In this document: positions 1 to 64,000 of the stretch, one piece after another | Layout: every line of letters begins with the position of its first letter | How positions within the stretch are numbered: the stretch's first letter is position 1 | Origin: Giardia intestinalis | Lineage: Eukaryota | Length of the DNA stretch: 64,000 nucleotides | Direction: 5' to 3' (one strand) | Assembly: GCA_000002435.2 (NCBI GenBank) | Contig: CM018791.1 | Translations under genes and position numbers: made by a program | The notes under the pieces: model-generated | Database searches by the model: none | Seen by the model: only the letters and a program-made list of their open reading frames with translations | Told to the model about the DNA's origin: nothing

Positions 1-1065
1 AAGTTCGAGGGAGAAAAATATTGATCGCTCGGTCTGTTTCGAAGAGACGACATCTGGATAAAGCTGGGGGTGGGAAACTAGCCTATGTGCAAGTAAAACT
101 AAAGAAGAAAGAGTACCCATTAAAATTTCAATAGGGTCACCGTTGGAATTACTTAGAAAATGGTCCCAAAAGGAAACATAGTCTGCCCAACTGATGACTG
201 TCTTAGTCCCGGTGATGTGGAGTATTGGATTGTGGCCTTCCTTGACATTGGTTGGAGCTGCTTTCCCATTTTTCCCTTGCTCAAGGGGTTGCAAAGTCAG
301 ATAATTGAGGCTATATGTAGGCATGTAAGAACTATTAGCATACGAAGCACTTATACCAACGAGCTCTGGAACCGACAGTTCCAGCACTCTATAGATAACG
401 AGTTCCAGCATCTGCCAGAATAGCGCTGACATGGTGATAAATAGTGGGTCTGCACGCTTCTTTCCATGCGCAGATGCTTCAGAGCCAACAGGCCTGTGAC
501 TATTCAAACCAGTTGCAGCTGTGGATGCGGATCGGCGATCAATATTGGCGAATTGAAAGAGAAGACTGGTCTCTATAGAGTTGGCTAAAATGACATTCTG
601 ACCCAGAACACGGATGGTCCTTGTAAGTAAGTACGCCGAATCATGTCCCAAGGCGCAGTGCAATAGGAGATTTGTGACAGCCAGGAAAGTCATATCTTGT
701 TGATTTCCTGTTATTGCAGAAAGAAAAGTCAAGAGAGTATTCCTGTGCTCTGGTCTCCAAAGGGGAAGAAGGGCGAGAATGGGAAGGTCCAGGTCTATGT
801 GCATGTGGTGACGCAGAAGATAGTCAATAATTACCTGCCTGCAAGAACTATCAGTTGTTAACAGGAGAATGCGTAGAAGTTCACGTGTAACTCTGTTGTC
901 TGTGAGCATGGATGTGTCCTCAACCCTTTCTACAATACCGGATGGATCGACTGTTTCGCCACTGTTTAACGATTGCACAGTCTTCCTCAAAAAATCAATT
1001 GCTTCTTTCACCTTCAAGCAACCGCTATTGAGTCGTAGAAGGCCCGATTTGTGCACATCAAACAT
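1..1065 (-). CDS. 5' part of a gene running off the left edge of the window (partial, >355 aa); helical ARM/HEAT-like hypothetical protein
   Basis: Scanned + strand triplets 1-3, 4-6 ... up to 1113. None is TTA/CTA/TCA, so the minus-strand frame is stop-free for 371 codons. First ATG on minus at 1065..1063 (+ strand 'cat'). Leucine-rich, helical composition. Absent from the ORF track because it has no in-window stop. Confidence 0.5.
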   Translation of the reverse strand, partial: MFDVHKSGLLRLNSGCLKVKEAIDFLRKTVQSLNSGETVDPSGIVERVEDTSMLTDNRVTRELLRILLLTTDSSCRQVIIDYLLRHHMHIDLDLPILALLPLWRPEHRNTLLTFLSAITGNQQDMTFLAVTNLLLHCALGHDSAYLLTRTIRVLGQNVILANSIETSLLFQFANIDRRSASTAATGLNSHRPVGSEASAHGKKRADPLFITMSALFWQMLELVIYRVLELSVPELVGISASYANSSYMPTYSLNYLTLQPLEQGKNGKAAPTNVKEGHNPILHITGTKTVISWADYVSFWDHFLSNSNGDPIEILMGTLSSLVLLAHRLVSHPQLYPDVVSSKQTERSIFFSLEL

Positions 1066-1116
1066 CGAGCCAATTAATTGAAAAACACTCTGCAATTCAG
1101 TGTAAAATGGCCTTTT

Positions 1117-1428
1117 TCACACTTCATTTTGTTTGTCTAGTCTGTACATATGGATGAGACGCGGATCTGTGACTTCCACCTCCTTCAGACGGTTACACAG
1201 ATTGGAGTACTGCTGCTTGGAAAGAGCCCGTGGGTTTAGGACGGAAGCTAGCCGCTCCACTATCGATTTACCGAATTGATGGAAATCAATGAAACAAGAA
1301 TTGTAGATGCAGTCTATGATAATTTGACAGCATAGATCTTCATTCTTATTCAAGGACAGCATCCCGAGGATCATGGAGCGGGCTATCTGTGGGGATCCCG
1401 ATGGTGGTCTTATACTTGTCGGGGTCAT
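1117..1428 (-). CDS. small hypothetical protein (103 aa)
   Basis: ATG verified at 1428..1426. Same frame as the downstream open frame 1..1113, separated only by one TGA (1116..1114). Divergent from the PP2C gene, with a 53-bp AT-rich spacer. Confidence 0.3.
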   Translation of the reverse strand: MTPTSIRPPSGSPQIARSMILGMLSLNKNEDLCCQIIIDCIYNSCFIDFHQFGKSIVERLASVLNPRALSKQQYSNLCNRLKEVEVTDPRLIHMYRLDKQNEV

Positions 1429-1481
1429 TTATTTTTTAACAGAATCAAGATCGTAGCTATTCACGGGCCTACGCCTTAACC

Positions 1482-3353
1482 ATGGCACATCCATACGCAG
1501 CATTCTTACTACTATTGCTAGTCTTTTATGCTGGAGCAGCAGCAGTGTTATACATGCTCGGGCATCGGCGGCGATTAAGCACGGGAACGATGACGCTTCA
1601 CAGACGGCTTCAAGTCGAATACGGGCTCTATCAAGATAGAGGAAGAAGGCCGACCATGGAGGACGCCCATACCGTCGTGTCATCGCTGCCCATTCCGCAG
1701 CTTGAGGAGCAAGACGAGGGCAATACCACTGTTTCTCTTTTTGCGATAATGGACGGTCACTGCGGTGACTCTGCATCGTACTACTCTGCAGCACAACTAG
1801 CCTCTAAGGTATCCGAGTGCTGGCCGTGCTGCATGACAACCTCTTCTATTGTGAGTTCACTACATAATGCTCACATATTGATGGATGCACAGTTCTTGGA
1901 AATAGCCCGTTCTTCAAATATTCTTGCTGGATGCACGTGTCTTTCCACTGTTATAGTTACAGAAGCCCATAGAATCCGCATTTTCACGGCCAACCTCGGA
2001 GACAGCCGGGCTATTCTGTGCAGGCATGGGGCCTTTTCAGCGTGGCTTAAGTTTTCTCCACCAAGTGCTGCCGCAGAAGCCAATGCCAATCGGCTTAATT
2101 TGATTTCCTTCTTTCCTGGGTCGCGCCTTGTCATACCTCTTTCACTGGATCAAAAACCAAACATTTCTCCGGACAGAGAGCGAATAGAAGCTGCAGGTGC
2201 ATTTACTTATCCATCGCTAATTAAGTATAAAGATAAGATAGCCATTAGGGGGCCCCATCGCATTTTCCCGGGCGGATTAGCTGTACCCCGTGCTATTGGT
2301 GATCTTCCTTATAAGGATATGACATACCTCAACTCCCTTGGCGTGTCGGCGCCGCTGGTTTCTAGCGACCCCGTTATTTCCATCTATGACCTTACAGAGC
2401 AAGACGAGTTTATTCTGCAAGCCTGTGACGGCCTCTGGGACGTAATATCCTCAAAAGAAGCGGCTATTTTTGCCTCAGTCATGCACTATATTCATCAATT
2501 GGCTCGAATGCCACACAAGGCCTTTAAGAAACTCCGGCGGCCCCTCAAGCAAATTCTTTTCAAGATGGGCGTCACGTCCTACTACTCACCTACAAGTGTG
2601 GCAGTCGCAGAGGCGCTCTGTAACCATGCAAAGCTGCGTGGGAGTCAGGATAACGTTACTGTGTCTGTTATATTTCCAGAGTTCATTAAATCAAAATCCT
2701 CGATTATTGATGCACGGTTAAGCGCACCACGCAATATTTTAAATTATAAAACTAACAAACCTATGCTCCATCAAGATCTTGAAGCCCCTTCTCTCAATCT
2801 GTCTATGCCTGCACAGAGTCCACATAGCTCTCAAACTCCTCAATCTTCCCAGGATACCTTCCCTTCTGAGTACTCCTGCTGCTCTCCTAGTTCCATCCTG
2901 AGCACGTTTCAAGGCATTCGAGGCTCGGCTAAAGTCACCGACATTGACTCGCTGGTATCAGCGGCTAATCTTATTATAGAGCTTTTCTCGAACATCAACA
3001 ACTTTGATGATCTTGTAGACGTATTTTCAAATGTATTTCTAGACGATATTTTCTCTGTGGAGTCATACGTGTCCGAATCGATGGCCTGTCTATGTAATGA
3101 ACACCCTTTGGCATCAGGCGAGATCGACCTGGATCTAGATGTGTCACATTCTAAAGAATATCAAAGCACCCACGGCAATAGTGTTATCTTTGTCGATACA
3201 ACTAAAGGTGGAGAACCCTTGACGAAAATACAAGAAAAGACATTGGATCTCTGGAACGATTGTTTTAGGAAGGAGATGACAATGAGCACTTTGCGAGAAA
3301 AGCCTCACCTCACGGGAATCACAGTTGCTATGTCTGATTTTATTGAAATTTAA
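1482..3353 (+). CDS. protein phosphatase 2C (PPM family) with N-terminal hydrophobic anchor and long low-complexity C-terminal tail
   Basis: ATG at 1482. PP2C motifs are present: RRPTMEDAH, FAIMDGHCGD, LGDSRAIL, ACDGLWDVIS, GSQDNVTVSVI. N-terminus LLLLLVFYAGAAAVLYML is hydrophobic. Confidence 0.85.
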   Translation: MAHPYAAFLLLLLVFYAGAAAVLYMLGHRRRLSTGTMTLHRRLQVEYGLYQDRGRRPTMEDAHTVVSSLPIPQLEEQDEGNTTVSLFAIMDGHCGDSASYYSAAQLASKVSECWPCCMTTSSIVSSLHNAHILMDAQFLEIARSSNILAGCTCLSTVIVTEAHRIRIFTANLGDSRAILCRHGAFSAWLKFSPPSAAAEANANRLNLISFFPGSRLVIPLSLDQKPNISPDRERIEAAGAFTYPSLIKYKDKIAIRGPHRIFPGGLAVPRAIGDLPYKDMTYLNSLGVSAPLVSSDPVISIYDLTEQDEFILQACDGLWDVISSKEAAIFASVMHYIHQLARMPHKAFKKLRRPLKQILFKMGVTSYYSPTSVAVAEALCNHAKLRGSQDNVTVSVIFPEFIKSKSSIIDARLSAPRNILNYKTNKPMLHQDLEAPSLNLSMPAQSPHSSQTPQSSQDTFPSEYSCCSPSSILSTFQGIRGSAKVTDIDSLVSAANLIIELFSNINNFDDLVDVFSNVFLDDIFSVESYVSESMACLCNEHPLASGEIDLDLDVSHSKEYQSTHGNSVIFVDTTKGGEPLTKIQEKTLDLWNDCFRKEMTMSTLREKPHLTGITVAMSDFIEI

Positions 3354-3413
3354 TTACTAGATTGTTAAGCACCACATCCATCGGTTTATTAACCTGAAAA
3401 TCAGCATCACCAT

Positions 3414-5381
3414 TCACTCCATTTTTGCATCTGAGTGCTTTCTCAATAGGGTATAGCACTTATTCTTATTAGTCCTATCTCCTTTGGCATTGGGACTGAG
3501 AGCCCACTCGAGTGCTGACTTTCCACTGTCTTGTCGCAATCCGAATTCTACAGGCATTAGTATGCACAAAGACTCTAATGAGCCCATTTCAGCTGCTGCC
3601 ATCAGAGCTGTGTATCCAGCTCCGCGACAGTTTGAGCTATTCGTTTGCATGCCTGCCTCTACATCAATAAGCTCGTTAACAACCGTAAAGTTATTAAGCG
3701 TGGCTGCTGCCATGAGCGCCGTCCACCCGTCTGGTCTTGCCAATTTGGCTTCATAGCTTTTAAGCATTCGAGCAGAGTTAATGTGGCCCTTCAGAGACGC
3801 TATCATTAAGGCTGTATATCCAAAGCTGTCTTTAGCTCCCTTCTCAACAGGCAATAGAACCCTCAGAACCTCATCCATGTCGTTCCACGCGGCATAATGA
3901 ATAGCCTTTCGTCCAGATTGGTCTTGCATCCCAGCTTCGACGGGAGCCAGAAGCTTTGCAGAGTCAGCAGATCCTGCCTCTATTGCTATCATGAGGGCTG
4001 TCTTGCCGTTGGTAGTTGTTTTCTTTGCCTCTTCACCCATCAACATCTTCACCAGATCAGTGCTATCAACAGATGCAGCGAGCATCAAGGCTGTTTGCCC
4101 GTGGACATCCTGCTTACCAGCCTCCAAGTCTGCCAAGAATCTAGCCGCTTCCAGAAATCCTGTGGATATAGAGATCATCAGAGCAGTCGCGCCAGAAGAG
4201 TTTTGCCTCGAAGCCTGCGAGAACATATATGCCTTGACAAGACTCATCTTCTTGTTCATTACCGCATGCATTAACGGAGTGTTTCCATCTTCGTCAACCT
4301 GTATCTCCTCCTCATCCTCTTCTTCATTTCGTTGTGCATCACCTTTTCTCATTGGAAAGTTTATTCGCCGGACAGACATGGAGGTATCTTCTAAAATAGT
4401 TTGGTCGGTTATTAGTATTGTAGGGTCCAGGATTGAATATAATGCAAACCTTTCGTTGTCAGCTGCGGTATCTTGCAGGTCCACTGAGTATGTATTTTGG
4501 GTCAGCCCTATTGGGTTTGCTTGGTTGGTGGATGCCTGCCCCGAGGACTGAGGCTTAGGAGGCATATGTGTCAGCTCGTCATAAGACCGCCTCTTGTCAG
4601 TCACTTGACTGTCTCTTTTGTAAGCTTTTGACTCTGCCAACAATGCCTCGTATTTGGCAAGTAATCTTGTGTATTCTTCTCTTGATACGGTGTCACTTCC
4701 AGGACCCTGGTTAGGCCTATTATTGACAATGAAGGATGAAAGCCCGCTCGTCAGCGCCGTAACCTCATCAAGGGCGGCTCGAAGGGTAGAGCGACAGAGA
4801 GAACAGTGTGGGCACTCAGTAACAACACCCTGTCTGATGTAGCCATAAAGCAGTTCCGTCATCGACGCTAGGGACGCCCTCTTTGCAACACCAAACGCAA
4901 TAGTCAAGTCCTGAGTGGTCCACGTAGTTGTCTTAAGCAGTTCATGAACACAATCTACATGGTTTTTAGAAACGGCGTAGTCGAGCGCTGACCATTTAAA
5001 TTCATCTCGCTCGTTACTATAGAATACCAGGAGAGCCTTTACCGATTCGGTGCACCCAGAATCAGCGGCCAACATGAGGGGGGTCCGCTTATTTGGGAGC
5101 AGCACGTCCTTCTCATAAATGGCCAAAAGCTTGCAGAGTTCAAAATTGTTTTCAAGCGCTGCAATGGAGAGAGCAGTCAGTCCTGCCTTGGTGGTGATTG
5201 AGTGCTCGTAGCGCACAAGCATCTTGACCAAGAACAGATCCTTTTCAAGGACGGCCTTCATCAGCGCTGTTTGCCCGAGTGAATCCACTGACCTCTGAAA
5301 CAAGGGTATTGCCGCTTGAATTTCCGCGTGCGCATGGGCTTTTACAGCTGAGAACCACTCTCGAACAGTTCCGATGGGCAT
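3414..5381 (-). CDS. ankyrin-repeat protein (Giardia protein 21.1-like) with central coiled-coil/acidic linker
   Basis: ATG verified at 5381..5379. Repeated G.TALM.A ankyrin units (GQTALMKAV, KRTPLMLAA, GNTPLMHAV, GATALMISI, GQTALMLAA, GKTALMIAI, GYTALMIAS, GWTALMAAA, GYTALMAAA). EEEDEEEIQVDEDG acidic stretch. Confidence 0.8.
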   Translation of the reverse strand: MPIGTVREWFSAVKAHAHAEIQAAIPLFQRSVDSLGQTALMKAVLEKDLFLVKMLVRYEHSITTKAGLTALSIAALENNFELCKLLAIYEKDVLLPNKRTPLMLAADSGCTESVKALLVFYSNERDEFKWSALDYAVSKNHVDCVHELLKTTTWTTQDLTIAFGVAKRASLASMTELLYGYIRQGVVTECPHCSLCRSTLRAALDEVTALTSGLSSFIVNNRPNQGPGSDTVSREEYTRLLAKYEALLAESKAYKRDSQVTDKRRSYDELTHMPPKPQSSGQASTNQANPIGLTQNTYSVDLQDTAADNERFALYSILDPTILITDQTILEDTSMSVRRINFPMRKGDAQRNEEEDEEEIQVDEDGNTPLMHAVMNKKMSLVKAYMFSQASRQNSSGATALMISISTGFLEAARFLADLEAGKQDVHGQTALMLAASVDSTDLVKMLMGEEAKKTTTNGKTALMIAIEAGSADSAKLLAPVEAGMQDQSGRKAIHYAAWNDMDEVLRVLLPVEKGAKDSFGYTALMIASLKGHINSARMLKSYEAKLARPDGWTALMAAATLNNFTVVNELIDVEAGMQTNSSNCRGAGYTALMAAAEMGSLESLCILMPVEFGLRQDSGKSALEWALSPNAKGDRTNKNKCYTLLRKHSDAKME

Positions 5382-5448
5382 ATATGGAGCTTATCGAAGT
5401 GCTTCACAAGAAAGAAAAGGCGCTGTTTAATGCACTTGAAAAAAATTG

Positions 5449-6930
5449 ATGTGCACCTCGGTGCTTCTTCTCGGCCTTAACCTGGCGATTCTTGCTTCCC
5501 AGAGGTGGCCGCGCGCGGCAGACTCAGCAACCTACTTACTGGATCTGCATGGTGTCACAGAAGGTAAGTTTCTGGTGCCAGAGCTGGTTTCTTTTACTAG
5601 GCGACACGGACCAGCGCTTACACCCCTCCAAAAAGATAGCTTGGCGACTAACTTATTATTATACCATCCAAATCTTTATTTTCTAGCAAAGGACATAGCA
5701 GCCCAGAATGGCATAGGGGTCCATGATGTCATGTACTATTCCCTTGTGGTTGAGCTTCTTCAAGACGACTTCTTAGTAGGTGTTCATGGCAGTGAGGGTT
5801 TAGGCGGTTACCTCGCGATCTCCCAATCGTTGGGCCAAGTCTGTAACTCAAGCGCCAACCCTCTCTGCGTTGACTTCGCCAAGAATGGGGGCGCCGACGA
5901 GATCTCCCACTGGAGGTCAGACATTACTAAGTACTTCCGTGAAGCCACCTTTCTCTCCGCGCGTACAGGCCAAGTTCTGAGCCAGGCTTCTTACATGCAT
6001 GGCACCCTTAACACACAAATGCTAACCCTCAAGGACTACGTTTGCACCAGACTTCTTGGTAACACATCTACAACACCATACTTAATAGACTTCCCCACAC
6101 TAGATAAGTTTGTTGAGTTTACGCACAATCAATTTATGCTCATCAATGGACAGAGGGTTCCACTGGCTTGGCGTCTCACAGAACTGCTGCTTCAGCAGGA
6201 CTCCAGAGTTGCCTATCTTGAGGGTCATTTCTACAGCCTAGACAAAGCCCATGTACACTCCAGCTCACTCTCTTCACATCTTCTTTCATCAGAAAGCAAC
6301 GCACTCCCGTACTATCTCGCGTCCTTAGTCGCTACTCAGTCAACGTTCAAGGGTTCGTTAACAGGGGTACAGATTCCAGTCACGGACTTCAGCCCAAAAC
6401 AATTCTCTTCAACTTCGTCCTCTTATTACTTTTATCAGGCAGGTTGCACAGACTCTACAATTGAAAAGTGCAGAGCACTCAATCTAGCTATGAAAAACAA
6501 GTTACTGGAACTAAAAAATACAAGCACCCTGGCTGAGTTTTCTAATGCCATGAAGATATTCCCCATCCGTACAACCCGAACGTATGCCGTTACCACGTCC
6601 TTAGTGGGTGATATGTATCGTTACTCGAGCCAACTACAGAAGTGCACGGAGATATATGATGCCGCTAAGAAGCCTGTCGGGTGCACCGACCCACCTGTGC
6701 CCACGAATTGGCTTGTTGTCATAGGGAGTCTACTCCTTATTGGCTTAACTATAACAGCGTGGGTATATGGAATTAGATTTTCTAAGAAACTTGAGACCGG
6801 GGCATTTGACGAAGTACAGAAGAAGCTTTCAGAAAAGGCACTGGCTAGAGAGAAGGTTATTCGCGAGAACCGAGAGAAACGGTGCATATATAAGGAGTAT
6901 ATCAACCATATGAAAGAAACATCCAAATAA
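5449..6930 (+). CDS. type I membrane protein, hypothetical (signal peptide + single C-terminal TM + charged tail)
   Basis: Track start 5446 is TTG; the first ATG is 5449. Signal-like N-terminus MCTSVLLLGLNLAILASQ. C-terminal TM WLVVIGSLLLIGLTITAWVYGI is followed by a KR/E-rich tail. An AAAAAAATTG A/T-rich stretch lies immediately 5' of the ATG. Confidence 0.5.
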   Translation: MCTSVLLLGLNLAILASQRWPRAADSATYLLDLHGVTEGKFLVPELVSFTRRHGPALTPLQKDSLATNLLLYHPNLYFLAKDIAAQNGIGVHDVMYYSLVVELLQDDFLVGVHGSEGLGGYLAISQSLGQVCNSSANPLCVDFAKNGGADEISHWRSDITKYFREATFLSARTGQVLSQASYMHGTLNTQMLTLKDYVCTRLLGNTSTTPYLIDFPTLDKFVEFTHNQFMLINGQRVPLAWRLTELLLQQDSRVAYLEGHFYSLDKAHVHSSSLSSHLLSSESNALPYYLASLVATQSTFKGSLTGVQIPVTDFSPKQFSSTSSSYYFYQAGCTDSTIEKCRALNLAMKNKLLELKNTSTLAEFSNAMKIFPIRTTRTYAVTTSLVGDMYRYSSQLQKCTEIYDAAKKPVGCTDPPVPTNWLVVIGSLLLIGLTITAWVYGIRFSKKLETGAFDEVQKKLSEKALAREKVIRENREKRCIYKEYINHMKETSK

Positions 6931-6978
6931 GTCCGGATGGAGAATAACCACTCAACCGGGTAAATTCTTAACAAATCA

Positions 6979-7542
6979 TTATGTGCTTTTGGACGACTTG
7001 TGATTGGTAATAGAGGGAAGGTGTGGGCTTTCGCGACTATTAAAGTCATGTCTTGGTAGGGTACCAAGCACACTCTTTTCTGCAGGAGAAGACGGGGGAA
7101 GAAACTGGCAAGATATGGGTGTTCCTGTTTTGTTAATGAAGCACTCGTATGGAGTCAAATGAACAGGCGAGCCACGGGGATGGGGATAGAACTTTTTCCC
7201 TGACTCATAGACCAAGACCTGACCTTGTTGCTGAAGCTTAGACCGCGTGTTCGGCTGGCAAGAGGGAGTTTTCGGATCATAGGGTCCACAAGCCATCATA
7301 GAAACACTTAAAGGTGGGTCATAGAGACACGAAGTAGTTGATGAAGTGGCACTCAATGAAGGCGTGGCCAGCCTTGATAAAGTTGAGGAGTCTACCTCTT
7401 GCGAGAGGGGGGATAATCTAGAATAAGGCAAAGTGGTTGAAGAAGGCCCAGATGGCTGAAAAGTTGACGAATGTGGCACTGTATCTGACTCAGAAGATGG
7501 TTGCCGGACATGCGGTATGTTTGACTTACGAGATTCCGCCAT
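6979..7542 (-). CDS. Ser/Pro/Thr-rich low-complexity hypothetical protein (187 aa)
   Basis: ATG verified at 7542..7540. Convergent with the 5449..6930 gene and directly abutting the left edge of the 51-bp satellite. No recognisable domain. Confidence 0.3.
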   Translation of the reverse strand: MAESRKSNIPHVRQPSSESDTVPHSSTFQPSGPSSTTLPYSRLSPLSQEVDSSTLSRLATPSLSATSSTTSCLYDPPLSVSMMACGPYDPKTPSCQPNTRSKLQQQGQVLVYESGKKFYPHPRGSPVHLTPYECFINKTGTPISCQFLPPSSPAEKSVLGTLPRHDFNSRESPHLPSITNHKSSKST

Positions 7543-7689
7543 TTTTGCCAGTTTTTTAAGATCCGAATAACAAGAAACGCACGGGGTGTAAAGAAAAATG
7601 AGATAGAATACATACGGTTAAAGAGCAGTTAGCTTTAGACTGTGAACAAAACGCAGGTGGCACTATTATATAATATGGTCGAGGCGTAG

Positions 7690-10600
7690 AGGTCCACTAG
7701 AAACGTCCAACCTGTCCTGGCATGCTGTTTCCCCGGTCAACGAGGTATGTCGATGGGCCAACCTGTCCTGGCATGCTGTTTCCCCGGTCAACGAGGTGCG
7801 TCGATGGGCCAACCTGTCCTGGCATGCTGTTTCCCCGGTCAACGAGGTGCGTCGATGGGCCAACCTGTCCTGGCATGCTGTTTCCCCGGTCAACGAGGTG
7901 CGTCGATGGGCCACCTGTCCTGGCATGCTGTTTCCCCGGTCAACGAGGTGCGTCGATGGGCCAACCTGTCCTGGCATGCTGTTTCCCCGGTCAACGAGGT
8001 GCGTCGATGGGCCAACCTGTCCTGGCATGCTGTTTCCCCGGTCAACGAGGTGCGTCGATGGGCCAACCTGTCCTGGCATGCTGTTTCCCCGGTCAACGAG
8101 GTGCGTCGATGGGCCAACCTGTCCTGGCATGCTGTTTCCCCGGTCAACGAGGTGCGTCGATGGGCCAACCTGTCCTGGCATGCTGTTTCCCCGGTCAACG
8201 AGGTGCGTCGATGGGCCAACCTGTCCTGGCATGCTGTTTCCCCGGTCAACGAGGTGCGTCGATGGGCCAACCTGTCCTGGCATGCTGTTTCCCCGGTCAA
8301 CGAGGTGCGTCGATGGGCCTGGCATGCTGTTTCCCGGTCAACGAGGTGCGTCGATGGGCCAACCTGTCCTGGCATGCTGTTTCCCCGGTCAACGAGGTGC
8401 GTCGATGGGCCAACCTGTCCTGGCATGCTGTTTCCCCGGTCAACGAGGTGCGTCGATGGGCCAACCTGTCCTGGCATGCTGTTTCCCCGGTCAACGAGGT
8501 GCGTCGATGGGCCAACCTGTCCTGGCATGCTGTTTCCCCGGTCAACGAGGTGCGTCGATGGGCCTAGCTGGCCCGGAGTCCCATTTCCCCGGTCAACGAG
8601 GTGCGTCGATGGGCCAACCTGTCCTGGCATGCTGTTTCCCCGGTCAACGAGGTATGTCGATGGGCCAACCTGTCCTGGCATGCTGTTTCCCCGGTCAACG
8701 AGGTGCGTCGATGGGCCAACCTGTCCTGGCATGCTGTTTCCCCGGTCAACGAGGTGCGTCGATGGGCCAACCTGTCCTGGCATGCTGTTTCCCCGGTCAA
8801 CGAGGTTGTCGATGGGCCTAGCTGGCCCGGAGTCCCATTTCCCCGGTCAACGAGGTGCGTCGATGGGCCAACCTGTCCTGGCATGCTGTTTCCCCGGTCA
8901 ACGAGGTGCGTCGATGGGCCAACCTGTCTGGCATGCTGTTCCCCGGTCAACGAGGTGCCGATGGCCAGCTGCGGGTTCCCCGGTCAACGAGGTGCGTCGA
9001 TGGGCCAACCTGTCCTGGCATGCTGTTCCCCGGTCAACGAGGTGCGTCGATGGGCCAGCCTGCCGGCATCCTTTCCCCCGGTCAACGAGGTGCGTCGATG
9101 GGCCAACCTGTCCTGGCATGCTGTTTCCCCGGTCAACGAGGTGCGTCGATGGGCCACCTGTCCTGGCATGCTGTTTCCCCGGTCAACGAGTGCGTCGATG
9201 GCCAACCTGTCCTGGCATGCTGTTTCCCCGGTCAACGAGGTGCGTCGATGGGCCAACCTGTCCTGGCATGCGTTTCCCCGGTCAACGAGGTGCGTCGATG
9301 GGCCAACCTGTCCTGGCATGCTGTTTCCCCGGTCAACGAGGTGCGTCGATGGGCCAACCTGTCCTGGCATGCTGTTTCCCCGGTCAACGAGGTGCGTCGA
9401 TGGGCCAACCTGTCCTGGCATGCTGTTTCCCCGGTCAACGAGGTGCGTCGATGGGCCAACCTGTCCTGGCATGCTGTTTCCCCGGTCAACGAGGTGCGTC
9501 GATGGGCCAACCTGTCCTGGCATGCTGTTTCCCCGGTCAACGAGGTGCGTCGATGGGCCAACCTGTCCTGGCATCCGTTTCCCCGGTCAACGAGGTGCGT
9601 CGATGGGCCAACCTGTCCTGGCATGCTGTTTCCCCGGTCAACGAGGTGCGTCGATGGGCCAACCTGTCCTGGCATGCTGTTTCCCCGGTCAACGAGGTGC
9701 GTCGATGGGCCACCTGCCTGGAGCGTTTCCCCGTCCGAGGTGCTCGATGGCCCTGTCCCTGTTTTCCCCGGTCAACGAGGTGCGTCGATGGGCCAACCTG
9801 TCCTGGCATGCTGTTTCCCCGGTCAACGAGGTGCGTCGATGGGCCACCTGTCCTGGCATGCCTGTTTCCCCGGTCAACGAGGTGCGTCGATGGGCCAACC
9901 TGTCCTGGCATGCTGTTTCCCCGGTCAACGAGGTGCGTCGATGGGCCAACCTGTCCTGGCATGCTGTTTCCCCGGTCAACGAGGTGCGTCGATGGGCCCT
10001 GCTGGCAGTCCATTTCCCCGGTCAACGAGGTATGTCGATGGGCCTAGCTGGCCCGGAGTCCTTTCCCCGGTCAACGAGGTGCGTCGATGGGCCAACCTGT
10101 CCTGGCATGCTGTTTCCCCGGTCAACGAGGTGCGTCGATGGGCCAACCTGTCTGGCATGCTGTTTCCCCGGTCAACGAGGTGCGTCGATGGGCAACCTGT
10201 CCTGGCATGCTGTTTCCCCGGTCAACGAGGTGCGTCGATGGGCCTAGCTGGCCCGGAGTCCCATTTCCCGGTCAACGAGGTACGTCGATGGGCCTAGCTG
10301 GCCCGGAGTCCATTCCCCGGTCAACGAGGTGCGTCGATGGGCCAACCTGTCCTGGCATGCTGTTTCCCCGTCAACGAGGTGCGTCGATGGGCCAACCTGT
10401 CCTGGCATGCTGTTTCCCCGGTCAACGAGGTGCGTCGATGGGCCTAGCTGGCCCGGAGTCCCATTTCCCCGGTCAACGAGGTATGTCGATGGGCCTAGCT
10501 GGCCCGGAGTCCCATTTCCCGGTCAACGAGGTGCGTCGATGGGCCAACCTGTCCTGGCATGCTGTTTCCCCGGTCAACGAGGTGCGTCGATGGCCACCTG

Positions 10601-13600
10601 TCCTGGCATGCTGTTCCCCGGTCACGAGGTGCGTCGATGGGCCAACCTGTCCTGGCATGCTGTTTCCCCGGTCAACGAGGTGCGTCGATGGGCCAGCTGG
10701 CCCGGAGTCCATTTCCCGGTCAACGAGGTGCGTCGATGGGCCCTGTCCTGGCAGTGTTCCCCGGTCAACGAGGTGCGTCGATGGGCCAGCTGGCCGGAGT
10801 CTTTTCCCGGTCAACGAGGTGCGTCGATGGGCCAACCTGTCCTGGCATGCTGTTTCCCCGGTCAACGAGGTGCGTCGATGGGCCAACCTGTCCTGGCATG
10901 CTGTTTCCCCGGTCAACGAGGTATTCGATGGGCCTGCTGGCCGGAGTCCATTTCCCCGGTCAACGAGGATGCGTCGATGGGCCATAGCTGGCCCGGAGTC
11001 CTTTCCCCGGTCAACGAGGTGCGTCGATGGGCCTAGCTGGCCCGGAGTCCTTTCCCCGGTCAACGAGGTGCGTCGATGGGCCAACCTGTCCTGGCATGCT
11101 GTTTCCCCGGTCAACGAGGTGCGTCGATGGGCCAACCTGTCCTGGCATGCTGTTTCCCCGGTCAACGAGGTGCGTCGATGGGCCAACCTGTCCTGGCATG
11201 CTGTTTCCCCGGTCAACGAGGTATGCTCGATGGGCCTAGTGGCCCGGAGTCCATTTCCCCGGTCAACGAGGTGCGTCGATGGGCCAACCTGTCCTGGCAT
11301 GCTGTTTCCCCGGTCAACGAGGTTGCTCGATGGGCCAACCTGTCCTGGCATGCTGTTTCCCCGGTCAACGAGGTGCGTCGATGGGCCAACCTGTCCTGGC
11401 ATGCTGTTCCCGGTCAACGAGGTGCGTCGATGGGCCAACCTGTCCTGGCATGCTGTTTCCCCGGTCAACGAGGCTATGTCGATGGGCCAACCTGTCCTGG
11501 CATGCTGTTTCCCCGGTCAACGAGGTGCGTCGATGGGCCAACCTGTCCTGGCATGCTGTTTCCCCGGTCAACGAGGTCGTCGATGGGCCAACCTGTCCTG
11601 GCATGCTGTTTCCCCGTCAACGAGGTTGTCGATGGGCCTAGCTGGCCCGGAGTCCCATTTCCCGGTCAACGAGGTTATGTCGATGGCCTAGCTGGCCGGA
11701 GTCCCATTTCCGGTCAACNNNNNNNNNNNNNNNNNNNNNNNNNNNNNNNNNNNNNNNNNNNNNNNNNNNNNNNNNNNNNNNNNNNNNNNNNNNNNNNNNN
11801 NNNNNNNNNNNNNNNNNNNNNNNNNNNNNNNNNNNNNNNNNNNNNNNNNNNNNNNNNNNNNNNNNNNNNNNNNNNNNNNNNNNNNNNNNNNNNNNNNNNN
11901 NNNNNNNNNNNNNNNNNNNNNNNNNNNNNNNNNNNNNNNNNNNNNNNNNNNNNNNNNNNNNNNNNNNNNNNNNNNNNNNNNNNNNNNNNNNNNNNNNNNN
12001 NNNNNNNNNNNNNNNNNNNNNNNNNNNNNNNNNNNNNNNNNNNNNNNNNNNNNNNNNNNNNNNNNNNNNNNNNNNNNNNNNNNNNNNNNNNNNNNNNNNN
12101 NNNNNNNNNNNNNNNNNNNNNNNNNNNNNNNNNNNNNNNNNNNNNNNNNNNNNNNNNNNNNNNNNNNNNNNNNNNNNNNNNNNNNNNNNNNNNNNNNNNN
12201 NNNNNNNNNNNNNNNNNNNNNNNNNNNNNNNNNNNNNNNNNNNNNNNNNNNNNNNNNNNNNNNNNNNNNNNNNNNNNNNNNNNNNNNNNNNNNNNNNNNN
12301 NNNNNNNNNNNNNNNNNNNNNNNNNNNNNNNNNNNNNNNNNNNNNNNNNNNNNNNNNNNNNNNNNNNNNNNNNNNNNNNNNNNNNNNNNNNNNNNNNNNN
12401 NNNNNNNNNNNNNNNNNNNNNNNNNNNNNNNNNNNNNNNNNNNNNNNNNNNNNNNNNNNNNNNNNNNNNNNNNNNNNNNNNNNNNNNNNNNNNNNNNNNN
12501 NNNNNNNNNNNNNNNNNNNNNNNNNNNNNNNNNNNNNNNNNNNNNNNNNNNNNNNNNNNNNNNNNNNNNNNNNNNNNNNNNNNNNNNNNNNNNNNNNNNN
12601 NNNNNNNNNNNNNNNNNNNNNNNNNNNNNNNNNNNNNNNNNNNNNNNNNNNNNNNNNNNNNNNNNNNNNNNNNNNNNNNNNNNNNNNNNNNNNNNNNNNN
12701 NNNNNNNNNNNNNNNNNNNNNNNNNNNNNNNNNNNNNNNNNNNNNNNNNNNNNNNNNNNNNNNNNNNNNNNNNNNNNNNNNNNNNNNNNNNNNNNNNNNN
12801 NNNNNNNNNNNNNNNNNNNNNNNNNNNNNNNNNNNNNNNNNNNNNNNNNNNNNNNNNNNNNNNNNNNNNNNNNNNNNNNNNNNNNNNNNNNNNNNNNNNN
12901 NNNNNNNNNNNNNNNNNNNNNNNNNNNNNNNNNNNNNNNNNNNNNNNNNNNNNNNNNNNNNNNNNNNNNNNNNNNNNNNNNNNNNNNNNNNNNNNNNNNN
13001 NNNNNNNNNNNNNNNNNNNNNNNNNNNNNNNNNNNNNNNNNNNNNNNNNNNNNNNNNNNNNNNNNNNNNNNNNNNNNNNNNNNNNNNNNNNNNNNNNNNN
13101 NNNNNNNNNNNNNNNNNNNNNNNNNNNNNNNNNNNNNNNNNNNNNNNNNNNNNNNNNNNNNNNNNNNNNNNNNNNNNNNNNNNNNNNNNNNNNNNNNNNN
13201 NNNNNNNNNNNNNNNNNNNNNNNNNNNNNNNNNNNNNNNNNNNNNNNNNNNNNNNNNNNNNNNNNNNNNNNNNNNNNNNNNNNNNNNNNNNNNNNNNNNN
13301 NNNNNNNNNNNNNNNNNNNNNNNNNNNNNNNNNNNNNNNNNNNNNNNNNNNNNNNNNNNNNNNNNNNNNNNNNNNNNNNNNNNNNNNNNNNNNNNNNNNN
13401 NNNNNNNNNNNNNNNNNNNNNNNNNNNNNNNNNNNNNNNNNNNNNNNNNNNNNNNNNNNNNNNNNNNNNNNNNNNNNNNNNNNNNNNNNNNNNNNNNNNN
13501 NNNNNNNNNNNNNNNNNNNNNNNNNNNNNNNNNNNNNNNNNNNNNNNNNNNNNNNNNNNNNNNNNNNNNNNNNNNNNNNNNNNNNNNNNNNNNNNNNNNN

Positions 13601-16600
13601 NNNNNNNNNNNNNNNNNNNNNNNNNNNNNNNNNNNNNNNNNNNNNNNNNNNNNNNNNNNNNNNNNNNNNNNNNNNNNNNNNNNNNNNNNNNNNNNNNNNN
13701 NNNNNNNNNNNNNNNNNNNNNNNNNNNNNNNNNNNNNNNNNNNNNNNNNNNNNNNNNNNNNNNNNNNNNNNNNNNNNNNNNNNNNNNNNNNNNNNNNNNN
13801 NNNNNNNNNNNNNNNNNNNNNNNNNNNNNNNNNNNNNNNNNNNNNNNNNNNNNNNNNNNNNNNNNNNNNNNNNNNNNNNNNNNNNNNNNNNNNNNNNNNN
13901 NNNNNNNNNNNNNNNNNNNNNNNNNNNNNNNNNNNNNNNNNNNNNNNNNNNNNNNNNNNNNNNNNNNNNNNNNNNNNNNNNNNNNNNNNNNNNNNNNNNN
14001 NNNNNNNNNNNNNNNNNNNNNNNNNNNNNNNNNNNNNNNNNNNNNNNNNNNNNNNNNNNNNNNNNNNNNNNNNNNNNNNNNNNNNNNNNNNNNNNNNNNN
14101 NNNNNNNNNNNNNNNNNNNNNNNNNNNNNNNNNNNNNNNNNNNNNNNNNNNNNNNNNNNNNNNNNNNNNNNNNNNNNNNNNNNNNNNNNNNNNNNNNNNN
14201 NNNNNNNNNNNNNNNNNNNNNNNNNNNNNNNNNNNNNNNNNNNNNNNNNNNNNNNNNNNNNNNNNNNNNNNNNNNNNNNNNNNNNNNNNNNNNNNNNNNN
14301 NNNNNNNNNNNNNNNNNNNNNNNNNNNNNNNNNNNNNNNNNNNNNNNNNNNNNNNNNNNNNNNNNNNNNNNNNNNNNNNNNNNNNNNNNNNNNNNNNNNN
14401 NNNNNNNNNNNNNNNNNNNNNNNNNNNNNNNNNNNNNNNNNNNNNNNNNNNNNNNNNNNNNNNNNNNNNNNNNNNNNNNNNNNNNNNNNNNNNNNNNNNN
14501 NNNNNNNNNNNNNNNNNNNNNNNNNNNNNNNNNNNNNNNNNNNNNNNNNNNNNNNNNNNNNNNNNNNNNNNNNNNNNNNNNNNNNNNNNNNNNNNNNNNN
14601 NNNNNNNNNNNNNNNNNNNNNNNNNNNNNNNNNNNNNNNNNNNNNNNNNNNNNNNNNNNNNNNNNNNNNNNNNNNNNNNNNNNNNNNNNNNNNNNNNNNN
14701 NNNNNNNNNNNNNNNNNNNNNNNNNNNNNNNNNNNNNNNNNNNNNNNNNNNNNNNNNNNNNNNNNNNNNNNNNNNNNNNNNNNNNNNNNNNNNNNNNNNN
14801 NNNNNNNNNNNNNNNNNNNNNNNNNNNNNNNNNNNNNNNNNNNNNNNNNNNNNNNNNNNNNNNNNNNNNNNNNNNNNNNNNNNNNNNNNNNNNNNNNNNN
14901 NNNNNNNNNNNNNNNNNNNNNNNNNNNNNNNNNNNNNNNNNNNNNNNNNNNNNNNNNNNNNNNNNNNNNNNNNNNNNNNNNNNNNNNNNNNNNNNNNNNN
15001 NNNNNNNNNNNNNNNNNNNNNNNNNNNNNNNNNNNNNNNNNNNNNNNNNNNNNNNNNNNNNNNNNNNNNNNNNNNNNNNNNNNNNNNNNNNNNNNNNNNN
15101 NNNNNNNNNNNNNNNNNNNNNNNNNNNNNNNNNNNNNNNNNNNNNNNNNNNNNNNNNNNNNNNNNNNNNNNNNNNNNNNNNNNNNNNNNNNNNNNNNNNN
15201 NNNNNNNNNNNNNNNNNNNNNNNNNNNNNNNNNNNNNNNNNNNNNNNNNNNNNNNNNNNNNNNNNNNNNNNNNNNNNNNNNNNNNNNNNNNNNNNNNNNN
15301 NNNNNNNNNNNNNNNNNNNNNNNNNNNNNNNNNNNNNNNNNNNNNNNNNNNNNNNNNNNNNNNNNNNNNNNNNNNNNNNNNNNNNNNNNNNNNNNNNNNN
15401 NNNNNNNNNNNNNNNNNNNNNNNNNNNNNNNNNNNNNNNNNNNNNNNNNNNNNNNNNNNNNNNNNNNNNNNNNNNNNNNNNNNNNNNNNNNNNNNNNNNN
15501 NNNNNNNNNNNNNNNNNNNNNNNNNNNNNNNNNNNNNNNNNNNNNNNNNNNNNNNNNNNNNNNNNNNNNNNNNNNNNNNNNNNNNNNNNNNNNNNNNNNN
15601 NNNNNNNNNNNNNNNNNNNNNNNNNNNNNNNNNNNNNNNNNNNNNNNNNNNNNNNNNNNNNNNNNNNNNNNNNNNNNNNNNNNNNNNNNNNNNNNNNNNN
15701 NNNNNNNNNNNNNNNNNNNNNNNNNNNNNNNNNNNNNNNNNNNNNNNNNNNNNNNNNNNNNNNNNNNNNNNNNNNNNNNNNNNNNNNNNNNNNNNNNNNN
15801 NNNNNNNNNNNNNNNNNNNNNNNNNNNNNNNNNNNNNNNNNNNNNNNNNNNNNNNNNNNNNNNNNNNNNNNNNNNNNNNNNNNNNNNNNNNNNNNNNNNN
15901 NNNNNNNNNNNNNNNNNNNNNNNNNNNNNNNNNNNNNNNNNNNNNNNNNNNNNNNNNNNNNNNNNNNNNNNNNNNNNNNNNNNNNNNNNNNNNNNNNNNN
16001 NNNNNNNNNNNNNNNNNNNNNNNNNNNNNNNNNNNNNNNNNNNNNNNNNNNNNNNNNNNNNNNNNNNNNNNNNNNNNNNNNNNNNNNNNNNNNNNNNNNN
16101 NNNNNNNNNNNNNNNNNNNNNNNNNNNNNNNNNNNNNNNNNNNNNNNNNNNNNNNNNNNNNNNNNNNNNNNNNNNNNNNNNNNNNNNNNNNNNNNNNNNN
16201 NNNNNNNNNNNNNNNNNNNNNNNNNNNNNNNNNNNNNNNNNNNNNNNNNNNNNNNNNNNNNNNNNNNNNNNNNNNNNNNNNNNNNNNNNNNNNNNNNNNN
16301 NNNNNNNNNNNNNNNNNNNNNNNNNNNNNNNNNNNNNNNNNNNNNNNNNNNNNNNNNNNNNNNNNNNNNNNNNNNNNNNNNNNNNNNNNNNNNNNNNNNN
16401 NNNNNNNNNNNNNNNNNNNNNNNNNNNNNNNNNNNNNNNNNNNNNNNNNNNNNNNNNNNNNNNNNNNNNNNNNNNNNNNNNNNNNNNNNNNNNNNNNNNN
16501 NNNNNNNNNNNNNNNNNNNNNNNNNNNNNNNNNNNNNNNNNNNNNNNNNNNNNNNNNNNNNNNNNNNNNNNNNNNNNNNNNNNNNNNNNNNNNNNNNNNN

Positions 16601-19600
16601 NNNNNNNNNNNNNNNNNNNNNNNNNNNNNNNNNNNNNNNNNNNNNNNNNNNNNNNNNNNNNNNNNNNNNNNNNNNNNNNNNNNNNNNNNNNNNNNNNNNN
16701 NNNNNNNNNNNNNNNNNNNNNNNNNNNNNNNNNNNNNNNNNNNNNNNNNNNNNNNNNNNNNNNNNNNNNNNNNNNNNNNNNNNNNNNNNNNNNNNNNNNN
16801 NNNNNNNNNNNNNNNNNNNNNNNNNNNNNNNNNNNNNNNNNNNNNNNNNNNNNNNNNNNNNNNNNNNNNNNNNNNNNNNNNNNNNNNNNNNNNNNNNNNN
16901 NNNNNNNNNNNNNNNNNNNNNNNNNNNNNNNNNNNNNNNNNNNNNNNNNNNNNNNNNNNNNNNNNNNNNNNNNNNNNNNNNNNNNNNNNNNNNNNNNNNN
17001 NNNNNNNNNNNNNNNNNNNNNNNNNNNNNNNNNNNNNNNNNNNNNNNNNNNNNNNNNNNNNNNNNNNNNNNNNNNNNNNNNNNNNNNNNNNNNNNNNNNN
17101 NNNNNNNNNNNNNNNNNNNNNNNNNNNNNNNNNNNNNNNNNNNNNNNNNNNNNNNNNNNNNNNNNNNNNNNNNNNNNNNNNNNNNNNNNNNNNNNNNNNN
17201 NNNNNNNNNNNNNNNNNNNNNNNNNNNNNNNNNNNNNNNNNNNNNNNNNNNNNNNNNNNNNNNNNNNNNNNNNNNNNNNNNNNNNNNNNNNNNNNNNNNN
17301 NNNNNNNNNNNNNNNNNNNNNNNNNNNNNNNNNNNNNNNNNNNNNNNNNNNNNNNNNNNNNNNNNNNNNNNNNNNNNNNNNNNNNNNNNNNNNNNNNNNN
17401 NNNNNNNNNNNNNNNNNNNNNNNNNNNNNNNNNNNNNNNNNNNNNNNNNNNNNNNNNNNNNNNNNNNNNNNNNNNNNNNNNNNNNNNNNNNNNNNNNNNN
17501 NNNNNNNNNNNNNNNNNNNNNNNNNNNNNNNNNNNNNNNNNNNNNNNNNNNNNNNNNNNNNNNNNNNNNNNNNNNNNNNNNNNNNNNNNNNNNNNNNNNN
17601 NNNNNNNNNNNNNNNNNNNNNNNNNNNNNNNNNNNNNNNNNNNNNNNNNNNNNNNNNNNNNNNNNNNNNNNNNNNNNNNNNNNNNNNNNNNNNNNNNNNN
17701 NNNNNNNNNNNNNNNNNNNNNNNNNNNNNNNNNNNNNNNNNNNNNNNNNNNNNNNNNNNNNNNNNNNNNNNNNNNNNNNNNNNNNNNNNNNNNNNNNNNN
17801 NNNNNNNNNNNNNNNNNNNNNNNNNNNNNNNNNNNNNNNNNNNNNNNNNNNNNNNNNNNNNNNNNNNNNNNNNNNNNNNNNNNNNNNNNNNNNNNNNNNN
17901 NNNNNNNNNNNNNNNNNNNNNNNNNNNNNNNNNNNNNNNNNNNNNNNNNNNNNNNNNNNNNNNNNNNNNNNNNNNNNNNNNNNNNNNNNNNNNNNNNNNN
18001 NNNNNNNNNNNNNNNNNNNNNNNNNNNNNNNNNNNNNNNNNNNNNNNNNNNNNNNNNNNNNNNNNNNNNNNNNNNNNNNNNNNNNNNNNNNNNNNNNNNN
18101 NNNNNNNNNNNNNNNNNNNNNNNNNNNNNNNNNNNNNNNNNNNNNNNNNNNNNNNNNNNNNNNNNNNNNNNNNNNNNNNNNNNNNNNNNNNNNNNNNNNN
18201 NNNNNNNNNNNNNNNNNNNNNNNNNNNNNNNNNNNNNNNNNNNNNNNNNNNNNNNNNNNNNNNNNNNNNNNNNNNNNNNNNNNNNNNNNNNNNNNNNNNN
18301 NNNNNNNNNNNNNNNNNNNNNNNNNNNNNNNNNNNNNNNNNNNNNNNNNNNNNNNNNNNNNNNNNNNNNNNNNNNNNNNNNNNNNNNNNNNNNNNNNNNN
18401 NNNNNNNNNNNNNNNNNNNNNNNNNNNNNNNNNNNNNNNNNNNNNNNNNNNNNNNNNNNNNNNNNNNNNNNNNNNNNNNNNNNNNNNNNNNNNNNNNNNN
18501 NNNNNNNNNNNNNNNNNNNNNNNNNNNNNNNNNNNNNNNNNNNNNNNNNNNNNNNNNNNNNNNNNNNNNNNNNNNNNNNNNNNNNNNNNNNNNNNNNNNN
18601 NNNNNNNNNNNNNNNNNNNNNNNNNNNNNNNNNNNNNNNNNNNNNNNNNNNNNNNNNNNNNNNNNNNNNNNNNNNNNNNNNNNNNNNNNNNNNNNNNNNN
18701 NNNNNNNNNNNNNNNNNNNNNNNNNNNNNNNNNNNNNNNNNNNNNNNNNNNNNNNNNNNNNNNNNNNNNNNNNNNNNNNNNNNNNNNNNNNNNNNNNNNN
18801 NNNNNNNNNNNNNNNNNNNNNNNNNNNNNNNNNNNNNNNNNNNNNNNNNNNNNNNNNNNNNNNNNNNNNNNNNNNNNNNNNNNNNNNNNNNNNNNNNNNN
18901 NNNNNNNNNNNNNNNNNNNNNNNNNNNNNNNNNNNNNNNNNNNNNNNNNNNNNNNNNNNNNNNNNNNNNNNNNNNNNNNNNNNNNNNNNNNNNNNNNNNN
19001 NNNNNNNNNNNNNNNNNNNNNNNNNNNNNNNNNNNNNNNNNNNNNNNNNNNNNNNNNNNNNNNNNNNNNNNNNNNNNNNNNNNNNNNNNNNNNNNNNNNN
19101 NNNNNNNNNNNNNNNNNNNNNNNNNNNNNNNNNNNNNNNNNNNNNNNNNNNNNNNNNNNNNNNNNNNNNNNNNNNNNNNNNNNNNNNNNNNNNNNNNNNN
19201 NNNNNNNNNNNNNNNNNNNNNNNNNNNNNNNNNNNNNNNNNNNNNNNNNNNNNNNNNNNNNNNNNNNNNNNNNNNNNNNNNNNNNNNNNNNNNNNNNNNN
19301 NNNNNNNNNNNNNNNNNNNNNNNNNNNNNNNNNNNNNNNNNNNNNNNNNNNNNNNNNNNNNNNNNNNNNNNNNNNNNNNNNNNNNNNNNNNNNNNNNNNN
19401 NNNNNNNNNNNNNNNNNNNNNNNNNNNNNNNNNNNNNNNNNNNNNNNNNNNNNNNNNNNNNNNNNNNNNNNNNNNNNNNNNNNNNNNNNNNNNNNNNNNN
19501 NNNNNNNNNNNNNNNNNNNNNNNNNNNNNNNNNNNNNNNNNNNNNNNNNNNNNNNNNNNNNNNNNNNNNNNNNNNNNNNNNNNNNNNNNNNNNNNNNNNN

Positions 19601-22600
19601 NNNNNNNNNNNNNNNNNNNNNNNNNNNNNNNNNNNNNNNNNNNNNNNNNNNNNNNNNNNNNNNNNNNNNNNNNNNNNNNNNNNNNNNNNNNNNNNNNNNN
19701 NNNNNNNNNNNNNNNNNNNNNNNNNNNNNNNNNNNNNNNNNNNNNNNNNNNNNNNNNNNNNNNNNNNNNNNNNNNNNNNNNNNNNNNNNNNNNNNNNNNN
19801 NNNNNNNNNNNNNNNNNNNNNNNNNNNNNNNNNNNNNNNNNNNNNNNNNNNNNNNNNNNNNNNNNNNNNNNNNNNNNNNNNNNNNNNNNNNNNNNNNNNN
19901 NNNNNNNNNNNNNNNNNNNNNNNNNNNNNNNNNNNNNNNNNNNNNNNNNNNNNNNNNNNNNNNNNNNNNNNNNNNNNNNNNNNNNNNNNNNNNNNNNNNN
20001 NNNNNNNNNNNNNNNNNNNNNNNNNNNNNNNNNNNNNNNNNNNNNNNNNNNNNNNNNNNNNNNNNNNNNNNNNNNNNNNNNNNNNNNNNNNNNNNNNNNN
20101 NNNNNNNNNNNNNNNNNNNNNNNNNNNNNNNNNNNNNNNNNNNNNNNNNNNNNNNNNNNNNNNNNNNNNNNNNNNNNNNNNNNNNNNNNNNNNNNNNNNN
20201 NNNNNNNNNNNNNNNNNNNNNNNNNNNNNNNNNNNNNNNNNNNNNNNNNNNNNNNNNNNNNNNNNNNNNNNNNNNNNNNNNNNNNNNNNNNNNNNNNNNN
20301 NNNNNNNNNNNNNNNNNNNNNNNNNNNNNNNNNNNNNNNNNNNNNNNNNNNNNNNNNNNNNNNNNNNNNNNNNNNNNNNNNNNNNNNNNNNNNNNNNNNN
20401 NNNNNNNNNNNNNNNNNNNNNNNNNNNNNNNNNNNNNNNNNNNNNNNNNNNNNNNNNNNNNNNNNNNNNNNNNNNNNNNNNNNNNNNNNNNNNNNNNNNN
20501 NNNNNNNNNNNNNNNNNNNNNNNNNNNNNNNNNNNNNNNNNNNNNNNNNNNNNNNNNNNNNNNNNNNNNNNNNNNNNNNNNNNNNNNNNNNNNNNNNNNN
20601 NNNNNNNNNNNNNNNNNNNNNNNNNNNNNNNNNNNNNNNNNNNNNNNNNNNNNNNNNNNNNNNNNNNNNNNNNNNNNNNNNNNNNNNNNNNNNNNNNNNN
20701 NNNNNNNNNNNNNNNNNNNNNNNNNNNNNNNNNNNNNNNNNNNNNNNNNNNNNNNNNNNNNNNNNNNNNNNNNNNNNNNNNNNNNNNNNNNNNNNNNNNN
20801 NNNNNNNNNNNNNNNNNNNNNNNNNNNNNNNNNNNNNNNNNNNNNNNNNNNNNNNNNNNNNNNNNNNNNNNNNNNNNNNNNNNNNNNNNNNNNNNNNNNN
20901 NNNNNNNNNNNNNNNNNNNNNNNNNNNNNNNNNNNNNNNNNNNNNNNNNNNNNNNNNNNNNNNNNNNNNNNNNNNNNNNNNNNNNNNNNNNNNNNNNNNN
21001 NNNNNNNNNNNNNNNNNNNNNNNNNNNNNNNNNNNNNNNNNNNNNNNNNNNNNNNNNNNNNNNNNGTTTCCCGGTCAACGAGGTATGTCGATGGGCCTAG
21101 GCTGGCCCGGAGTCCCATTTCCCCCGGTCAACGAGGTATGTCGATGGGCCTAGCTGGCCCGGAGTTCCTGTTTCCCCGGTCAACGAGGTGCGTCGATGGG
21201 CCAACCTGTCCTGGCATGCTGTTTCCCCGGTCAACGAGGTGCGTCGATGGGCCAACCTGTCCTGGCATGCTGTTTCCCCGGTCAACGAGGTGCGTCGATG
21301 GGCCAACCTGTCCTGGCATGCCTGTTTTCCCCGGTCAACGGGTGGTCGATGGGCAACTTCCTGGCTCTTTTCCCCGGTCACGAGGTGTCGATGGGCCTAG
21401 CTGGCCGGGTCCCATTTCCCCGGTCAACGAGGTGCGTCGATGGGCCAACCTGTCCTGGCATGCCTGTTTCCCGGTCAACGAGGTGCGTCGATGGGCCAAC
21501 CTGTCCGGCATGTCCGTTTCCCCCGGTCAACGAGGTGCGTCGATGGGCCAACCTGTCCTGGCATGCGTTTCCCCGGTCAACGAGGTGCGTCGATGGGCCA
21601 ACCTGTCCTGGCATGCTGTTTCCCCGGTCAACGAGGTATGTCGATGGGCCTAGCTGGCCCGGAGTCCCATTTCCCCGGTCAACGAGGTGCGTCGATGGGC
21701 CAACCTGTCCCGGCATGCCTTTCCCCGGTCAACGAGGTGCGTCGATGGGCCAGCTGGCCCGGATCCTTTTCCCCGGTCAACGAGGTGCGTCGATGGGCCA
21801 ACCTGTCCTGGCATGCTGTTTCCCCCGGTCAACGAGGTGCGTCGATGGGCCAACCTGTCCTGGCAGCTGTTTCCCCGGTCAACGAGGTGCGTCGATGGGC
21901 CAACCTGTCCTGGCATGCTGTTTCCCCGGTCAACGAGGTATGTCGATGGGCCAGCTGCCCGGATCCCATTTCCCCGGTCAACGAGGTGCGTCGATGGGCC
22001 AACCTGTCCTGGCATGCTGTTTCCCCGGTCAACGAGGGTGATGGCCCCCCCGAGGTGCGTCGATGGGCCAACCTGTCCTGGCATGCTGTTTCCCCGGTCA
22101 ACGAGGTATGTCGATGGCCAACCTGTCCTGGCATGCTGTTTCCCCGGTCAACGAGGTGCGTCGATGGGCCAACCTGTCCTGGCATGCTGTTTCCCCGGTC
22201 AACGAGGTATGTCGATGGGCCAACCTGTCCTGGCATGCTGTTTCCCCGGTCAACGAGGTAGTCGATGGGCCACTGCCGGATCCTTCCCCGGTCAACGAGG
22301 TATGTCGATGGGCCTAGCTGGCCCGGAGTCCCATTTCCCCGGTCAACGAGGTGCGTTCGAGGGCCGTCGATGGGCCAACCTGTCCTGGCATGCTGTTTCC
22401 CCGGTCAACGAGGTGCGTCGATGGGCCAACCTGTCCTGGCATGCTGTTTCCCCGGTCAACGAGGTGCGTCGATGGGCCAACCTGTCCTGGCATGCTGTTT
22501 CCCCGGTCAACGAGGTATGTCGATGGGCCTAGCTGGCCCGGAGTCCCATTTCCCCGGTCAACGAGGTATGTCGATGGGCCTAGCTGGCCCGGAGTCCCAT

Positions 22601-23106
22601 TTCCCCGGTCAACGAGGTGCGTCGATGGGCCAACCTGTCCTGGCATGCTGTTTCCCCGGTCAACGAGGTGCGTCGATGGGCCAACCTGTCCTGGCATGCT
22701 GTTTCCCCGGTCAACGAGGTGCGTCGATGGGCCAACCTGTCCTGGCATGCTGTTTCCCCGGTCAACGAGGTGCGTCGATGGGCCAACCTGTCCTGGCATG
22801 CTGTTTCCCCGGTCAACGAGGTATGTCGATGGGCCAACCTGTCCTGGCATGCTGTTTCCCCGGTCAACGAGGTGCGTCGATGGGCCAACCTGTCCTGGCA
22901 TGCTGTTTCCCCGGTCAACGAGGTGCGTCGATGGGCCAACCTGTCCTGGCATGCTGTTTCCCCGGTCAACGAGGTGCGTCGATGGGCCAACCTGTCCTGG
23001 CATGCTGTTTCCCCGGTCAACGAGGTGCGTCGATGGGCCAACCTGTCCTGGCATGCTGTTTCCCCGGTCAACGAGGTGCGTCGATGGGCCAACCTGTCCT
23101 GGCATG
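7690..23106. repeat. 51-bp tandem satellite array, ~79 resolved units on the left + ~40 on the right of an assembly gap; consensus ccaacctgtcctggcatgctgtttccccggtcaacgaggtgcgtcgatggg
   Basis: Period measured directly: 'cgaggt' recurs at 7741, 7792, 7843 (51 bp). Two unit variants alternate: A (...ccaacctgtcctggcatgctgttt...gaggtgcgtcg) and B (...cctagctggcccggagtcccattt...gaggtatgtcg). The edges (7707-8800, 22350-23106) are near-perfect. The interior (8900-11718, 21066-22300) carries many 1-2 bp indels. Right edge at 23106 (ggcatg|atatct). Confidence 0.95.
11719..21065. other. assembly gap (9,347 N) inside the satellite array
   Basis: Uninterrupted run of n from 11719 to 21065, with the same 51-bp repeat on both flanks. 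The true array length is therefore unknown. Confidence 0.98.
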
Positions 23107-25631
23107 ATATCTATCTGAGACTTATCATTACTATACTTAGGTGGCATATTATATGTTCCTTTAACTAGATAATGATTCAGATTAGAAACATTTTGGGCTC
23201 CAATGTCATAATAGCTAGATTGCTGATTCTTTTGATGACTCACTGAATTTTGCATCAAGGAGCAATTGACACCCTTATCAACAAGCACTTGATTAATTTC
23301 GCAAGTAGAACCATTGTGAATAAATGCACCATCGTTTAAATCTCCGCTTAGATTTGTAGACGGATCAGCTAATGATTTAACACTCAAATGCTCCTCTTTC
23401 CATGCTACATGGCTTGATTGCTGGCTTAGGACTTCCGCCTCCCTCTGCGATTCGTACTGCATACTGGGATCTTTGGCTTGTAAAACACTTCTGTTGCTAA
23501 GGTAATTAAGCTCAGGTGTGTAACCACTTAATTGGCGTGTGTTTTCATTTGGCAAAGTATCATACAATGTGCTATCTTTAACAGAGAAAAGAGAGCTGTT
23601 ATCTCCCCTATACCCTTGCTGGTTAGATACGCTTAGCTCCCGAGCGCCGGAGATACTTATGGTATTGTAAGGTGTATTGTCTTCATGAGATAGCTCCTTC
23701 ACAGTCTCGTTTTCTCCCGGTTCTGGGTTAACAAGTGTGCTATAGCTCAAACCCCGTGCATGAGACGCCGTGATGGTAACATCATAAGGTGCTGATGGTG
23801 AAACCTGTGAACGCACGGGAAGATTTGGATCCCAACAATAGCTATGATCATACGGTGATACTGCTGTTAGAGGGGTGTTTATTTCTGACGTACTAATGTC
23901 GGACCTATCTGGCTTCTGCATCAATGTATTCTTATACTCCGTTGTATTATAAGTTGCTCTCTTCGTTTGTCGTGTGTAATCAGTCATATCATGGATTGTC
24001 TCAGCCTTGTCGTCTGGGCGCGCAGGGAATGTGTCTCCTGGCTTTCCGTATGCATAGCTCAGTACGCGGGCGCTTTTTACTAAAATCGGCCCGTCATTTC
24101 TATAAGGCGTGAGCCCCATATCGCTTCCAACTAGATTAGTTTCCATATCAGAAAAGATATCCTTCTGTGTTTTCTCTTTGTAGTCTTTTACGAGTTTATT
24201 CTCGTCTAACAATTCTTCTCTTGTTTGTGCTACCTTCTCCAGTTTATCTTTCCAATAGTTAGCCCATGATATGTCGTCAGAAATAGTGACGGGCAGTGTT
24301 CCTGAAGTAGTACTGAGAACATTCTGTGTGTCTCCAGCCACAATTGCTGTGGGCATTGTAGCCAGCAGTGTTGCATTAGGTGTAAGTGCTATCTTCTTAG
24401 TGTCTTCAGATAACTGTACTTGGTGATCAATTGCGGTTGATTTCCCCGGTTCTATTGAATTACTTACATTCCTAAATAATGTCTGTAAATTGCTTGTTGC
24501 AGCGGCACTATATCCATAGTTCTCTGGGCAGGTATTACTGTAATCGTTAGATTTGAATGTCTGCTGCTGAGACTTTGTCGCTACTAATTGATCTTGTGGA
24601 GCAGGTTTCGAAGAAGCTAAGTTGCCATATTGAGATTGGTGTAATGGGACAGTGATAAGGGGGTCTTGCTGAGATTTCGTCCAGTATGCCGGTGCTTTGG
24701 AAACCTGGCTTCGTAGGCTTTCAAACGCGGAGGGGAGCTGAGGAGGAGGCACGATGGGGCCGTGCTCCTTCAAATAGTCACGGTACACAGACCATGCTTT
24801 ATGTATTCGTGGATGCTTGAGTAACTCATCTGCAGGAGGACGACTCCTGGGGTTATGATCGAGAAGCAGATTAATTATTCTGGTTAGCTCTGCACTGTAG
24901 CCGTGATATGATGTCTTTACAAAGGAACTGAGAGATTGTATGGCTTCCTGCTTGTTGGCACATGTCTCTCTGTACCGGCGAAGCGTGCACATTTCGTGTA
25001 GTACACATCCTAACATGAACATGTCGACCTTCGCCCCATACTTATGCCCCAAGAGCATTTCAGGCGCCATGTAAACATAATCGCCAACCTGTTCAGAGAT
25101 CTCAGACGCCTGACTCAAAGAGACTGCTTGACGCATACCGCCTAAAACACACGCTGTGTTGTTAGACAAGAATATGGTTTCTGGACGTATGTTTCGATGA
25201 ATTACTATTCCGACTTCGGGACAATTCAATTTATAAGGTGAATGTAGGTAGGCAAGCACATCGCAGAGCTGGGCAAGAACCATCCAAATAGTGCTTTCGT
25301 CATAGAGATGCGCAGCCTCAAATCTGTCAACGATTTGCTGCCGTAAGCTCTGGCTTAAATATGCATCCATGAAGACATAGTACGTGTGGCGGAACTGGTC
25401 GTGGAAAACATTATGAATCTGAAGAATTCCTGGGTGCTGAAGTCTCTGTGTTAGTTGATACTGTCGATCTACATGCTCTCGAAGAGTAGTTGCAGATTGA
25501 GTGTAGTCTATAACTTTGCAGACAACGTCGTGTGAGGTCCACGTATCGTGCGCCCAATGAATCCTAGAATGCTGCCCATGGGTAAGAAGAGGCCCAAGGC
25601 GGTACCTATCCATCAGGAGAGTCGTGAGCAT
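22314..25631 (-). CDS. NEK-like protein kinase (probably inactive: HRN for HRD, no DFG), long S/T/N-rich linker, C-terminus reading ~15.5 units into the 51-bp satellite; true 3' end uncertain
   Basis: ATG verified at 25631..25629. N-terminal kinase fold (MDRYRLGPLL...VVCKVID...HRNIRPETIFL...YMAPEML...DMFMLGCVLHEMC). The unique sequence ...KYSNDKSQIDI joins MPGQVGPSTHLVDRGNS repeats at 23106 with no stop. The first stop is at 22314, caused by a repeat variant. Confidence 0.6.
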   Translation of the reverse strand: MLTTLLMDRYRLGPLLTHGQHSRIHWAHDTWTSHDVVCKVIDYTQSATTLREHVDRQYQLTQRLQHPGILQIHNVFHDQFRHTYYVFMDAYLSQSLRQQIVDRFEAAHLYDESTIWMVLAQLCDVLAYLHSPYKLNCPEVGIVIHRNIRPETIFLSNNTACVLGGMRQAVSLSQASEISEQVGDYVYMAPEMLLGHKYGAKVDMFMLGCVLHEMCTLRRYRETCANKQEAIQSLSSFVKTSYHGYSAELTRIINLLLDHNPRSRPPADELLKHPRIHKAWSVYRDYLKEHGPIVPPPQLPSAFESLRSQVSKAPAYWTKSQQDPLITVPLHQSQYGNLASSKPAPQDQLVATKSQQQTFKSNDYSNTCPENYGYSAAATSNLQTLFRNVSNSIEPGKSTAIDHQVQLSEDTKKIALTPNATLLATMPTAIVAGDTQNVLSTTSGTLPVTISDDISWANYWKDKLEKVAQTREELLDENKLVKDYKEKTQKDIFSDMETNLVGSDMGLTPYRNDGPILVKSARVLSYAYGKPGDTFPARPDDKAETIHDMTDYTRQTKRATYNTTEYKNTLMQKPDRSDISTSEINTPLTAVSPYDHSYCWDPNLPVRSQVSPSAPYDVTITASHARGLSYSTLVNPEPGENETVKELSHEDNTPYNTISISGARELSVSNQQGYRGDNSSLFSVKDSTLYDTLPNENTRQLSGYTPELNYLSNRSVLQAKDPSMQYESQREAEVLSQQSSHVAWKEEHLSVKSLADPSTNLSGDLNDGAFIHNGSTCEINQVLVDKGVNCSLMQNSVSHQKNQQSSYYDIGAQNVSNLNHYLVKGTYNMPPKYSNDKSQIDIMPGQVGPSTHLVDRGNSMPGQVGPSTHLVDRGNSMPGQVGPSTHLVDRGNSMPGQVGPSTHLVDRGNSMPGQVGPSTHLVDRGNSMPGQVGPSTYLVDRGNSMPGQVGPSTHLVDRGNSMPGQVGPSTHLVDRGNSMPGQVGPSTHLVDRGNSMPGQVGPSTHLVDRGNGTPGQLGPSTYLVDRGNGTPGQLGPSTYLVDRGNSMPGQVGPSTHLVDRGNSMPGQVGPSTHLVDRGNSMPGQVGPSTALERTSLTGEMGLRAS

Positions 25632-25655
25632 TGAGAGGCAAATTTAAGAATAAAT

Positions 25656-27113
25656 TTACTCATTTTGGATAGCATCATCGACGAATTGAGACATATATGG
25701 TGTTTTGACACTAAATACAGAAGAATCAAGCCAATTTCTTTTCAAGATAGGCGATGCTTGAGCAGAATTGTTGTCTTGTTCTATTGTTCTAGTATGGTTA
25801 TCCTGGCCACCATCAAAATAGGCCATAGTATTAGATTGACGTATGGCTTGCAAAGTGTGATCATCGGCAGAGCTACATGATTGAATTTTATGCTGCTCTT
25901 TATCTTGAACGAAGTCCTGTACGATTGGTCTAAGATGACTAGGGCTCTGCTTCCTTTGTCGTTTATGCTTTAATGCATGCGATTGCTGCTTGTTGATCAG
26001 TAAGCTATCATCAAGAATAGAGCAACCACGCTTCTCTTCAAAGTCAAGAAGCAGAATATCATTGTAACGCGCCACGTAGTGAGCCTTGATGTTCGCAGCA
26101 GAGCCAGCTGAAGCACTTGCAAGCTCGGAAGACTCGTGGCTTTCAATGCTTGCTTGCGTGCACAAGAGATTGATGGACGAATCATCGTCTGCATGAACAC
26201 TACAAAACTGAGCATCCTGTGGCTGTAGCTCTTCTTCCTTTTCCTCTTCTTCTGTAAGCCCGTAAGTCCCCAAGCGAGCCTTATATGATTGAATCATTTC
26301 GCGAATAATTCCGTTAACAGATAGCACATCAACTGCTAGGCGGCATTCAGGCTCTAGTTCTAGGAAGGTGTTTATTATAGACGTCAAACTAGTGGAGTAC
26401 AGGGGCATCTGCACCTTTCTCTGCAGCTTTCCTAGCTTTTGTAAGGCATCCATTGGGTTTAGTGCAAGACAGAAAGGCCTAAACGTACAGAGTTCATATA
26501 TTATGCAACCCAAAGACCAAATGTCAGATTTTGTAGTAGCAACCCCTGTCCGCAGTAGCTCCGGTGCTCTATACTCTGCTGTGTGCACAGGAAAGCACTT
26601 GTAATACATGAGCTTGCGGGAGAGACTCAGAAAGCTCACAGTAATGATATCTAAGTTATCGATAAAGATAGATTCTGGTGTCAATGCATAAAGTAAAGCC
26701 TGGTCATGATTGGGCCCAACATCGTGTAGATAAGATAGAAGATCAATGAACTGAGATAGTATATACCAGACGCTCCGTTCTGGAAGGTGCGAGCCCCGAT
26801 CCAGAGCCTTTCGGCGTCTGATGTATTGACTCAGGGTCTCCTGCTTAACTTGCTCCATAAACAGGAAGTAACGTTGACCAGCACGATCATGCAACACGCT
26901 GAGATAATGAACAAGCAGAGGGTGTCGAAGCCGCTTAATTAGAGCAACCTCTCTGTGGAGCACAGCGGCCTCATGTGGAGACAGCCGACCGTACTCATAA
27001 ACCTTACAGAGACATGACTTCTGAATGCGTAGATCCGCTGCTTCGTATATTATGCTGTAGGAGCATGCCTTGAAGGGTTTTCCAAGACAAAACCTGTCGA
27101 GAATTCTAATCAT
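25656..27113 (-). CDS. NEK-like kinase paralog (pseudokinase-like; HRD and DFG absent)
   Basis: Track start 27209 is TTG. The frame upstream of it hits a stop at 27269..27267 with no ATG. The first ATG is 27113..27111, giving MIRILDRFCLGKPF... like the other paralogs (M..RY.L...G). Kinase C-lobe SDIWSLGCIIYELCTF is present. Confidence 0.7.
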   Translation of the reverse strand: MIRILDRFCLGKPFKACSYSIIYEAADLRIQKSCLCKVYEYGRLSPHEAAVLHREVALIKRLRHPLLVHYLSVLHDRAGQRYFLFMEQVKQETLSQYIRRRKALDRGSHLPERSVWYILSQFIDLLSYLHDVGPNHDQALLYALTPESIFIDNLDIITVSFLSLSRKLMYYKCFPVHTAEYRAPELLRTGVATTKSDIWSLGCIIYELCTFRPFCLALNPMDALQKLGKLQRKVQMPLYSTSLTSIINTFLELEPECRLAVDVLSVNGIIREMIQSYKARLGTYGLTEEEEKEEELQPQDAQFCSVHADDDSSINLLCTQASIESHESSELASASAGSAANIKAHYVARYNDILLLDFEEKRGCSILDDSLLINKQQSHALKHKRQRKQSPSHLRPIVQDFVQDKEQHKIQSCSSADDHTLQAIRQSNTMAYFDGGQDNHTRTIEQDNNSAQASPILKRNWLDSSVFSVKTPYMSQFVDDAIQNE

Positions 27114-27214
27114 TAATTCTAACCGTTTTTTGATCCTTTGATTCAAGTCAGAGCCCGCGGACGAGCTGCAAACAGACAGCGAAATAATTACGCTCACTAC
27201 CCTCCACAAACAAC

Positions 27215-28354
27215 TTAGTCGGCAAGAATTGTCCCTGGAGCAGTTAGTATCGACGACGTACCATGTTCAGACGACACTGTGGGGATACGCTTTGACCTTT
27301 CTGATGATGTTAGCCCAAACTGGGACACCAGCTCTCGATTTAACGTACAGCAGTTTCCCACTGGCTTCCCACAAACACAAAGAAGATCATGTTGGATCTC
27401 ACTGGAGAGCATTGGAGATTGAGCAGGTTGTGTCTTCCGTAGTGCTTCGTTATGAGAAATGACCCGCCTATACGTTCTCCATATATCGCAGACTGTATTC
27501 AGCTTCAAGATTTGCTTTGCATAGATACGCTGGCTAGGCTCTGGAGCAAGCATCTGAGAAAGAAGCGAGATTATATTGGCATCTTTACCGGTCAGTAGAG
27601 GGTCACTTTTGAAGGAGGGCGGTGCTGAGATGGAGTGTAGAATCTCTGACAAGCACGTCCCTTGAATGTACGGCACTCCGAGATAGAACTCATACATGAA
27701 GCATCCTAAGGACCAGATGTCTGAAGCCCACGTAGCTTGCTTACCCATCAAGATCTCTGGAGAAAGGTAGCGGGCGGTATTTGCAGACTGGCAATCAACG
27801 TTATTCGTTTCAATGTATTTGGACATTCGTATCTGTGCCACCGTTACCACTCCCAGATTATCCAGATAAATGCCAGCAGGGTCTAGAGAGCGCAGAATGA
27901 CTGTACTGATGTCCGGTGCATTTCTCTTAGACGGACTATGAAGATAAGCAAGAAGTTCCGCCAATTGCATCAGGACGAGCCAAAAGGTCTGCTTACTTGG
28001 GCTGGAAAATGTAGGGAGCTGATAGCTTCCTGTTCCAAAACGTAACCGTTGGTGCATCTTTAAACTATCTGTGCGCATGTCCTTCATGACCAAAAACGAT
28101 GAACCTATAGAGTCTCCCTCAGCTATCTCCAAATATTCCATCAAATTTGGATGTCTAAGTGTGCGCGTCAGTGATATATTCAAGTGCAACTGCGAGAGCA
28201 ACGAGAGTGAGAGCTTTGAGTAAATCAATCTCTTACACACACACGGTCTATAAGTATACCGATCAACAGCTAAATATAGAAACCCATGAGCTGTCTTCTG
28301 GCAAACGCTCCCCAGCTCGTACCGTTTCCCTATTACGATGCTAGTTTTCATCAT
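27215..28354 (-). CDS. NEK-like kinase paralog (pseudokinase-like) with C-terminal CVCGKPVGNCC cysteine motif
   Basis: ATG ATG verified at 28354..28349. IGKRYELGSVCQKTAHGFLYLA...CVCKRLIY...SDIWSLGCFMYEF. No HRD/DFG motifs. Confidence 0.7.
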   Translation of the reverse strand: MMKTSIVIGKRYELGSVCQKTAHGFLYLAVDRYTYRPCVCKRLIYSKLSLSLLSQLHLNISLTRTLRHPNLMEYLEIAEGDSIGSSFLVMKDMRTDSLKMHQRLRFGTGSYQLPTFSSPSKQTFWLVLMQLAELLAYLHSPSKRNAPDISTVILRSLDPAGIYLDNLGVVTVAQIRMSKYIETNNVDCQSANTARYLSPEILMGKQATWASDIWSLGCFMYEFYLGVPYIQGTCLSEILHSISAPPSFKSDPLLTGKDANIISLLSQMLAPEPSQRIYAKQILKLNTVCDIWRTYRRVISHNEALRKTQPAQSPMLSSEIQHDLLCVCGKPVGNCCTLNRELVSQFGLTSSERSKRIPTVSSEHGTSSILTAPGTILAD

Positions 28355-28418
28355 CTGCCCACACAGTTTTTGAAAACCGTAGGCTTAAAGCATTAACAAG
28401 GGATCAAAACAAATATCT

Positions 28419-30206
28419 TTACTGCATACTAGATTGAATAGATGAGATGTGCATAGATGACGGTTGTTCTCTATACCTATTGGGTCTGCCCTCATAAACG
28501 TCTGCTGGTTGCACAGAATTGTAAGAAATCTGTGCCTTGTATGATTGAATAGGGGAAGTGGCGACAGATTGCTTAAGAAAGTTGGGGCTGCAATGCACAG
28601 CATTGTGCTGTGTTGATGGCTTAACGAGTTTTCTAGCACTTGGGTGCAAATGCTGAGAAGATATGAATCCGTGTGTGTTAGGAGGAATGATCCTGTCTCG
28701 AATGAGCTCTAAGGATGGAACATCAGTTATAATATCCTGAAGCGTTACTGGAGAAGGCGTTCCAACCCCCTGATCACACATGTACTGATCCTGAATGGCA
28801 GGTTGATGCATAGTCTCAGGCTTATCGTCGACAGTGATTTCCTGAGAGTGCCTGCTCGGGAATGAAGACTGTTGTACCGGCTGTTCGTTCATTGATACCG
28901 AGCCACTTGAAGAAAAGCTAGCAGTGGGACTGAAACTAGAGATAGAGCTGCCTTGAAGCAGGTTTGCATTGTCGCTAAAGACTGATGGTTGCTCACTTAT
29001 CTGATTATACTGGATAGGGCGCCTAGCTCCGAGGGGCCGCGTGCGTGGCTCTGCAAACACTTTGCTGAGCATGTAGCGACGATGATGCCCTTTGCCCTGC
29101 TTAGATATCCAGTTGTTAACAATAGTGTAAGTATTCCCAGATGAATTTGCAACACGCGTATAGGAAACATTATGTGAATACGGGGGTTCTGCAGCAAGTT
29201 TCTTTAGGTACCGGCGATAGCCACAGCAATCGTCCATATTTCCTCCACATGCACAGGTACTCATTCGGGCTATACGTGGTTTGCGCTTATAGTAATGGAC
29301 CCGCAAGAGCTCCTTATATGTAATCATTAGCTCAGCTATTGGGGGGCGTGCAATAAGGTCATCGGTGCTGGGCCGCCTTTCTGGGCGTGGATTCAAAAGG
29401 TCTGTAATGAAGTCTGACAACTTTCTTGAATACTTAAACTTTGTGTTTGCTGGATTGGTTGTTAGTTCAACCGTTATGTTGGGAGGTGCAAGACTTAGTT
29501 CTAGCACTTGCTGTCTTGTCCAGCCAGTAACATATGGTCTGCGCATGCATAGCTCAAAGAGCGTTGCGCCTAGTGACCAGATGTCCATAGTGTGGAAAGG
29601 CCTAGCACCTGCTAAGAGCTCTGGGGCATTATAACAAGGGGTCTCGTAGTCAGCTGACTCCGGAAATATATCAAAACGTGCTAGTCGAACTGTGTCCACG
29701 AGAACAAAGCCCATTTCGCTAATATATATGCAAGACGGCCTCAAATCCAGGAGAACTTTGTCTTTTGTGGCTGTCTGAGATGAGTAGTCTGCCAAGAACT
29801 TAATGAGTTGAGTGGCGATCATCCAAATGGTGTCTTCGGAGAAAAAGAAGTCGTCCATAATAGCAGTATCCAACTGGGTTCGCAGGTCTCCGTACTTATG
29901 TAGATCTACAAGAGCAGCAAGGTTTCCACCTTTTTGGTCCAAGACTACGCTGCTGTATTTCATCTGTCCCGGAAATGTAGATTTCTGGGCCAAGGCTGCT
30001 TCGTAACGAATGAGCTCAATCTGGTGGCTTGTCAGCTTTGCAAGTGGAAACTTCTTACAGCTAAATTGCCGCTGCGACGTGATGTCTTTCATACAGAATA
30101 TGTGTGAGTATTTGCCACGAAAAATCTCAGACTCTTGCCGATACCTTCCTAAGAGAAGTTGGTCCTCGGCAGCAGGCTGTGTGGCAGGATAGTTGACTGC
30201 TAACAT
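28419..30206 (-). CDS. NEK-like kinase paralog (pseudokinase-like) with CACGGNMDDCC motif and S-rich tail
   Basis: ATG verified at 30206..30204. LLGRYRQESEIFRGKYSHIFCMKD...SCKKF...DIWSLGATLFELC. Confidence 0.75.
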   Translation of the reverse strand: MLAVNYPATQPAAEDQLLLGRYRQESEIFRGKYSHIFCMKDITSQRQFSCKKFPLAKLTSHQIELIRYEAALAQKSTFPGQMKYSSVVLDQKGGNLAALVDLHKYGDLRTQLDTAIMDDFFFSEDTIWMIATQLIKFLADYSSQTATKDKVLLDLRPSCIYISEMGFVLVDTVRLARFDIFPESADYETPCYNAPELLAGARPFHTMDIWSLGATLFELCMRRPYVTGWTRQQVLELSLAPPNITVELTTNPANTKFKYSRKLSDFITDLLNPRPERRPSTDDLIARPPIAELMITYKELLRVHYYKRKPRIARMSTCACGGNMDDCCGYRRYLKKLAAEPPYSHNVSYTRVANSSGNTYTIVNNWISKQGKGHHRRYMLSKVFAEPRTRPLGARRPIQYNQISEQPSVFSDNANLLQGSSISSFSPTASFSSSGSVSMNEQPVQQSSFPSRHSQEITVDDKPETMHQPAIQDQYMCDQGVGTPSPVTLQDIITDVPSLELIRDRIIPPNTHGFISSQHLHPSARKLVKPSTQHNAVHCSPNFLKQSVATSPIQSYKAQISYNSVQPADVYEGRPNRYREQPSSMHISSIQSSMQ

Positions 30207-30688
30207 CTAGCCTTGAACTCTGTGTGTCCACTGCAGAGACTGTGCTAATTTAAAAACTCTTCAGGCTATTGGGGTTACAGAGTTTGTTTTTGAAACACAG
30301 ACCTAGCTTACAACGTAGAGTAACAACCACTCGCCTACAGCTAGGTCGTTTTCATTTACTTCACATAAAACGGTCAACCTAAAGAAGCAGAATAATTTAT
30401 ATAAATTAAACTAAGAGTTTTTAATCCGCTCAAGATACACCCAAAGGTACAGCTTATGCATAACCTGTAACTATAATTAAGAATACACAACAATACATGC
30501 GTTGAGAGCTACCCGTTTTGGTCGAGATTGTCTGATTTGATAGTAGCTTCGTAGCAATCTTCGCAATGATTTAAAATTTTGCCTGCGTGCTAGTGCTTAT
30601 GATGACATAGGTTCACCATAGCCTTGCTTCTATCAAGACAGGAGATGTCACAGTGTTCGTACCGCACAGTAAAAAGCGCTGACAAGAC

Positions 30689-32290
30689 CTAGCCACCACC
30701 CTTGAGAGTGTGACTAGATCGCACATGCTGTATTGGGGACATTTCCACCACTACCGGAGAAACTGACTTCTGCGAGTGCCGACGACTCTGTTGTCGGTCA
30801 TTTTCATAGGATACTGACTCTAGGACAACAGGATCTTTTGAATAATGAAACGTCTTCTGGCCGGCATACATTAGGCTGTCAACAGATGGGTGAGGCCGTA
30901 ATGACATCGAAAAACCCTGAGTGTCTGGAGACACCTTTTTGTGCTGCAGAACATTGTCGAACGACTCCTTGACAGATAGAGATTGTGTGTTAGGGTCATT
31001 TGTCCTATCACTCTTTGGAAGAGAGTCGGTAGTAGCCCCCTTCCAGTACCTTCTGTCAAAAGGAGAAAAGTTTCTAACATCATCGTCACGATACACGTTA
31101 CTTCCTTTGTTGTCGCCTGTGCATCCATGCGGAAGGCTGAAATCCATAATGCTATAGTCGTTTTTAGCGTGTATTTTCGGATCTTTATTCATGGCTGTAA
31201 CAGTTAGCTGAGACTTAGAAGAAGATATTGGCTCCATAGGCCGTGTCTCAACGTGCCAAGTAGCAGCTCCTTTCTTCAGTGACTCTAGGGGTACTTGCCT
31301 ATCTGTGTGGTCGGCTAGACCATAAGAAAGTGCCTCCGCCGCGTCTGCGTAATTCCTGTGCACAAACGTTGGACAAAAACAATCTGTTTGAAGATCACAG
31401 CATACCTTTCCGTTTCCGCCACAGGAACATACTCCGTTCCCGGCACACACAAGCATTTCTTTATAATGCTGCAACGTGGAATTCTTTAGTAAGTATTCCG
31501 GAGACGCTCGACTGCTCGCTATGGGATCCAGCATAGTACTAAGCAGATCCTGCATCTCACGTGAATATCCCCTCAGGTTAAAGGTTGGTCTCGCATCTTT
31601 AATAAGCCCAAACAGCTCGCTGACATCCAGCAGCTCATAAAGAGGCCGCAAAGTACACATTTCATACGCAATGCAGGCCACAGACCATACATCTGACTTG
31701 ATAGACCAGTTCTTGCCCCCAATTACTTCTGGCGCATGATAGCACGGTGTAAGCTTTGGTTTATTTGTCCGAAAGTGTTCATACTTACCTAGATGAAAGC
31801 GATGGAGCTGAAAAATACCGTATTTGGAGACAAATATATTATCAGGGCGAATAACGTAATTGTGTGGACAAGAGAGGCTCTCGATATTAGAAGAACCGTG
31901 CAGAAGCACAAACAAGTCTAGCATAGAGGCCAAAAATATCCAAATGCTTGCCTCCTCAAATGGCTTCTGTATTGTTTTCCGGTGCCTAATTTGCTCGTAG
32001 AGGCTCTGTGATTTATAGTAAGGCATAACAGCAAAATAGCCAGCCCACTGCTTTTCGAAAAATGTATCCAAATAGGGCACGAGATACTTATTCCTGAGGC
32101 TGCGGGCCATGAGAAGTTCCGCTTGAAAGGCTCGAGCCAACTCCTCTGTGGGTAAAGGAAGAACAAACTTCTTGACAACCACGGGCCCCGCTTCCTCCTG
32201 CGTACTATCCACTGCAAGCATGATGACAGAACAGCGAGACCGCGCAATTTGCCCGAGAATCTCATAGCGATTGGAAAGGACGGGGTGCAT
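30689..32290 (-). CDS. NEK-like kinase paralog (pseudokinase-like) with CSCGGNGKVCC motif
   Basis: ATG verified at 32290..32288. SNRYEILGQIARSRCSVIMLA...VVKKF...SDVWSVACIAYEMCTLRPLY. Confidence 0.75.
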   Translation of the reverse strand: MHPVLSNRYEILGQIARSRCSVIMLAVDSTQEEAGPVVVKKFVLPLPTEELARAFQAELLMARSLRNKYLVPYLDTFFEKQWAGYFAVMPYYKSQSLYEQIRHRKTIQKPFEEASIWIFLASMLDLFVLLHGSSNIESLSCPHNYVIRPDNIFVSKYGIFQLHRFHLGKYEHFRTNKPKLTPCYHAPEVIGGKNWSIKSDVWSVACIAYEMCTLRPLYELLDVSELFGLIKDARPTFNLRGYSREMQDLLSTMLDPIASSRASPEYLLKNSTLQHYKEMLVCAGNGVCSCGGNGKVCCDLQTDCFCPTFVHRNYADAAEALSYGLADHTDRQVPLESLKKGAATWHVETRPMEPISSSKSQLTVTAMNKDPKIHAKNDYSIMDFSLPHGCTGDNKGSNVYRDDDVRNFSPFDRRYWKGATTDSLPKSDRTNDPNTQSLSVKESFDNVLQHKKVSPDTQGFSMSLRPHPSVDSLMYAGQKTFHYSKDPVVLESVSYENDRQQSRRHSQKSVSPVVVEMSPIQHVRSSHTLKGGG

Positions 32291-32312
32291 TTGTTTTTAA
32301 AATTTAACAGTG

Positions 32313-33782
32313 CTATTTATCCAACCAACGTTTATAATGGCGTACCCCGTCGCACCCAACACGGTCCAGATACCACTCCCCACAAGAAAAATGCTCTCTA
32401 TCACCCGTTATGTATTCATCCGTCTCTGGCTTTACCTGTTGGCGAAACCTGTCTTGAAGAAATTCTTGCACGAGCGGATCCTGGGATAGTCTGTGCATCA
32501 GCAAGCGCTTGTTAGATTGTAACGACAGCCGAAGCATACCTTCTGATGGAGGGGCTGCAACGCGTTTGATTTTGAGGACACACGGCATCTGGTTGGGGTA
32601 CACAGAGAACTTGAAAGCCAGAGATCCCATTCCTGATCCATATCCTGATGCATATATTAGATACTCGTCTTTGAGAGGCGTACGATAGTGTGTAGGGGAA
32701 GCAGTTGCAACCTGACTGGCGGCAATGGCTTCTATGTGCTCCAGGATAGAGACGAGGGCCAAGAAAATGCTCCCCGTATATATGTTGCCTGTTTGACTCG
32801 AAAGTTTGAGAGACGGCACACACCTCCGTTCACAGTCCTCTGATATAGAAGGATCGGCAAGACAGTTCTTACTGAGCACACTGAGCACGTTGCTATCTCT
32901 TGATTGTATTGCTGCAAAGAGTTCATCTTCCTTATCAGACTCCAGATGCAGCGCGTGATAGAGCAGTGCGTGCATTTTCTTTGGAAGGGTGCAATATGGA
33001 GTATGAAAACATGCGAAGTCTGCGTCTAGAAAGAGTCTACGCTGCTGCTCATTACTCATTGCTGCTAGTAAATTGGCACGTAAGTAACACTCAATAGACG
33101 TTGCCCCGTGGACTACTGGAACTGGCGAGGCTATATGTGGCTTATAGAAGTCTGTGGTGTTTTCCCAATAACTATTGAATGATGCATCACACACTATACC
33201 ACTAGGATAATCCTTTACCAACAGCAGAGCGACAGCACCAGCCCCACCTGTAGGAATTGAAGCAATATCATTGTAAATTGAGATATCCGTTGTGACAACA
33301 ATTGCAGCCGGGTACTTGTTTGTTTCGTCGTCATACTTAGCTGCGGATAGCCATAAAGCAGCGTTTTCCAGAGCTAGGACACCGCCTAGACAAGCATTGA
33401 TTATATCGGCGCCTGTGGTTCTAACGGCACCCAGCATGTCCGCAAGGACCGACTTAATAGATTTAGCCTTGTCAACAGATGACTCGGTACCCACCTCAAG
33501 TCTACCTATAGTGACCTTTGAAAGAATATCTTGAGTAGCCTTATCATCAATCAAAAGTTGCAACGAATTCAGAGCTAAGGATACAGAGTCTTCGGAGTCG
33601 ACAGTAACTGCCATCTGATGCTGCCCAAGGCCTTTAGTTATCTTCTCTAAGGGAATCTTGCAAAGAGAAGAAACCTCCTCCTGAGACACTACTATTGGTG
33701 GGATGTACACGGCTATTGCAGCTATTCTTACTTCAGCCGGCGGTTGCAAAGGTGCATGTTCCACATGTGTATCCCTTGACAT
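32313..33782 (-). CDS. hydroxymethylglutaryl-CoA synthase (mevalonate pathway)
   Basis: Track start 33824 is TTG; the first ATG is 33782..33780. Matches to eukaryotic HMGCS signatures: GRLEVGTES, ADIINACLGG (NACYGG site), PTGGAGAVALLL, DFYKP, VHGATSIECYL, FHTPYCTLPKK. Confidence 0.85.
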   Translation of the reverse strand: MSRDTHVEHAPLQPPAEVRIAAIAVYIPPIVVSQEEVSSLCKIPLEKITKGLGQHQMAVTVDSEDSVSLALNSLQLLIDDKATQDILSKVTIGRLEVGTESSVDKAKSIKSVLADMLGAVRTTGADIINACLGGVLALENAALWLSAAKYDDETNKYPAAIVVTTDISIYNDIASIPTGGAGAVALLLVKDYPSGIVCDASFNSYWENTTDFYKPHIASPVPVVHGATSIECYLRANLLAAMSNEQQRRLFLDADFACFHTPYCTLPKKMHALLYHALHLESDKEDELFAAIQSRDSNVLSVLSKNCLADPSISEDCERRCVPSLKLSSQTGNIYTGSIFLALVSILEHIEAIAASQVATASPTHYRTPLKDEYLIYASGYGSGMGSLAFKFSVYPNQMPCVLKIKRVAAPPSEGMLRLSLQSNKRLLMHRLSQDPLVQEFLQDRFRQQVKPETDEYITGDREHFSCGEWYLDRVGCDGVRHYKRWLDK

Positions 33783-33870
33783 GACCTTGCTCCAAAAGCA
33801 ACAATTATTTACCCTACCGCGCAAACTTTAAGTGTGCGCACATTAATTGCTATTGCTCATCAGAGCTGTG

Positions 33871-36540
33871 CTACGAGACATCGCACAGACAGATGCTATT
33901 TTCCGCTATTGGCTCGGCGTATTCCATTACCTCAGACTCTATATATACCGCAAATGGTATTTTCAGGGAGCCTTCATCGATGGGTAAATCGTAGTCTGCG
34001 CCATTAGGTTCTACATCATAGCTTAAGTCCTTAATATAGTACGGAGGCATTGGTAGTGGTTGTTGACAAGTTGATGATAAGTTGTCCAGGGGAGCGGGGG
34101 CAGCAAGGGGCTCCTCCGCGCTCTCCTCGCACTCCGGGGTGGCGGCCCTCTGGTAGCTCTCGTCCTTCGCCGGGTCCAGGGGAGCGGGGGCAGCAAGGGG
34201 CTCCTCCGCGCTCTCCTCGCACTCCGGGGTGGCGGCCCTCTGGTAGCTCTCGTCCTTCGCCGGGTCCAGGGGAGCGGGGGCAGCAAGGGGCTCCTCCGCG
34301 CTCTCCTCGCACTCCGGGGTGGCGGCCCTCTGGTAGCTCTCGTCCTTCGCCGGGTCCAGGGGAGCGGGGGCAGCAAGGGGCTCCTCCGCGCTCTCCTCGC
34401 ACTCCGGGGTGGCGGCCCTCTGGTAGCTCTCGTCCTTCGCCGGGTCCAGGGGAGCGGGGGCAGCAAGGGGCTCCTCCGCGCTCTCCTCGCACTCCGGGGT
34501 GGCGGCCCTCTGGTAGCTATCTTCGCAGTATTTTGCAGCTAAGACAGAAGGCTCATCTCTGACCTGTTCAACTGTAGTAACAGTTTCTATAACCTCATAG
34601 CGGTTATAAATGTATTTATCATCAGTCTTTTCAGAAGGTGTTCCAGCCTGTCCTTCTGCTTCATACAAATCTCCCTCAGTAATAGGCGTTGGTTCCACCT
34701 TTGATGTAGCAGGCATGTGGTATGTGGTGTTTAATACTTGTCCATTCTCATCATAAATGGCTTTATCGCTAGCATTACTGTTCATCAATTCTGCTTCTTC
34801 TTCTCTTGAAATAATCTTTTTAAGAGGCATCGGCAAACTGCTTTCCCTGGTGGTCACTGGCTCTTCCTCACGCGCGAATAGAACAGGCTTTGTATTCGGT
34901 CGAGTATTAGTGGAATATCCAACTATACTCTTAGAAACATAGTTGGGTTCAATAATCGGATGTATGCTCTTGTCTGAATCTCCACAATAAAATTCTGGCA
35001 AGGGCTGGCAATAGGATTTGAAGCATGTCATAGAGCGTTTTTGGGTCATGCTGTCCCGATCATCTACCTGGTACGCTTCCCAGTCATCAGATGTAGGATA
35101 GACAGGCACTATCACCAAAGTTTTTCGTTGCTCGTTGACAAACTTTAAAATAGTGCCAAAGTCCAAAAGAGTGTCTTGCTCTGCTGTTATGGCATCCAAC
35201 AGCTGCTGAGGAGTCAGAAGAGGGACGGGAAGATCAGTAATATTAGTGTAACAGCCCTTTAGAGCATGAAGATGGGCATCCCAGCAGATTGGCAAATCAT
35301 CTCCAGCAAACACGGCATCAGCTTGTAACCCCAAAAGAAAGTAAAGGGATACGTCCTCATCGGACAAAGAGGACGTACGTGCTACACTGCTACATACCAG
35401 GTCACTGTCTAGAGGGCCTTGATCAACTCCATTCCGTGGGTGCTTCTGGTCGTACAGATCAAACAAGTCGCCAGTCTCATCACAGTTTATACATTGATCA
35501 TAGAAGATGTTAACAACTTCTTGTATCTCCGGAAGAGTCATCTCAGGCATAAACTTGAGAATCGCAAACACAAGTGCCGTTGTTTCCCGTGTATAGAAGC
35601 ACTCTTGTTTTAGATACATAAACCACGAATCCTCTGCCTTGTCTGATATTTTGATATTCGGGAGGCAGACAGGCTTGTCACAAAGAAACCTGCACGCGTT
35701 GGCAAGAGATGATAACTGAATGGTCAGCACTTTAAACTTAGTAAGAAGCTCAGTCAAGGCCTTTCTGCTGCCTTTCCCCGAACTCAGAAGAGCAGCCGTC
35801 TCATTCTTACAGATAATCCGCTCTTGAAGTAGCGTCCTAAAGAGTTTGCGGTATTCTAAAAGCGTATGCATCCTCTTTTGATACTCAACCGTGAGCGTAG
35901 AGCTTCTGTTGAGCTGAGAATACGCATAATCACGCTCTGAATAGGGGATTTCAAGAGCCTCCCACATACGAGTGAGTGATGCAACAGCATTGTGCGCCCT
36001 CAGAGCCATGGATGCCCCTTGGCCCGTCCTTGGCAAGAATTGGTTCCCACTTCGGGAGACAAGAGAGGTAGAGCCCCGATCCTTTGTCATGAACTTCTCT
36101 GACTTGTTGAGATTGTCTGTATCGTTATAGTATCGTGTCTGTGGGGAACAAATGCGTTCCAAATAAGGAGAATATTCCACCTGCTGCTCGGTAACAGACG
36201 CTTTTGGACTCCCGTGGCCATGCTTTGTAGATTTACGATAAGATTTGATGTCTGTATTTGGAGACTTTTGTAGTGGGCGGGTAATGGAGCGTGAGCGGAC
36301 ATTTGCCATGGTTGCCCCTTCTAGGTGCTTGCTCTGAATGCGGAGCATCTCTGCTTGCGACACACCTCGCTCCGTAGTCTTGGCCATCTCGACAATCCGG
36401 GCATTGTTCGGATTTGAAAAGAATGCCTTGAGGTGGGGGTCGCTTTCTGCATGGTATGACGGTGGTCTGTCACCAATTCTAGTGGTAAACTCTGGCTGCA
36501 ATCTTTCGCGTCGCGGTGCGCGGTGGTCAACAAAGCTCAT
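33871..36540 (-). CDS. coiled-coil protein, paralog A of the 58227..59714 gene; contains 5 x 30-aa acidic tandem repeats; weak MAP65/Ase1/PRC1-like WxxLxIPxxER motif
   Basis: ATG verified at 36540..36538. Blocks shared with paralog B: MWEALEIPYSERDYA / LWKALDIPPLERNYA, SGKGSRKAL / AGKGSKSVL, YFLLGLQA / NFLLGLQA, LLTPQQLLDAI / LLSPEQILDAV, LVIVPVYP / VVLVPVIP. Confidence 0.6.
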   Translation of the reverse strand: MSFVDHRAPRRERLQPEFTTRIGDRPPSYHAESDPHLKAFFSNPNNARIVEMAKTTERGVSQAEMLRIQSKHLEGATMANVRSRSITRPLQKSPNTDIKSYRKSTKHGHGSPKASVTEQQVEYSPYLERICSPQTRYYNDTDNLNKSEKFMTKDRGSTSLVSRSGNQFLPRTGQGASMALRAHNAVASLTRMWEALEIPYSERDYAYSQLNRSSTLTVEYQKRMHTLLEYRKLFRTLLQERIICKNETAALLSSGKGSRKALTELLTKFKVLTIQLSSLANACRFLCDKPVCLPNIKISDKAEDSWFMYLKQECFYTRETTALVFAILKFMPEMTLPEIQEVVNIFYDQCINCDETGDLFDLYDQKHPRNGVDQGPLDSDLVCSSVARTSSLSDEDVSLYFLLGLQADAVFAGDDLPICWDAHLHALKGCYTNITDLPVPLLTPQQLLDAITAEQDTLLDFGTILKFVNEQRKTLVIVPVYPTSDDWEAYQVDDRDSMTQKRSMTCFKSYCQPLPEFYCGDSDKSIHPIIEPNYVSKSIVGYSTNTRPNTKPVLFAREEEPVTTRESSLPMPLKKIISREEEAELMNSNASDKAIYDENGQVLNTTYHMPATSKVEPTPITEGDLYEAEGQAGTPSEKTDDKYIYNRYEVIETVTTVEQVRDEPSVLAAKYCEDSYQRAATPECEESAEEPLAAPAPLDPAKDESYQRAATPECEESAEEPLAAPAPLDPAKDESYQRAATPECEESAEEPLAAPAPLDPAKDESYQRAATPECEESAEEPLAAPAPLDPAKDESYQRAATPECEESAEEPLAAPAPLDNLSSTCQQPLPMPPYYIKDLSYDVEPNGADYDLPIDEGSLKIPFAVYIESEVMEYAEPIAENSICLCDVS
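34080..34525. repeat. five near-identical 90-bp tandem repeats inside the paralog A CDS, encoding KDESYQRAATPECEESAEEPLAAPAPLDPA
   Basis: 'ggagcggggg' recurs at 34091, 34181, 34271, 34361, 34451 (90-bp period = 30 codons). Diverges at ~34518. The alternative-frame ORFs 34023..34466, 34031..34492 and 34050..34562 are artefacts of it. Confidence 0.9.
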
Positions 36541-36596
36541 GAATCTTAAAATCCTTATTGCAAAGCATTCTAAAAAGAATAATTATAGACAAATTA

Positions 36597-37235
36597 ATGG
36601 ATACTGCAAGAAAATTGCAAGAAAAGGTTGCTGAGCACGAACAAAAAGTCTTGATGATGAGTGGTTTCATGGGGTCTATTAATGCAGGCGATCTCTTCAC
36701 TAATGAGGAGATCGATACCATGGAGCCAAAGATGGCCCGACGCATTGTACGCCACATGTCTGCTTCTAATAAGACAGTCAGGCTTTGGTTCAAGCTGATT
36801 TTTACCGGACTGGAGCTCCTTCTCGCCTCTAATTATATTACTCTTTGCTCTTCTGCTCCAATATTTTCTAATCCCTCGCGCGTAACTCTTAAACTCTTTG
36901 GGGTTCACATACCTTCGTTTTTTATCTCAACAATCCCCTGGTTCACGCTTGCTGCTCAGCTGCTGGTTGCATTCTTTCTCATCTTTAACTCCCACAAACG
37001 CCAGCTGTTCTTCCTCCTCTATTTCACAACCGTCTTCTACGTATTGGCGGGTGTGCCTCTCCTCCTTCTTCATCTTCAAACTGATGAGCACGTCAGTCAA
37101 GTCTTCTTCTACGTCTGTGTCGCCGGGACTGTCATTAGCATACTCACTGAGAGGGCTTCATACAGAGCCGATCAGGGACTCTACGAACTTAAGCGAACAG
37201 TTATGGAAAGCAACAAGACGCGCTCTGAGAAGTGA
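36597..37235 (+). CDS. small 4-TM membrane protein with cytosolic coiled-coil N-terminus, hypothetical
   Basis: Track start 36558 is TTG. There is an in-frame TGA at 36540-42 upstream; the first ATG is 36597. Four hydrophobic segments: LIFTGLELLLASNYITL, FTLAAQLLVAFFLIF, LFFLLYFTTVFYVLAGVPLLLL, VFFYVCVAGTVISIL. Confidence 0.45.
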   Translation: MDTARKLQEKVAEHEQKVLMMSGFMGSINAGDLFTNEEIDTMEPKMARRIVRHMSASNKTVRLWFKLIFTGLELLLASNYITLCSSAPIFSNPSRVTLKLFGVHIPSFFISTIPWFTLAAQLLVAFFLIFNSHKRQLFFLLYFTTVFYVLAGVPLLLLHLQTDEHVSQVFFYVCVAGTVISILTERASYRADQGLYELKRTVMESNKTRSEK

Positions 37236-37331
37236 TCTAATCCATATTCACTTCTATCTGTGTAAATGAGCTTTGCAACATGCACACTTTGATGCGACTT
37301 CGTGGCAACAGCAGAGGCGTGGCGCGTATCT

Positions 37332-38057
37332 TCAAGGATAGTCACCCGACTCGAGCGTGGTCACGCCTTCGTGAGCTATTTGTCGGGCACGGACCATGTC
37401 TACGCTCTCCGGCTGAGACGTCATGACAAGGAGCATGTCGGGATATTTGCGGACACAACTAAAGAGATCCTTGCAGGTATCTTCGTCCGCTATAACGGCG
37501 AAGTGAAGAGAGGTGTTTCCATTGATGCAGTAACGTGACAAATCTCTATGTAGATCGTCCAGGAGCTTATGCATACAGTACCCCAAATCAGTATACTTCC
37601 CTGATCGCTGGAGCCTAAGGTCCCGAGATGGTACCCAAACAGCGATGGCTAACTTCGCAGCGGATGGCTCTAGGCAACGGTAGAGATATGCGAGGACCAC
37701 TTCAAATGCTGTAGAGACCGTGGATAAAGCTCGCAGCGCCCTACAAAGCTCTGGTTTGTTCAATGCATGCTTGAAATCAGAAATCTTTCCTTCTTTTCCC
37801 TGGCAGCAATTGCAGCTTTTGTAAACGCCTATGGCATCATCAGTTATGCTTGCACTGTAGAAAACATCGCTCCGGCAGGAGATGCACTTAGCCAATTCAG
37901 GAACCATAGAAAGCATAAGCGGAGAGAAGGTGTACATAAGGTCGATGACGGTTTCTGCCTCTACAGTCTCTCCAACATAGACAGAGAGGTGCCAGGGCTC
38001 AGTGATCTTCCTGAGAAAAGCGTCGGAAGCCACCTCAGGTGCGTTGTCCCCCGACAT
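37332..38057 (-). CDS. hypothetical protein (241 aa), no recognisable domain
   Basis: Track start 38060 is TTG; ATG at 38057..38055. Long ORF in compact context. Cys pairs CISCRSD and CNCCQG. Confidence 0.4.
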   Translation of the reverse strand: MSGDNAPEVASDAFLRKITEPWHLSVYVGETVEAETVIDLMYTFSPLMLSMVPELAKCISCRSDVFYSASITDDAIGVYKSCNCCQGKEGKISDFKHALNKPELCRALRALSTVSTAFEVVLAYLYRCLEPSAAKLAIAVWVPSRDLRLQRSGKYTDLGYCMHKLLDDLHRDLSRYCINGNTSLHFAVIADEDTCKDLFSCVRKYPDMLLVMTSQPESVDMVRARQIAHEGVTTLESGDYP

Positions 38058-38108
38058 CAATCGTTCAAATTTACAGGTCGAGTCAAAAGGTGGCAGAGGG
38101 GTGAGCAG

Positions 38109-38588
38109 CTACAGCATACTTCCATGAATGCCGTTCATCCATGGAGGACGCACTATTCTCATGTATATCTGTATATCTTTATCCATGATCGTGACGCGGT
38201 GGGCGTGGTTTGCCAGTATTTGGCAGTCTCCAAGCACCTGGGAAAGCATGGCTTCGGATGCTTCCTGCAATGCGCCGATTGCCTGGGCTTGGAAGCGAAT
38301 TTCGTTTCCTCCTGAGGGAAGTGAACACGTTATGTCACGTACAAGGCGTTGAAAGCAGGCGATGGGGATGACGCTAGTGACTCTGCGCTGCATGTTAGTG
38401 ATCTCTTTGCGAACCTGGGAGCCGGGTCGGGCACGTCTGGTGACGGCCTTTTCAGATTTCGATATAGCCTTGCGTGCGACGGTCTTCTTGGAAAGAATCG
38501 TCTTTCGAGGTGCATGTTGTCCTTTGCGTGCTGTATTGACGTGCACGCTCTTGCTGCGGTCCATAGCTGTGTTTTTGGTGCGAGCCAT
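38109..38588 (-). CDS. divergent histone H3 variant (CenH3- or H3B-like): extended N-tail, loop-1 insertion, C-terminal extension
   Basis: ATG verified at 38588..38586. MARTK start. Histone-fold motifs: PIACFQRLVRDI, RFQAQAIGALQEASEAMLSQVL, ANHAHRVTIMDKDIQIYMRIV. Loop 1 is TCSLPSGGNEIRF against canonical AQDFKTDLRF (+3 aa). Ends ...IVRPPWMNGIHGSML instead of ...IRGERA. Confidence 0.85.
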   Translation of the reverse strand: MARTKNTAMDRSKSVHVNTARKGQHAPRKTILSKKTVARKAISKSEKAVTRRARPGSQVRKEITNMQRRVTSVIPIACFQRLVRDITCSLPSGGNEIRFQAQAIGALQEASEAMLSQVLGDCQILANHAHRVTIMDKDIQIYMRIVRPPWMNGIHGSML

Positions 38589-39078
38589 ATTTTTAAACCT
38601 TGATCATCCTAGGATGGTTAGTGTAACGTCTTGCTGATAGGGTATTCAGTGAAAATGGTGAAAGTAGATAGCAATCTTGCTTGTTCAGAGAAGATTGTGT
38701 TGAACTGTGGCCTAAGTAAGGGATGGACACGCCCTAGGAGGAAAAACAGCAGCTTTGGAAATTCTAAAATACCAAGGGAATCCTTTTCCATCGCAGGGCA
38801 GTAAGATTCTCTTCCTGTCGATCAGCAACGGATACACAAAGAGCGCAGAAGAATGGATTGATAGGAGTCGCCAGATTGTCTTAGCAAGCAGCTTTTGAGA
38901 AGCACTCAATGTAAATCATATGTTCAAAAAAGCAAATTAATTCCGCTTCTGATTTCATATAAATTTCAAGTCCACTGGCCTCTCCTGAGGCAGATGATGA
39001 CTTTGCGACGGGCGGACGGAGGGACGCGTGACGAAGTTTGTCGTATTCTGAATTCCTTCATTTAAAATTGGGCTTAAA

Positions 39079-39651
39079 ATGCATCATCTCCGCTTTTACC
39101 TGCCGCTCCAGCGTGTGGACGGCGGGTTCGCGTTCTTTGCTCCTGGCGGGGTCGGTCCAGTTCCTGCAGAGTTGCAGCATTACCCAACAGTCGTGGTATC
39201 AACGGATCCTTCAAATGAAAACCAACTGATACCCGTTGATAAAAAGGGCGTAAAGCTCACTTCTCAGGGCAAGAAGGAGACGGGCCGACGAAGGCGCTCA
39301 GGAAAGCCAGCTACAGATACCATCGAGCAACCTGTGCCAGCTACCGGCAACAGTGATGCGCACAGCACCATTGATGAATCCGAAGATGAAGTCTACATGG
39401 GAGACAACGCGAAAAGCAACAGAGCCCTTCTCGAAGCCCAGGCAGTCGCTCGTAGGCTGATAACGTTGACTAAAGAGATAGACGGCGGCCTTGTACAAGG
39501 AGAAGAGGCCACTGGACAGCGAAATGATCCAAAGGAGGGTCTTGTCATAACGGAGGCAGGGGCTGTCTATCTACCAAGTACTCAAGCATCGGCAGTAAGG
39601 GCTTGTACTCATACATACGGGCCCATGCTGTCTCGGGTCCTCATGTCTTAG
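39079..39651 (+). CDS. hypothetical basic/acidic low-complexity protein (190 aa)
   Basis: ATG at 39079. Divergent from the H3-variant gene across a 490-bp spacer. No domain recognised. Confidence 0.3.
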   Translation: MHHLRFYLPLQRVDGGFAFFAPGGVGPVPAELQHYPTVVVSTDPSNENQLIPVDKKGVKLTSQGKKETGRRRRSGKPATDTIEQPVPATGNSDAHSTIDESEDEVYMGDNAKSNRALLEAQAVARRLITLTKEIDGGLVQGEEATGQRNDPKEGLVITEAGAVYLPSTQASAVRACTHTYGPMLSRVLMS

Positions 39652-39679
39652 GCAGATCACAGTCTAACGAAGCATTGCC

Positions 39680-40996
39680 TTATGAATAGGAGCATGCAAG
39701 GCAAACGGTGTCATACCCTCCTCCCTTTAGGATTTTTGCACACCCACTACCAAACTGAGCTGCCTGTTTAGGTCGGGCGACCAACTCTGGTGGGACTCCC
39801 AATAGCCAGGCAGCATCCCTTAATATCTTTTTATTTCTGAGATACTCATATCTCTCTGACTCCATCAGATAGTTGAAGAAGGCAGCGACCATCGGCTCTA
39901 GGTACGGGTAAACTACTCGGGAGAATACCCCAGAATCCCTAGTGATATTCCTCTCAAATAGGTTTTGGCAGGCATGCTTGACTGAGAGTTTCCACGTGCA
40001 CGTGTCACCGTCCCGTAATGCTGCATACGCACCGCAATACTCGTCCGGGCCCAATCCGGACATGACAGGAACGTCGATCTCTGACCCATCGGCCCTCCTC
40101 GTCGAGTGAAATAGTATTGATCCTAAGTTTAGCATCATCACAGTTGGCGGGCAGGGGGCTATTAAGTCCCTTACTTGCTGTAGACTGCTTCTAAACTTTA
40201 CTTCAGGGATTGACATGCTCGTGATTTTTATGCGATCCGGACATGACTCGACAATCCTCTGTAGCCGCGGAGAGTCACATAGGGACCTAAATGCAACTGC
40301 ATCCTTAGCAAATTCAAAAAAGTTTATATTAAAAAGTTCTATTCTAGATTGACTTTTTTCTAAAATATGAGTTGCACAAATATATACTAGTAAGGTGGAG
40401 TCGATGCCGCCAGAAGCCAGTATACGGATCTCGGGATGTCTGCTCAGCTGATTAGATATGAGCTCCTTTAGAATTTCTAGGAACTTCATTACAAGGTTAT
40501 CACTGGGCTCAAAGTGCATCTCCATGGCTTGTGATAAGGACGGAACAACTTCAGTAAATGGTATGTACTTTTCTAGCGAAAGGTAGTGCTCAGTGCTCGT
40601 TAACACACTAAAGAATGTGTGCCCTGGAAGGATAAAAGCCAAATCCTTGAGCCCCACACATTTCTCTCGAAGATATATCCCAGATTTATTGTAACAGAGG
40701 ACTACTCTGGAATGATGGTCAGTCATAACTTCTATTCTTTGTTTCTCTCTGTCTAAAATGAGTATAAACATGGAAATACGTTCTACATTATATATAGGTT
40801 CATGACCAGGGCACAGTAGCATCTGCAGAGTCGGACTATCCGGTGCCTGTGCGAAAGTGGATATGCACTCACATCCAGCATAAGGCCCGACTGTAAGTGT
40901 ATGTGTGAATAATGTGAACGAGAGATTGTCAGCAATTTCAACAAGAAACTTTGGCTGAGCTTCCGGCGCGATTGGGGCCGCAAGGGTCACACTCAT
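39680..40996 (-). CDS. asparagine-synthetase-domain / PP-loop ATP pyrophosphatase family protein
   Basis: ATG verified at 40996..40994. PP-loop motif ILASGGIDSTLLV. AsnB-like SGLGPDEYCGAY (cf. SGEGADELFGGY). Confidence 0.7.
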   Translation of the reverse strand: MSVTLAAPIAPEAQPKFLVEIADNLSFTLFTHTLTVGPYAGCECISTFAQAPDSPTLQMLLCPGHEPIYNVERISMFILILDREKQRIEVMTDHHSRVVLCYNKSGIYLREKCVGLKDLAFILPGHTFFSVLTSTEHYLSLEKYIPFTEVVPSLSQAMEMHFEPSDNLVMKFLEILKELISNQLSRHPEIRILASGGIDSTLLVYICATHILEKSQSRIELFNINFFEFAKDAVAFRSLCDSPRLQRIVESCPDRIKITSMSIPEVKFRSSLQQVRDLIAPCPPTVMMLNLGSILFHSTRRADGSEIDVPVMSGLGPDEYCGAYAALRDGDTCTWKLSVKHACQNLFERNITRDSGVFSRVVYPYLEPMVAAFFNYLMESERYEYLRNKKILRDAAWLLGVPPELVARPKQAAQFGSGCAKILKGGGYDTVCLACSYS

Positions 40997-41075
40997 TGGT
41001 CAGCACAATTTTAGCTTTAGTCCTTTCAGAGTTTTGGTTTTAAAGAAGCGTGCTTCGCTTGCTCTGATTTACTCA

Positions 41076-41954
41076 ATGGAGATCACAGTGTCCCCTGGAT
41101 GTGCATTTCCGGAGAAGACGCGGCTTGCTAGGGAAATGGATGCACGAAGAAGGTGGATGGAAGAGAGAGCCCTTGTCCAGTCTGGGGTCACCTCGGGGAA
41201 TCCTGAGTTAGCAGAGAGCATCATGGATATCCGAAACCTATCTGCTTCAACTAGTCTTTCGTCTTCTCTTGCTCTCAGCAAGCTTCACCAGTCTTCAATG
41301 TCCGCAAGCAACACTGCTTTGGAGGACCACCTCACCTGTGCTATCTGTTATGGACTCTTCAGCCATCCTGTTGTTCTTACATGTGGCCATGTTTTCTGCG
41401 AGGGCTGTGTTCAAGCAATCTATGAGGGACAGCCAGAAAAGTACAGACTACACTGTCCTCTGTGTCGAAAACGATGTGACAAGCTGAACAGAGTCTACGT
41501 TCTTGACTCTGTTACGGAGAGTGTACGGCTTGCTCGCTCAGGCCTTCGTGAACATGAGGGTACAATTAATCCGCACTCTGAAGAGGGCGTAGAGCTCCCC
41601 AAACAGCTTGAAGTTGATATCCTTTTAAAGCGTATCTCAATAGCCACAGACGCCATGGAAAAGTGCTCAAGGCAAGTTCATGGATTCAATAAGTTGACCC
41701 AAAGCTACTATTCGTCGATTCGGAAGATAGACGACAAAATCAGTCAGCTGAAAGAGCAAAAGGAGCTCATGACCGTGGAATACAAGAAGACTTCAGCGAA
41801 TCTGGAGCGCATCATTGAGAAGGAGAAAGTCTTGCGAGGATTGATCGAAAGCTTAGAGTCAGAGCTGCGTGTAAAACAAATTATGATCGCTAAGCTATCT
41901 CCGTCTAATGAGAATGAGCAGCAAGTGCTGCCAGAAGACAGATTAAAGATTTAG
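41076..41954 (+). CDS. C3HC4 RING-finger protein with C-terminal coiled coil (putative E3 ubiquitin ligase)
   Basis: Track start 41034 is TTG. There is an in-frame TAG at 41016-18; the first ATG is 41076. RING motif CAICYGLFSHPVVLTCGHVFCEGCV...HCPLCRKRC. Heptad-rich C-terminus. Confidence 0.75.
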   Translation: MEITVSPGCAFPEKTRLAREMDARRRWMEERALVQSGVTSGNPELAESIMDIRNLSASTSLSSSLALSKLHQSSMSASNTALEDHLTCAICYGLFSHPVVLTCGHVFCEGCVQAIYEGQPEKYRLHCPLCRKRCDKLNRVYVLDSVTESVRLARSGLREHEGTINPHSEEGVELPKQLEVDILLKRISIATDAMEKCSRQVHGFNKLTQSYYSSIRKIDDKISQLKEQKELMTVEYKKTSANLERIIEKEKVLRGLIESLESELRVKQIMIAKLSPSNENEQQVLPEDRLKI

Positions 41955-42003
41955 GCCGCCAGAGTAAACGATGAGTGAACGGTGAGTAAACAGAGAGTAA
42001 ACG

Positions 42004-42903
42004 ATGAAAAATTCTCGAGAAGCTGTCTTCATGGAGGCAGAGCCGAACTTACAGCATCTGGTTCTGGAGTTGGTTGAACCGCACAGAGAGACAGAGCCGG
42101 TAGAAGTCTTAGTTACAAGTGTCGATTTGCGCCTCCTCGGTCCAATTATTTCTAGGCTCAAGACCTGCAGCATGTGTCAGCTCCCCTTCAGCTGCGGCAG
42201 AGTGTGTAAGAGGAGGTTGGCGCCAGGTGAGCAAGTGGCTGAGTTATGCATCTGTGCAGGCCAAGGGCTCGTAGATACGGTTCTAAAGGAAATGACGTCT
42301 GAAGCCAATTCAGTGGGATCTTCAAGAGTCACAGATGTCACGACGATCCTCCGTGAGGTACAGGCTGTGCATAGCATTCAGCTCTCATTGTTTAAGAGGA
42401 CGCTAGGGGATACGTGGCCCATAACGCGATACCCGAAGAGGACTACTATTGAGGACGTTGTTTCTTCAGGTGAGAAAGAGTATCTTGAGCGATGCATAGC
42501 CCTGTTGACCAGCCACTCGACTGTGGTTGTGGCCTCGCCCAGCACGTCTTTCATCGCAGTCATAAAAGGGGACACTCCAACAGAATGTGCTGAAAGTATC
42601 CAGCCCCAAGGAAAGATATCAGACATGCTCCGCCATCCCGTATATACTGCCATTGAACAGGCTATGAAGCAGGCGGCTGAGGACGATAAGGCATACTTGC
42701 TAACAGGTTACGATGTCTTTGCACTGGAGGAGCCGTGCATCTTTTGCAGCATGTGTCTTCTGCATGCCCGCGTCAAACGTGTCTTTTACTCTGCATTCAT
42801 GGGGCACAATGGTGGGCTAAATGAAAGCCTAATGGTTCCGTCTTTACCAGGAGTCAACCATAGATTTCCTGTCATTAAGTTCAGATGGTCTGAAGTCTGC
42901 TGA
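42004..42903 (+). CDS. tRNA adenosine deaminase non-catalytic subunit, Tad3/ADAT3-like (CDA fold with HPV in place of HAE)
   Basis: ATG at 42004. C-terminal deaminase motif: HPVYTAIEQA ... EEPCIFCSMCLLHARVKRVFYS (PCxxC zinc ligands; the catalytic Glu is replaced by Val, as in Tad3). Confidence 0.55.
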   Translation: MKNSREAVFMEAEPNLQHLVLELVEPHRETEPVEVLVTSVDLRLLGPIISRLKTCSMCQLPFSCGRVCKRRLAPGEQVAELCICAGQGLVDTVLKEMTSEANSVGSSRVTDVTTILREVQAVHSIQLSLFKRTLGDTWPITRYPKRTTIEDVVSSGEKEYLERCIALLTSHSTVVVASPSTSFIAVIKGDTPTECAESIQPQGKISDMLRHPVYTAIEQAMKQAAEDDKAYLLTGYDVFALEEPCIFCSMCLLHARVKRVFYSAFMGHNGGLNESLMVPSLPGVNHRFPVIKFRWSEVC

Positions 42904-42972
42904 GCATCGACAAGTGCTGCTGAGCGCCTAGAGCTTAACACCTAAGAATAACTAAAGAATAACATTAATAAA

Positions 42973-43770
42973 ATGGGTGGACATGTAGTCGATGTTTATC
43001 GCTTTAACCTTTCGCAAGTATGTAGAGAGATCACTAGCCTAATTGGACGCTACCCGATCGTGGCCATTGACACCGAATTCCCGGGCTACTTCGAAGACCT
43101 CAATCAACTTGTTCAATTGAGTAATGCCTCTGTTTCGTCCGATATCCTTGCCTCTCCAACCAACTATCAGAAGCTCAAGATCAACGTAGACGCTCTCAAC
43201 CTAATACAACTCGGGATTTCTCTATCAGATTTCGAAGGAAATAGTCCATACCCCCACTCAACTTGGCAGTTTAACCTGGCCTTCGATGAAGCCACATCTA
43301 TAGTTAATAATGAGTCGCTAGAACTTCTACGTGGACAAGGAATTGATTTTTCCAAGCTTCGGCGAGACGGCATCCATCCATTAATGCTATCATATGAGCT
43401 CCAGGTAAGTGGCCTTCTTTACAATAGAAATTTGATTTATCTCTGCTTTCACGGCTTTTATGATTTCGGCTATTTAGTGAAGGCCGTCACAATGCACGAT
43501 CTTCCCGACTCTAACAGAGAATTCAACACCCTTCTCAAGGTCCTGTTTCCGGGGAGATTATATGATCTCAAGCAGTGTTGCTCGTGGATCGGTTCCTTGG
43601 AGAGCCTGGCCGACATGCAGGGTGTCCAGTACCTCGGTGTTCAGCACCAAGCAGGAAGCGACGCCTGGGTAACATCTTCGATCTTCCGGTCGATGATTCG
43701 CACCACTGGGCTTCCGCCGCATTGTATGAACAGATGCATTTATGGACTTACGCAGATTGATGAGGACTGA
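42973..43770 (+). CDS. CAF1: CAF1/POP2 family deadenylase (CCR4-NOT subunit)
   Basis: ATG at 42973. VAIDTEFPGY, NLIQLGISL, WQFNLAFD, LCFHGFYDFGYLVK, and the DEDD-type residues of CAF1 ribonucleases. Confidence 0.9.
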   Translation: MGGHVVDVYRFNLSQVCREITSLIGRYPIVAIDTEFPGYFEDLNQLVQLSNASVSSDILASPTNYQKLKINVDALNLIQLGISLSDFEGNSPYPHSTWQFNLAFDEATSIVNNESLELLRGQGIDFSKLRRDGIHPLMLSYELQVSGLLYNRNLIYLCFHGFYDFGYLVKAVTMHDLPDSNREFNTLLKVLFPGRLYDLKQCCSWIGSLESLADMQGVQYLGVQHQAGSDAWVTSSIFRSMIRTTGLPPHCMNRCIYGLTQIDED

Positions 43771-44103
43771 TTACCCGTGATTGATCACCCGGTGGATTGA
43801 GAGGCTCTGATGCTTATCACTTATCACTTATTACTTGCTTCTATAACCATATTCATGGGAAAAATATTGCACGGAGTAGCTAAGCAACGCGCCCTTGTTC
43901 TCAAAAGTCTATTAGCAACTAGAGTAGCGGATAGAAGATCGAGGCGTGACTGCTCTTCTCATCAGGAAGTATCTGTTTTACAATTGTAGATAGCTGTAGG
44001 CTGAGGCTTTAAGGAAATTGTTAGCAATCGCATTAAAGTAAATTATATTCTAAGATCTTAAAACTTAAGAGTCTCCATAGAGAGTTGACTTTCCGATCTA
44101 TCG

Positions 44104-46356
44104 ATGGTGCTTCTTGACGGGGAATTTATCGTCTTTCAACCGTTCTTAGCTGCTACATCCATACCATCTTACACAGAAGGAAATCTATGGCTTGATCCTT
44201 CCGAATACGCAACTGCCACAACCAACTTGCCTCCTTCAAACGGGCACCTTCTGGTTGCAGGACAGCTGTATCTGAATATTGTGCTGACGAACTACCGCAT
44301 GTTGCTCTTTAGAGCAATTAGTCCAACGGAATTTACTCCCTTTGCAAGTATACCCCATTTTATGGTCGTTTCTATTTCTAAGATTGGAGGAAAGAAGTCA
44401 CGCGACGCCTATGGTGTGCTAATTAGCCTCATTACACCTCTACAGTTTGCCGTCTTTTTGCCTCGACATAACAAACAGCGCACTATCTTTATCGGTACGC
44501 TACTAAAGTACGCATCACCCAGGCTCACTCTGACACACCTGTTTCCTTGCTTTTCTCTTTTCACGTCTCCTAAGGCAGAGAAAGGCTGGTTTATATACGA
44601 TCCATTTGCAGAGTACTGTAGGCAAGGCGTGGGGACGCCGCGTTTAGATCTAGAGAAATTCATGAAGCCCTTTGATCTATCGGTGGTCAAGCGGCCACTA
44701 GGGACGCTTGGAATCAAGGCCTCAGATGTCAAAGACGGCATGTACCGCATTGTGACCGGAAACCCAAAGCTCATGGTGTGTATTCACGAGTATGAAGAAA
44801 TGAGAAAGGAAAAGGAGCGGGCGCTCCCTTGTAATCCTGGACACGTTCCCTTTTGGTCGCTCACCGACGCAAACTTTGATTACTCAGTTTGTAACACTTA
44901 TCCTTTCTTACTAGCAGTTCCTAGTCGTTACTCAGGAGAGAACAATCTTGACGCACTTCAGCTCGTTGCTGGGAATCGTTCTCATAGGAGACTCCCAGTG
45001 TTGGCGTGGAAGGACAAGGATGACCGCTACGGGGTCATTCTGCGTTCCTCTCAACCCTATAACCCAACAAAGAAAAGCGATAGCAAATTTGTGGCTGATA
45101 GAGCATACCTGCAACACATATGGCAACACTACGGCGCCCTGCATAAGAAGGAGAAGCTCTTAGTGATTGATGCTCGGACAAGAGCTAACATGCAGATGAA
45201 CCAGTTTGTTGGTAGGGGAACGGAGGGGTATCCCTTTGTGCATGTGGAGTTTCTTGATATACCAGGATGTCAATACATTCAACAGAGGCATATTGCAGAC
45301 TGTGCATTGTTTGCCTCCACACAAGATAATTTTCAATATCATCGCTTGGGGCGCGTCGGTGGCATTACTGAGGTACTCGGAGTTGATCCGCGTAACTACA
45401 TATTGCAGGACACAGAGTGGATGAAGGTAGATGAAGTACAGACGACAAGGAGTCAGCAAGATTTCGTGGCAGATAATCAGCCACCTGCTGAACTTGTTAG
45501 TAGGGATAGAATCAGGGAGGATGGCGTTGATCATGAAAGCTCCGAATGTGATATCTCAGGGGTAGAGCAGCTATCTCCAAGTATAGACTTTAACACGATT
45601 GCAGTACCGCAATATGTCGGTAATGAAAATGTTGACCATAGCTGTCAGGCGGGCTCCTCCGTTGTTATGATTAGGACAAAATGGACTAGCACACGTCAGC
45701 TTGAAGAAGTACACAGACTTGTCATTGCAGGAGCCGTTTCTATATGCGAAAACATCATTCGAGGAACTGTGGTTCTTGTTCACTGTTCGGATGGCTGGGA
45801 CAGGACCGCCCAGTTAGTCGCTCTTGCGATGCTTATGCTTGACCCCTATTATCGATCTATGAATGGCTTCTTTGTCTTAATAGAAAAGGAGTGGTGCTCG
45901 TTTGGACACAGGTTTTCTTCACGGTGCGGAATTCTACAAGTTAGCAATCAGGACCAGGAATCTCTTGAAGACGCTGATAGAGGAGACCTCTCATCGAGTC
46001 TATGCAGCCCTGTCTTCCTCCAATTTCTGGAGCTCGTCTACTACCTTTTGAGCGCATATCCGTCAGAGTTTGAGTTCACCGAAGAGGTTCTCAAGTACCT
46101 TGCCTATCACACCTATAGTGCTCGATTTGGGACCTTTATCGGCGACTGTGAGCTAGATAGGCTCTTGTGCCAGCTTCCTATACGGACCGCCAGCATATGG
46201 GATCATCTGTTGGCATGTAAAGATCACTATACAAACAAAGGGTACTCGCCAGAGTCTATTCTGAAGAAAAATGGATGGGTGTATCTCAAGCTCAATTGCA
46301 ACAGACAGCTTCCTGCTTGGCCAGGCTATTGGGAGCAGCACATACCTAAGCCTTAA
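44104..46356 (+). CDS. myotubularin-family phosphoinositide 3-phosphatase
   Basis: ATG at 44104. Active-site CX5R loop VLVHCSDGWDRTAQLVALAMLMLDPYYRS, identical in pattern to myotubularin VHCSDGWDRT. Confidence 0.9.
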   Translation: MVLLDGEFIVFQPFLAATSIPSYTEGNLWLDPSEYATATTNLPPSNGHLLVAGQLYLNIVLTNYRMLLFRAISPTEFTPFASIPHFMVVSISKIGGKKSRDAYGVLISLITPLQFAVFLPRHNKQRTIFIGTLLKYASPRLTLTHLFPCFSLFTSPKAEKGWFIYDPFAEYCRQGVGTPRLDLEKFMKPFDLSVVKRPLGTLGIKASDVKDGMYRIVTGNPKLMVCIHEYEEMRKEKERALPCNPGHVPFWSLTDANFDYSVCNTYPFLLAVPSRYSGENNLDALQLVAGNRSHRRLPVLAWKDKDDRYGVILRSSQPYNPTKKSDSKFVADRAYLQHIWQHYGALHKKEKLLVIDARTRANMQMNQFVGRGTEGYPFVHVEFLDIPGCQYIQQRHIADCALFASTQDNFQYHRLGRVGGITEVLGVDPRNYILQDTEWMKVDEVQTTRSQQDFVADNQPPAELVSRDRIREDGVDHESSECDISGVEQLSPSIDFNTIAVPQYVGNENVDHSCQAGSSVVMIRTKWTSTRQLEEVHRLVIAGAVSICENIIRGTVVLVHCSDGWDRTAQLVALAMLMLDPYYRSMNGFFVLIEKEWCSFGHRFSSRCGILQVSNQDQESLEDADRGDLSSSLCSPVFLQFLELVYYLLSAYPSEFEFTEEVLKYLAYHTYSARFGTFIGDCELDRLLCQLPIRTASIWDHLLACKDHYTNKGYSPESILKKNGWVYLKLNCNRQLPAWPGYWEQHIPKP

Positions 46357-46569
46357 CTATTTGAAAACACAAGTATGACACTTCGCAAATATGAGCACAG
46401 CCCTTGTTTGATAGTTGAATGAAGGTCTTTATCTTTTGATTTTGTAGTTTTAGGACTTTAAGATTACAGCAAACGCTTCTACCACAGACGAAATGATAAA
46501 AGATAATTATAAGTCTAATATCTTAATGATTTTGTCAAGATTTAGGGATGTATCCCTGCCATTTCATCT

Positions 46570-47991
46570 ATGTCCAGTGCAGAGTTTAGTGTCACGAGTA
46601 CCACTTCAGGCAGCGCCTTTCAGTACTCGGCAGTCGTCCCTACCATCATTGTCTCTAGATTCGATTACAATAACTGCTGGGCCGAAATAGACATCCTGCA
46701 AAGCGTTTATGAAGATGATGGCGCCATGGACATTAATGTCAAGCCGCTGTATTGTGATATTCCAGCAGAAGCCAAGCTCTATGCCATTTTCCGTATCTCC
46801 GAAGTCGAAACAGCCACATTTCCATTGGAGCCTCAGAGCACGAGGGCAGGTGGATATGCTCCTCTAGCCTCAGAATACATACACACCAAGGCACAAACTT
46901 TTAAGATAAATTGCAGCACCATCTCTTCGTCCCCTGCGTCTAAGCAGAAAATGACAACTGCTGAATGCACTCGGATCTTCCGCACCTTTATTAGCTATCC
47001 CTATCACCTGGCACGCCTGGGCGCCTCCTTCAGCTTCACCAATTCAAGCTCCACGGGCGGTGTTGTGGTGATGCAACCCTCCACAAATCTGCGCGACAAC
47101 TCAACAGCTCTTTGTTTCAGCACCGCATCTGTGCGGCTTTACAGAGACAAGATCTGCATGGAACTTAGAGCGCCCACCGCGGAGTCCTCAGCGTGCACGT
47201 TGGCTGGAGACGTAAAAAGCACCTACTTTTACTTTAGCTTATCAAACAATGTTGATCCGTTCTACGCTAGCGTGAAGTGCTACTATACACGACTGGATCC
47301 TGATTTCACGTTTAACACATCCGTTAGGAGCCGGTACTGGTATACTTGTAAAGATAAGACGTGCAAGGATACGTTCGCGTCCATAATCGACCACCGCAAC
47401 ACCTCTGTCGCCAAGTACGGCGTCTACATGACAAACTTGGCTGGTCAGGAAGTGAAGCGCTTGCTCTTCACCGCTCATCCCCCCAATGTTACTTGCTTTG
47501 CCGACATGTATGCCGAGGTGATGGATGACACCCTCTGCATACATGCTACCTTGCCGCCGAACGAAGACTATTGCAATATCCTGGAACTCCCATCCACCAC
47601 AACGTTCAGAGTCAAGCTCTGGTACACTGCCGGTTCCGGAATAGAGTCTGCCAGTGTCAGTTTAGCCGGTGAATTCAAATATACCGGTGTCTTCGCAAAC
47701 TTACTATGCTTTACATGCTCCAACAATTGGGTTCCAAACGACAAGTATTTCAATGGCAAGTACTGCAGCTCGCAGCTCTCCTTTATCAAGTCACAATATA
47801 AGAAGCTGCACTCCTACATCACCGTCGAGATAGACGATATTGTAGAGGTCCCCGACAATGTCTATTTTCTTGATAACAGGGGCCTTCTCATAACTTCTTT
47901 GGTTTTGGCGTTGATTAGTGTAATTGTAACCGTAACAATTGTTACGTTGGAGTTCTTGCAGATTTGTAAAAAGAAGGGGCGCGGAAAATGA
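46570..47991 (+). CDS. cysteine-containing membrane protein with single C-terminal TM and basic tail, hypothetical
   Basis: ATG at 46570. About 18 Cys, including YTCKDKTCKD and LLCFTCSNNW. C-terminal TM LLITSLVLALISVIVTVTIVTL is followed by EFLQICKKKGRGK*. Convergent with the VSP. Confidence 0.5.
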   Translation: MSSAEFSVTSTTSGSAFQYSAVVPTIIVSRFDYNNCWAEIDILQSVYEDDGAMDINVKPLYCDIPAEAKLYAIFRISEVETATFPLEPQSTRAGGYAPLASEYIHTKAQTFKINCSTISSSPASKQKMTTAECTRIFRTFISYPYHLARLGASFSFTNSSSTGGVVVMQPSTNLRDNSTALCFSTASVRLYRDKICMELRAPTAESSACTLAGDVKSTYFYFSLSNNVDPFYASVKCYYTRLDPDFTFNTSVRSRYWYTCKDKTCKDTFASIIDHRNTSVAKYGVYMTNLAGQEVKRLLFTAHPPNVTCFADMYAEVMDDTLCIHATLPPNEDYCNILELPSTTTFRVKLWYTAGSGIESASVSLAGEFKYTGVFANLLCFTCSNNWVPNDKYFNGKYCSSQLSFIKSQYKKLHSYITVEIDDIVEVPDNVYFLDNRGLLITSLVLALISVIVTVTIVTLEFLQICKKKGRGK

Positions 47992-48566
47992 TCTCTGTCT
48001 TGTGAGTGGCAATTCCATTAAGAAAGCTTACCCTTTACTTGTGGTTGACCCCGGAAGCTCCGCGCTATCACAGTAGTGGTCAATATATAATTGTAGACAC
48101 TCACTGCTCCATGATGGAGAGCACTGTATCGGTAGGGTTGCCGGTTCTTGCACAATCGGCAACCACATCTTTGAGGCACCGATCCCAGCAGTCCATAACG
48201 ATGACGATGGAGTGGGCGTCTCTGAGCACCTGGTAGTGCCTAATGACGCCTGGGTGTGAGCGTCTGGAAATGGTGACCAGCGCGACCCAGTGGCCTCCGT
48301 GGGCTTCCCACTCTGAGCTTTGGATAGCTACCTATCACATGGACAGTACCAAAGCTGCCCACATCAAGCACCCCTCCTCGCATCGATGCAGCTCGTCGGC
48401 GGGCACAGGATATCGAGTGCACCGTCCCCGGCCATGACGGTATCAACGGCACTGTGCAGAGCACGCTCGGGGGCAGGGGAGCGGCCACCCCTGCTCCCGG
48501 TTGCAGGCTGGCTGGCGAAGTATACGAGGCGCACCCGCTTGTCGGCAGCTGCACCACTAGTGACGC

Positions 48567-48573
48567 GTTTACT
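48567..48573 (-). promoter_or_regulatory. putative polyadenylation signal AGTAAAC two nt after the VSP stop (TAG GT AGTAAAC)
   Basis: + strand gtttact at 48567-73 is AGTAAAC on minus, immediately 3' of the TAG stop (48584..48582). Matches the Giardia AGTRAAY consensus. Confidence 0.5.
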
Positions 48574-48581
48574 ACCTAAGT

Positions 48582-50489
48582 CTACGCCTTGCCCCTGCAG
48601 ATGAACCACCAGCAGAGGAACCCTACAAGGCCAGCCACGACAACCACCACAGCAACGGAGATCCCCGCTATGGCGCCAGTGGAGAGGCCGCTCTTGTTCG
48701 TGCTTCCGCCATTGTTATCGTTATCGCCGTTGTTAGTGCCGTCTGTCTTAACATAGCAGGTAACAGGAGTCGGCGCATTAGGAGACGAAGGAGCTTTACA
48801 GCTCACGCAATTAGGTACGCCTTGGATGTTACCACTTGTTTCAGAACACTTTTTACACTCTTTTCCAGTGTCAAGATAGTATCCAGAATAGCACTCAGTA
48901 CACGTCTTCACACCGCTATCGCCGCTGCACTTTGAGCAGTTGGCTGGACACGGAGGACACGCGCCTGTTTGAGGATCTGCATTCTGTCCATTGGCGCAGT
49001 TTGCACACTTTCCATTGGCCCCTGCGGCTATGCACAAAGTGTTACCTGGGAATGCCCCGGTTTTATAGCATCCGCCAGATTCTAAGAAGTATGCGCCCGT
49101 GCAACTAGTGCAGACTCCTTCTCCGGCCACACACTCCGCGGCTGCGCGGGCTGTTGTAGAGACGCACATGTCGTTTATCGGAACGAACCCTGTCTTGCAC
49201 CTGCTGCAATACTTGGAGCCCCCAACGACGGCCGTGCACTGACCAGCTTCGCAGTTCTCTGCGTACCTTCCCGTGCACTCCTGGATGCATTTGCCAGTAG
49301 TCGGATCGCCATCATGCTCAAGTACAGACCCGGGGTAGCAGGCTGTACAGGAGGCTTCTGCGTTGTCACTACAGTTTGCACATGACTCGTGGCAGCGGGT
49401 GCACACCTTGCTATTGGCATATGTGCCAGCAGGACAATCGAGCATGCACTCGTCCTTCAGGGGGCTCAGATTATTATTAGTACACTCAGAGCACGTAACT
49501 ATTGGACCTGCTCTTGCAGATGTTGCTTTGAGGGAGCACTTCTTGCAGTTGGCTATGCCACCCTTATCGGCTTCACTACACAGAGCACATACCTTCCTGT
49601 TACTATTCTGTGCATCGGTCATGGGGAAGAATCCATCCTTACACTCCTCTGCACTGGCACAAGAGGCTGTCCCCGATTCTGTCTTCAGATACTTATCTGC
49701 CTGGCACTCAGTGCACGTTGCAGGGCCGGCACTCTGTGGCTTAGTGCACTTGGCACATCCAGCGACGCCCTTCCAAGCACCAGATCCCTGAGTAGCATCT
49801 CCGCACGATATGCAAGGGCCCTCGCTCCCCTCTGTTGCTAAGAAGTACGTCTCTGCCGTGCACGACTTGCACTTGCTGACTGTCCCGTCGGTGCAGGTCA
49901 GGCAGTTATCTGCACATGCTGTACATGTCTTTCCTTTACTATTATCTACAAAGTATCCGCTCTCGCATGCTGTGCACGTGGCAGCCTTGGGAGTAGTAGT
50001 ATCACTTGCTTCTGTGGGCTCCTCACACTGAGTGCAATGCAATACGCCCTTGTACTTTTTATCGTTCTTAACTGTTATTTCCTCTTCGTCTCCACATGGT
50101 ATGACCGACTGGTGAGAGGCGTCTGCGCCCGGCGGCACGAAGTACCCAGCCTTAGCCTGCGTGCACACTCCATCAGTTGCTGTTTCACACATCGTGTTGC
50201 CAGGTGCCTGGCTATCCTTGTAGCATCCGCCCTTGTACATGAAGGACTTATTAGCGCACTGTGTACATACTCCATCTTGTTTTTGGCTACATTCGTTGTT
50301 GTCTGCTGAGCACACTCCGTCCGTTGGGGCAGATTGAGACCCACCGCCGTTGCACTGGGAGCAGTACTTCTTGCCGTTGATGACGGCGCTACAGGCCTTG
50401 CAAGTGTCGGGCTGATCACCAGAGACGGTTGTGCACTCCTCTGTCGCCAGTTGGAGCGCAAGGCCGATCAGCAAAAACGCGTAGAACAT
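48582..50489 (-). CDS. VSP: variant-specific surface protein (VSP)
   Basis: Signal peptide MFYAFLLIGLALQLA. ATG at 50489..50487 verified ('cgcgtagaacat' on + strand). Dense CxxC motifs. GGCY motifs (KGGCYKD, SGGCYKT). C-terminal TM VAVVVVVAGLVGFLCWWFI plus the invariant CRGKA* tail. The track ORF start 50717 adds a spurious 76-aa extension. Confidence 0.9.
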   Translation of the reverse strand: MFYAFLLIGLALQLATEECTTVSGDQPDTCKACSAVINGKKYCSQCNGGGSQSAPTDGVCSADNNECSQKQDGVCTQCANKSFMYKGGCYKDSQAPGNTMCETATDGVCTQAKAGYFVPPGADASHQSVIPCGDEEEITVKNDKKYKGVLHCTQCEEPTEASDTTTPKAATCTACESGYFVDNSKGKTCTACADNCLTCTDGTVSKCKSCTAETYFLATEGSEGPCISCGDATQGSGAWKGVAGCAKCTKPQSAGPATCTECQADKYLKTESGTASCASAEECKDGFFPMTDAQNSNRKVCALCSEADKGGIANCKKCSLKATSARAGPIVTCSECTNNNLSPLKDECMLDCPAGTYANSKVCTRCHESCANCSDNAEASCTACYPGSVLEHDGDPTTGKCIQECTGRYAENCEAGQCTAVVGGSKYCSRCKTGFVPINDMCVSTTARAAAECVAGEGVCTSCTGAYFLESGGCYKTGAFPGNTLCIAAGANGKCANCANGQNADPQTGACPPCPANCSKCSGDSGVKTCTECYSGYYLDTGKECKKCSETSGNIQGVPNCVSCKAPSSPNAPTPVTCYVKTDGTNNGDNDNNGGSTNKSGLSTGAIAGISVAVVVVVAGLVGFLCWWFICRGKA

Positions 50490-51149
50490 TGTGGCTCGAC
50501 GCTCTGTCACACAGAGATATAGCAGCTCCGTTCGCCAGTCCACCCCTTCATGGCATCTGCCTGTGCTGCATGACGCACTGGCAGGGAAGGCCCTCCACAG
50601 GCCTGCGGAGAAGCGGAGTCGTATCGATTCCACTCTTATGACCTGCCGCTCCGAGCTTCTGTGACTGGCCGGCTGTGAGATGGATTGATCAGTATAGGTC
50701 TCCCCCTTATGCTGCAAGGCGTACCATAGTAGTGGCTACACGGCGGCCATGCTTCGCTCTTCGCTGTGATGTGAGGGCTTCCATTGGCGTCAGCGACAGG
50801 CGGAGCTGGCTCGTCCTATCCCAGTCCTGTAGTGTCACGTAATCCCTAATCCGTCGGAACTTTCGGCACCATACGGCATATGGCTGCCCAGCCACAGAAA
50901 GGGTCGTCTTAGCGGTAGGCCGTAGGTAGGATGCACAGGAGCAGGCCTACACTCGCCCCAGAATCTATGTGCTAGCTTCGGTGGCCTCGCACTCTGCACA
51001 CCAGGCCGCTCCCGTCTAAGCGCGGCCAAAGTGAAAGCTGGGTCGAGAGGGGTCTATTCGCTGACCGCTGGACCGCGCCATCCGGTGGGCCCAGTAGTAC
51101 AACACACCGTGACAAAGTGAATCCAGCCCACCGGACCATTTAAAAAACT

Positions 51150-52898
51150 ATGAGTGGTACATACAGCCTGGAGGATATGGCGGGGTACCATTCGATCTAT
51201 GATGATGTTACTCTCCCACCAATCACCCTCACATACTTGCCCACTGGTCAGCAAATCACAACTAAGTCTGAAATACCTGTGGGCCAGGCATTGAAGGTGT
51301 TTGATCCCGAAATCAACGCCATAGCCGCTCTCGTTAACAATGAGATCTTAAGCCTCAATGAAAAGTTGGACATAAGCAGCACAATAGAGCCTATATTCTT
51401 CAAAGGCGAGTATGCGCGCCAGATCTTTTGTGACTCTTTCACGGTGGCACTGCAGGCTGCTGCAACTAAGCTCTTTCGCGGGCAGGCTCTTGAATGTTGC
51501 TACATCATGCAGAATGCTAGGTTTTTCAAGTTCACCGACATGGCCCTTACTCGTGACGATCTAGACGCTCTAAAGGCTTTATTGATCGACATCTCAGACG
51601 CTGACCTCAAAATCTCGCGTACTACTGTTTCGTTTAACGACGCACTTCACTACCTAAAGGAAATTCATCATAAGGGCTCTTGTAACCTGCTTACGTCTAT
51701 CAACACGTCAAAGGTTTCTATGGCAAGAATATACTCCAAAGAGCTTAGTATTGATTTCAGAACCCTCTGGATTTCTACGCTCGCACCTTCTACCGGCGTC
51801 TTAGGAAAGAATCTATGGACGATGAAGCTTCACGATGCAGGGATACTTGTTCATCTCACCGATGACTTTGTCAATGTTAAGCCTCCCAATGCTAAGCTTG
51901 AGAGCCAACTTGCTCCAATCATGATGGCCTATAAAAACTGGTCATCTGTCCTTCGGGTGCCGAATGTAGCGGCTTTGAATGAACTAATTCCTAACAGGAC
52001 AAGAATTCGTGAGTTCATCAACACGTGCGAGTTCAGACACGAGAAGCACATTTCTGAAGTAGCTAAATCTATCCCAGATGATGTCCGCTGCATCTTTGTA
52101 GCTGGCCCCAGCTCGTCATCTAAAACCACGTTCAGCAACAGGCTCTCTGTGCATCTCCGTACTCGCAACTTCCAGCCCATCCGCGTCAGCCTAGATGACT
52201 ATTATATGAATCCGGATAATATCCCCCGTCTAGAGAACGACCCAACAAAGCCAGATTTTGAACATATAGAAGCGCTGGATCTTAAGAGGCTGAGCGAAAA
52301 CCTTCACGGATTACTTAATGGAGAAGAGGTGACCATGGCCCATTATGACTTCAGGACGAAGACTGCAGGAGACGGCAAGAAGCTGAAGCTTCCGTCGGGC
52401 GGGGTCCTCATAATTGAGGGCATCCACGCTCTGAATGACCGCATAACCTCTGCTGTTCCTGCTGATAAGAGGTGTAGAATCTTTATACAGCCAGTGGGAA
52501 ACTTGATCTGGGACGAGCTGCGTCTGTTTGAAAGCGTGGATACACGCCTACTTCGCAGAATGTGTCGTGACTTTGTTTTCAGGAACCGCAGCGCAGATGG
52601 CACATTGGACTTTTGGCCAAGCGTCAGAGCTGGCGAAGAACGCTGGATATTGTCGAACCAGAGTAAGTGTGAGATATACTTCAACTCTTCAGTGCTGTAC
52701 GAGCTCTTCACGCTCAAGGTCTTTGCAATTCCACTTCTCAAGTCAGTGCCACAATCTAGCCGCAACTTCCCATCGGCCCGTCGTCTCCTGCGCCTTCTGG
52801 AGCCATTTCTCCCCATACCCGTTGAGCTAACTCCAGAGATTTCCCTTAGTCGCGAGTTTCTTCCATCTGGAAGCATCTTCGAAGACTTCTTCTTCTAG
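51150..52898 (+). CDS. uridine kinase / phosphoribulokinase-family P-loop kinase with N-terminal TGS-like domain
   Basis: ATG at 51150. N-terminal beta-grasp-like segment (TLTYLPTGQQITTKSEIPVGQALKVF...ALVNNEILSLNEKLDISSTIEPIF). P-loop IFVAGPSSSSKTTFSNRL. LIIEGIHALNDR. Confidence 0.75.
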   Translation: MSGTYSLEDMAGYHSIYDDVTLPPITLTYLPTGQQITTKSEIPVGQALKVFDPEINAIAALVNNEILSLNEKLDISSTIEPIFFKGEYARQIFCDSFTVALQAAATKLFRGQALECCYIMQNARFFKFTDMALTRDDLDALKALLIDISDADLKISRTTVSFNDALHYLKEIHHKGSCNLLTSINTSKVSMARIYSKELSIDFRTLWISTLAPSTGVLGKNLWTMKLHDAGILVHLTDDFVNVKPPNAKLESQLAPIMMAYKNWSSVLRVPNVAALNELIPNRTRIREFINTCEFRHEKHISEVAKSIPDDVRCIFVAGPSSSSKTTFSNRLSVHLRTRNFQPIRVSLDDYYMNPDNIPRLENDPTKPDFEHIEALDLKRLSENLHGLLNGEEVTMAHYDFRTKTAGDGKKLKLPSGGVLIIEGIHALNDRITSAVPADKRCRIFIQPVGNLIWDELRLFESVDTRLLRRMCRDFVFRNRSADGTLDFWPSVRAGEERWILSNQSKCEIYFNSSVLYELFTLKVFAIPLLKSVPQSSRNFPSARRLLRLLEPFLPIPVELTPEISLSREFLPSGSIFEDFFF

Positions 52899-52979
52899 CC
52901 CCGCGTGTGGTGGTCTTACTTGTTTACATTCAATCCTTGAGTGAATTTGGGTGGTTGAGGTCTGATTAAAGATTCAAAA

Positions 52980-55898
52980 ATGACGCGGTTAGCGACTCTC
53001 ATGTCTCGGTATCAGCTTCTAAGCAAGCTGGGCAAAGGATCCAGGAGCACGATATACCTGGCTCAAGACAATGAAACAGGCAATTATTTGGCATGTAAAG
53101 AACTTTGTTATCGCGACTGGGATTCGTCGGAACTGAGCCTTCTAGAACATGAGATAATGGTAAATAGGGCGCTAGTTCATCCTAACATTATGCGGTATCA
53201 ATATATTCTTAACGATAAGGAGAACTGTCGCTATTACCTCTTGATGAGTTACTTTTCTAAATCAGATTTGGGGTACCAGCTCGTCAAGCGTAAGGAAACA
53301 CATGCACGATTCAAGGAGGCAACCATATGGACTCTCATGGCGCAGTTGTATGATGTGCTTCTTTATTTGCACTCTGTTGATAAGCGCCACAGTACTGATA
53401 TCTCCATTGCTCTATTAAGGGATTTCAGACCATCCAATTTCTTTCTGTCTAGTCGCGGTATTATTCAAATTAAATCTTTGCAGCACCTCAAGCTTCTCGA
53501 ATTTGGCTCTGTAGAGGCCGAGCCGTTTGCAAGCAAGCTTCCTCCACTGCTCGTACCATATTTGGCACCCGATGTTTTGCAAGGAAACTATTACAGCGCA
53601 TCATCTGATATCTGGTCTCTAGGATGCCTTCTCTATGAGTTGTGTACATTTCAGGCCTTTGTTACAGGGCGTACACCCAACGATGTCCTCCAGGCGCTAG
53701 CAGGCGCTAGACACCCCATTGTTTTGGACCATTATTCACAAAGCTTATCACACGTTCTCAGCCTTATGCTCCAGCCCAATTCCCGAGATCGCATTACCCT
53801 GAAGCAGTTGGGGTCGTTTCCACAGCTAAAGTCGGCCTGGGAGCAATATAAGGCATACATCACCCACACAAGGAAACCTGTGGGTGATCCTATACCCTTA
53901 CTGTTCCATTGCAAGTGCGGTGGGGATGGCCATAGTTGCTGCCTGGATGCTCGCCGCAAGAATGGCCTTCCAGATACATATATTTCGCGGAGAGACCTCC
54001 AGAGTGATGCAGTGACTCCGGCTAACCTCTGGCAACAAAGCACCTCTTCTCGCTTACTAGCTTCCAAGCGCCACAAGTCTAACGGCGAATTCGAGGTTGT
54101 CCACGTGAATCAGCGTGCAGAAGACGAGGATGGAATTAAATATGAACGCTTGGAATCAGATGCTCTTGCGCTGGAAGATAGATTGGGTTACACACCGAAT
54201 GCAACGGGTGTTGTATTTACACAACCGGCCATACAGGCAATCGATCTGAACAGTACACGCCAATCTCCATCGAATACCACCAAGGAGTCATACTTTGCAA
54301 CTCATGGGCGCTACCCCAAAGGGGTTGTGAACCGCCTAGTCTATAGCAATGAAAATAGCCGTATGGAGGGCGGCGGGGCGCTGCAAACTCAATTTGAATT
54401 GGTAGAAAAAGTCATTGAAGACTCTCCTTCTATTAGAAATCCGTCCAGCGCGAAATATATAGAATATGGCAATTTTGCAGGCCGCACTATGCTCAACACA
54501 ACCATCGGTGGTCAAGGAAACATGACAATGATGGGAGGAGTTCTTGGCCCTGTGAATGTAGATGAGATTTTCAAGGGCGAGGAGGTTGAGACACAGGATA
54601 GGGCATGCAGTCCGATTATCGTTAGTGTGCATTCTCCCAACTACACTAGAACAGAGCTTGACAGCCTGATGACAAACGATGGTGTCACACGCCATACTAG
54701 AAAGCATAGAAACGAGTTCGGTGATACAATCAGCACCTGCTGGCAGCCTTCTCTAAAGAGCAATATTTCTTCTGTAAGGACTCTTGACTTGGATGAAAAG
54801 GTTGCTTCAATTAACATGCCTTCGACACCAAATCACCGTCTAAGGGACAGTAGCTATGATATTTATCCCACATTAAATTCTAGCGGAGGTATGGCAGAAT
54901 CTCTATATGCCAATTCTCTTTCTCCGCCGAAGAAAAACAAAACCTCTATCAATGATAGCCATGACTCTAAGATCACTAGCCATATTTTCTCGCCGTCCTA
55001 CAAGGCATCCTTTTATGATCCAAAAATGCTATCCACACCGAAGGCTTTCGAGGCATTTAGCTCTGATGAAGAAGGACAGCATAGTGATGTGCCGCAAGAG
55101 GTAATTAACTACCGTCGAAGCCCCCCTGCATCCTTATATGAAGAGCCTTTACGCTTGGATTACCACAGGCACCCAGTACAGGTGCCTATTGTTTATACTA
55201 CTGATGATACGGTTTCATACATTGATATTCTTAAAAGCACACAATCCACAACCAGAGCAGTTGGTCCTAATAAACCGGAAAAGCTGAAGAAACAGAAGAA
55301 GTCCAAAGAACCTACCCAGCCCCCTGTAATATCATTTGAGGACGATTGCTCTGTTGGTAGACTACCTACGCCTGATAGGACAATGATAAAGGTAAGCCAC
55401 CGGGATTCTATCAGAGAGCCAGGAAACGATGATCATCTTATTTCTGCGTATTCTCGATGGTCGTCGCCTTCAATTACTCCACAACCTCCTGCAGCACCCT
55501 GCACATATGAACATTATCATGCATCGTATGTCCCACGTAATAAGCTAACGCCGCCGAAGACAATACAGGTTCCGCTCCCAGGCGACTACACTCACTATGC
55601 CTTTTCATCAAATAAGATTGAAAAATCATCAGCATTAGCCAAAGACATACATGGTGCGCATGAGCCTACGTCTACCAACAATCTAGCACTGTCCAGGAAC
55701 AGCATTGCACATGTTTATGAGACGCATTTTCTGCCCCATGAAAGGTATGTTTCTAAGCATGAGTTACAAAGAACACACCCTGTCACGTTTTCTATGTTAA
55801 ACACTACCACTAACGGGACAAGAAGCGGAGCAGAGGGGTTGAGAAATACGCTATCCACTGACAGAGGTGTTGGAAGCTCAAGTCAAGTCACTTTGTAA
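52980..55898 (+). CDS. NEK-like kinase paralog (pseudokinase-like) with CKCGGDGHSCC motif and ~650-aa low-complexity tail
   Basis: ATG at 52980 (alternative at 53001: MSRYQLLSKLGKGSRS). LACKELCY...SDIWSLGCLLYELCTF. RDFRPSN for HRDLKPxN and EFG for DFG. Confidence 0.75.
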   Translation: MTRLATLMSRYQLLSKLGKGSRSTIYLAQDNETGNYLACKELCYRDWDSSELSLLEHEIMVNRALVHPNIMRYQYILNDKENCRYYLLMSYFSKSDLGYQLVKRKETHARFKEATIWTLMAQLYDVLLYLHSVDKRHSTDISIALLRDFRPSNFFLSSRGIIQIKSLQHLKLLEFGSVEAEPFASKLPPLLVPYLAPDVLQGNYYSASSDIWSLGCLLYELCTFQAFVTGRTPNDVLQALAGARHPIVLDHYSQSLSHVLSLMLQPNSRDRITLKQLGSFPQLKSAWEQYKAYITHTRKPVGDPIPLLFHCKCGGDGHSCCLDARRKNGLPDTYISRRDLQSDAVTPANLWQQSTSSRLLASKRHKSNGEFEVVHVNQRAEDEDGIKYERLESDALALEDRLGYTPNATGVVFTQPAIQAIDLNSTRQSPSNTTKESYFATHGRYPKGVVNRLVYSNENSRMEGGGALQTQFELVEKVIEDSPSIRNPSSAKYIEYGNFAGRTMLNTTIGGQGNMTMMGGVLGPVNVDEIFKGEEVETQDRACSPIIVSVHSPNYTRTELDSLMTNDGVTRHTRKHRNEFGDTISTCWQPSLKSNISSVRTLDLDEKVASINMPSTPNHRLRDSSYDIYPTLNSSGGMAESLYANSLSPPKKNKTSINDSHDSKITSHIFSPSYKASFYDPKMLSTPKAFEAFSSDEEGQHSDVPQEVINYRRSPPASLYEEPLRLDYHRHPVQVPIVYTTDDTVSYIDILKSTQSTTRAVGPNKPEKLKKQKKSKEPTQPPVISFEDDCSVGRLPTPDRTMIKVSHRDSIREPGNDDHLISAYSRWSSPSITPQPPAAPCTYEHYHASYVPRNKLTPPKTIQVPLPGDYTHYAFSSNKIEKSSALAKDIHGAHEPTSTNNLALSRNSIAHVYETHFLPHERYVSKHELQRTHPVTFSMLNTTTNGTRSGAEGLRNTLSTDRGVGSSSQVTL

Positions 55899-55954
55899 GC
55901 CACACCATATGTCAATAAGTGAATGGCTGCTTGGAAATCATTTCTGTTATAAAA

Positions 55955-58075
55955 ATGGCAAATCAGATTCTGGCCGGTGTCCTTCAATTAGAGCAGGTCC
56001 TGGCCACCGGAGAACACAGTGTCATATATCAGTGCGCTGACTTACGGACTGGGAGTACATACGCATGTAAGAAGATCTGTTATTCACGATTTGATCAGCT
56101 TAAAGAAGACGCTCTTAACCACGAACTTGCTGTCGTGCATAGAGCTAATCATGGAAATGTGGTTGCATACTTAGATGTTATACATGATAAACCATGCCAA
56201 ACATATTACATTATTATGCCTTTTTACAGATTTTACGATCTAGGAACGCAAATTTGTAAGAAAATTGAAGAGGGCGGTCGTTTTGAAGAGGCATGCGTTT
56301 GGCTAATATTAGTGCAGTGTCTTCTTGCTCTAGACTACCTTGACACGGAGCTCTCTGACGTCGACGCAGATGCACGTCCCACAAATAAGCTTGTCTTCGG
56401 AAACATTCGGCCCACCAGTATCTATGTTGATTTGCAAGGGAATACGTACATAAATACATTTAGATTGTCAAAGTATCCTTCGCTTTTGAATGGCACTGCA
56501 GCTCCCAAGTTAGCACCATACTGGGCTCCAGAGCAGCTCATGAACTATTCACATAGTAGTAAGATAGAGATTTGGTCGCTAGGTTGCATAGTTTACGAAA
56601 TGTGTCTCTTGCACAGTTTGTTCAGAGGCACATGCGAAGACGTATTAGAGCAAATACAGAAGCTAAGGCGACCTGTCAAGCTGCCTAATTACTCAGCACA
56701 GTTGGAGGAGGTAGTTAACAGCCTTCTAGAGCCGTCTCCAGACAAACGTCTCTCTGCAGCAGAGCTCCTCAAGCATCCGACAATCTTGGAGTACAAGCGC
56801 TTTTATGATGAGCAGATAGTTTCTAGGAAGCTTGCCTTAGGGCACCAGCTTCCACGGATGGGTCTTTGCAAAATCTGCGGCGGGAATGGATTAGATTGTT
56901 GCGAAATAGTTCGACTTGCAGTTGCCAACAGCAAAAGGCTATCTTATATAGATGAGCATGGGAATCTTGTTTACGTAGATACTCTTGCAGAGCAAAAGGC
57001 AGGGATCGCCCGTGTAGCCAATCAGCGAACTATGGACCGCATTTATTCTGTGATTAATCCAGATTCTCGGAAGGCAAATTACTTCAATATTCAGCCAGTG
57101 ACGAAGGATATGATTCGAGCTAAGCAACAAGCCAGCTATGCATGGAAATCTGCACAAGATGAAGGTAGAACTAAAGGTGAAAACGCCCACTCTATTGTAA
57201 TGAATTCAATAAAAGATGGATACAAGTACAACGAGCAGCGCAACTATTTCCCCAAAGAAAGATATCGAGACCCAAACACATATCCGCTTACTAATCTAGT
57301 TCCAGTAACGCTGATCCAATCTGCAGAGCATAAGCAAGGAACGAGATTGCAGTTAGCTTCTAGACAACGGAACGAGCTGGATCAATGGAGCTATGAGGGA
57401 CTAGACACAATAAACTTCAAGACGCAATACTCAGAGCAGCCGTCATGGGCATACTCCGGCAACACAGATATGAAGGATGTACCCAGTATCGTCTCTAATG
57501 CAGAGGAGCGAGCAGTTAGGCAAGATAATAATGATGCACCTTCTTATAAAGTAGGGCATAGTAGCGGCTTTTCCAGCACTATCGGCAATTCGTCTTTTAT
57601 CGACGAGCTTCTCTTCCAGGTAAGGTCCGTATCTCCACCTAAGCCGGTCTGTAAGGACTTCGTTCCGCTAGTGTATGCGAATTCTTCGACGCCTCCTCCC
57701 AGCTATCAGTCGATGAACAGTGTCCCAGTAACAAAGGTAACTACAGAGTACGAGCTCTTCCAACCGTCTATTCATACACTACTAAATCCGTCAGTGAACC
57801 ATGCCAGTCCAGCAGACACATCGGTACAGAGCGTAGCGCCTGTGAACATTTCGGGGCCCAGCGCCCACAGAGATGGGCCACAAGCGTTGCAGGCATCAGG
57901 ACTAGAGCCTAAGTCGTCTCTACTCGTGTCCAGCGCTGTACCATCTAAGGCATCCACAATCTACAAGAAGGAACCGCTCTCCACTTCAGTCACTTCAGTA
58001 TACAAAGACTCTGCGCTCTATGTCTCATCTGTTAACCCAGCTAGCGAGTATATGCCAGAACAAAAGCAAAAGTAG
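55955..58075 (+). CDS. NEK-like kinase paralog (pseudokinase-like) with CKICGGNGLDCC motif
   Basis: Track start 55919 is GTG; the first in-frame ATG is 55955 (MANQILAGVLQLEQVLATGEHSVIYQCADL). ...YACKKICY...EIWSLGCIVYEMC. 56 bp after the previous kinase stop. Confidence 0.75.
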   Translation: MANQILAGVLQLEQVLATGEHSVIYQCADLRTGSTYACKKICYSRFDQLKEDALNHELAVVHRANHGNVVAYLDVIHDKPCQTYYIIMPFYRFYDLGTQICKKIEEGGRFEEACVWLILVQCLLALDYLDTELSDVDADARPTNKLVFGNIRPTSIYVDLQGNTYINTFRLSKYPSLLNGTAAPKLAPYWAPEQLMNYSHSSKIEIWSLGCIVYEMCLLHSLFRGTCEDVLEQIQKLRRPVKLPNYSAQLEEVVNSLLEPSPDKRLSAAELLKHPTILEYKRFYDEQIVSRKLALGHQLPRMGLCKICGGNGLDCCEIVRLAVANSKRLSYIDEHGNLVYVDTLAEQKAGIARVANQRTMDRIYSVINPDSRKANYFNIQPVTKDMIRAKQQASYAWKSAQDEGRTKGENAHSIVMNSIKDGYKYNEQRNYFPKERYRDPNTYPLTNLVPVTLIQSAEHKQGTRLQLASRQRNELDQWSYEGLDTINFKTQYSEQPSWAYSGNTDMKDVPSIVSNAEERAVRQDNNDAPSYKVGHSSGFSSTIGNSSFIDELLFQVRSVSPPKPVCKDFVPLVYANSSTPPPSYQSMNSVPVTKVTTEYELFQPSIHTLLNPSVNHASPADTSVQSVAPVNISGPSAHRDGPQALQASGLEPKSSLLVSSAVPSKASTIYKKEPLSTSVTSVYKDSALYVSSVNPASEYMPEQKQK

Positions 58076-58226
58076 CTGGCTCTGATGACCGGCCTTATAT
58101 TTTAAGTAAGTTCAGGACTTAAGATGTGTTAGTTCAAAAATAACAGACAAGTAATTCCACTAGTGTTTAAGTTGCATATCTTAATGTGTTATATGTGAGG
58201 GCTGGCCGACTGAAAGTATGCTTTGA

Positions 58227-59714
58227 TTAATTTGTGCTTGAGTCTAGGGTAAGAGTTGTTTCTCGCTCTGTCATTTCCAGAGCCGTTACTAGCGTTGTAA
58301 GGGTTGACTGATCAGCAAATGTTTGCCCCATATGGTCAGCTGCTTCATTTTCTTCTTTATCTTTATCCATACTTACATCTTTTGATTCTCTTATGGAGCA
58401 CGGGGGGACCGCAAGTCTTGCAGTCGGCTCTAGACCTGTTGCACTTAAGGAGATTATGCGTGGGGCACTCACTTTAGCCTGGCGTGCAGTAGCTTCAGCT
58501 AGCAGGATATTATCGTCTTCAATGTTAGTAGATTTATCGACATAAATCTCGATATTTGAGTCGTTAGGAATGACCGGAACAAGTACCACATTGCATCCTG
58601 AAAGCCGAATATCAGACAGAACGCTACTGAACTCTATGAGTGTCTGTTCTTCACTCTTTACGGCATCTAAGATCTGTTCTGGTGACAGCAGTGTATATGG
58701 TAAGGAGCGGTTTCCGTAGAACTCTCCTTGTTTTGTGTGCAAGAACATGTCCCAGTTGACTGCAAGACAGTCGTGCTCAAATAGTGTTTCGGCCTGTAGG
58801 CCTAAGAGGAAATTTAAAGCAGCCTCGCCGAATTCTTCGCTACTGTAGTTTGATAACTGGATGTTTTGGCTAACATCTTCAACGCTTTCAACAATCTGAT
58901 TGTCGTCTTTAATCACAAATTGGTCGTCAGAATCTTTGTGTATTGTTTCATGGAAGTACTCTTTAACCAACTGAATATGCTCCTTATATGTGTACCCGGG
59001 CTTAAAGCAAAAGATAGTGAACAAGAGTGCAGTGTTCTCGACACTGTAAAGTCCTTCTAGTCTAAGGTAAAGCAGCCAATTGTACTTAGGAGACCTAGAC
59101 GAAATTCCAAAGGGCTGCAGATTGACAGGCTTCTTGCAAATAAGTCTTGCTAAATTAACTAGAGTGCTGATGAAAATGGTAAGCCGTTTGAGCTTCGTCA
59201 GGGAGCATATGAGAACAGACTTGGATCCCTTACCAGCAGCCATTATCTGCCTGACTAATTGTACAGTCTTCTGTCTGTCTTGAGATAATTCAACATAGGC
59301 ACGCTGGAGCTCAACAAGAGTCTTTAGCTTCGCCGTGTACACTTCTAAATACTCCGAATGAGACGAAAGAATAATGCTTGCATAGTTTCGTTCCAGTGGC
59401 GGTATATCTAAGGCTTTCCAAAGAGGTATGAGCGACCCAAATGGCTTACGTAGCCAAGCTGAAGACTCGGATGGTGACTTCAGTGGGCGCCTTTCACGAT
59501 GAGCTAGGTTTATAGACGAGTATATCTGCCTGTCTACCAGTCTATTAGCTTTGAGGGAGCCTGTGTGTAGTGATACGTTATCGGGAGAAAGCAATCGCGT
59601 CTCTCTTCTACTTCTGCCTCTTCCAAGCACTCTTTCTAGACTGCTGTTTTTTCCTGGAGAGGAAGAAATCCGATATATGTCCTGGTACGAACACCCGGTG
59701 GTGTGGGAAGACAT
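58227..59714 (-). CDS. coiled-coil protein, paralog B of 33871..36540
   Basis: Track start 59783 is TTG. Upstream in-frame there is a stop (TAA at 59838..59836) with no ATG; the first ATG is 59714..59712 (MSSHTTGCSYQ...). Shared blocks listed under paralog A. Confidence 0.6.
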   Translation of the reverse strand: MSSHTTGCSYQDIYRISSSPGKNSSLERVLGRGRSRRETRLLSPDNVSLHTGSLKANRLVDRQIYSSINLAHRERRPLKSPSESSAWLRKPFGSLIPLWKALDIPPLERNYASIILSSHSEYLEVYTAKLKTLVELQRAYVELSQDRQKTVQLVRQIMAAGKGSKSVLICSLTKLKRLTIFISTLVNLARLICKKPVNLQPFGISSRSPKYNWLLYLRLEGLYSVENTALLFTIFCFKPGYTYKEHIQLVKEYFHETIHKDSDDQFVIKDDNQIVESVEDVSQNIQLSNYSSEEFGEAALNFLLGLQAETLFEHDCLAVNWDMFLHTKQGEFYGNRSLPYTLLSPEQILDAVKSEEQTLIEFSSVLSDIRLSGCNVVLVPVIPNDSNIEIYVDKSTNIEDDNILLAEATARQAKVSAPRIISLSATGLEPTARLAVPPCSIRESKDVSMDKDKEENEAADHMGQTFADQSTLTTLVTALEMTERETTLTLDSSTN

Positions 59715-59911
59715 TAAAAAGTTTTTGAGGACAGGTTTTAAAGGATAGTTTGGGCAGTTATAGCTGGAGCTGATGCGTGGCAACCTACCCTTGTCAACCC
59801 TTTCATTACTAAAATGTGTTTGCCATTCTCCATATTATCAATTTTAAAGTATTGATACAATGCGCAGATAAGACCCAAATTCACTTCTGAGTATAGAGGG
59901 GGGTTACGTTG

Positions 59912-62900
59912 TTATCTTCGCTGTTTTCTGCCAGTCACTGGGAGATCCGTTGCTTCGCTTTGCGGCTGCGGATTAGCTGCTTCAGCACACTCTATTTCAC
60001 CGTCCTCATTATAAAACGAGGTTTTCTTGGTATCGCTTTGATAGACACTCTGCTTCTTAACTTGGCGCGGTCCTGTTCTGCGTTGATTGATGGACACAGT
60101 TATAGTGTCGCTTTCAGAAGGAATACAAGCGATGTTTTGGAGCACAGACGATGCTATGCGATTTGTACCTGAATTACTGTTGTCCTTATGGGACGATTCT
60201 TTAGTTCCTACGTGAAGTACTTGTGGGTCATTGCTGCTATTGTAGTGGGGATCAAGTGAGATCTGCTTGTCCCTGCGGACTACTGAAGACGCCAACTGAT
60301 CATTCCATTGACGACTATTAGATCCAACGGATGCACTCCCAGCTGGTCGATCTTTGGAAACCGACGGCTCTTGCCTGGAAGCCACTTTGGCTGCAGAGGC
60401 ATGAATAGCCGACTGTTCACCAGATCGGGCGCTGAAAACATCATCAGGGGCTGTGTGAACACTAATCTGTTCTGGGTCGCGGAATCGCGAGGGGTGATCA
60501 CTTGTAGGTTGATGTGCTTCGCTGAACAATCCCATATCCAGTTTAGATTCGGCTTCCGTTGGAGCAGACGTCCTGTGAGTCGAATAATCTGTGTGATACG
60601 ACGATATTGGACCGATCGTAAGATCTTGTGGCAAAGGATCATTGAGGGCTATTCGATGATTAATTTGTGGAGCAATCGATTCATGTGTAGTCGATGATTC
60701 AATGGAGGGTGTTCTAATAGGTCTATAGGACGTTTCAGAGGCAGGTTCAGAGGATGGCTTCTCTCTTTCCAAGCTTTTGACGCGCGGAGGCAATCGGGCG
60801 TGCTGAACCTTAGCAGGGGAATGATGCTCCTGAGTAGCCACAGCAGTCTTATGCTGTTCAGAGTTTTTGGTCCATGACATGTTTAACTCCTGAACCTGTA
60901 CATCTATCTCTTCCAATTGTAGGCTTCGCTTAGACGAACTACTAGGCTCCTTAGAGAAGTGCTTAATAAGGGAAGCCGGCTCCATTGAGATTGATGGAGA
61001 CCTGGTTTGATGTTGCTGGCTTGGCAATACTGTTGATGAACTAGATAATGCCGTTGAATGTTCTGTCGCCTGTGTGGACGAGTTCAGCTCTACCACAGGG
61101 ATGGAACCTCGTGCAACTGTTGCACTTTGAACGGTAGTGGCAGTGCATGCAAAAAAGTCTTGAGCAACATAAGGGTCAGAGGGATCCATCTTAGATCCCT
61201 CAGTAGGCAGATAAGAACTTGTATCATGAGATACATCATCTGGAGCAGGAGTCTTCTCTAAAGATGCCGCAGGGTTTGCAATACGTTTGGGAGAACAGAG
61301 AGTTCGGGAAGGCATAGTCTCAACGGGTGGGAGGGTAGTTAGAGAAGAAAGAGCTGGCTCAGTGAAGGTAGGCAGGGGAAGCTCTATAGTTGATACAACA
61401 ACTGGGCTGTTAGGAATCAAAATTGTATCAATATTTGTGGTCGTTTCATATAATGCAGCCGAGAACGAATCCTGCCGCTCATGTTTAGAAACATCAATAC
61501 TTCCAGGAATTATTTGAACGATAGATTGCTCTGCAAGGAAGTTGGAAATAAGATCGTCCTTGTGTTGTGGCTGAATGTTAGCAGGAAGGCTGGCATGGTT
61601 TAGTATTAAAGCTGGCTGTTCAAGGCTTGTAGTTATTGATAGATTATTAGTGGAATAGAGCTCGTCGATAATGGATGTTTCCAGTGGCGCTGTAGCCATG
61701 GCCTGCGAGTCCTGATCAGCATACATCTCTTCGATGATAGACTTTGTCACAGATGCGGAACGCAATGGTAGTGTAGGTGCACTGCTATGCATTTGCTGCA
61801 CATAATTGGACAGGCGCGGCCCTTCGGTAAATTGTGCCGGTATTGGGGCTTCCAAGTCTTCTAGTTGCAGACGAGATTCTTCTGCAAGCAGAGAGGAGCG
61901 TTGTGTTGGAAGTGTAGAGGTTGCCACCTCAGCCGTAGCGTTAGGAATTTGCAATGAACTTGAAGCCTGCGAGGAGGCGTGAAATTCGGCGAGGGAACGC
62001 GGAAATCCTTCTAGTTCGCTAGATGCATCCCTTGCATGTGACACCCGCACAGAGGGCAGCGCTTTCACAATTGATTTTTCAAGGGTAGTCGGAATTGTGC
62101 TTATATGGTGGACAAGTCCAGTAACGTCTTCTCCGATGACATCTACGGGAGTGAAGGCACGAGACAAGAGATACTCATTACTGTGTTGCGGAATAGTTGA
62201 ATGAGATCTGGAGATAGAAACGGCCGGAAGGGCTTTAGAGCTAATGGGGCCATCAGCCATGCTCATCTCTTCCAAGATAGAAAGATTGTTTTCGCGTACC
62301 TGACTATAGTTTGAAAATTGAGGTGGCGGGAGGTCTGGGAATACCAAATTGGTGCTGGCACCTGGAACTGTTCCCAGAATAGACGCATTAGCAGCAAACG
62401 GAACTGTTTCAATAAATGTATGTGCTGCTGTACAGTCAGTCATTATGTAAGGAGTGGATGGAGCTGAGCGCCTAGAAATAGACGGCTCCTTGGACCACAC
62501 GGTGGGCTTTGGTTTGCGGATTACAGTTGCTCGATACTCCTTTGTGGGAGGAATCGAAGGACTGGTGACCTGCTTGACCTCATTTGTAACAGAAATAATC
62601 GGCGGTGTCTGTTTGATTAATTCGTTAGCAGAGGTAGACACATGTGGAGCAGGTTGGTGAGGAGCCAGTTCCTTGAGAGTCTGTTCTGGTCGAGGTTGTT
62701 CGCAAGAAGGAGTTCTAGACCTCTTAGAAGAGTGCATAACTAAAGAGTCCGATGGGCTATGGGTTTCCTCATAGGTCTCCTCCGGCTGCTCCGCCAGTAA
62801 GTCGCACGTTTCAAATTCGTCTAGCTGACCTTCGCAACCAGGCTCATCCGGAAAATCTAACGGTTTATGTGCCCGTTTAATCGTGGATCGCGACAGGGTA

Positions 62901-64000
62901 ATAACGTGAGCTGGACTGGCGGGCTGAGGACAGAAACCTTTCGAGGAATCGCTAGATAGTAAACCCGGCTCTCTGGCAGTAGCGAATGTCATAGTGACCT
63001 CTGGAACCATAGTGCTCTGAGCTGAATTTGGTCTGGAGAGCTGAGTAGTAGAAGATACTGCTGGTGTTTCAGAGATGTCCATCAAGCTGCTGAGTACTGT
63101 TGTATGGTCCTGGAGTGGTTTATCAAACGACTTGCTTTCTAAATTAATAGTATTAATAGTTGATGGGTCAGCAAGAAAGTTTCGATGATGTGGATTTTCA
63201 ACCACGTGAGAATCAGCTGCAAATGTCAAAATCATCTGAGTTACAGTTACATCTTCGTCTAGTGTACTTTCAGTAGAGCTTCTTGATTGGACAGAAGAGC
63301 TTTCCTTAGAACCTAAAGTAGTAGAGGATAGAACTTGAGGATGCTCACCAGCGTTTTCCTGGGCAATTGATGAATACTGATCTTGAGAATTTTGTTTAGG
63401 CACTTCATTGGAAGAATGCTTGATTAAAAATGAAGACTCGTGAGTTAAGGGCCTAGATAACGAATTTTCTTCTGCCTTATTTTGTGAATGCATAAAGTTC
63501 TCAATCAAAATATCGTAAGAAGTATCTCCATTACCATAAACATCTGTATTTAGCAAAGTATCCTCACACACCGTGTCTTCTGCCAAGGGCTTCTTTTGGT
63601 TTGTTCTCGATGCATCGGTAGGTTTTAATTTCCGTAAAGGTGGAAGGGATGATAAGGAATACGTTAGAACAAGCTCACTAACAGGTACATCTTCATTATC
63701 ACAAGCTGGAGTAAGTACTCCCTCATGTATATCGTTAACTACAAGAAGGTCTTCGACGGGCTCCGCGGGCTCTGCAAGGCGTGCCTCCTCGGGCTCCTCA
63801 ACGGGCGCTTCAGGTTCTTCGACGGGCTCCGCGGGTCTGCAAGGCGTGCCTCCTCGGGCTCCTCAACGGGCGCTTCAGGTTCTTCGACGGGCTCCGCGGG
63901 GTCTGCAAGGCGTGCCTCCTCGGGCTCCTCAACGGGCGCTTCAGGTTCTTCGACGGGCTCCGCGGGCTCTGCAAGGCGTGCCTCCTCGGGCTCCTCAACG
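59912..64000 (-). CDS. very large Ser/Thr/Pro-rich low-complexity protein, partial; N-terminal acidic 22-aa repeats continue beyond the window
   Basis: Track start 63586 is TTG. The frame is stop-free upstream to 63862 with no ATG, and the first in-frame ATG downstream is 63493. The stop at 63865..63863 is created by a 1-bp deletion in copy 2 of a 66-bp repeat. Copy 1 in frame reads AEPAEPVEEPEAPVEEPEEARL. Confidence 0.5.
63745..64000. repeat. 66-bp tandem repeat (>=3.8 copies to window end); unit gacgggctccgcgggctctgcaaggcgtgcctcctcgggctcctcaacgggcgcttcaggttcttc
   Basis: Anchor 'cttcgacggg' at 63751, 63817, 63882, 63948 (periods 66/65/66). Copy 2 lacks one c (gcgggtctgc). Copy 3 has c>g (gcggggtctgc). 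Confidence 0.85.

Follow-up and report, generated by a model that had tools for sequence, protein, structure and literature searches.

A 51-bp tandem array in Giardia intestinalis WB as the probable C-terminal coding region of a predicted Nek pseudokinase gene

Introduction

MARP-1 and MARP-2 of Trypanosoma brucei are high-copy cytoskeletal repeat proteins composed of 38-aa repeats. The locus described here resembles them in the very large size of its predicted product, in the near-identical short tandem units that make up almost all of it, in the homogenisation of these units at the DNA level and in the tendency of such genes to break assemblies, although there is no sequence relationship and MARPs have no kinase domain. 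The bacterial ice-nucleation proteins are long β-solenoids built from 16-residue tandem units. A possible likeness to this type of solenoid is the single coil per 17 residues in our AlphaFold2 model, which may be an artefact of perfect repeats; a difference is that our repeat has no Pfam or PDB sequence match. Satellite DNA also provides a comparison, being represented by long homogeneous tandem arrays that assemblers leave unclosed, as is the case here, but the present array is coding, its peptide is under selection, and it belongs to a single gene and is short in the assemblies of sister lineages.

The gene concerned has a record. Manning et al. (2011, Genome Biol 12:R66, Additional file 1) tabulated GL50803_114469 (GK273) as 'Dead Nek - missing D166, D184', and listed it with 15 copies of the repeat MPGQVGPSTHLVDRGNS and no ankyrin repeats. 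In that study, the repeat was reported solely in this gene and in a second 'hypothetical assemblage A protein', and the supplementary table gives SAGE values of 3.1 and 13.7 for GL50803_114469. The repeat itself is therefore already catalogued, and what is new is its scale: compared with the 15 copies of the 2011 record, here both sides of the array are placed on one chromosome, 119 units are sequenced and ~302 are implied, corresponding to a protein of ~6,000 aa.

Results

Extent and unit structure of the array

The window, a stretch of 64,000 nucleotides of contig CM018791.1 (assembly GCA_000002435.2), was analyzed with Tandem Repeats Finder, which reported a period-51 array at 7707-11675 (79.8 copies, 90% matches, 5% indels, score 6204) and another at 21066-23106 (40 copies). 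Proteins encoded in the window match G. intestinalis WB exactly. The Tandem Repeats Finder result indicates that the 51-bp, 17-codon tandem array described in an earlier note, made from the letters of the sequence, is real. The repeat starts at 7700, instead of the 7690 that had been given, and extends to 23105; it is divided into two blocks on either side of an N run of 9,347 bases, in agreement with the ~9.3 kb that had been noticed inside it (Table 1). When ≤2 mismatches were allowed, a 17-nt core of the unit matched at 115 sites (chance expectation, 0.02), all of them on the minus strand and within the two blocks, and the anchor-to-anchor spacing was exactly 51 bp in 69 of 117 intervals. 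The GC content was 0.63 in the array and 0.43-0.51 in the flanks. The sequenced repeat amounts to ~6.06 kb, or 119 units with many different A/B orders (see below), and about 302 units are implied for the whole array, provided that the length given to the N gap is right. Gap sizes in the chromosome-scale assembly were derived from an optical map (Xu et al. 2020).

Read in the minus frame, the units are of two types, A (MPGQVGPSTHLVDRGNS) and B (TPGQLGPSTYLVDRGNG), which account for ~79% and ~21% of the WB units, respectively. The existence of two types had been recognized correctly, but the regular alternation proposed for them was rejected, because B units are scattered, either single or in runs of two or three. 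The period-102 row that Tandem Repeats Finder gave for the right block was likewise rejected as a dimer repeat, since it reflects the scattered B units. The pairing of gaggtgcg and gaggtatg with one unit type each is not strict, as this His/Tyr (gcg/atg) variant does not always follow the unit type. Two further properties ascribed to the array, five stop-free frames out of six and a Met at the start of every unit, are true of the A units but not of the B units. B-type units close three of the six frames, two more than A, so that three frames are open through both unit types. The MPGQVG coding frame stays open in A and B alike. In WB, A and B units differ by four synonymous and four mostly conservative codon changes, and this is a synonymous excess over every other frame.

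The array continues a kinase ORF and ends at a stop codon

The ORF from 25631 to 22314 encodes a Pkinase domain at aa 15-274 and then runs unbroken through ...KSQIDI-MPGQVGPSTHLVDRGNS for ~14.5 units. At the far edge of the array, the last units in the same frame read ...GNSMPGQVGRF* (TAG). Thus, the 51-bp unit corresponds to 17 codons, in frame with the kinase ORF on the 5′ side and with a TAG on the 3′ side. From these observations we conclude, with a probability of roughly 0.85, that the array encodes the C-terminal part of a single minus-strand gene product, the WB pseudokinase GL50803_114469 ('Nek-Unclassified'). The identity with the gene of Manning et al. (2011) is supported by the identical N-terminus (MLTTLLMDRYRLG...), the same repeat MPGQVGPSTHLVDRGNS and the missing D166 and D184. 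The second 'hypothetical assemblage A protein' of that study would most simply be the 3′ end of this gene.

Among the explanations that the earlier note had offered, the expanded coding minisatellite was the right one, considering that the frame joins the kinase ORF and the stop, that the peptide is conserved across assemblages and that the differences between WB and P15 are silent. Its description of the array as non-genic, and as the sole such element in the window, is contradicted by the position of the array inside an ORF, and the array is not unexplained, because this gene tail was already recorded by Manning et al. (2011).

Table 1. Features of the GL50803_114469 locus in the window, in the order of transcription
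Feature	Position	Strand	Remarks
AT-rich spacer, 24 nt, ATTTATTCTTAAATTTGCCTCTCA	25632..25655	-	Lies between the ATG and the stop codon of the Nek gene upstream
Inferred complete CDS, dead Nek GL50803_114469	7697..25631	-	ATG 25631, TAG 7697-7699; ~17.9 kb, ~5,977 codons if gap size is right
Protein kinase domain, aa 15-274	24810..25589	-	Pfam Pkinase E=5.6e-30; predicted catalytically dead
Ser/Thr/Asn/Gln-rich linker, 568 aa (aa 275-842)	23106..24809	-	Without recognisable domain
5′ (N-terminal side) repeat block	21066..23105	-	~40 units, first 13 clean and in frame; junction matched by independent Illumina contig
Assembly gap	11719..21065	.	9,347 N, equivalent to ~183 units
3′ (C-terminal side) repeat block	7700..11718	-	~79 units, the last a partial MPGQVGRF; junction matched by independent Illumina contig
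TAG stop, repeat coding frame	7697..7699	-	9 nt beyond last full repeat phase; P15 counterpart MPGQVGCF-TGA

Both array junctions are independently confirmed by Illumina (Logan) contigs, which end ~30 bp inside the array; in the short-read contigs examined, the locus is cut at the array edges. The 24-nt spacing from the upstream stop to the ATG is also found at the P15 and assemblage B loci, and the spacer is presumed to be a short promoter/initiator of the Giardia type. Within 80 nt 3′ of the WB stop codon, there was no perfect match to the poly(A) signal AGTRAAY. The assemblage B locus has AGTAAAC ~35 nt downstream.

No WB protein for GL50803_114469 was matched among the 5.8 billion proteins searched, and the KAE accession series skips the locus, indicating that the gene is not called as a protein by current annotators. 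The main texts of the searchable literature yielded no mention of the repeat peptide or the gene number, and 114469 and 31144 are both absent from the supplements of the 2026 localisation atlas. The tryptic peptides expected from a translated repeat would be GNSMPGQVGPSTHLVDR and GNGTPGQLGPSTYLVDR.

The kinase domain is predicted to be inactive

The kinase domain can be aligned with those of the neighbouring Neks, and in this alignment neither the Lys (K39) nor the APE motif varies. At the catalytic positions, HRN replaces HRD and LGG replaces DFG, while the Lys of VAIK is kept (VCKV). The same HRD and DFG substitutions are present in the P15 and assemblage B orthologues. Because D166 and D184 are lost (K72 is kept), the domain is predicted from its sequence to be catalytically dead, that is, a pseudokinase. 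The placement as 'Other / Nek / Nek-Unclassified' is taken from Manning et al. (2011), and the Pfam match obtained here is at the Pkinase level only; the NCBI name of the P15 orthologue is 'Kinase, NEK'. Members of the expanded Giardia Nek group usually, but not always, have ankyrin repeats or a coiled coil C-terminal to the kinase domain. At E≤1, neither ankyrin nor any other Pfam family was detected in the linker or in the repeat here, and no credible family emerged when 13 repeat units and the linker were used as queries against Pfam and PDB sequences.

The repeat peptide is conserved among assemblages

Orthologues consisting of kinase, linker and C-terminal 17-aa repeat were found in assemblage E (P15, EFO64379.1) and assemblage B (KWX12190.1 and ESU43930.1), and the flanking genes are conserved at the orthologous loci. 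In these 454 or short-read assemblies, the copy number is 3-7 in-frame repeats, which could mean either that the size is specific to WB or that the array is collapsed in those assemblies. The P15 gene has a GGG to GG frameshift, probably a 454 error, and ends in MPGQVGCF*; the tail of assemblage B is different (GFYNSII). The assemblage B repeat is a true 34-aa dimer, MPGQMTPSAHLVDRGNG + GPGQLAPSTHLVDRGNS, an arrangement seen in assemblage B only.

Compared with the WB-A unit, the consensus unit of P15 has seven differences in 51 nt, each of them synonymous and at a third position (P ~1e-5 for 7/7 silent under random substitution). Since the differences are all silent, we consider the repeat peptide to be under purifying selection. 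Amino acid identity between WB and P15 is 100% in the repeat, 94.5% in the kinase domain and 80.9% in the linker, and that of the linker between WB and assemblage B is 71.9%. Silent divergence between WB and P15 affects 41% of codons in the repeat, a share no lower than that of the other parts of the gene (20-27%).

Frameshifts accumulate toward the assembly gap

Of ~115 assembled units, 51 shift the frame, and the assembled sequence therefore encodes no single ORF. Counted in successive tens, the units that are not 51 bp long number 1, 4, 8 and 7 in the block that is followed toward the gap, and 6, 7, 7, 7, 4, 4, 1 and 2 in the other block, followed away from it. Because their density rises toward the N gap from both sides, the 1-bp indels are probably assembly errors, most likely consensus errors near the ends of long-read contigs. 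In a rough per-unit alignment, with 88 spurious insertion/deletion pairs due to a one-base anchor offset discounted, ~78 bases were deleted and ~34 inserted. According to a rough tally, deletions were not enriched in homopolymers: 30 fell in runs of two or more, though 51% of positions are in such runs. For this reason, we claim only the clustering toward the gap and no homopolymer origin. The gradient runs opposite to the degenerate-edge pattern that is usual for old arrays.

Structure prediction of the repeat

AlphaFold2 modelled 13 units in the true frame with a mean pLDDT of 84.6 and pTM of 0.77, giving two short strands per 17-residue coil. An antisense-frame control gave lower values (pLDDT 66.2, pTM 0.56), but periodic β structure as well, and for perfect repeats AlphaFold2 is known to give confident β-solenoids too often (PMC11795689). 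Because of this control and this bias, the model is only weakly suggestive of a β-solenoid. Foldseek found no significant match to the model in PDB; the nearest folds are β-helices (best E=0.11), and bactofilin and LβH folds are among these non-significant neighbours.

Discussion

Alternative explanations

If the repeat had been coding and then decayed, only the first ~15 units would be translated, to give a 1,105-aa product, and the rest would be a frameshifted, non-coding satellite derived from the 3′ end of the gene. The frameshifting units and the end of the assembled ORF at 22314 are in line with this, as are the likewise 15 copies in the gene model of Manning et al. (2011) and the missing protein entry in the current WB annotation. 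Yet the indels are rarest beside the unique flanks and denser toward the gap, which is the signature of consensus error, and the coding frame is open in both A and B units. Moreover, the array finishes on its 3′ side in clean units that share their phase with a stop codon whose position is conserved in P15, which a decayed tail would not need. We therefore regard decay as improbable, though less so than the two readings that follow.

A structural or centromere-associated satellite, or a recombination hotspot, in which the codon periodicity is incidental, had also been suggested. Such a role would suit a tandem array that is long, homogeneous and rich in GC and that lies in a compact genome, and the centromeres of Giardia are unmapped in the searchable literature, where we found no paper on cenH3 mapping. 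The association with a centromere is, however, not supported by an array that is coding, in frame with both the kinase ORF and the stop codon, and different from the P15 consensus unit only by silent changes (7/7). The assemblage B loci have only 3-7 copies in the same gene with conserved flanking genes, and a centromere repeat would normally be expected on every chromosome; we consider this explanation very improbable. We give as little credence to an assembly artefact, in which the true array would be short, at most some tens of units and perhaps only a few, and its 15-kb extent would result from mis-joined or over-extended contigs and a wrong gap size. The P15 and assemblage B assemblies do cross the locus with 3-7 units, and the sequence quality near the gap is poor, but collapse of such arrays is expected in 454 and short-read assemblies, and the short-read contigs examined, from many WB-type samples, all end at both edges. 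Furthermore, the many distinct A/B orders are found in units that were actually sequenced, and the size of the gap comes from the optical map.

A possible giant scaffold protein

If the array encodes the C-terminal part of GL50803_114469, the whole array including the gap would be one open frame, and the product would consist of a dead kinase, the 568-aa low-complexity linker and ~300 units of MPGQVGPSTHLVDRGNS, with ~20% of TPGQLGPSTYLVDRGNG, closed by MPGQVGRF-stop. Such a protein would have ~6,000 aa and ~0.6 MDa. The DNA of the repeat drifts and is homogenised within each lineage (concerted evolution), with the peptide held by purifying selection, and the array may expand and vary in size when its 51-bp units slip or undergo unequal exchange. 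The dead kinase domain might serve for docking or as a scaffold, a role already proposed for other dead Neks of Giardia. The repeat could be a very long extended element in the Giardia cytoskeleton, either a flexible tether rich in Pro and Gly or a β-solenoid rod of ~300 coils, which would measure ~145 nm at ~0.48 nm per coil. In its full form, this proposal holds that the array is translated in full and that the ~6,000-aa pseudokinase with its ~145 nm rod or tether is an overlooked giant ruler or scaffold of the cytoskeleton, whose length differs greatly between assemblages. It is a speculative proposal, and we think it rather unlikely as a whole.

The assignment of the array to a gene removes an apparent anomaly, as the compact genome no longer contains an unexplained coding-periodic satellite, and it identifies the content of probably one of the few internal gaps left in the Giardia WB reference. 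Because there is seemingly no WB protein entry, proteomic, localisation and kinome studies would miss the product of GL50803_114469. If the array is fully translated, this would be a giant protein invisible to proteomic and localisation screens, its gene spanning a gap and having no protein entry, and no other protein of the parasite may be as large. Should the full frame prove real, the array would also be a possible VNTR for strain typing of assemblage A isolates, and would offer a clean case in nature of concerted evolution with selection acting on the peptide.

A coding 51-bp repeat within a pseudokinase gene

The 51-bp array on the minus strand of the window is an expanded coding minisatellite within a catalogued dead Nek kinase gene, GL50803_114469. 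The repeat is real and far above chance, as Tandem Repeats Finder, the count of core matches and the interval lengths all agree: a 17-nt unit core gave 115 matches with two or fewer mismatches, against 0.02 expected, all of them on the minus strand and within the two repeat blocks, and anchor-to-anchor spacing was exactly 51 bp in 69 of 117 intervals. GC content is 0.63 in the array versus 0.43-0.51 in its surroundings. The blocks are separated by 9,347 N, in agreement with the 9.3-kb assembly gap described in the earlier note. The sequenced part of the repeat amounts to approximately 6,059 nt (119 units), the gap is equivalent to about 183 further units, and 302 units fill the span 7700-23105. 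With the gap included, the CDS would be approximately 17.9 kb (about 5,977 codons), and the implied protein mass is, by arithmetic, about 0.6 MDa. In the 2020 project (Xu et al. 2020; 411,835 reads, 3.6 Gb) the PacBio reads had a mean length of about 8.7 kb, which is why the 15-kb array was left unclosed.

The minus-strand ORF enters the repeat at residue 843 with its frame unbroken (...KSQIDI-MPGQVGPSTHLVDRGNS-MPGQVGPSTHLVDRGNS...) and stays in the repeat frame for approximately 14.5 units, where an 11-bp insertion shifts it. At the opposite edge the same frame reads ...GNSMPGQVGPSTYLVDRGNSMPGQVGRF and then TAG, and therefore the array is bracketed in the phase of one 17-aa peptide. Both junctions are matched exactly by independent Illumina-based contigs, which stop about 30 bp inside the array. 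The kinase domain keeps the Lys of VAIK but has HRN at the HRD motif and LGG at the DFG motif; read in this way, the domain would be catalytically dead, which confirms the published call (Manning et al. 2011). A Pfam search of the linker (residues 275-842) gave no family matches. The framing of the array as a non-genic, unexplained satellite was therefore wrong, although one of the candidates proposed with it, an expanded coding minisatellite, was correct, since the frame joins the kinase ORF to the stop codon and the peptide is constrained.

Coordinates of the array, its gene and other features of the window
Feature	Position	Strand	Basis or remark
Stop codon of the repeat gene	7697-7699	minus	TAG
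Repeat block, 3′ side of the gene	7707-11675	minus	period 51, 79.8 copies, 90% matches, 5% indels, score 6204 (Tandem Repeats Finder)
N run	11719-21065		between the two repeat blocks
Repeat block, 5′ side of the gene	21066-23106	minus	period 51, 40 copies, 81% matches (Tandem Repeats Finder)
ORF start	25631	minus	24 nt past the upstream Nek gene's stop codon
Protein-kinase domain	residues 15-274	minus-strand ORF	Pfam Pkinase, E=5.6e-30
Ser/Thr/Asn/Gln-rich linker	residues 275-842	minus-strand ORF	composition
Five-gene tandem cluster of Nek-type kinases	22314-32290	minus	repeat gene last
GL50803_0016230	33871-36540	minus	hypothetical protein
90-bp coding repeat	34084-34518	minus	4.8 perfect copies, in GL50803_0016230
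Histone H3 variant gene	38109-38588	minus	159 aa, KAE8302709.1; Pfam Histone and CENP-T_C listed
VSP gene	48582-50717	minus	Pfam VSP, E=9e-85
Two more kinase genes	52980-58075	plus	30 kb away from the cluster
66-bp codon-periodic repeat	63750-64000		22 codons, 98% matches, truncated by the window edge

Two unit types make up the array. A units encode MPGQVGPSTHLVDRGNS and account for approximately 79% of the total, B units encode TPGQLGPSTYLVDRGNG, and the 11 nucleotide differences between them amount to four synonymous codon changes and four replacements (S/G, M/T, V/L, H/Y), with the His/Tyr variant not bound to one unit type. The two types noticed earlier are thus real, but the alternation in a higher-order pattern claimed for them is absent from the observed order, as in the block on the 5′ side (AAAAAAAAABBAAAB?AAAAABAAA?ABAAAAB?AAABB). 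Similarly, the claim that five of six frames are open holds for A units only; stops in B units close two more and leave three, the coding frame among them.

Frame-shifting units in the assembled array

Frame-shifting lengths were found in 51 of the approximately 115 assembled units. Counted per ten units, those that were not 51 bp long numbered 1, 4, 8 and 7 as the array is followed inward from its unique 5′ flank, and 6, 7, 7, 7, 4, 4, 1 and 2 as it is followed outward from the gap to the unique 3′ flank. Decay of tandem arrays is usually worst at the edges; clean edges with worsening toward contig ends are the pattern expected of low-coverage long-read consensus or gap-extension sequence. 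Because the edges are clean and the units deteriorate toward the contig ends, we read the array indels as probable assembly errors. A rough tally showed no homopolymer specificity among them. PacBio-induced frameshifts in genes were noted by Xu et al. (2020).

Orthologues and constraint on the repeat peptide

A search of approximately 5.8 billion proteins returned two orthologues, EFO64379.1 of the assemblage E isolate P15 (949 aa) and KWX12190.1 of assemblage B (894 aa); the protein cluster of the latter supplied a further assemblage B version, ESU43930.1 (962 aa). All three share the dead kinase domain, the linker and a C-terminal repeat, and the orthologues carry the same HRD and DFG substitutions as the protein of isolate WB, the source of the window. 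The upstream Nek genes are conserved at both the P15 and assemblage B loci; the downstream genes are conserved at the assemblage B locus, and the P15 contig stops about 100 bp past the gene. P15 DNA holds approximately 6.3 units and terminates with ATG CCG GGC CAG GTG GGT TGT TTC TGA (MPGQVGCF*), equivalent to the WB terminus MPGQVGRF*. The annotated P15 C-terminus (…GHRARWVRPRTSLIGETAC…) is the repeat read out of frame because of a single GGG to GG deletion (6690-6700 of contig ACVC01000096.1), which is probably a 454 homopolymer error, and correcting the frame restores the ending in MPGQVGCF*. The assemblage B arrays comprise 2.7 or 6.7 units built on a 34-aa dimer (MPGQMTPSAHLVDRGNG + GPGQLAPSTHLVDRGNS), all in frame.

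The majority units of WB and P15 differ at 7 of 51 nucleotides, and all seven are third-position changes that are synonymous in the coding frame; in simulation, seven random substitutions spared the peptide in about 1 of 100,000 trials. Amino-acid identity between the two isolates is 100% in the repeat, 94.5% in the kinase domain and 80.9% in the linker, and silent changes affect 41% of repeat codons versus 20-27% in the rest of the gene. The antisense frame that shares the wobble positions nearly matches the coding frame in this comparison (6 of 7 silent). Synonymous codon changes numbered 4 in the coding frame and 3 in the antisense between WB A and B units, and 6 and 3 between WB A and assemblage B, whereas antisense was slightly ahead (5 versus 4) between WB B and a P15 variant unit. 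The antisense frame was continuous with none of the flanking ORFs. Units are near-identical inside each lineage and fixed silent changes separate the lineages, a pattern that indicates concerted evolution together with purifying selection on the repeat peptide.

These data bear on three other explanations. That the tail of the array is decayed and partly non-coding is possible but unlikely, considering the error gradient toward the gap and the conserved in-phase stop codon. A centromeric or structural satellite, another candidate of the earlier note, is very improbable given the constraint on the coding frame and the shortness of the orthologous arrays. We consider an assembly artefact just as improbable, as 6 kb of units were sequenced with their variant order, the span was sized from an optical map, and the short-read assemblies of many WB-type samples without exception break at both array edges.

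Annotation and neighboring genes

Five ORFs of the window, which encode Nek kinases, a PP2C phosphatase and an ankyrin-repeat protein, match proteins of G. intestinalis (duodenalis) WB clone C6 exactly. Genes are dense and introns few, in line with Giardia, and the window includes genes for PP2C, the ankyrin protein, five tandem kinases, HMG-CoA synthase, a histone H3 variant, asparagine synthase, a RING protein, myotubularin, VSP and two further kinases. When four cluster kinases and the two distal ones were aligned, DFG was absent in all six and HRD mostly lost. The VSP gene fills a GC-rich patch at 48-51 kb. The H3 variant, a candidate for cenH3 or H3B, is encoded some 15 kb away from the array; being a gene, it gives no evidence of a centromere. 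GL50803_0016230, whose repeat has a 30-aa unit (DESYQRAATPECEESAEEPLAAPAPLDPAK), is 889 aa long in the window; isolate DH has a version of 799 aa, and several short-read contigs give 769 aa, which reflects either copy-number variation or assembly collapse. The 66-bp repeat is open in one minus frame, VEEPEEARLAEPAEPVEEPEAP..., and also in one plus frame.

KAE numbers of the 2020 annotation rise along the window and carry on past the gap, which has 698 and 700 to one side of it and 702 to the opposite side. The older XP numbers form a separate series on each side, running in opposite directions. The window therefore most likely derives from the chromosome-scale assembly of Xu et al. (2020), which combined PacBio reads with an optical map. 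At 7697-25631 the NCBI 2020 WB protein accessions skip from KAE8302700 to KAE8302702, the intervening number probably belonging to a 513-aa Nek, and the WB protein was not found among the approximately 5.8 billion searched; therefore GL50803_114469 appears to be missing from the current WB reference proteome. The simplest explanation of the "other hypothetical protein" with the repeat, mentioned by Manning et al. (2011), is that it represents the 3′ block of this gene, beyond the old assembly break. Main texts of the searchable literature gave no mention of GL50803_114469. Its SAGE R-value is 3.1 and its SAGE max 13.7 (Manning et al. 2011). According to the same study, catalytic residues are missing from 71% of the Neks of Giardia; a scaffold role was proposed for these, and several tagged Neks were localised at distinct cytoskeletal structures.

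Model of the protein

From 13 repeat units and no alignment, AlphaFold2 gave a periodic and confident model (mean pLDDT 84.6, five models 78-85; pTM 0.77) with two short predicted strands per 17 residues, GQV and HLVD. The nearest PDB folds were right- and left-handed β-helices and bactofilin, none of them significant (best E=0.11). The control, an antisense-frame translation of this DNA, was also periodic-β, though at much lower confidence (mean pLDDT 66.2, five models 48-66; pTM 0.56). Because confident but unrealistic β-solenoids from AlphaFold2 are documented for perfect repeats (PMC11795689), the β-solenoid stands here as no more than a hypothesis. A disordered Pro/Gly-rich chain is the alternative, given that Gly and Pro make up 30% of residues.

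The encoded protein consists of a pseudokinase head, a linker and a 17-aa repeat that is very long and maintained by selection. The head may dock the protein, in line with the proposal for other dead Neks, and the repeat would supply length as a rod or tether, with the array enlarging or contracting through slippage or unequal exchange. What remains of interest about the locus is its scale, its clean selection signal and the apparent lack of its protein in the current reference proteome.

What the first reader, a model, noticed from the sequence alone, without database searches (positions are those of the whole stretch)
22314..23106. NEK-like kinase ORF reads seamlessly into the satellite, predicting a (MPGQVGPSTHLVDRGNS)n C-terminal tail
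The kinase gene's unique sequence (...KYSNDKSQIDI) continues in frame into the 51-bp repeats at 23106 with no stop. The first stop comes 793 bp later at 22314, from a repeat variant. Either the protein carries a 17-residue tandem C-terminal repeat of unknown length (G/P/S/T-rich, one Met per unit), or the real stop or poly(A) site is missing or misassembled. Two of three minus frames are open in the repeat, so open frame alone is weak evidence. However, the junction shows no poly(A) signal (AGTRAAY) or stop.
Basis: partly seen in the sequence, partly recalled or inferred. Interest (0 to 1): 0.65.

Follow-up and report, generated by a model that had tools for sequence, protein, structure and literature searches.

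The report
Giardia pseudokinase with giant repeat tail
The 51-base "satellite" is really the protein-coding tail of a Giardia kinase-like gene, kept under selection in three Giardia lineages.

Summary
ORF 22314..25631(-) encodes 1105 aa: a protein-kinase domain, 842 unique residues ending ...KYSNDKSQIDI, then 51-bp units encoding MPGQVGPSTHLVDRGNS.

The repeat is coding.
- Orthologues in Giardia assemblage E (P15) and assemblage B enter the same repeat at the same codon, in the same frame.
- The A and E consensus units differ at 7 bases. All 7 are third-codon positions and synonymous.
- Across all unit types, 13/17 third positions vary, against 8/34 first and second positions (p=6e-4).
- This is the only sense frame open in every unit variant.

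The array is one block, 7707..23105, split by a 9347-N assembly gap. That is about 302 units if the gap size is right.
- Only the ~700 bp next to each unique flank are clean.
- Interior departures are indel-dominated: 211 indel bases against 39 substitutions.
- The stop at 22314 needs an 11-nt insertion (22354..22364) plus a minor-variant TAG read out of frame, so it is probably an artefact.
- The likely real stop is TAG 7697..7699, two codons past the array. P15 has TGA at the homologous codon.

The kinase lacks both catalytic Asp residues (HRN; DFG replaced by GGM), so it is a pseudokinase. The fold and function of the tail are unproven.

The parts
25629..25631 (-). Start codon ATG of the kinase-like gene
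   Evidence: ORF list and translation. The N-terminus MLTTLLMDRYRLGPLL is identical in the P15 and assemblage B orthologues.
24810..25589 (-). Protein-kinase domain (aa 15-274), predicted catalytically dead
   Evidence: Pfam Pkinase, E=9.6e-30. The best solved relatives are NEK1 and NEK2, E about 1e-21. In the alignment, HRD is replaced by HRN and DFG by GGM (Gly replaces the Asp).
23106..24809 (-). Unique C-terminal region (aa 275-842) with no recognised domain
   Evidence: No Pfam match. Conserved in E and B, with pN 0.09 and 0.15 against pS 0.41 and 0.65.
22392..23105 (-). Fourteen perfect in-frame 51-bp units encoding MPGQVGPSTHLVDRGNS and the minor TPGQLGPSTYLVDRGNG
   Evidence: Unit-by-unit parse. 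The junction is homologous in A, E and B.
22354..22364 (-). 11-nt insertion (GCCCTCGAACG) in unit 14 that breaks the frame; probably a consensus error
   Evidence: It looks like a noisy duplicate of the preceding GCCCATCGACG.
22314..22316 (-). TAG that ends the ORF as assembled; a minor-unit CAG-CTA-GGC read in the +2 frame
21066..22391 (-). Proximal interior of the array, indel-ridden, running into the gap
11719..21065 (.). Assembly gap of 9347 N inside the array
7707..11718 (-). Distal part of the same array (78 units plus a partial unit). It is noisy near the gap. 10 of the last 11 units are perfect 51-bp units and one has a 1-nt deletion.
7697..7708 (-). Proposed true end of the ORF: GGA CGT TTC TAG (…MPGQVG-R-F-stop) in the repeat frame
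   Evidence: P15 has GGT TGT TTC TGA at the homologous position. Assemblage B has GFYNSII-stop.
7543..7696 (-). 154-nt spacer (putative 3' UTR plus the next promoter) before the next minus-strand gene
   Evidence: A and E share a conserved block, TCTAAAG(C/T)TAA(C/A)TGCTCTTTAAC. There is no perfect AGTRAAY.
6979..7542 (-). Downstream 187-aa gene. Its orthologue directly follows the kinase gene in assemblage B.

Best explanation
The 51-bp array is a protein-coding minisatellite. It forms the C-terminal part of a Giardia NEK-like pseudokinase gene.

Transcription and translation start at 25631, run through the dead kinase domain and a 568-residue unique region, and enter the repeat at 23105.

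Shown: the repeat was already present, in frame, at this junction in the common ancestor of assemblages A, B and E. Since then it has evolved under purifying selection on the peptide xPGQ[VLM]xPS[TA][HY]LVDRGN[SG].

Inferred: in this genome the ORF most likely continues through the whole array (about 15.4 kb, about 300 units) to TAG 7697..7699. That would give a protein of roughly 6000 residues. The stop at 22314 and the many other frame breaks in the interior would then be consensus errors of a long-read assembly. That assembly could be polished only within about one short-read insert length of the unique flanks.

Inferred, weakly: the tail acts as a structural or multivalent anchoring module for the pseudokinase scaffold, probably on the cytoskeleton. 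It would be either a right-handed beta-solenoid rod with one 17-residue coil per unit or a flexible Gly/Pro-rich spacer.
For: Conserved junction and frame
- The orthologues are P0001 (P15, assemblage E) and P0002, P0036 and P0038 (assemblage B). All read from ...SQ(I/T)(D/N)x into the repeat in the same frame.

Substitution pattern
- The A and E major units differ at 7 of 51 nt. All 7 are third positions and synonymous; the chance of that is (1/3)^7 = 4.6e-4.
- Across nine unit types from A, E and B, variable columns number 6, 2 and 13 at codon positions 1, 2 and 3 (Fisher p=6e-4). Eleven of 17 residues are invariant.
- Nei-Gojobori on the repeat gives pS 0.54 and pN 0.027 for A-E, and pS 0.42 and pN 0.114 for A-B. 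This matches the kinase domain (A-E pS 0.33, pN 0.028).

Open frames
- The MPGQ frame is the only sense frame open in every unit variant of all three assemblages.

Gene layout
- There is no spacer, stop or AGTRAA between the unique part and the array.
- Only 154 nt separate the distal end of the array from the next gene.

Distal stop
- The repeat frame ends two codons past the array in both A (TAG) and E (TGA), a stop-to-stop change at the same codon.

The interior breaks look like errors
- In 114 units there are 130 deleted and 81 inserted bases against 39 substitutions. 51 units are perfect.
- Clean sequence extends only about 714 bp from the proximal flank and about 560 bp from the distal flank.
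- This matches the published Giardia WB assembly procedure: PacBio RS II, Quiver, PBJelly gap extension, gap sizes taken from optical maps, and Illumina correction only where at least 10 reads map. [quoted passage not shown]

Argument from homogenisation (inference)
- Unequal exchange homogenises the whole array. A strictly synonymous divergence of the array-wide consensus therefore implies that most units are exposed to selection.
Against: - As assembled, the frame is broken about 45 times, and I cannot prove that these breaks are errors.
- No transcript or peptide data were available, and no paper mentions the peptide.
- Copy number in E and B is unknown. Short-read assemblies show 3, 6 and 7 units, which may be collapsed or may be real. 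The huge array could therefore be a recent expansion in A that partly escapes selection.
- There is no canonical AGTRAAY in the A or E distal spacer.
- The AlphaFold beta-solenoid carries little weight. An off-frame translation of the same DNA also gets pLDDT 89, as a single long helix.
- That the window is the WB PacBio assembly is my inference, not a tool result.
Confidence: 0.65

Rival explanations
1. Short tail. The repeat is coding, but in this strain the protein really ends after about 15 units at 22314, or at another genuine frameshift nearby. The remaining ~14 kb would be untranslated, formerly coding repeat carried in the 3' region.
For: The assembly as given has the stop at 22314 and many later frame breaks. 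Some odd units recur, for example CAGCTGGCCC and GGAAAGGACTCC. Recurrence could mean real variants spread by unequal exchange.
Against: - Departures are indel-dominated, 211 indel bases against 39 substitutions, which is unlike natural decay.
- 86% of edits fall in the 47% of the unit where major and minor variants differ, as expected if reads from different units were mixed during consensus calling. Part of this clustering is a segmentation artefact of my parse.
- The distal end is again clean and in frame with a stop conserved in P15.
- An untranslated bulk of the array would not keep an array-wide consensus that diverges only synonymously.
Confidence: 0.27
2. Non-coding satellite, for example a structural or centromeric repeat, that abuts the kinase gene and happens to lack stops. 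The true stop and 3' end of the kinase gene would have been lost by misassembly at the junction.
For: The unit is about 63% G+C and 5 of 6 frames of the major unit are open, so openness is cheap. The array contains an assembly gap.
Against: - The same junction appears in four independent assemblies of three assemblages.
- Divergence is at third positions and synonymous.
- The unit length is a multiple of 3.
- There is normal gene spacing beyond the distal end of the array.
- The literature search found nothing on Giardia satellite centromeres.
Confidence: 0.03
3. The coding strand is the opposite one. The antisense frame LFPRSTRCVDGPTCPGM, also open in every variant, would be the translated frame.
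For: The antisense -2 frame is open in all unit variants. It scores 6 synonymous to 1 non-synonymous for the A-E major units.
Against: - It is the shadow frame whose third positions coincide with those of the sense frame, so it inherits part of the signal.
- In all other comparisons it is worse than the sense frame. For A-B it scores 3:4 and 1:5, against 5:3 and 5:3 for the sense frame.
- It has no upstream ORF or promoter context, and it would run antisense into the kinase gene.
Confidence: 0.02

Closest known systems
Annotated orthologues: 'Kinase, NEK' of Giardia lamblia P15 (EFO64379.1, 949 aa) and 'Serine/threonine protein kinase' of assemblage B (ESU43930.1, 962 aa; KWX12190.1, 894 aa)
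   Same: Same gene and same synteny: four upstream kinase genes and the same 187-aa downstream gene. The junction and the 17-residue repeat frame are the same. The repeat is already part of the deposited protein models.
   Different: Those models carry only 3 to 7 units, from short-read assemblies. The three 102-bp copies in L003 are identical, so their number is arbitrary. The P15 model is frameshifted by a single missing G and ends in a false tail. Here the array spans about 15 kb.
Giardia expanded NEK family, mostly pseudokinases (Manning et al. 2011, PMC3218828)
   Same: N-terminal kinase domain closest to NEK1 and NEK2. Loss of key catalytic residues, as in 71% of Giardia NEKs. Member of a tandem kinase cluster. 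C-terminal repeats presumed to mediate localisation.
   Different: Typical Giardia NEKs carry TALM-ankyrin repeats or coiled coils. This one has no ankyrin match and instead a near-perfect 17-residue tandem repeat that is not in Pfam.
Giant repetitive cytoskeleton-associated proteins of other parasitic protists (Trypanosoma brucei MARPs with 38-aa repeats; Leishmania kinesin K39 with 39-aa repeats). Recalled from memory, not tested here.
   Same: Long arrays of nearly identical short coding repeats attached to a catalytic or motor-type head, homogenised by concerted evolution, and routinely collapsed or gapped in assemblies.
   Different: No sequence relationship. Microtubule binding or antigenicity of the Giardia repeat is untested.
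Right-handed beta-solenoid repeat proteins (Marinomonas primoryensis antifreeze adhesin region IV, PDB 3p4g; autotransporter passengers such as Ag43)
   Different: There is no sequence similarity or Pfam membership, and Foldseek finds no significant match. Model confidence is not discriminating, because an off-frame control also reaches pLDDT 89. The known examples are bacterial and extracellular.

Membership tests
Eukaryotic protein kinase superfamily | Pkinase fold domain detectable by profile | tested here: met
   PF00069, E=9.6e-30, 104 bits against a cut-off of 31.7, aa 15-274.
NEK kinase family | Kinase domain closer to NEKs than to other kinase families | tested here: inconclusive
   The top solved relatives are NEK1 (1.8e-21) and NEK2 (1.6e-20), but Aurora A is nearly equal (4e-20). 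The P15 orthologue is named 'Kinase, NEK' by its depositors. No phylogeny was done.
Active protein kinase | Catalytic residues: beta3 Lys, HRD Asp, DFG Asp | tested here: not met
   In the alignment to NEK1, Lys is kept (VVCK), HRD is replaced by HRN and DFG by GGM (Gly replaces the Asp). This predicts a pseudokinase, as for 71% of Giardia NEKs (PMC3218828).
Giardia NEK/Protein 21.1 ankyrin architecture | TALM-ankyrin repeats C-terminal to the kinase domain | tested here: not met
   No Ank family hit in the whole protein or in the C-terminal region.
Protein-coding tandem repeat (coding minisatellite) | Unit length a multiple of three, with a frame continuous with a flanking ORF | tested here: met
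   51 bp equals 17 codons. Fourteen perfect units run in frame with the kinase ORF.
Protein-coding tandem repeat (coding minisatellite) | Divergence between orthologous arrays concentrated at synonymous sites of that frame | tested here: met
   All 7 A-E differences are synonymous. Variable columns number 6, 2 and 13 by codon position, p=6e-4. pN/pS is about 0.05 for A-E.
Protein-coding tandem repeat (coding minisatellite) | Direct evidence of transcription and translation of the repeat | not testable with these tools
   No RNA-seq or proteomics access. A full-text search for the peptide found 0 papers.
Non-coding satellite DNA | No reading-frame-dependent constraint; lies between genes | tested here: not met
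   There is a frame-specific synonymous bias. There is no spacer at the proximal junction, and only 154 nt separate the array from the next gene at the distal end.
Beta-solenoid repeat proteins | One beta-helical coil per repeat in a reliable structure or model | tested here: inconclusive

The most novel reading that the evidence does not exclude
The whole ~15-kb array is one uninterrupted ORF. Giardia would then make a pseudokinase of about 6000 residues (about 0.6 MDa) whose ~300 identical 17-residue units stack into a single beta-solenoid rod roughly 140 nm long. That figure assumes 4.8 Å per coil, a textbook value. The rod would be a cytoskeletal ruler or spacer carrying a dead NEK domain at one end, and array length would vary between strains.
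Probability: 0.15. Interest if true: 0.65.

Novelty: new member of a known kind. Interest (0 to 1): 0.4.

Why it matters
One of the few unresolved internal gaps of this Giardia assembly appears to lie inside a gene, not in junk DNA. The gene model for this locus is therefore wrong in every assembly examined here.
- It is truncated by an artefactual stop in this window.
- It is frameshifted in P15.
- It carries an arbitrary copy number in assemblage B.

If the array is fully translated, this may be among the largest Giardia proteins. It would be an unusual architecture: a dead NEK domain joined to hundreds of perfect 17-residue repeats. That bears on how the greatly expanded NEK pseudokinase family is anchored in the parasite's cytoskeleton.

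The highly repetitive peptide could also be a useful strain-typing locus or a serological antigen, as repetitive antigens are in trypanosomatids. More generally, comparing synonymous sites between lineages can separate a coding array from a satellite when an open frame alone is uninformative.

Tried and rejected
- **Repeat-only protein search.** It returned nothing, not even the known positives P0001 and P0036, so it says nothing about other proteins carrying the repeat.
- **Exhaustive HMMER search with the unique C-terminus plus 6 units.** It recovered only the Giardia orthologue cluster. The other hits were unrelated low-complexity tandem-repeat proteins, for example the bacterial repeat CGPGTELVDGACVPTFE. 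I judged these convergent. No orthologue outside the A/B/E group, such as in G. muris, was detected.
- **Metagenome DNA scan with a degenerate 24-mer of the unit.** 0 hits.
- **Full-text search for the peptide** and for Giardia satellite or centromere repeats. Nothing relevant.
- **Pfam on the repeat and on the unique C-terminal region.** Only sub-threshold noise.
- **AlphaFold confidence as evidence that the tail is folded.** Rejected after the off-frame control.
- **Poly(A) signal.** There is no AGTRAAY in the array or in the A distal spacer. Assemblage B has AGTAAAC starting 27 nt after its stop. Other genes in the window also lack a perfect motif, so its absence is not informative.
- **Position of edits within the unit.** The clustering suggests mixing of unit types during consensus calling. 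It is partly an artefact of how I cut the units, so I use it only as supporting evidence.
Full report
**What is in the sequence**

The minus-strand ORF 22314..25631 encodes 1105 residues.
- Residues 15-274 are a protein-kinase domain (Pfam PF00069, E=9.6e-30).
- The closest solved relatives are human NEK1 and NEK2 (E about 1e-21), with Aurora A nearly as close.
- In that alignment the catalytic HRD is HRN and the DFG motif is GGM, with Gly in place of the Asp, while the beta3 lysine is kept. The protein is therefore predicted to be a pseudokinase. Manning et al. found this for 71% of Giardia NEKs (PMC3218828).
- Residues 275-842 match no Pfam family.
- The unique sequence ends ...KYSNDKSQIDI at 23106. 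From 23105 the ORF continues without interruption into 51-bp units encoding MPGQVGPSTHLVDRGNS.

**Organism and orthologues**

The only close homologues in 5.8 billion proteins are 'Kinase, NEK' of Giardia lamblia P15 (assemblage E, 83% identity) and a serine/threonine kinase of assemblage B (76%). From this I infer that the window is Giardia duodenalis, most likely assemblage A.

Both loci are syntenic with the window. Four kinase genes and an HMG-CoA synthase gene lie upstream, and in assemblage B the 187-aa gene of window 6979..7542 lies directly downstream.

**The 'satellite' is one array with a hole in it**

Tandem Repeats Finder reports the same 51-bp unit at 7707..11675 and at 21066..23106. 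Between them lie 9347 N, at 11719..21065. The array therefore spans 7707..23105, which is 15,399 bp or 301.9 units if the gap length is right. Of this, 6052 bp are actually sequenced.

**Is the repeat coding?**

An open frame is nearly worthless here, because 5 of 6 frames of the major unit are open. The comparative evidence is what decides the question.

1. In P15 (L001) and in two assemblage B isolates (L002, L003), the orthologous ORF enters the same repeat at the homologous codon and in the same frame.
2. The consensus major units of A and E differ at 7 of 51 bases. All seven are third codon positions and synonymous in the MPGQ frame. The chance of that is 4.6e-4.
3. Across nine unit types from A, E and B, the variable columns number 6, 2 and 13 at codon positions 1, 2 and 3 (Fisher p=6e-4). 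Eleven of 17 residues are invariant, giving xPGQ[VLM]xPS[TA][HY]LVDRGN[SG].
4. Nei-Gojobori estimates for the repeat are pS 0.54 and pN 0.027 for A-E, and pS 0.42 and pN 0.114 for A-B. These resemble the kinase domain of the same gene (A-E pS 0.33, pN 0.028) and are tighter than its unique C-terminal region (pN 0.09).
5. The minor unit of A and the major unit of B carry stops in the second sense frame. The MPGQ frame is thus the only sense frame open in every variant.
6. Two unit types, one with NS-M and one with NG-T/G at the unit boundary, occur in all three assemblages. In assemblage B they alternate as a 102-bp higher-order repeat.

The antisense -2 frame is also open everywhere, but it is the shadow frame sharing third positions with the sense frame. 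It scores worse in every comparison except A-E and has no gene context.

I conclude, with about 0.9 confidence, that the repeat is a translated part of the kinase-like gene.

**Where does the protein end?**

The stop at 22316..22314 is a CAG-CTA-GGC of a minor unit read one base out of frame. The shift is caused by an 11-nt insertion, GCCCTCGAACG at 22364..22354, in the fifteenth unit from the junction (unit 14 in the zero-based numbering). The insertion looks like a noisy copy of the preceding GCCCATCGACG.

Beyond that point, unit lengths scatter (42, 48, 50, 52, 62, 69 and so on) on both sides of the gap. Measured against the eight canonical unit forms, 114 units carry 130 deleted and 81 inserted bases but only 39 substitutions, and 51 units are perfect. 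Natural decay is dominated by substitutions. Uncorrected long-read consensus is dominated by indels.

Clean sequence extends only 714 bp from the proximal unique flank and about 560 bp from the distal one.

This pattern fits the published Giardia WB reference procedure (PMC7000408):
- PacBio RS II reads, HGAP and Quiver;
- gaps filled with N to the size given by optical maps;
- PBJelly extension into the gaps;
- Illumina correction only where at least 10 reads map;

I infer, but cannot prove, that the window is that assembly or one made in a similar way, and that the interior frame breaks are artefacts.

At the distal end, the repeat frame reads ...NSMPGQVG-R-F-TAG (7708..7697) in this window and ...NSMPGQVG-C-F-TGA in P15. 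That is a stop-to-stop change at the same codon. Assemblage B ends ...STHLV-GFYNSII-TAG, with a canonical AGTAAAC starting 27 nt after the stop. Only 154 nt then separate the array from the ATG of the next gene.

Unequal exchange homogenises the whole array. A strictly synonymous divergence of the array-wide consensus therefore argues that most units, not just the first few, are under selection. I give about 0.6 to the reading that the ORF runs to 7697. That would make about 5977 codons, or roughly 0.6 MDa by my arithmetic.

**Other assemblies are also wrong at this locus**

- The P15 gene model has a frameshifted false tail (…GHRARWVRPRTSLIGETAC…). It is caused by a single missing G (AACGGACACC where AACGGGACACC is expected), and the contig stops 130 bp beyond a six-unit array.
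- Assemblage B models have 3 or 7 units. The three 102-bp copies in L003 are identical, so their assembled number is arbitrary.
- Short-read assemblies are known to underestimate coding repeat numbers several-fold (PMC6868369).

**What the tail might be**

AlphaFold2 was run on a single sequence: 49 unique residues plus 14 units.
- The unique part is predicted as disordered.
- The repeats are predicted as a regular beta-solenoid, one coil per 17 residues, with pLDDT 80-90 and pTM 0.68.
- Foldseek finds nothing significant.

As a control I folded the off-frame (+2) translation of the same DNA. It gave a single long helix with pLDDT 89. High confidence on perfect repeats is therefore not evidence. 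The solenoid remains a hypothesis, and a flexible Gly/Pro-rich spacer is equally possible.

Function is inferred only by analogy. Giardia NEKs localise to specific cytoskeletal structures, and their C-terminal repeats influence localisation (PMC3218828). Giant repetitive cytoskeletal proteins are known in trypanosomatids (from memory).

**Novelty**

The gene and its repeat already exist in deposited protein models of other assemblages. Coding minisatellites are also a familiar kind of feature. What seems undescribed is threefold:
- the 17-residue repeat itself, with 0 papers mentioning it and no Pfam family;
- its purifying selection across assemblages;
- its apparent scale of about 300 units inside one of the reference assembly's residual gaps.

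I rate it a new member of a known kind, with moderate interest.

Noticed in passing
window 34084..34518 (inside ORF 33871..36540, minus strand): A 90-bp tandem repeat, 4.8 copies, 100% identical. It encodes a 30-residue unit, DESYQRAATPECEESAEEPLAAPAPLDPAK, near the C-terminus of an 889-aa protein with no domain annotation in its orthologues. It is another perfect coding repeat whose copy number may be unreliable.
   Followed up: partly
window 63750..64000: A 66-bp tandem repeat (3.8 copies, 98% matches) running off the end of the window. Its coding status was not examined.
   Followed up: no
window 25656..32290, minus strand: A head-to-tail cluster of four further kinase-domain ORFs (25656..27209, 27215..28354, 28419..30206, 30689..32290) immediately upstream of the repeat-bearing gene. 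The arrangement is conserved in P15 and assemblage B.
   Followed up: partly
L001 12690..12700 (P15 contig ACVC01000096.1): The deposited P15 protein EFO64379.1 ends in a frameshifted false tail because one G is missing from a GGG run in the repeat. In the corrected frame the protein would end NSMPGQVGCF-stop.
   Followed up: yes
window 48000..51000: A stretch of raised G+C (0.54-0.56 against about 0.46 for the rest of the window) overlapping the 711-aa ORF 48582..50717 on the minus strand. Not examined.
   Followed up: no
P0041: A bacterial-looking protein carries a 17-residue Cys-containing repeat, CGPGTELVDGACVPTFE, that shares the GP.T.LVD.G spacing with the Giardia unit (E=2e-8). I judged this convergent low-complexity similarity but did not test it further.
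   Followed up: no

What the first reader, a model, noticed from the sequence alone, without database searches (positions are those of the whole stretch)
27215..58075. Recurrent CxCGG-x4-CC cysteine knuckle 25-45 residues after the kinase domain in 5 of 7 NEK-like genes
The motif variants are CVCGKPVGNCC (27215 gene), CACGGNMDDCC (28419), CSCGGNGKVCC (30689), CKCGGDGHSCC (52980) and CKICGGNGLDCC (55955). Each follows the ...LL.HP... end of the kinase domain and a short Y/K-rich helix. It is absent from the 22314 and 25656 genes. The conservation of four Cys with a GG turn suggests a small metal-binding or disulfide knuckle specific to this NEK subclade. I do not recognise it as a named domain.
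Basis: seen in the sequence. Interest (0 to 1): 0.6.

Follow-up and report, generated by a model that had tools for sequence, protein, structure and literature searches.

The report
Shrunken zinc knuckle behind dead Giardia kinases
Five inactive NEK-type kinase genes of Giardia intestinalis carry a strictly conserved four-cysteine motif just after the kinase domain that looks like a shortened DnaJ-type zinc-binding knuckle; it is real and apparently undescribed, but it is a variant of a known kind, not a new one.

Summary
C-x(1,2)-C-G-[GK]-x4-C-C occurs exactly five times in the six-frame translation of the window, each time 18-42 residues after the Pfam kinase domain of a NEK-like gene. About 0.002 matches are expected by chance. 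The window is Giardia intestinalis WB. The genes are GL50803_13963, 5554, 5553, 8218 and 16251, all 'Nek-Unclassified' and catalytically degenerate.

The paralogs share only 23-32% identity. Yet the four Cys are among only 16 invariant columns of a 20-sequence alignment. They are kept in every ortholog recovered, with synonymous codon changes only.

The closest paralog outside the window, GL50803_12148, and its G. muris ortholog carry a canonical CxxCxGxG-x2-CxxCxGxG pair at the same place. The C2-x6-C3 spacer has the same length. The window motif is therefore best read as a compacted DnaJ/anti-TRAP-type Cys4 zinc knuckle.

Metal binding is inferred, not shown. AlphaFold2 gives pLDDT 41-56 there, and Pfam matches are below threshold. 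Palmitoylation, a redox switch or an intermolecular metal clasp remain possible.

The motif is missing from two nested paralogs and from the syntenic G. muris gene. I found no description of it in the papers I checked. Verdict: new variant of a known kind, moderate interest.

The parts
27347..27379 (-). Cys motif CVCGKPVGNCC of GL50803_13963 (GK302), residues 326-336
   Evidence: Regex scan. Gene identity. Conserved in assemblages E and B and in a further lineage, as CVCGKPVGNCC or CVCGKLMGNCC.
29223..29255 (-). Cys motif CACGGNMDDCC of GL50803_5554 (GK289), residues 318-328
   Evidence: Regex scan. Orthologs have CACGGNMDDCC, CACGGNMDNCC or CACGGDKNECC.
31397..31429 (-). Cys motif CSCGGNGKVCC of GL50803_5553 (GK266), residues 288-298
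   Evidence: Regex scan. Orthologs have CSCGGDGKACC or CSCGGDGNKCC.
53910..53942 (+). Cys motif CKCGGDGHSCC of GL50803_8218 (GK203), residues 311-321
   Evidence: Regex scan. The assemblage B ortholog has CRCGGDGYSCC. AlphaFold2 pLDDT here is about 50-56.
56867..56902 (+). Cys motif CKICGGNGLDCC of GL50803_16251 (GK198), residues 305-316. Its first half is a perfect CxxCxGxG repeat.
   Evidence: Regex scan. Identical in assemblage B and in P0200. AlphaFold2 pLDDT is 41-45.
27215..28354 (-). NEK-like pseudokinase gene GL50803_13963; Pfam kinase domain about 27503-28285
   Evidence: Pfam Pkinase E 7e-20, residues 24-284. XP_001704160. 'Dead Nek - missing D166, D184' in Manning Table S1.
28419..30206 (-). 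NEK-like gene GL50803_5554; Pfam kinase domain about 29346-30143
   Evidence: Pfam Pkinase E 3.5e-16. XP_001704161. Table S1 says K, D, D present, but my regex finds no HRD or DFG, and in the aligned catalytic-loop stretch (LLDLRPSC) Cys appears to stand at the Asn position.
30689..32290 (-). NEK-like pseudokinase gene GL50803_5553; Pfam kinase domain about 31481-32200
   Evidence: Pfam Pkinase E 5e-19. XP_001704162. Listed as dead.
52980..55898 (+). NEK-like pseudokinase gene GL50803_8218; Pfam kinase domain about 53010-53810; post-kinase helix about 53820-53867
   Evidence: Pfam Pkinase E 4e-32. XP_001704182. 'Dead Nek - missing D184'. Helix 281-296 in the AlphaFold2 model.
55955..58075 (+). 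NEK-like pseudokinase gene GL50803_16251; Pfam kinase domain about 55988-56782; post-kinase helix about 56777-56836
   Evidence: Pfam Pkinase E 5e-27. XP_001704183. Listed as dead. Helix 275-294. The model's best PDB matches are NEK2, then NEK7.
22314..25631 (-). Related NEK-like gene without the motif; sister of the canonical-knuckle paralog GL50803_12148
   Evidence: Pfam Pkinase. No motif. Scores 182-202 bits against leave-one-out profiles of the motif genes. NJ bootstrap 95% with GK250.
25656..27209 (-). Related NEK-like gene without the motif; sister of GL50803_13963
   Evidence: Pfam Pkinase. No motif. NJ bootstrap 78% with GK302.

Best explanation
The motif is a compacted form of a DnaJ/anti-TRAP-type cysteine knuckle. 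The canonical form is two adjacent CxxCxGxG repeats that together supply four thiolates to one Zn2+.

In the five window genes the first CxxC is kept (GL50803_16251) or shortened to CxC (the other four). The six-residue spacer is kept. The second CxxC has collapsed to CC.

The knuckle sits in the flexible tail after a catalytically dead NEK-like kinase domain and a conserved helix.

I think it still chelates one metal ion, most likely zinc, through its four cysteines. That would tie part of an otherwise disordered tail into a small rigid knot. The knot would serve as a docking or self-association point for these pseudokinase scaffolds.

**Shown:**
- the motif exists and holds the same position in each gene;
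- it is under purifying selection;
- it is restricted to one Giardia NEK subclade;
- the nearest paralog carries a canonical CxxCxGxG pair at the equivalent site.

**Inferred:**
- homology of the compact and canonical forms;
- metal binding;
- the docking or oligomerisation role.
For: **1. Non-random and positional.** There are five matches against 0.002 expected, all at the same place after the kinase domain.

**2. Selection.**
- In a 20-sequence alignment of six orthogroups, only 16 of 423 columns are invariant, and four of these are the knuckle Cys.
- Between assemblages, substitutions inside the motif fall only in spacer positions.
- Cys codons show at least 10 synonymous TGT/TGC swaps and no replacement.
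- Between G. intestinalis GK250 and its G. muris ortholog the linker is 15% identical, and within the motif only the four Cys and one Gly are shared.

**3. Link to a known zinc motif.**
- The best single-kinase-domain hits outside the five orthogroups among 1.84 billion representatives are P0207 (236.6 bits) and P0213 (223.9 bits).
- These are GL50803_12148 and a G. muris-like ortholog. They carry CPACNGTG(S/C)DCQQCGGTG and CQRCSGISPHC(D/E)VCNGRG at the same site.
- MAFFT, without guidance, aligns CxC with CxxC and CC with CxxC. The C2-x6-C3 spacer is the same length in every sequence.
- Three of the five window motifs keep C-G-G-[ND]-G, which is the C-x-G-x-G signature.

**4. Family-level hits.** The GK250 tail gives weak hits only to CxxCxGxG zinc families: DnaJ_CXXCXGXG (E 0.012), Anti-TRAP, BSD2_CRD and DUF5351. 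In the PDB it weakly matches anti-TRAP (3lcz, 2bx9) and the DnaJ-like EMB2737 chain.

**5. Geometric precedent (my own knowledge, not tested here).** CxC ligates one Zn in Hsp33. An adjacent Cys-Cys pair ligates one Zn in the Btk motif.
Against: - No experiment or tool here shows metal binding.
- AlphaFold2 does not fold the motif confidently: pLDDT is about 50-56 with 5 sequences and 41-45 with 20.
- The window tails give no Pfam hit at all. The GK250 tail scores 16.3 bits against a DnaJ_CXXCXGXG threshold of 32.7.
- Tail-only profile-profile comparison of compact against canonical forms is weak: hhalign P = 0.03 over 18 columns.
- Shortening both CxxC knuckles destroys the classical knuckle turn, so the coordination geometry, if any, must differ.
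- The motif was dispensable in two nested paralogs (22314, 25656) and in the syntenic G. muris gene P0248.
- The direction of change, canonical to compact, is not resolved by the star-like tree.
Confidence: 0.5

Rival explanations
1. S-palmitoylation cluster. After compaction the four cysteines no longer hold a metal. They are acylated by Giardia DHHC enzymes and anchor the pseudokinase tail to a membrane, as in the Cys clusters of SNAP-25 or the C-terminal CC of yeast casein kinase Yck2.
For: - A dense Cys cluster lies in a region AlphaFold2 treats as flexible.
- A short predicted helix rich in basic and hydrophobic residues follows directly in four of five genes: CC-GYRRYLKKL, CC-EIVRLAVANSKRL, CC-LDARRKNGL, CC-TLNRELV.
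- Giardia has DHHC acyltransferases and many palmitoylated proteins, and its palmitoyl-proteome is undefined (PMC4109852).
Against: - Acylated clusters normally tolerate changes in spacing and in Cys number. Here all four Cys, the following Gly and the six-residue spacer are fixed across very divergent paralogs.
- The homologous site in GK250 is a textbook zinc pattern.
- No membrane-association data exist for these genes.
Confidence: 0.17
2. Intermolecular or polynuclear metal clasp. CxC and CC pairs usually ligate different metal ions. Two tails (eight Cys) could share a Zn2 or Cu(I)-thiolate cluster and so dimerise pseudokinases, taking the place of the coiled coil that dimerises other NEKs.
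For: - The CxC and CC spacings are typical of clustered sites such as metallothionein, Cox17 and CCS (my own knowledge).
- A metallothionein chain is among the weak PDB hits of the GK250 tail (6grv, E 0.7).
- The motif is not docked on the kinase domain in the models.
- Anti-TRAP, the closest single-site relative, is itself oligomeric (my own knowledge).
Against: This is purely inferential. The ancestral canonical form fits a mononuclear site. To my knowledge Giardia has little copper biology.
Confidence: 0.12
3. Redox-sensitive thiol switch. The cysteines, with or without zinc as in Hsp33, are oxidised under oxygen or nitrosative stress in this microaerophile. That changes the tail conformation and the pseudokinase's partners.
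For: - Four closely spaced thiols, including a vicinal pair.
- A CxC plus second Cys pair arrangement recalls the Hsp33 zinc centre (my own knowledge).
Against: There is no direct evidence. The conserved Gly residues and the fixed spacer point to a folded knuckle rather than to reactive thiols alone. This reading is compatible with the main explanation rather than exclusive of it.
Confidence: 0.08
4. Neutral relic or chance. The motif is simply inherited from a common ancestor of tandem duplicates and has no function.
For: - The genes lie in two clusters that arose by duplication. The flanking genes 33871-36540 and 58227-59783 are paralogs.
- Two nested paralogs and the G. muris gene P0248 lost the motif without losing the gene.
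Against: - The paralogs are only 23-32% identical, and the surrounding tail is unalignable between them, yet the four Cys are invariant.
- Only synonymous changes occur at the Cys codons.
- The chance expectation is 0.002 matches.
Confidence: 0.03

Closest known systems
DnaJ/Hsp40 cysteine-rich domain (CXXCXGXG repeats; Pfam PF00684)
   Same: It shares the C-x-x-C-x-G-x-G signature. This is perfect twice in paralog GL50803_12148, perfect once in g55955 (CKICGGNG), and one residue short in g52980 and g30689. Four Cys are available for one tetrahedral site.
   Different: - DnaJ has four repeats forming two zinc centres in a hairpin between the G/F region and the C-terminal domains. Here there are at most two repeat-equivalents, following a kinase domain.
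- The second repeat is reduced to CC.
- Scores are below Pfam's threshold, or there is no hit at all.
Anti-TRAP (Pfam PF15777; PDB 2bx9, 3lcz) and plant DnaJ-like zinc-finger proteins (BSD2 CRD, PF25436)
   Same: These are small modules in which neighbouring CxxCxGxG repeats build one Cys4 zinc site. They are the only families, besides DnaJ and DUF5351, that the GK250 tail weakly hits.
   Different: - The spacer between the two Cys pairs is 10 residues in the anti-TRAP chain aligned, against 6 here.
- These proteins are free-standing bacterial or plastid proteins, not kinase appendages.
- None is known to me with the CxC...CC compaction.
Giardia 'Nek-Unclassified' pseudokinases (Manning et al. 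2011, PMC3218828)
   Same: The five genes are GK198, GK203, GK266, GK289 and GK302 of that catalogue. All have 1:1:1 orthologs in WB, GS and P15, and four are scored dead. The AlphaFold2 model matches NEK2 and NEK7 best.
   Different: - That catalogue describes GK266, GK289 and GK302 as chromosomal neighbours 'not specifically related in sequence'. It lists ankyrin, coiled-coil and RING as accessory domains and does not mention this motif in the text or table I searched.
- Here the genes form a profile-defined subclade, scoring 165-250 bits against 142 bits or less for generic NEKs, and they share the knuckle.
Palmitoylated cysteine clusters (SNAP-25 linker, Yck2 C-terminal CC)
   Same: A compact Cys cluster lies in a flexible segment next to basic and hydrophobic residues, and it is attached to a kinase-fold protein, as in Yck2.
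   Different: Those clusters have no fixed spacing and no conserved Gly. Here the spacing is rigid and traces to a zinc-type pattern.

Membership tests
DnaJ-type CXXCXGXG zinc-finger domain (PF00684) | Sequence reaches the Pfam gathering score (32.7 bits) | tested here: not met
   The window tails (g52980, g55955) give no hit. The GL50803_12148-type tail (P0207) scores 16.3 bits, E 0.012.
DnaJ-type CXXCXGXG zinc-finger domain (PF00684) | Repeated C-x-x-C-x-G-x-G units | tested here: inconclusive
   - Paralog GK250 has two perfect units.
- g55955 has one perfect unit (CKICGGNG).
- g52980 and g30689 have C-x-C-G-G-x-G.
- g28419 and g27215 have lost the second Gly.
- The second unit is reduced to CC in all five.
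DnaJ-type CXXCXGXG zinc-finger domain (PF00684) | Four repeats forming two zinc centres, placed between a J domain/G-F region and the C-terminal substrate-binding domains | tested here: not met
   At most two repeat-equivalents are present. The context is a kinase domain plus a disordered tail, with no J domain.
Single-site Cys4 zinc knuckle (anti-TRAP-like) | Four Cys in two closely spaced pairs, conserved as a set | tested here: met
   The four Cys columns are invariant in 20 sequences of six orthogroups, and the C2-x6-C3 spacer is constant. Only synonymous codon changes occur.
Single-site Cys4 zinc knuckle (anti-TRAP-like) | Stoichiometric Zn2+ bound by the four thiolates | not testable with these tools
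   This needs ICP-MS, PAR or Co2+ spectroscopy on recombinant protein. AlphaFold2 pLDDT of 41-56 is uninformative.
Anti-TRAP family (PF15777) | Pfam gathering score (32 bits) | tested here: not met
   13.7 bits for the P0207 tail and none for the window tails.
NEK (NIMA-related) kinase family | Kinase domain closest to NEKs by sequence and fold | tested here: met
   - Pfam Pkinase in all seven genes.
- The best non-Giardia sequence hits are mostly NEK or NIMA-related (NEK6-subfamily, Nek11).
- The Foldseek top 25 are all NEK2, followed by NEK7 among other kinases.
- Classified as Nek in Manning Table S1.
NEK (NIMA-related) kinase family | Intact catalytic residues (VAIK Lys, HRD Asp, DFG Asp) | tested here: not met
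   My regex finds no HRD or DFG in any of the five. Table S1 scores four as 'Dead Nek'. GK289 retains K, D, D only nominally.
S-palmitoylated cysteine cluster | Thioester-linked acyl chains on the cysteines and membrane association | not testable with these tools
   No palmitoyl-proteome of Giardia is available (PMC4109852). No localisation data were found for these genes.

The most novel reading that the evidence does not exclude
The compact C-x-C-x6-C-C element is a new kind of minimal metal or redox module. In this reading, a zinc knuckle lost three residues and now works as an intermolecular clasp or a zinc-release redox switch. It would assemble or disassemble pseudokinase scaffolds in response to oxygen or thiol stress in a glutathione-free microaerophile.
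Probability: 0.12. Interest if true: 0.6.

Novelty: new variant of a known kind. Interest (0 to 1): 0.4.

Why it matters
Giardia devotes about 70% of its kinome to NEK-like proteins. [quoted passage not shown]

This motif gives six of the 'Nek-Unclassified' genes a shared, testable feature outside the kinase domain. It ties together genes that the original catalogue called unrelated neighbours. It also suggests simple experiments: zinc content, Cys-to-Ser mutants and acylation assays.

It is also a neat example of how a classical CxxC...CxxC knuckle can shrink to CxC...CC while all four ligands stay under selection. The reach is limited, because the motif is confined to one small clade of one parasite genus and its function remains inferred.

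Tried and rejected
**1. Word-indexed homology search.** Run with the five-gene profile, it was swamped by generic kinases and returned orthologs of only one gene. It also failed to return one of its own query sequences. Negative results from that tool were therefore not used.

**2. AlphaFold2, run twice.** Runs with 5 and 20 aligned sequences modelled the kinase domain and the post-kinase helix well. The motif stayed at pLDDT 41-56, so there is no structural verdict.

**3. Tail-only hhalign, compact against canonical.** It gave only P = 0.03 over 18 columns, too short to be decisive.

**4. Pfam on the window tails.** No hit.

**5. Literature.**
- I found no description of the motif, no localisation and no palmitoylome.
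- The only mention of any of these genes is that GL50803_12148 is an inactive Ala-gatekeeper NEK.
- Supplements of the 2025 reannotation are not held.

**6. G. muris TNJ28592.1.** This 2411-aa multi-kinase protein was examined as a possible fused ortholog of the tandem array. It is not syntenic and has no knuckle.

**7. The dragonfly CSCVGDCC hit (P0329).** Dismissed as chance.

**8. Whole-proteome regex scan.** It could not be run because no Giardia proteome is available offline. The partial substitutes were:
- six-frame scans of 225 kb of Giardia DNA;
- pentamer searches in Manning's kinase table, where CGGNG, CGGDG, CGGTG and CNGTG occur only in the known members.

**9. A looser pattern, C.{1,2}C.G.{4}C.{0,2}C.** It also matches VSP genes, so only the strict form is diagnostic.


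Full report
**Source and genes**

The window is from Giardia intestinalis WB (assemblage A). Five of its ORFs are identical to XP_001704160, XP_001704161, XP_001704162, XP_001704182 and XP_001704183, all named 'Kinase, NEK', on a 1,973,847-bp chromosome record.

Manning et al.'s Table S1 gives their identifiers:

| Window gene | GiardiaDB ID | Manning ID |
|---|---|---|
| 27215-28354(-) | GL50803_13963 | GK302 |
| 28419-30206(-) | GL50803_5554 | GK289 |
| 30689-32290(-) | GL50803_5553 | GK266 |
| 52980-55898(+) | GL50803_8218 | GK203 |
| 55955-58075(+) | GL50803_16251 | GK198 |

All five are 'Nek-Unclassified' with 1:1:1 orthologs in strains WB, GS and P15. Four are scored 'Dead Nek'. GK289 is scored 'K,D,D present', but my regex finds no HRD or DFG triplet in it, and in the aligned catalytic-loop stretch (LLDLRPSC) Cys appears to stand at the Asn position.

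An AlphaFold2 model of g55955 matches human NEK2 best (top 25 hits), with NEK7 next among other kinases.

**The observation**

A six-frame regular-expression scan finds exactly five matches to C.{1,2}CG[GK].{4}CC, at 27347-27379(-), 29223-29255(-), 31397-31429(-), 53910-53942(+) and 56867-56902(+). The looser C.{1,2}C.{6}CC gives none elsewhere. Residue-shuffled six-frame translations give 0.002 matches on average.

The motif begins 18-42 residues after the Pfam kinase match. It follows a conserved helix with a nearly invariant Tyr. The 22314 and 25656 genes lack it. The only correction is that the distance is 18 residues in the 30689 gene, not 25 or more.

**Conservation**

- The five paralogs are only 27-30% identical to g52980 over kinase plus tail, yet the four Cys and the first Gly are invariant.
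- Syntenic loci from assemblage B (L001, L003, L005) and from a more divergent Giardia assembly (L004) keep the motif in every ortholog. Changes fall only in spacer positions.
- Assemblage E (P15) orthologs keep it too for the two genes recovered, GK289 and GK302.
- At the DNA level there are at least 10 synonymous TGT/TGC differences at the Cys codons among orthologs, and no replacement.
- Between assemblages A and B, the motif plus the next 20 residues are about as conserved as the kinase domain in four of the six orthogroups compared. The rest of the tail is 56-73% identical.

**Distribution**

Leave-one-out profiles show that the seven window NEKs form a group. Members score 165-250 bits, against 142 bits or less for generic NEKs.

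An exhaustive HMMER search of 1.84 billion representatives with the five-gene profile returned each of the five orthogroups with the motif. No other protein among the best 150 has the strict motif.

The best-scoring single-kinase-domain hits outside the five are P0207 (236.6 bits) and P0213 (223.9 bits). They score above the orthologs of the motif-less window genes 22314 and 25656. At the same position after the kinase helix they carry CPACNGTGSDCQQCGGTG and CQRCSGISPHCDVCNGRG, that is, two adjacent CxxCxGxG units.

P0207 belongs to the orthogroup of GL50803_12148 (GK250, XP_001704522, A8BW54). That gene is a dead NEK on the same chromosome record, outside the window. P0213 is 87% identical to a named G. 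muris NEK, P0397, which has CQRCSGISPHCEVCNGRG. The canonical form therefore predates the split of G. intestinalis and G. muris.

**Link between the two forms**

MAFFT on 20 sequences, without guidance, puts a one-residue gap in CxC against CxxC and a two-residue gap in CC against CxxC. That makes four invariant Cys columns out of only 16 invariant columns in 423. The other twelve are core kinase-fold residues.

The spacer between the second and third Cys is six residues in every sequence. Three window motifs retain C-G-G-[ND]-G, the C-x-G-x-G signature.

The GK250-type tail gives sub-threshold Pfam hits only to CxxCxGxG zinc families: DnaJ_CXXCXGXG (16.3 bits against a cut-off of 32.7), Anti-TRAP, BSD2_CRD and DUF5351. 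It also gives weak PDB hits to anti-TRAP and a plant DnaJ-like chain. The window tails give no Pfam hit.

A tail-only profile-profile comparison of compact against canonical forms is weak, at P = 0.03 over 18 columns. The homology argument therefore rests on position, spacing and the relatedness of the kinase domains. I put it at about 0.75.

**Phylogeny and losses**

A bootstrapped neighbour-joining tree of kinase domains gave these supports:

| Grouping | Bootstrap support |
|---|---|
| Eight G. intestinalis orthogroups + G. muris P0248 + three domains of G. muris P0198 | 94% |
| GK250 + the 22314 gene | 95% |
| GK302 + the 25656 gene | 78% |

Deeper nodes are unresolved. Knuckle-bearing genes are never monophyletic, so the two motif-less window genes are best read as losses.

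The G. muris locus L011 is syntenic with window 39.6-58 kb. It carries Asn synthase, CAF1, myotubularin-related and uridine kinase genes, followed by a NEK. That NEK, P0248, has a Q/P-rich tail with no knuckle. Conservation therefore does not extend to this G. muris positional ortholog.

A scenario with one compaction and three losses is compatible with the supported nodes. The direction of change is not proven.

**Structure prediction**

AlphaFold2 models the kinase domain and the post-kinase helix well. The motif stays at pLDDT about 50-56 with 5 sequences and 41-45 with 20.

It is followed by a short predicted helix and, in g55955, a hairpin. The models do not dock the knuckle onto the kinase domain. 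This is uninformative about metal binding.

**Interpretation**

The best-supported reading is a compacted DnaJ/anti-TRAP-type Cys4 knuckle that still binds one metal ion, probably zinc. It would form a small rigid node in the flexible tail of pseudokinase scaffolds.

From my own knowledge, CxC (Hsp33) and vicinal CC (Btk motif) can each ligate a single zinc. The compact geometry is therefore not excluded.

The rivals are:
- S-palmitoylation, favoured by the basic and hydrophobic helix right after CC;
- an intermolecular or polynuclear metal clasp;
- a redox switch;
- a neutral relic, strongly disfavoured by the selection evidence.

**Literature**

The 2011 kinome paper lists ankyrin, coiled-coil and RING as NEK accessory domains. 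It notes GK266, GK289 and GK302 as neighbours 'not specifically related in sequence'. I found no mention of this motif in its text or in the held part of its kinase table.

The 2025 reannotation states that these NEKs have no known motifs.

No localisation, interaction or acylation data were found for the six genes.

**Verdict**

The motif is real, selected and clade-restricted, and I found no earlier description of it. It is a shortened variant of a known zinc-knuckle pattern in a new context, behind dead NEK kinases. It is not a categorically new domain. Metal binding and function remain to be tested. Interest is moderate, at 0.4.

Noticed in passing
window 7707-11675 and 21066-23106, flanking the N run 11719-21065: A 51-bp tandem array (about 80 and 40 copies) lies on both sides of the assembly gap. 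It runs into the 3' coding end of the NEK gene 22314-25631, where it encodes 17-residue repeats (MPGQVGPSTHLVDRGNS). The long multi-frame ORFs at 7.7-11.7 kb are artefacts of this repeat.
   Followed up: partly
window 33871-36540(-) and 58227-59783(-): The two genes of unknown function that flank the two NEK clusters are paralogs (34% identity over 307 residues, E 1e-49). This points to an old segmental duplication that included NEK genes.
   Followed up: partly
L010 10001-17236 (G. muris CM016926.1): G. muris TNJ28592.1 is a single 2411-residue ORF with at least six NEK-like kinase domains in tandem. The linkers are very short and there is no Cys knuckle. It is not syntenic with the window's tandem NEK array.
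   Followed up: partly
L011 (G. muris CM016925.1) against window 39680-58075: Gene order is conserved between G. muris and G. intestinalis here: histone, Asn synthase, CAF1, myotubularin-related, uridine kinase, NEK. G. muris has one NEK where WB has two (GK203, GK198), and no VSP gene is called between the myotubularin-related gene and uridine kinase.
   Followed up: partly
window 48582-50717(-): A variant-specific surface protein gene with the canonical CRGKA C-terminus lies between the conserved housekeeping block and uridine kinase. The assemblage B locus has two VSP genes upstream of uridine kinase.
   Followed up: no
window 33871-36540(-), C-terminal part: Five near-identical copies of a 33-residue repeat (DESYQRAATPECEESAEEPLAAPAPLDPAK) occur in the predicted protein.
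   Followed up: no
GL50803_12148 orthologs (P0381, P0367, P0383): In assemblages A, B and E the spacer of the canonical knuckle holds a fifth Cys (CPACNGTGCDCQQC). Two other Giardia lineages have Ser or Thr there.
   Followed up: no
window 31340-31460 (GK266 tail): GK266 has extra cysteines around the motif (LVCAGNGVCSCGGNGKVCCDLQTDCFC). CAGNGVC looks like a partial duplicate of the C-GGNG unit. The two downstream Cys are not conserved in assemblage B.
   Followed up: no

Follow-up and report, generated by a model that had tools for sequence, protein, structure and literature searches.

Giardia is reported to possess a canonical histone H3, encoded by two gene copies, and two H3 variants, H3B and cenH3, with the three proteins 33–46% identical to one another (PMC8011197). 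Their listed sizes are 440 (146 aa) for H3 (GL50803_135231), 479 (159 aa) for H3B (GL50803_3367) and 470 (156 aa) for Cen H3 (GL50803_20037) (PMC6429047). The last of these, cenH3, is the gene used experimentally as the Giardia centromeric histone, and primers for it are given in the same study (PMC6429047) and in a second, independent paper. A 15-bp 'him' motif is common to all core histone genes of the organism (PMC1872034). We analysed a stretch of 64 000 nucleotides of Giardia intestinalis DNA (the window), in which a sequence-only reading had picked out, at 38109–38588, a divergent H3 variant with hallmarks of a centromeric H3 (CenH3) and had proposed it to be either the CenH3 or the H3B of Giardia. 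H3B is said to have been named by Dawson, Sagolla and Cande in 2007, who reportedly also localised its product with GFP.

Identity of the ORF at 38109–38588

The ORF runs from ATG to TAG over exactly 38109–38588 on the minus strand, encoding 159 amino acids followed by the TAG stop, and the protein sequence quoted for it earlier was recovered unchanged. Its assignment draws on the ORF list, the Pfam match, the protein identity and a reverse primer. The protein is 100% identical to that of G. intestinalis WB (XP_001704171.1, KAE8302709.1 and A8BYH2, the last with the database title 'histone H3', Giardia intestinalis WB clone C6), and the identity to this WB protein is 98% in assemblage E (P15) and 93% in assemblage B. 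The listed length of H3B fits that of the ORF, and both H3B primers published in Table S1 of PMC6429047 match the window with 0 mismatches: the gene-specific part of Giardia.HistoneH3B-R, CAGCATACTTCCATGAATGCCGTT, lies at 38112–38135 and covers the final eight codons, the stop excluded, and Giardia.HistoneH3B-F lies at 38811–38834, 223 bp upstream of the ATG. In contrast, the cenH3 primers (ATGAGCGGAGGCTCACGG; ...CCGTAGTGAATTTAAGTTGCGCTGC) had no match in the whole window at up to 2–3 mismatches; neither did the canonical H3 primer. The cenH3 primers encode a protein that starts MSGGSR and ends QRNLNSLR, unlike the MARTKN and HGSML termini of the ORF, and the exclusion of cenH3 rests on these primer-encoded termini and on length, by which, rather than by a full alignment, cenH3 is known here.

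Because the H3B primers match exactly and the cenH3 primers do not, the window ORF is H3B (GL50803_3367), a different gene from cenH3; of the two options offered for it, H3B stands and CenH3 falls. The view that the ORF is the Giardia cenH3/CENP-A orthologue, a centromere mark recruiting the kinetochore, could draw on a loop 1 three residues longer than in human H3, a longer N-terminal tail, an extended C-terminus and a weak, unspecific Pfam cross-match to the CENP-T_C/CENP-S histone fold. The primer matches already refute that identity, and the alignment, conservation and expression data described below also speak against it, leaving it a negligible probability. No cenH3 was found among the 120 listed homologues of H3B or the 150 best representatives of a profile search. 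Met9 was also considered as the start of H3B, as 151-aa database entries exist, and was rejected: MARTK is conserved in the orthologues, and an AT-rich initiator-like sequence abuts Met1.

The gene is therefore already known, annotated and named, and the finding is real but ordinary; it carries little weight as a discovery, with H3B described and the Giardia centromeric histone at another locus. What the assignment averts is a misidentification, because a ChIP experiment that took the ORF for 'CenH3' would fail to map centromeres.

Histone fold and the features attributed to CenH3

The claim that the histone fold is retained was confirmed in several ways. H3B matched the Pfam Histone family (PF00125) with E = 8.8e-35 and 120 bits (cut-off 26.4), and its top 60 sequence matches in the PDB, with E values down to 4.5e-20, were all H3 chains, variants or chimeras, the best being H3.3 and H3 chains. 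An AlphaFold2 model built with 32 homologues showed the order αN, α1, L1, α2, L2, α3, with helices at residues 57–68 (αN), 76–88 (α1), 101–128 (α2) and 136–146 (α3), a pLDDT of 77–93 over the fold, a 12-residue loop 1 and a short helical turn within the C-terminal extension. The best Foldseek matches of the model in the PDB were nucleosomal H3 chains, a result that confirms the H3 fold only, because Foldseek cannot tell H3 from CENP-A folds. By BLASTP, H3B aligned with human H3.3 over residues 1–145 (84 bits), with Giardia H3 from residue 1 (77 bits, 37% identity) and with human CENP-A over the fold only (residues 61–145, 59 bits); its identity to Giardia H3 and human H3.3 is 37–42%. In the stretches FQRLVR and AIGALQEASEA, H3B is unchanged from human H3.

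We compared H3B and its relatives with a canonical Giardia H3 sequence checked against PDB 7D69 chain A (100% over 146 aa) and a human CENP-A sequence checked against PDB 3NQU. Loop 1 of H3B (DITCSLPSGGNEIRFQ, against EIAQD---FKTDLRFQ in human H3.3) does carry the three additional residues that had been claimed, and the C-terminus, described as longer by about 10 residues, is longer than that of human H3 by nine (14 residues against five after '..RI'). Canonical Giardia H3, however, itself has a loop 1 two residues longer and a C-terminus seven residues longer (...RIGKRIEPEYRKGK) than human H3, and within the H3B clade the loop ranges in length from 0 to +3, the value of +3 occurring in the G. 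intestinalis complex only. Because the canonical protein has both features too, on these alignments a longer loop 1 and a C-terminal extension do not discriminate centromeric from bulk H3 in Giardia; for the same reason the usual hallmarks, a longer loop 1 and extended termini, are unusable in this organism.

The N-terminal tail had been called long and unique. It is long, by approximately 12 residues, αN beginning at residue 57 rather than 45, but it is not unique, because BLASTP aligns it with H3 from the first residue, which also argues against a cenH3 identity. An 11-residue insertion lies between the K4 and K9-like motifs, and the H3 motifs ARTK (K4), TARK (K9-like), APRK (K18), KK (K23) and ARKA (K27-like) are kept.

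Within the fold, Malik and Henikoff reportedly proposed in 2003 that a CenH3 loses Q68, replaces F84 and changes T107 to Ala, Cys or Ser. Measured against these residues, H3B shows one change of the three: Q68 is kept (CFQRLVR), as is F84 (IRFQ), both counting against cenH3, and T107 is replaced by Cys (GDCQIL), which would count in its favour. Canonical Giardia H3 itself lacks Q68, having PFSKLV in place of PFQRLV. The hallmark picture for H3B is therefore mixed and uninformative, and the headline of 'CenH3 hallmarks' does not survive: the features also occur in canonical Giardia H3, the tail resembles that of H3 and is conserved, selection is strongly purifying (dN/dS 0.03), and by microarray the signal is comparable in order of magnitude to that of H3 (see below).

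Relatives, constraint and genomic setting of H3B

H3B is much nearer to H3 proteins of other organisms than to the canonical H3 of its own genome: it scored 103–161 bits against a set of H3 proteins from diplomonads and related organisms, compared with 77 bits against Giardia H3. Its relatives are the G. muris 'histone H3' A0A4Z1SY43, Spironucleus salmonicida H3B (SS50377_17654, V6LE38, with the database title 'histone H3'), S. vortens H3 (A7Y0D9), Hexamita inflata Histone_H3 (A0AA86QW32), and sequences from Dysnectes brevis and several environmental samples. V6LE38 was assigned through a 90% cluster that it shares with a listed homologue, and its 146 aa equal the length listed for S. salmonicida H3B. 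These proteins share with H3B a tail pattern of ARTK, then ARKG.KAPRKT, then ARK; an IP opening α1, D(C/A)Q.LA.HA in α2 and MDKD; and a C-terminal (R/K)PxW motif, of which R147, P148 and W150 are invariant in an alignment of 11 sequences of the clade. They differ in loop 1, which varies from 0 to +3 residues, and in the 'AIG' motif, present in G. intestinalis only. In an exhaustive profile search, the clade formed a handful of 50% clusters amid approximately 17 000 H3-like matches.

Judged from these shared motifs and scores, H3B is a member of a second lineage of H3, one that occurs across diplomonads and in Dysnectes. Several accessions of H3B-type H3 were found in each of S. salmonicida and H. 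inflata, in which the genes are probably multi-copy, a pattern more in keeping with a role in bulk chromatin than with a niche role. We offer tentatively, and with less than even confidence, the broader proposal that the lineage is ancient, with a conserved tail that is H3-like but expanded and Cys or Ala at the T107 position among its defining features, and that diplomonads run two parallel types of bulk nucleosome, with H3B as a functional replacement for, or alternative to, H3, and the RPxW motif directing homotypic nucleosomes or a dedicated chaperone. An ENA metagenome contig encodes a 149-aa H3-like protein that does not start with ARTK, ends in RPTFW and has a far longer loop 1 (DIITDVGTTNTNEMRISS); this protein might represent another divergent variant of H3, from an unsampled diplomonad-like organism.

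Substitution rates were estimated by the Nei–Gojobori method, for which the orthologous loci of assemblages B and E were recovered. The dN/dS ratio of H3B was 0.031 for WB–GS and 0.029 for WB–P15, compared with 0.08–0.11 for the downstream 242-aa gene and 0.13–0.15 for the upstream 438-aa Asn_synthase-like gene; with a ratio of approximately 0.03, H3B is under strong purifying selection. The tails of CenH3 proteins are generally hypervariable, and their evolution is often rapid. Neither was seen in H3B, for which the tail is better conserved against G. muris (35 of 56 residues identical, 62%) than the fold (46 of 90, 51%), and this, together with the low dN/dS, is further evidence against cenH3. 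The same data bear on the suggestion of a paralogue of H3 that is decaying or without function, its odd tail, loop and C-terminus having arisen by drift under relaxed constraint. Its identity of only 37–42% to Giardia H3 and human H3.3 might be read in this way, but comparisons among assemblages A, B and E give a dN/dS of 0.03, the 159-aa ORF is intact in every assemblage, G. muris, Spironucleus, Hexamita and Dysnectes all have orthologues, the promoter is conserved and the transcript level is high. Selection and expression already refute decay, and we give it practically no credence.

The Asn_synthase-like gene adjoins H3B in all three assemblages, A, B and E. It is also the neighbour of H3B in G. 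muris, and this conservation supports orthology; within the 5 kb inspected on either side, no other neighbour is shared with G. muris. On the G. muris contig CM016925.1, two H3B copies encoding the same protein are found approximately 94 kb apart (2041252–2051737 and 2135658–2146143), and both loci have an identical order and identical coordinates of Asn_synthase-like gene, H3B and RRM protein gene. The gene is single-copy in G. intestinalis. In the intergenic region of the G. intestinalis locus, on the plus strand and thus opposite to H3B, the C/D-box snoRNA GlsR1 (Rfam RF02336, 'GlsR1_miR6') lies at 38970–39054, approximately 380 bp upstream of the H3B start; the match is full length and scores 114 bits (gathering score 100), and its end is 24 bp short of a 190-aa ORF at 39079.

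The remark that H3B lies 15 kb from a satellite was accurate: the nearest 51-bp array has its 3′ end at 23106, 15.0 kb away. The accompanying judgement that this proximity is coincidental is reasonable; G. muris H3B keeps only the Asn_synthase-like neighbour within 5 kb each side, and the nearness of the satellite is without demonstrated relevance. The satellite is a single locus at 7707–23106, split by a run of 9347 Ns (11719–21065) into arrays at 7707–11675 and 21066–23106, with approximately 80 copies at 90% identity on one side and approximately 40 at 81% on the other. The paper on the WB PacBio assembly mentions no more than four internal gaps, each of them 'at long repeats' and with a size taken from an optical map; should the window derive from that assembly, the N-run would be one of these four gaps and the true array would be at least approximately 15 kb. 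A protein kinase ORF at 22314–25631 on the minus strand (Pkinase, E = 1e-29) contains approximately 15 satellite units in frame at its C-terminus, giving a 17-aa repeat (MPGQVGPSTHLVDRGNS); the border of the satellite may be coding sequence, unless the ORF extends artificially into the repeat. Two further repeats were seen in the window: a perfect tandem repeat of 90 bp × 4.8 (100% identity) at 34084–34518, within an 889-aa ORF (33871–36540, minus strand) for which no Pfam match was found, and a repeat of 66 bp × 3.8 at 63750–64000 that runs off the end of the window.

Upstream region, expression and proposed role of H3B

The region upstream of H3B (38589–38834, minus strand), which supplied the native promoter when H3B was tagged in the published work, contains conserved blocks. 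The 210 bp adjoining the ATG are 66.7% identical between WB and GS, and the synonymous sites of the H3B CDS are near saturation (pS 0.57, with only approximately 43% unchanged). Nevertheless, within 38589–38800 on the minus strand the blocks AACAAGCAAGATTGCT, TTACACTAACC, TTTTAGAATTTCC and TTTAAAAAT do not vary among assemblages A, E and B, which, against near-saturated synonymous sites, suggests that they are specific regulatory elements distinct from the him motif of the core histones. The AT-rich, initiator-like TTTAAAAAT (38589–38597, minus strand), invariant like the others, directly abuts the ATG. Such AT-rich initiators adjoining the start codon have been described for Giardia promoters (PMC1872034), and TTTAAAAAT probably acts as the initiator of H3B. 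Neither published form of the him motif (GRGCGCAGATTNGG and GRGCGCATGATTTNGG) had a match at up to three mismatches in 38589–39078, a span that includes the approximately 50 bp upstream of the ATG within which the motif defines him membership. At the 3′ end, TGTAAAT (38069–38075, minus strand), 33 nt downstream of the stop, resembles a polyadenylation signal and would be used as such; the Giardia consensus is AGT[A/G]AA[T/C], with TGTAAAC and TGTGAAC accepted as variants for H2A genes (PMC1872034).

Published microarray signals for GL50803_3367 were 184,230 in trophozoites and 87,271 in cysts, compared with 311,567 and 477,105, respectively, for canonical H3 (PMC3096902), so that the H3B transcript signal in trophozoites is approximately 60% of that of H3. 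By RNA-seq, core histone genes are up-regulated in cysts, and GL50803_3367 is not in that list (PMC8700996). H3B is therefore abundantly transcribed and, given a promoter of its own without the him motif and expression differing from that of the core histones, appears to be regulated separately from them. A signal of the same order as that of H3 is also at odds with a cenH3 identity.

Both H3B and H3B-GFP are listed as nuclear (PMC8011197; PMC6429047). We consider H3B most likely to be an abundant, non-centromeric nucleosomal H3 variant, the term 'non-centromeric' being based on citations at second hand ('found in the nuclei'), on what Dawson et al. reportedly stated in their 2007 abstract and on indirect arguments from sequence and expression. 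Through its complete H3-type fold, H3B would pair with H4 and enter nucleosomes in both nuclei, presumably outside centromeres. The H3-like lysine motifs of its tail (K4, K9-like, K18, K23 and K27-like) could allow it to carry H3-type modifications, and its own conserved promoter, without the him element by which the core histone genes are coordinated, would allow its supply to be controlled apart from that of bulk H3. The conserved RPxW extension follows α3, which in a nucleosome would place it beside the H3–H3′ four-helix bundle at the dyad, and plausibly gives H3B nucleosomes a distinct stability, a homotypic assembly or a specificity for particular partners or chaperones. As a whole, the single-copy H3B gene of WB (assemblage A), acting through this putative mechanism, is in our judgement highly probable as the explanation of the locus.

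A different role, as a second centromere-associated variant or a variant of pericentromeric heterochromatin, enriched at repeats such as the 51-bp satellite, would account for the partial CenH3-like traits of H3B (loop 1 +3 and T107C) and for the retention of the K9-like and K27-like motifs; an ambiguous sentence in a review also groups H3B with CenH3 'in the centromere'. Dawson et al. are said to have suggested in 2007 that H3B might mark non-centromeric heterochromatin, which we also counted in its favour. We nevertheless regard such a role as unlikely. The trophozoite transcript reaches approximately 60% of that of H3; the several H3B-type accessions in S. salmonicida and H. inflata fit a bulk role better; linkage to a satellite is irrelevant for a protein that acts in trans, and the single neighbour shared with G. 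muris within 5 kb is the Asn_synthase-like gene. In addition, a search of a literature library for Giardia centromere ChIP-seq or for genome-wide occupancy of H3B found none, and no loss-of-function data came to light. For H3B as an abundant nucleosomal variant, the interest that is left lies in the role of a lineage conserved in diplomonads and Dysnectes and in its distinctive RPxW C-terminus.

Among the known systems, H3B resembles the H3.3-type replacement histones in being dispersed, single-copy and probably polyadenylated, with a promoter of its own. The signature residues of H3.3 are at positions 31 and 87–90 (AAIG). The AIG of G. intestinalis H3B, at positions equivalent to A87-I89-G90, is a further likeness, but the match is probably due to chance: the region reads AQAIGAL in G. 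intestinalis, STAIQAL in G. muris and ALEAL, ALQAL or ALLAL in other members of the clade. As the clade as a whole does not conserve AIG, an H3.3-like identity based on this motif was set aside. Replication independence has already been described for all the core histone genes of Giardia (PMC1872034).

With cenH3 (GL50803_20037), H3B shares the character of a divergent H3-family protein of approximately 156–159 aa in the same genome, and both are reported to be nuclear (PMC8011197); cenH3 differs in its separate locus, its termini (MSGGSR and QRNLNSLR) and its absence from the window. Canonical Giardia H3 (GL50803_135231 and 14212; 7D69_A) has in common with H3B the H3 fold, the ARTK N-terminus, a loop 1 longer than the human one (+2, compared with +3 in H3B) and a C-terminal extension with R..P.aromatic. 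It differs in being 62% identical to human H3.3 and only 37% to H3B, and its genes have the him promoter motif (PMC1872034), which H3B lacks. The 11 residues inserted after the K4 motif and ahead of the K9-like one, the Cys at the position of T107 and the RPxW tail are features of H3B and not of canonical Giardia H3.
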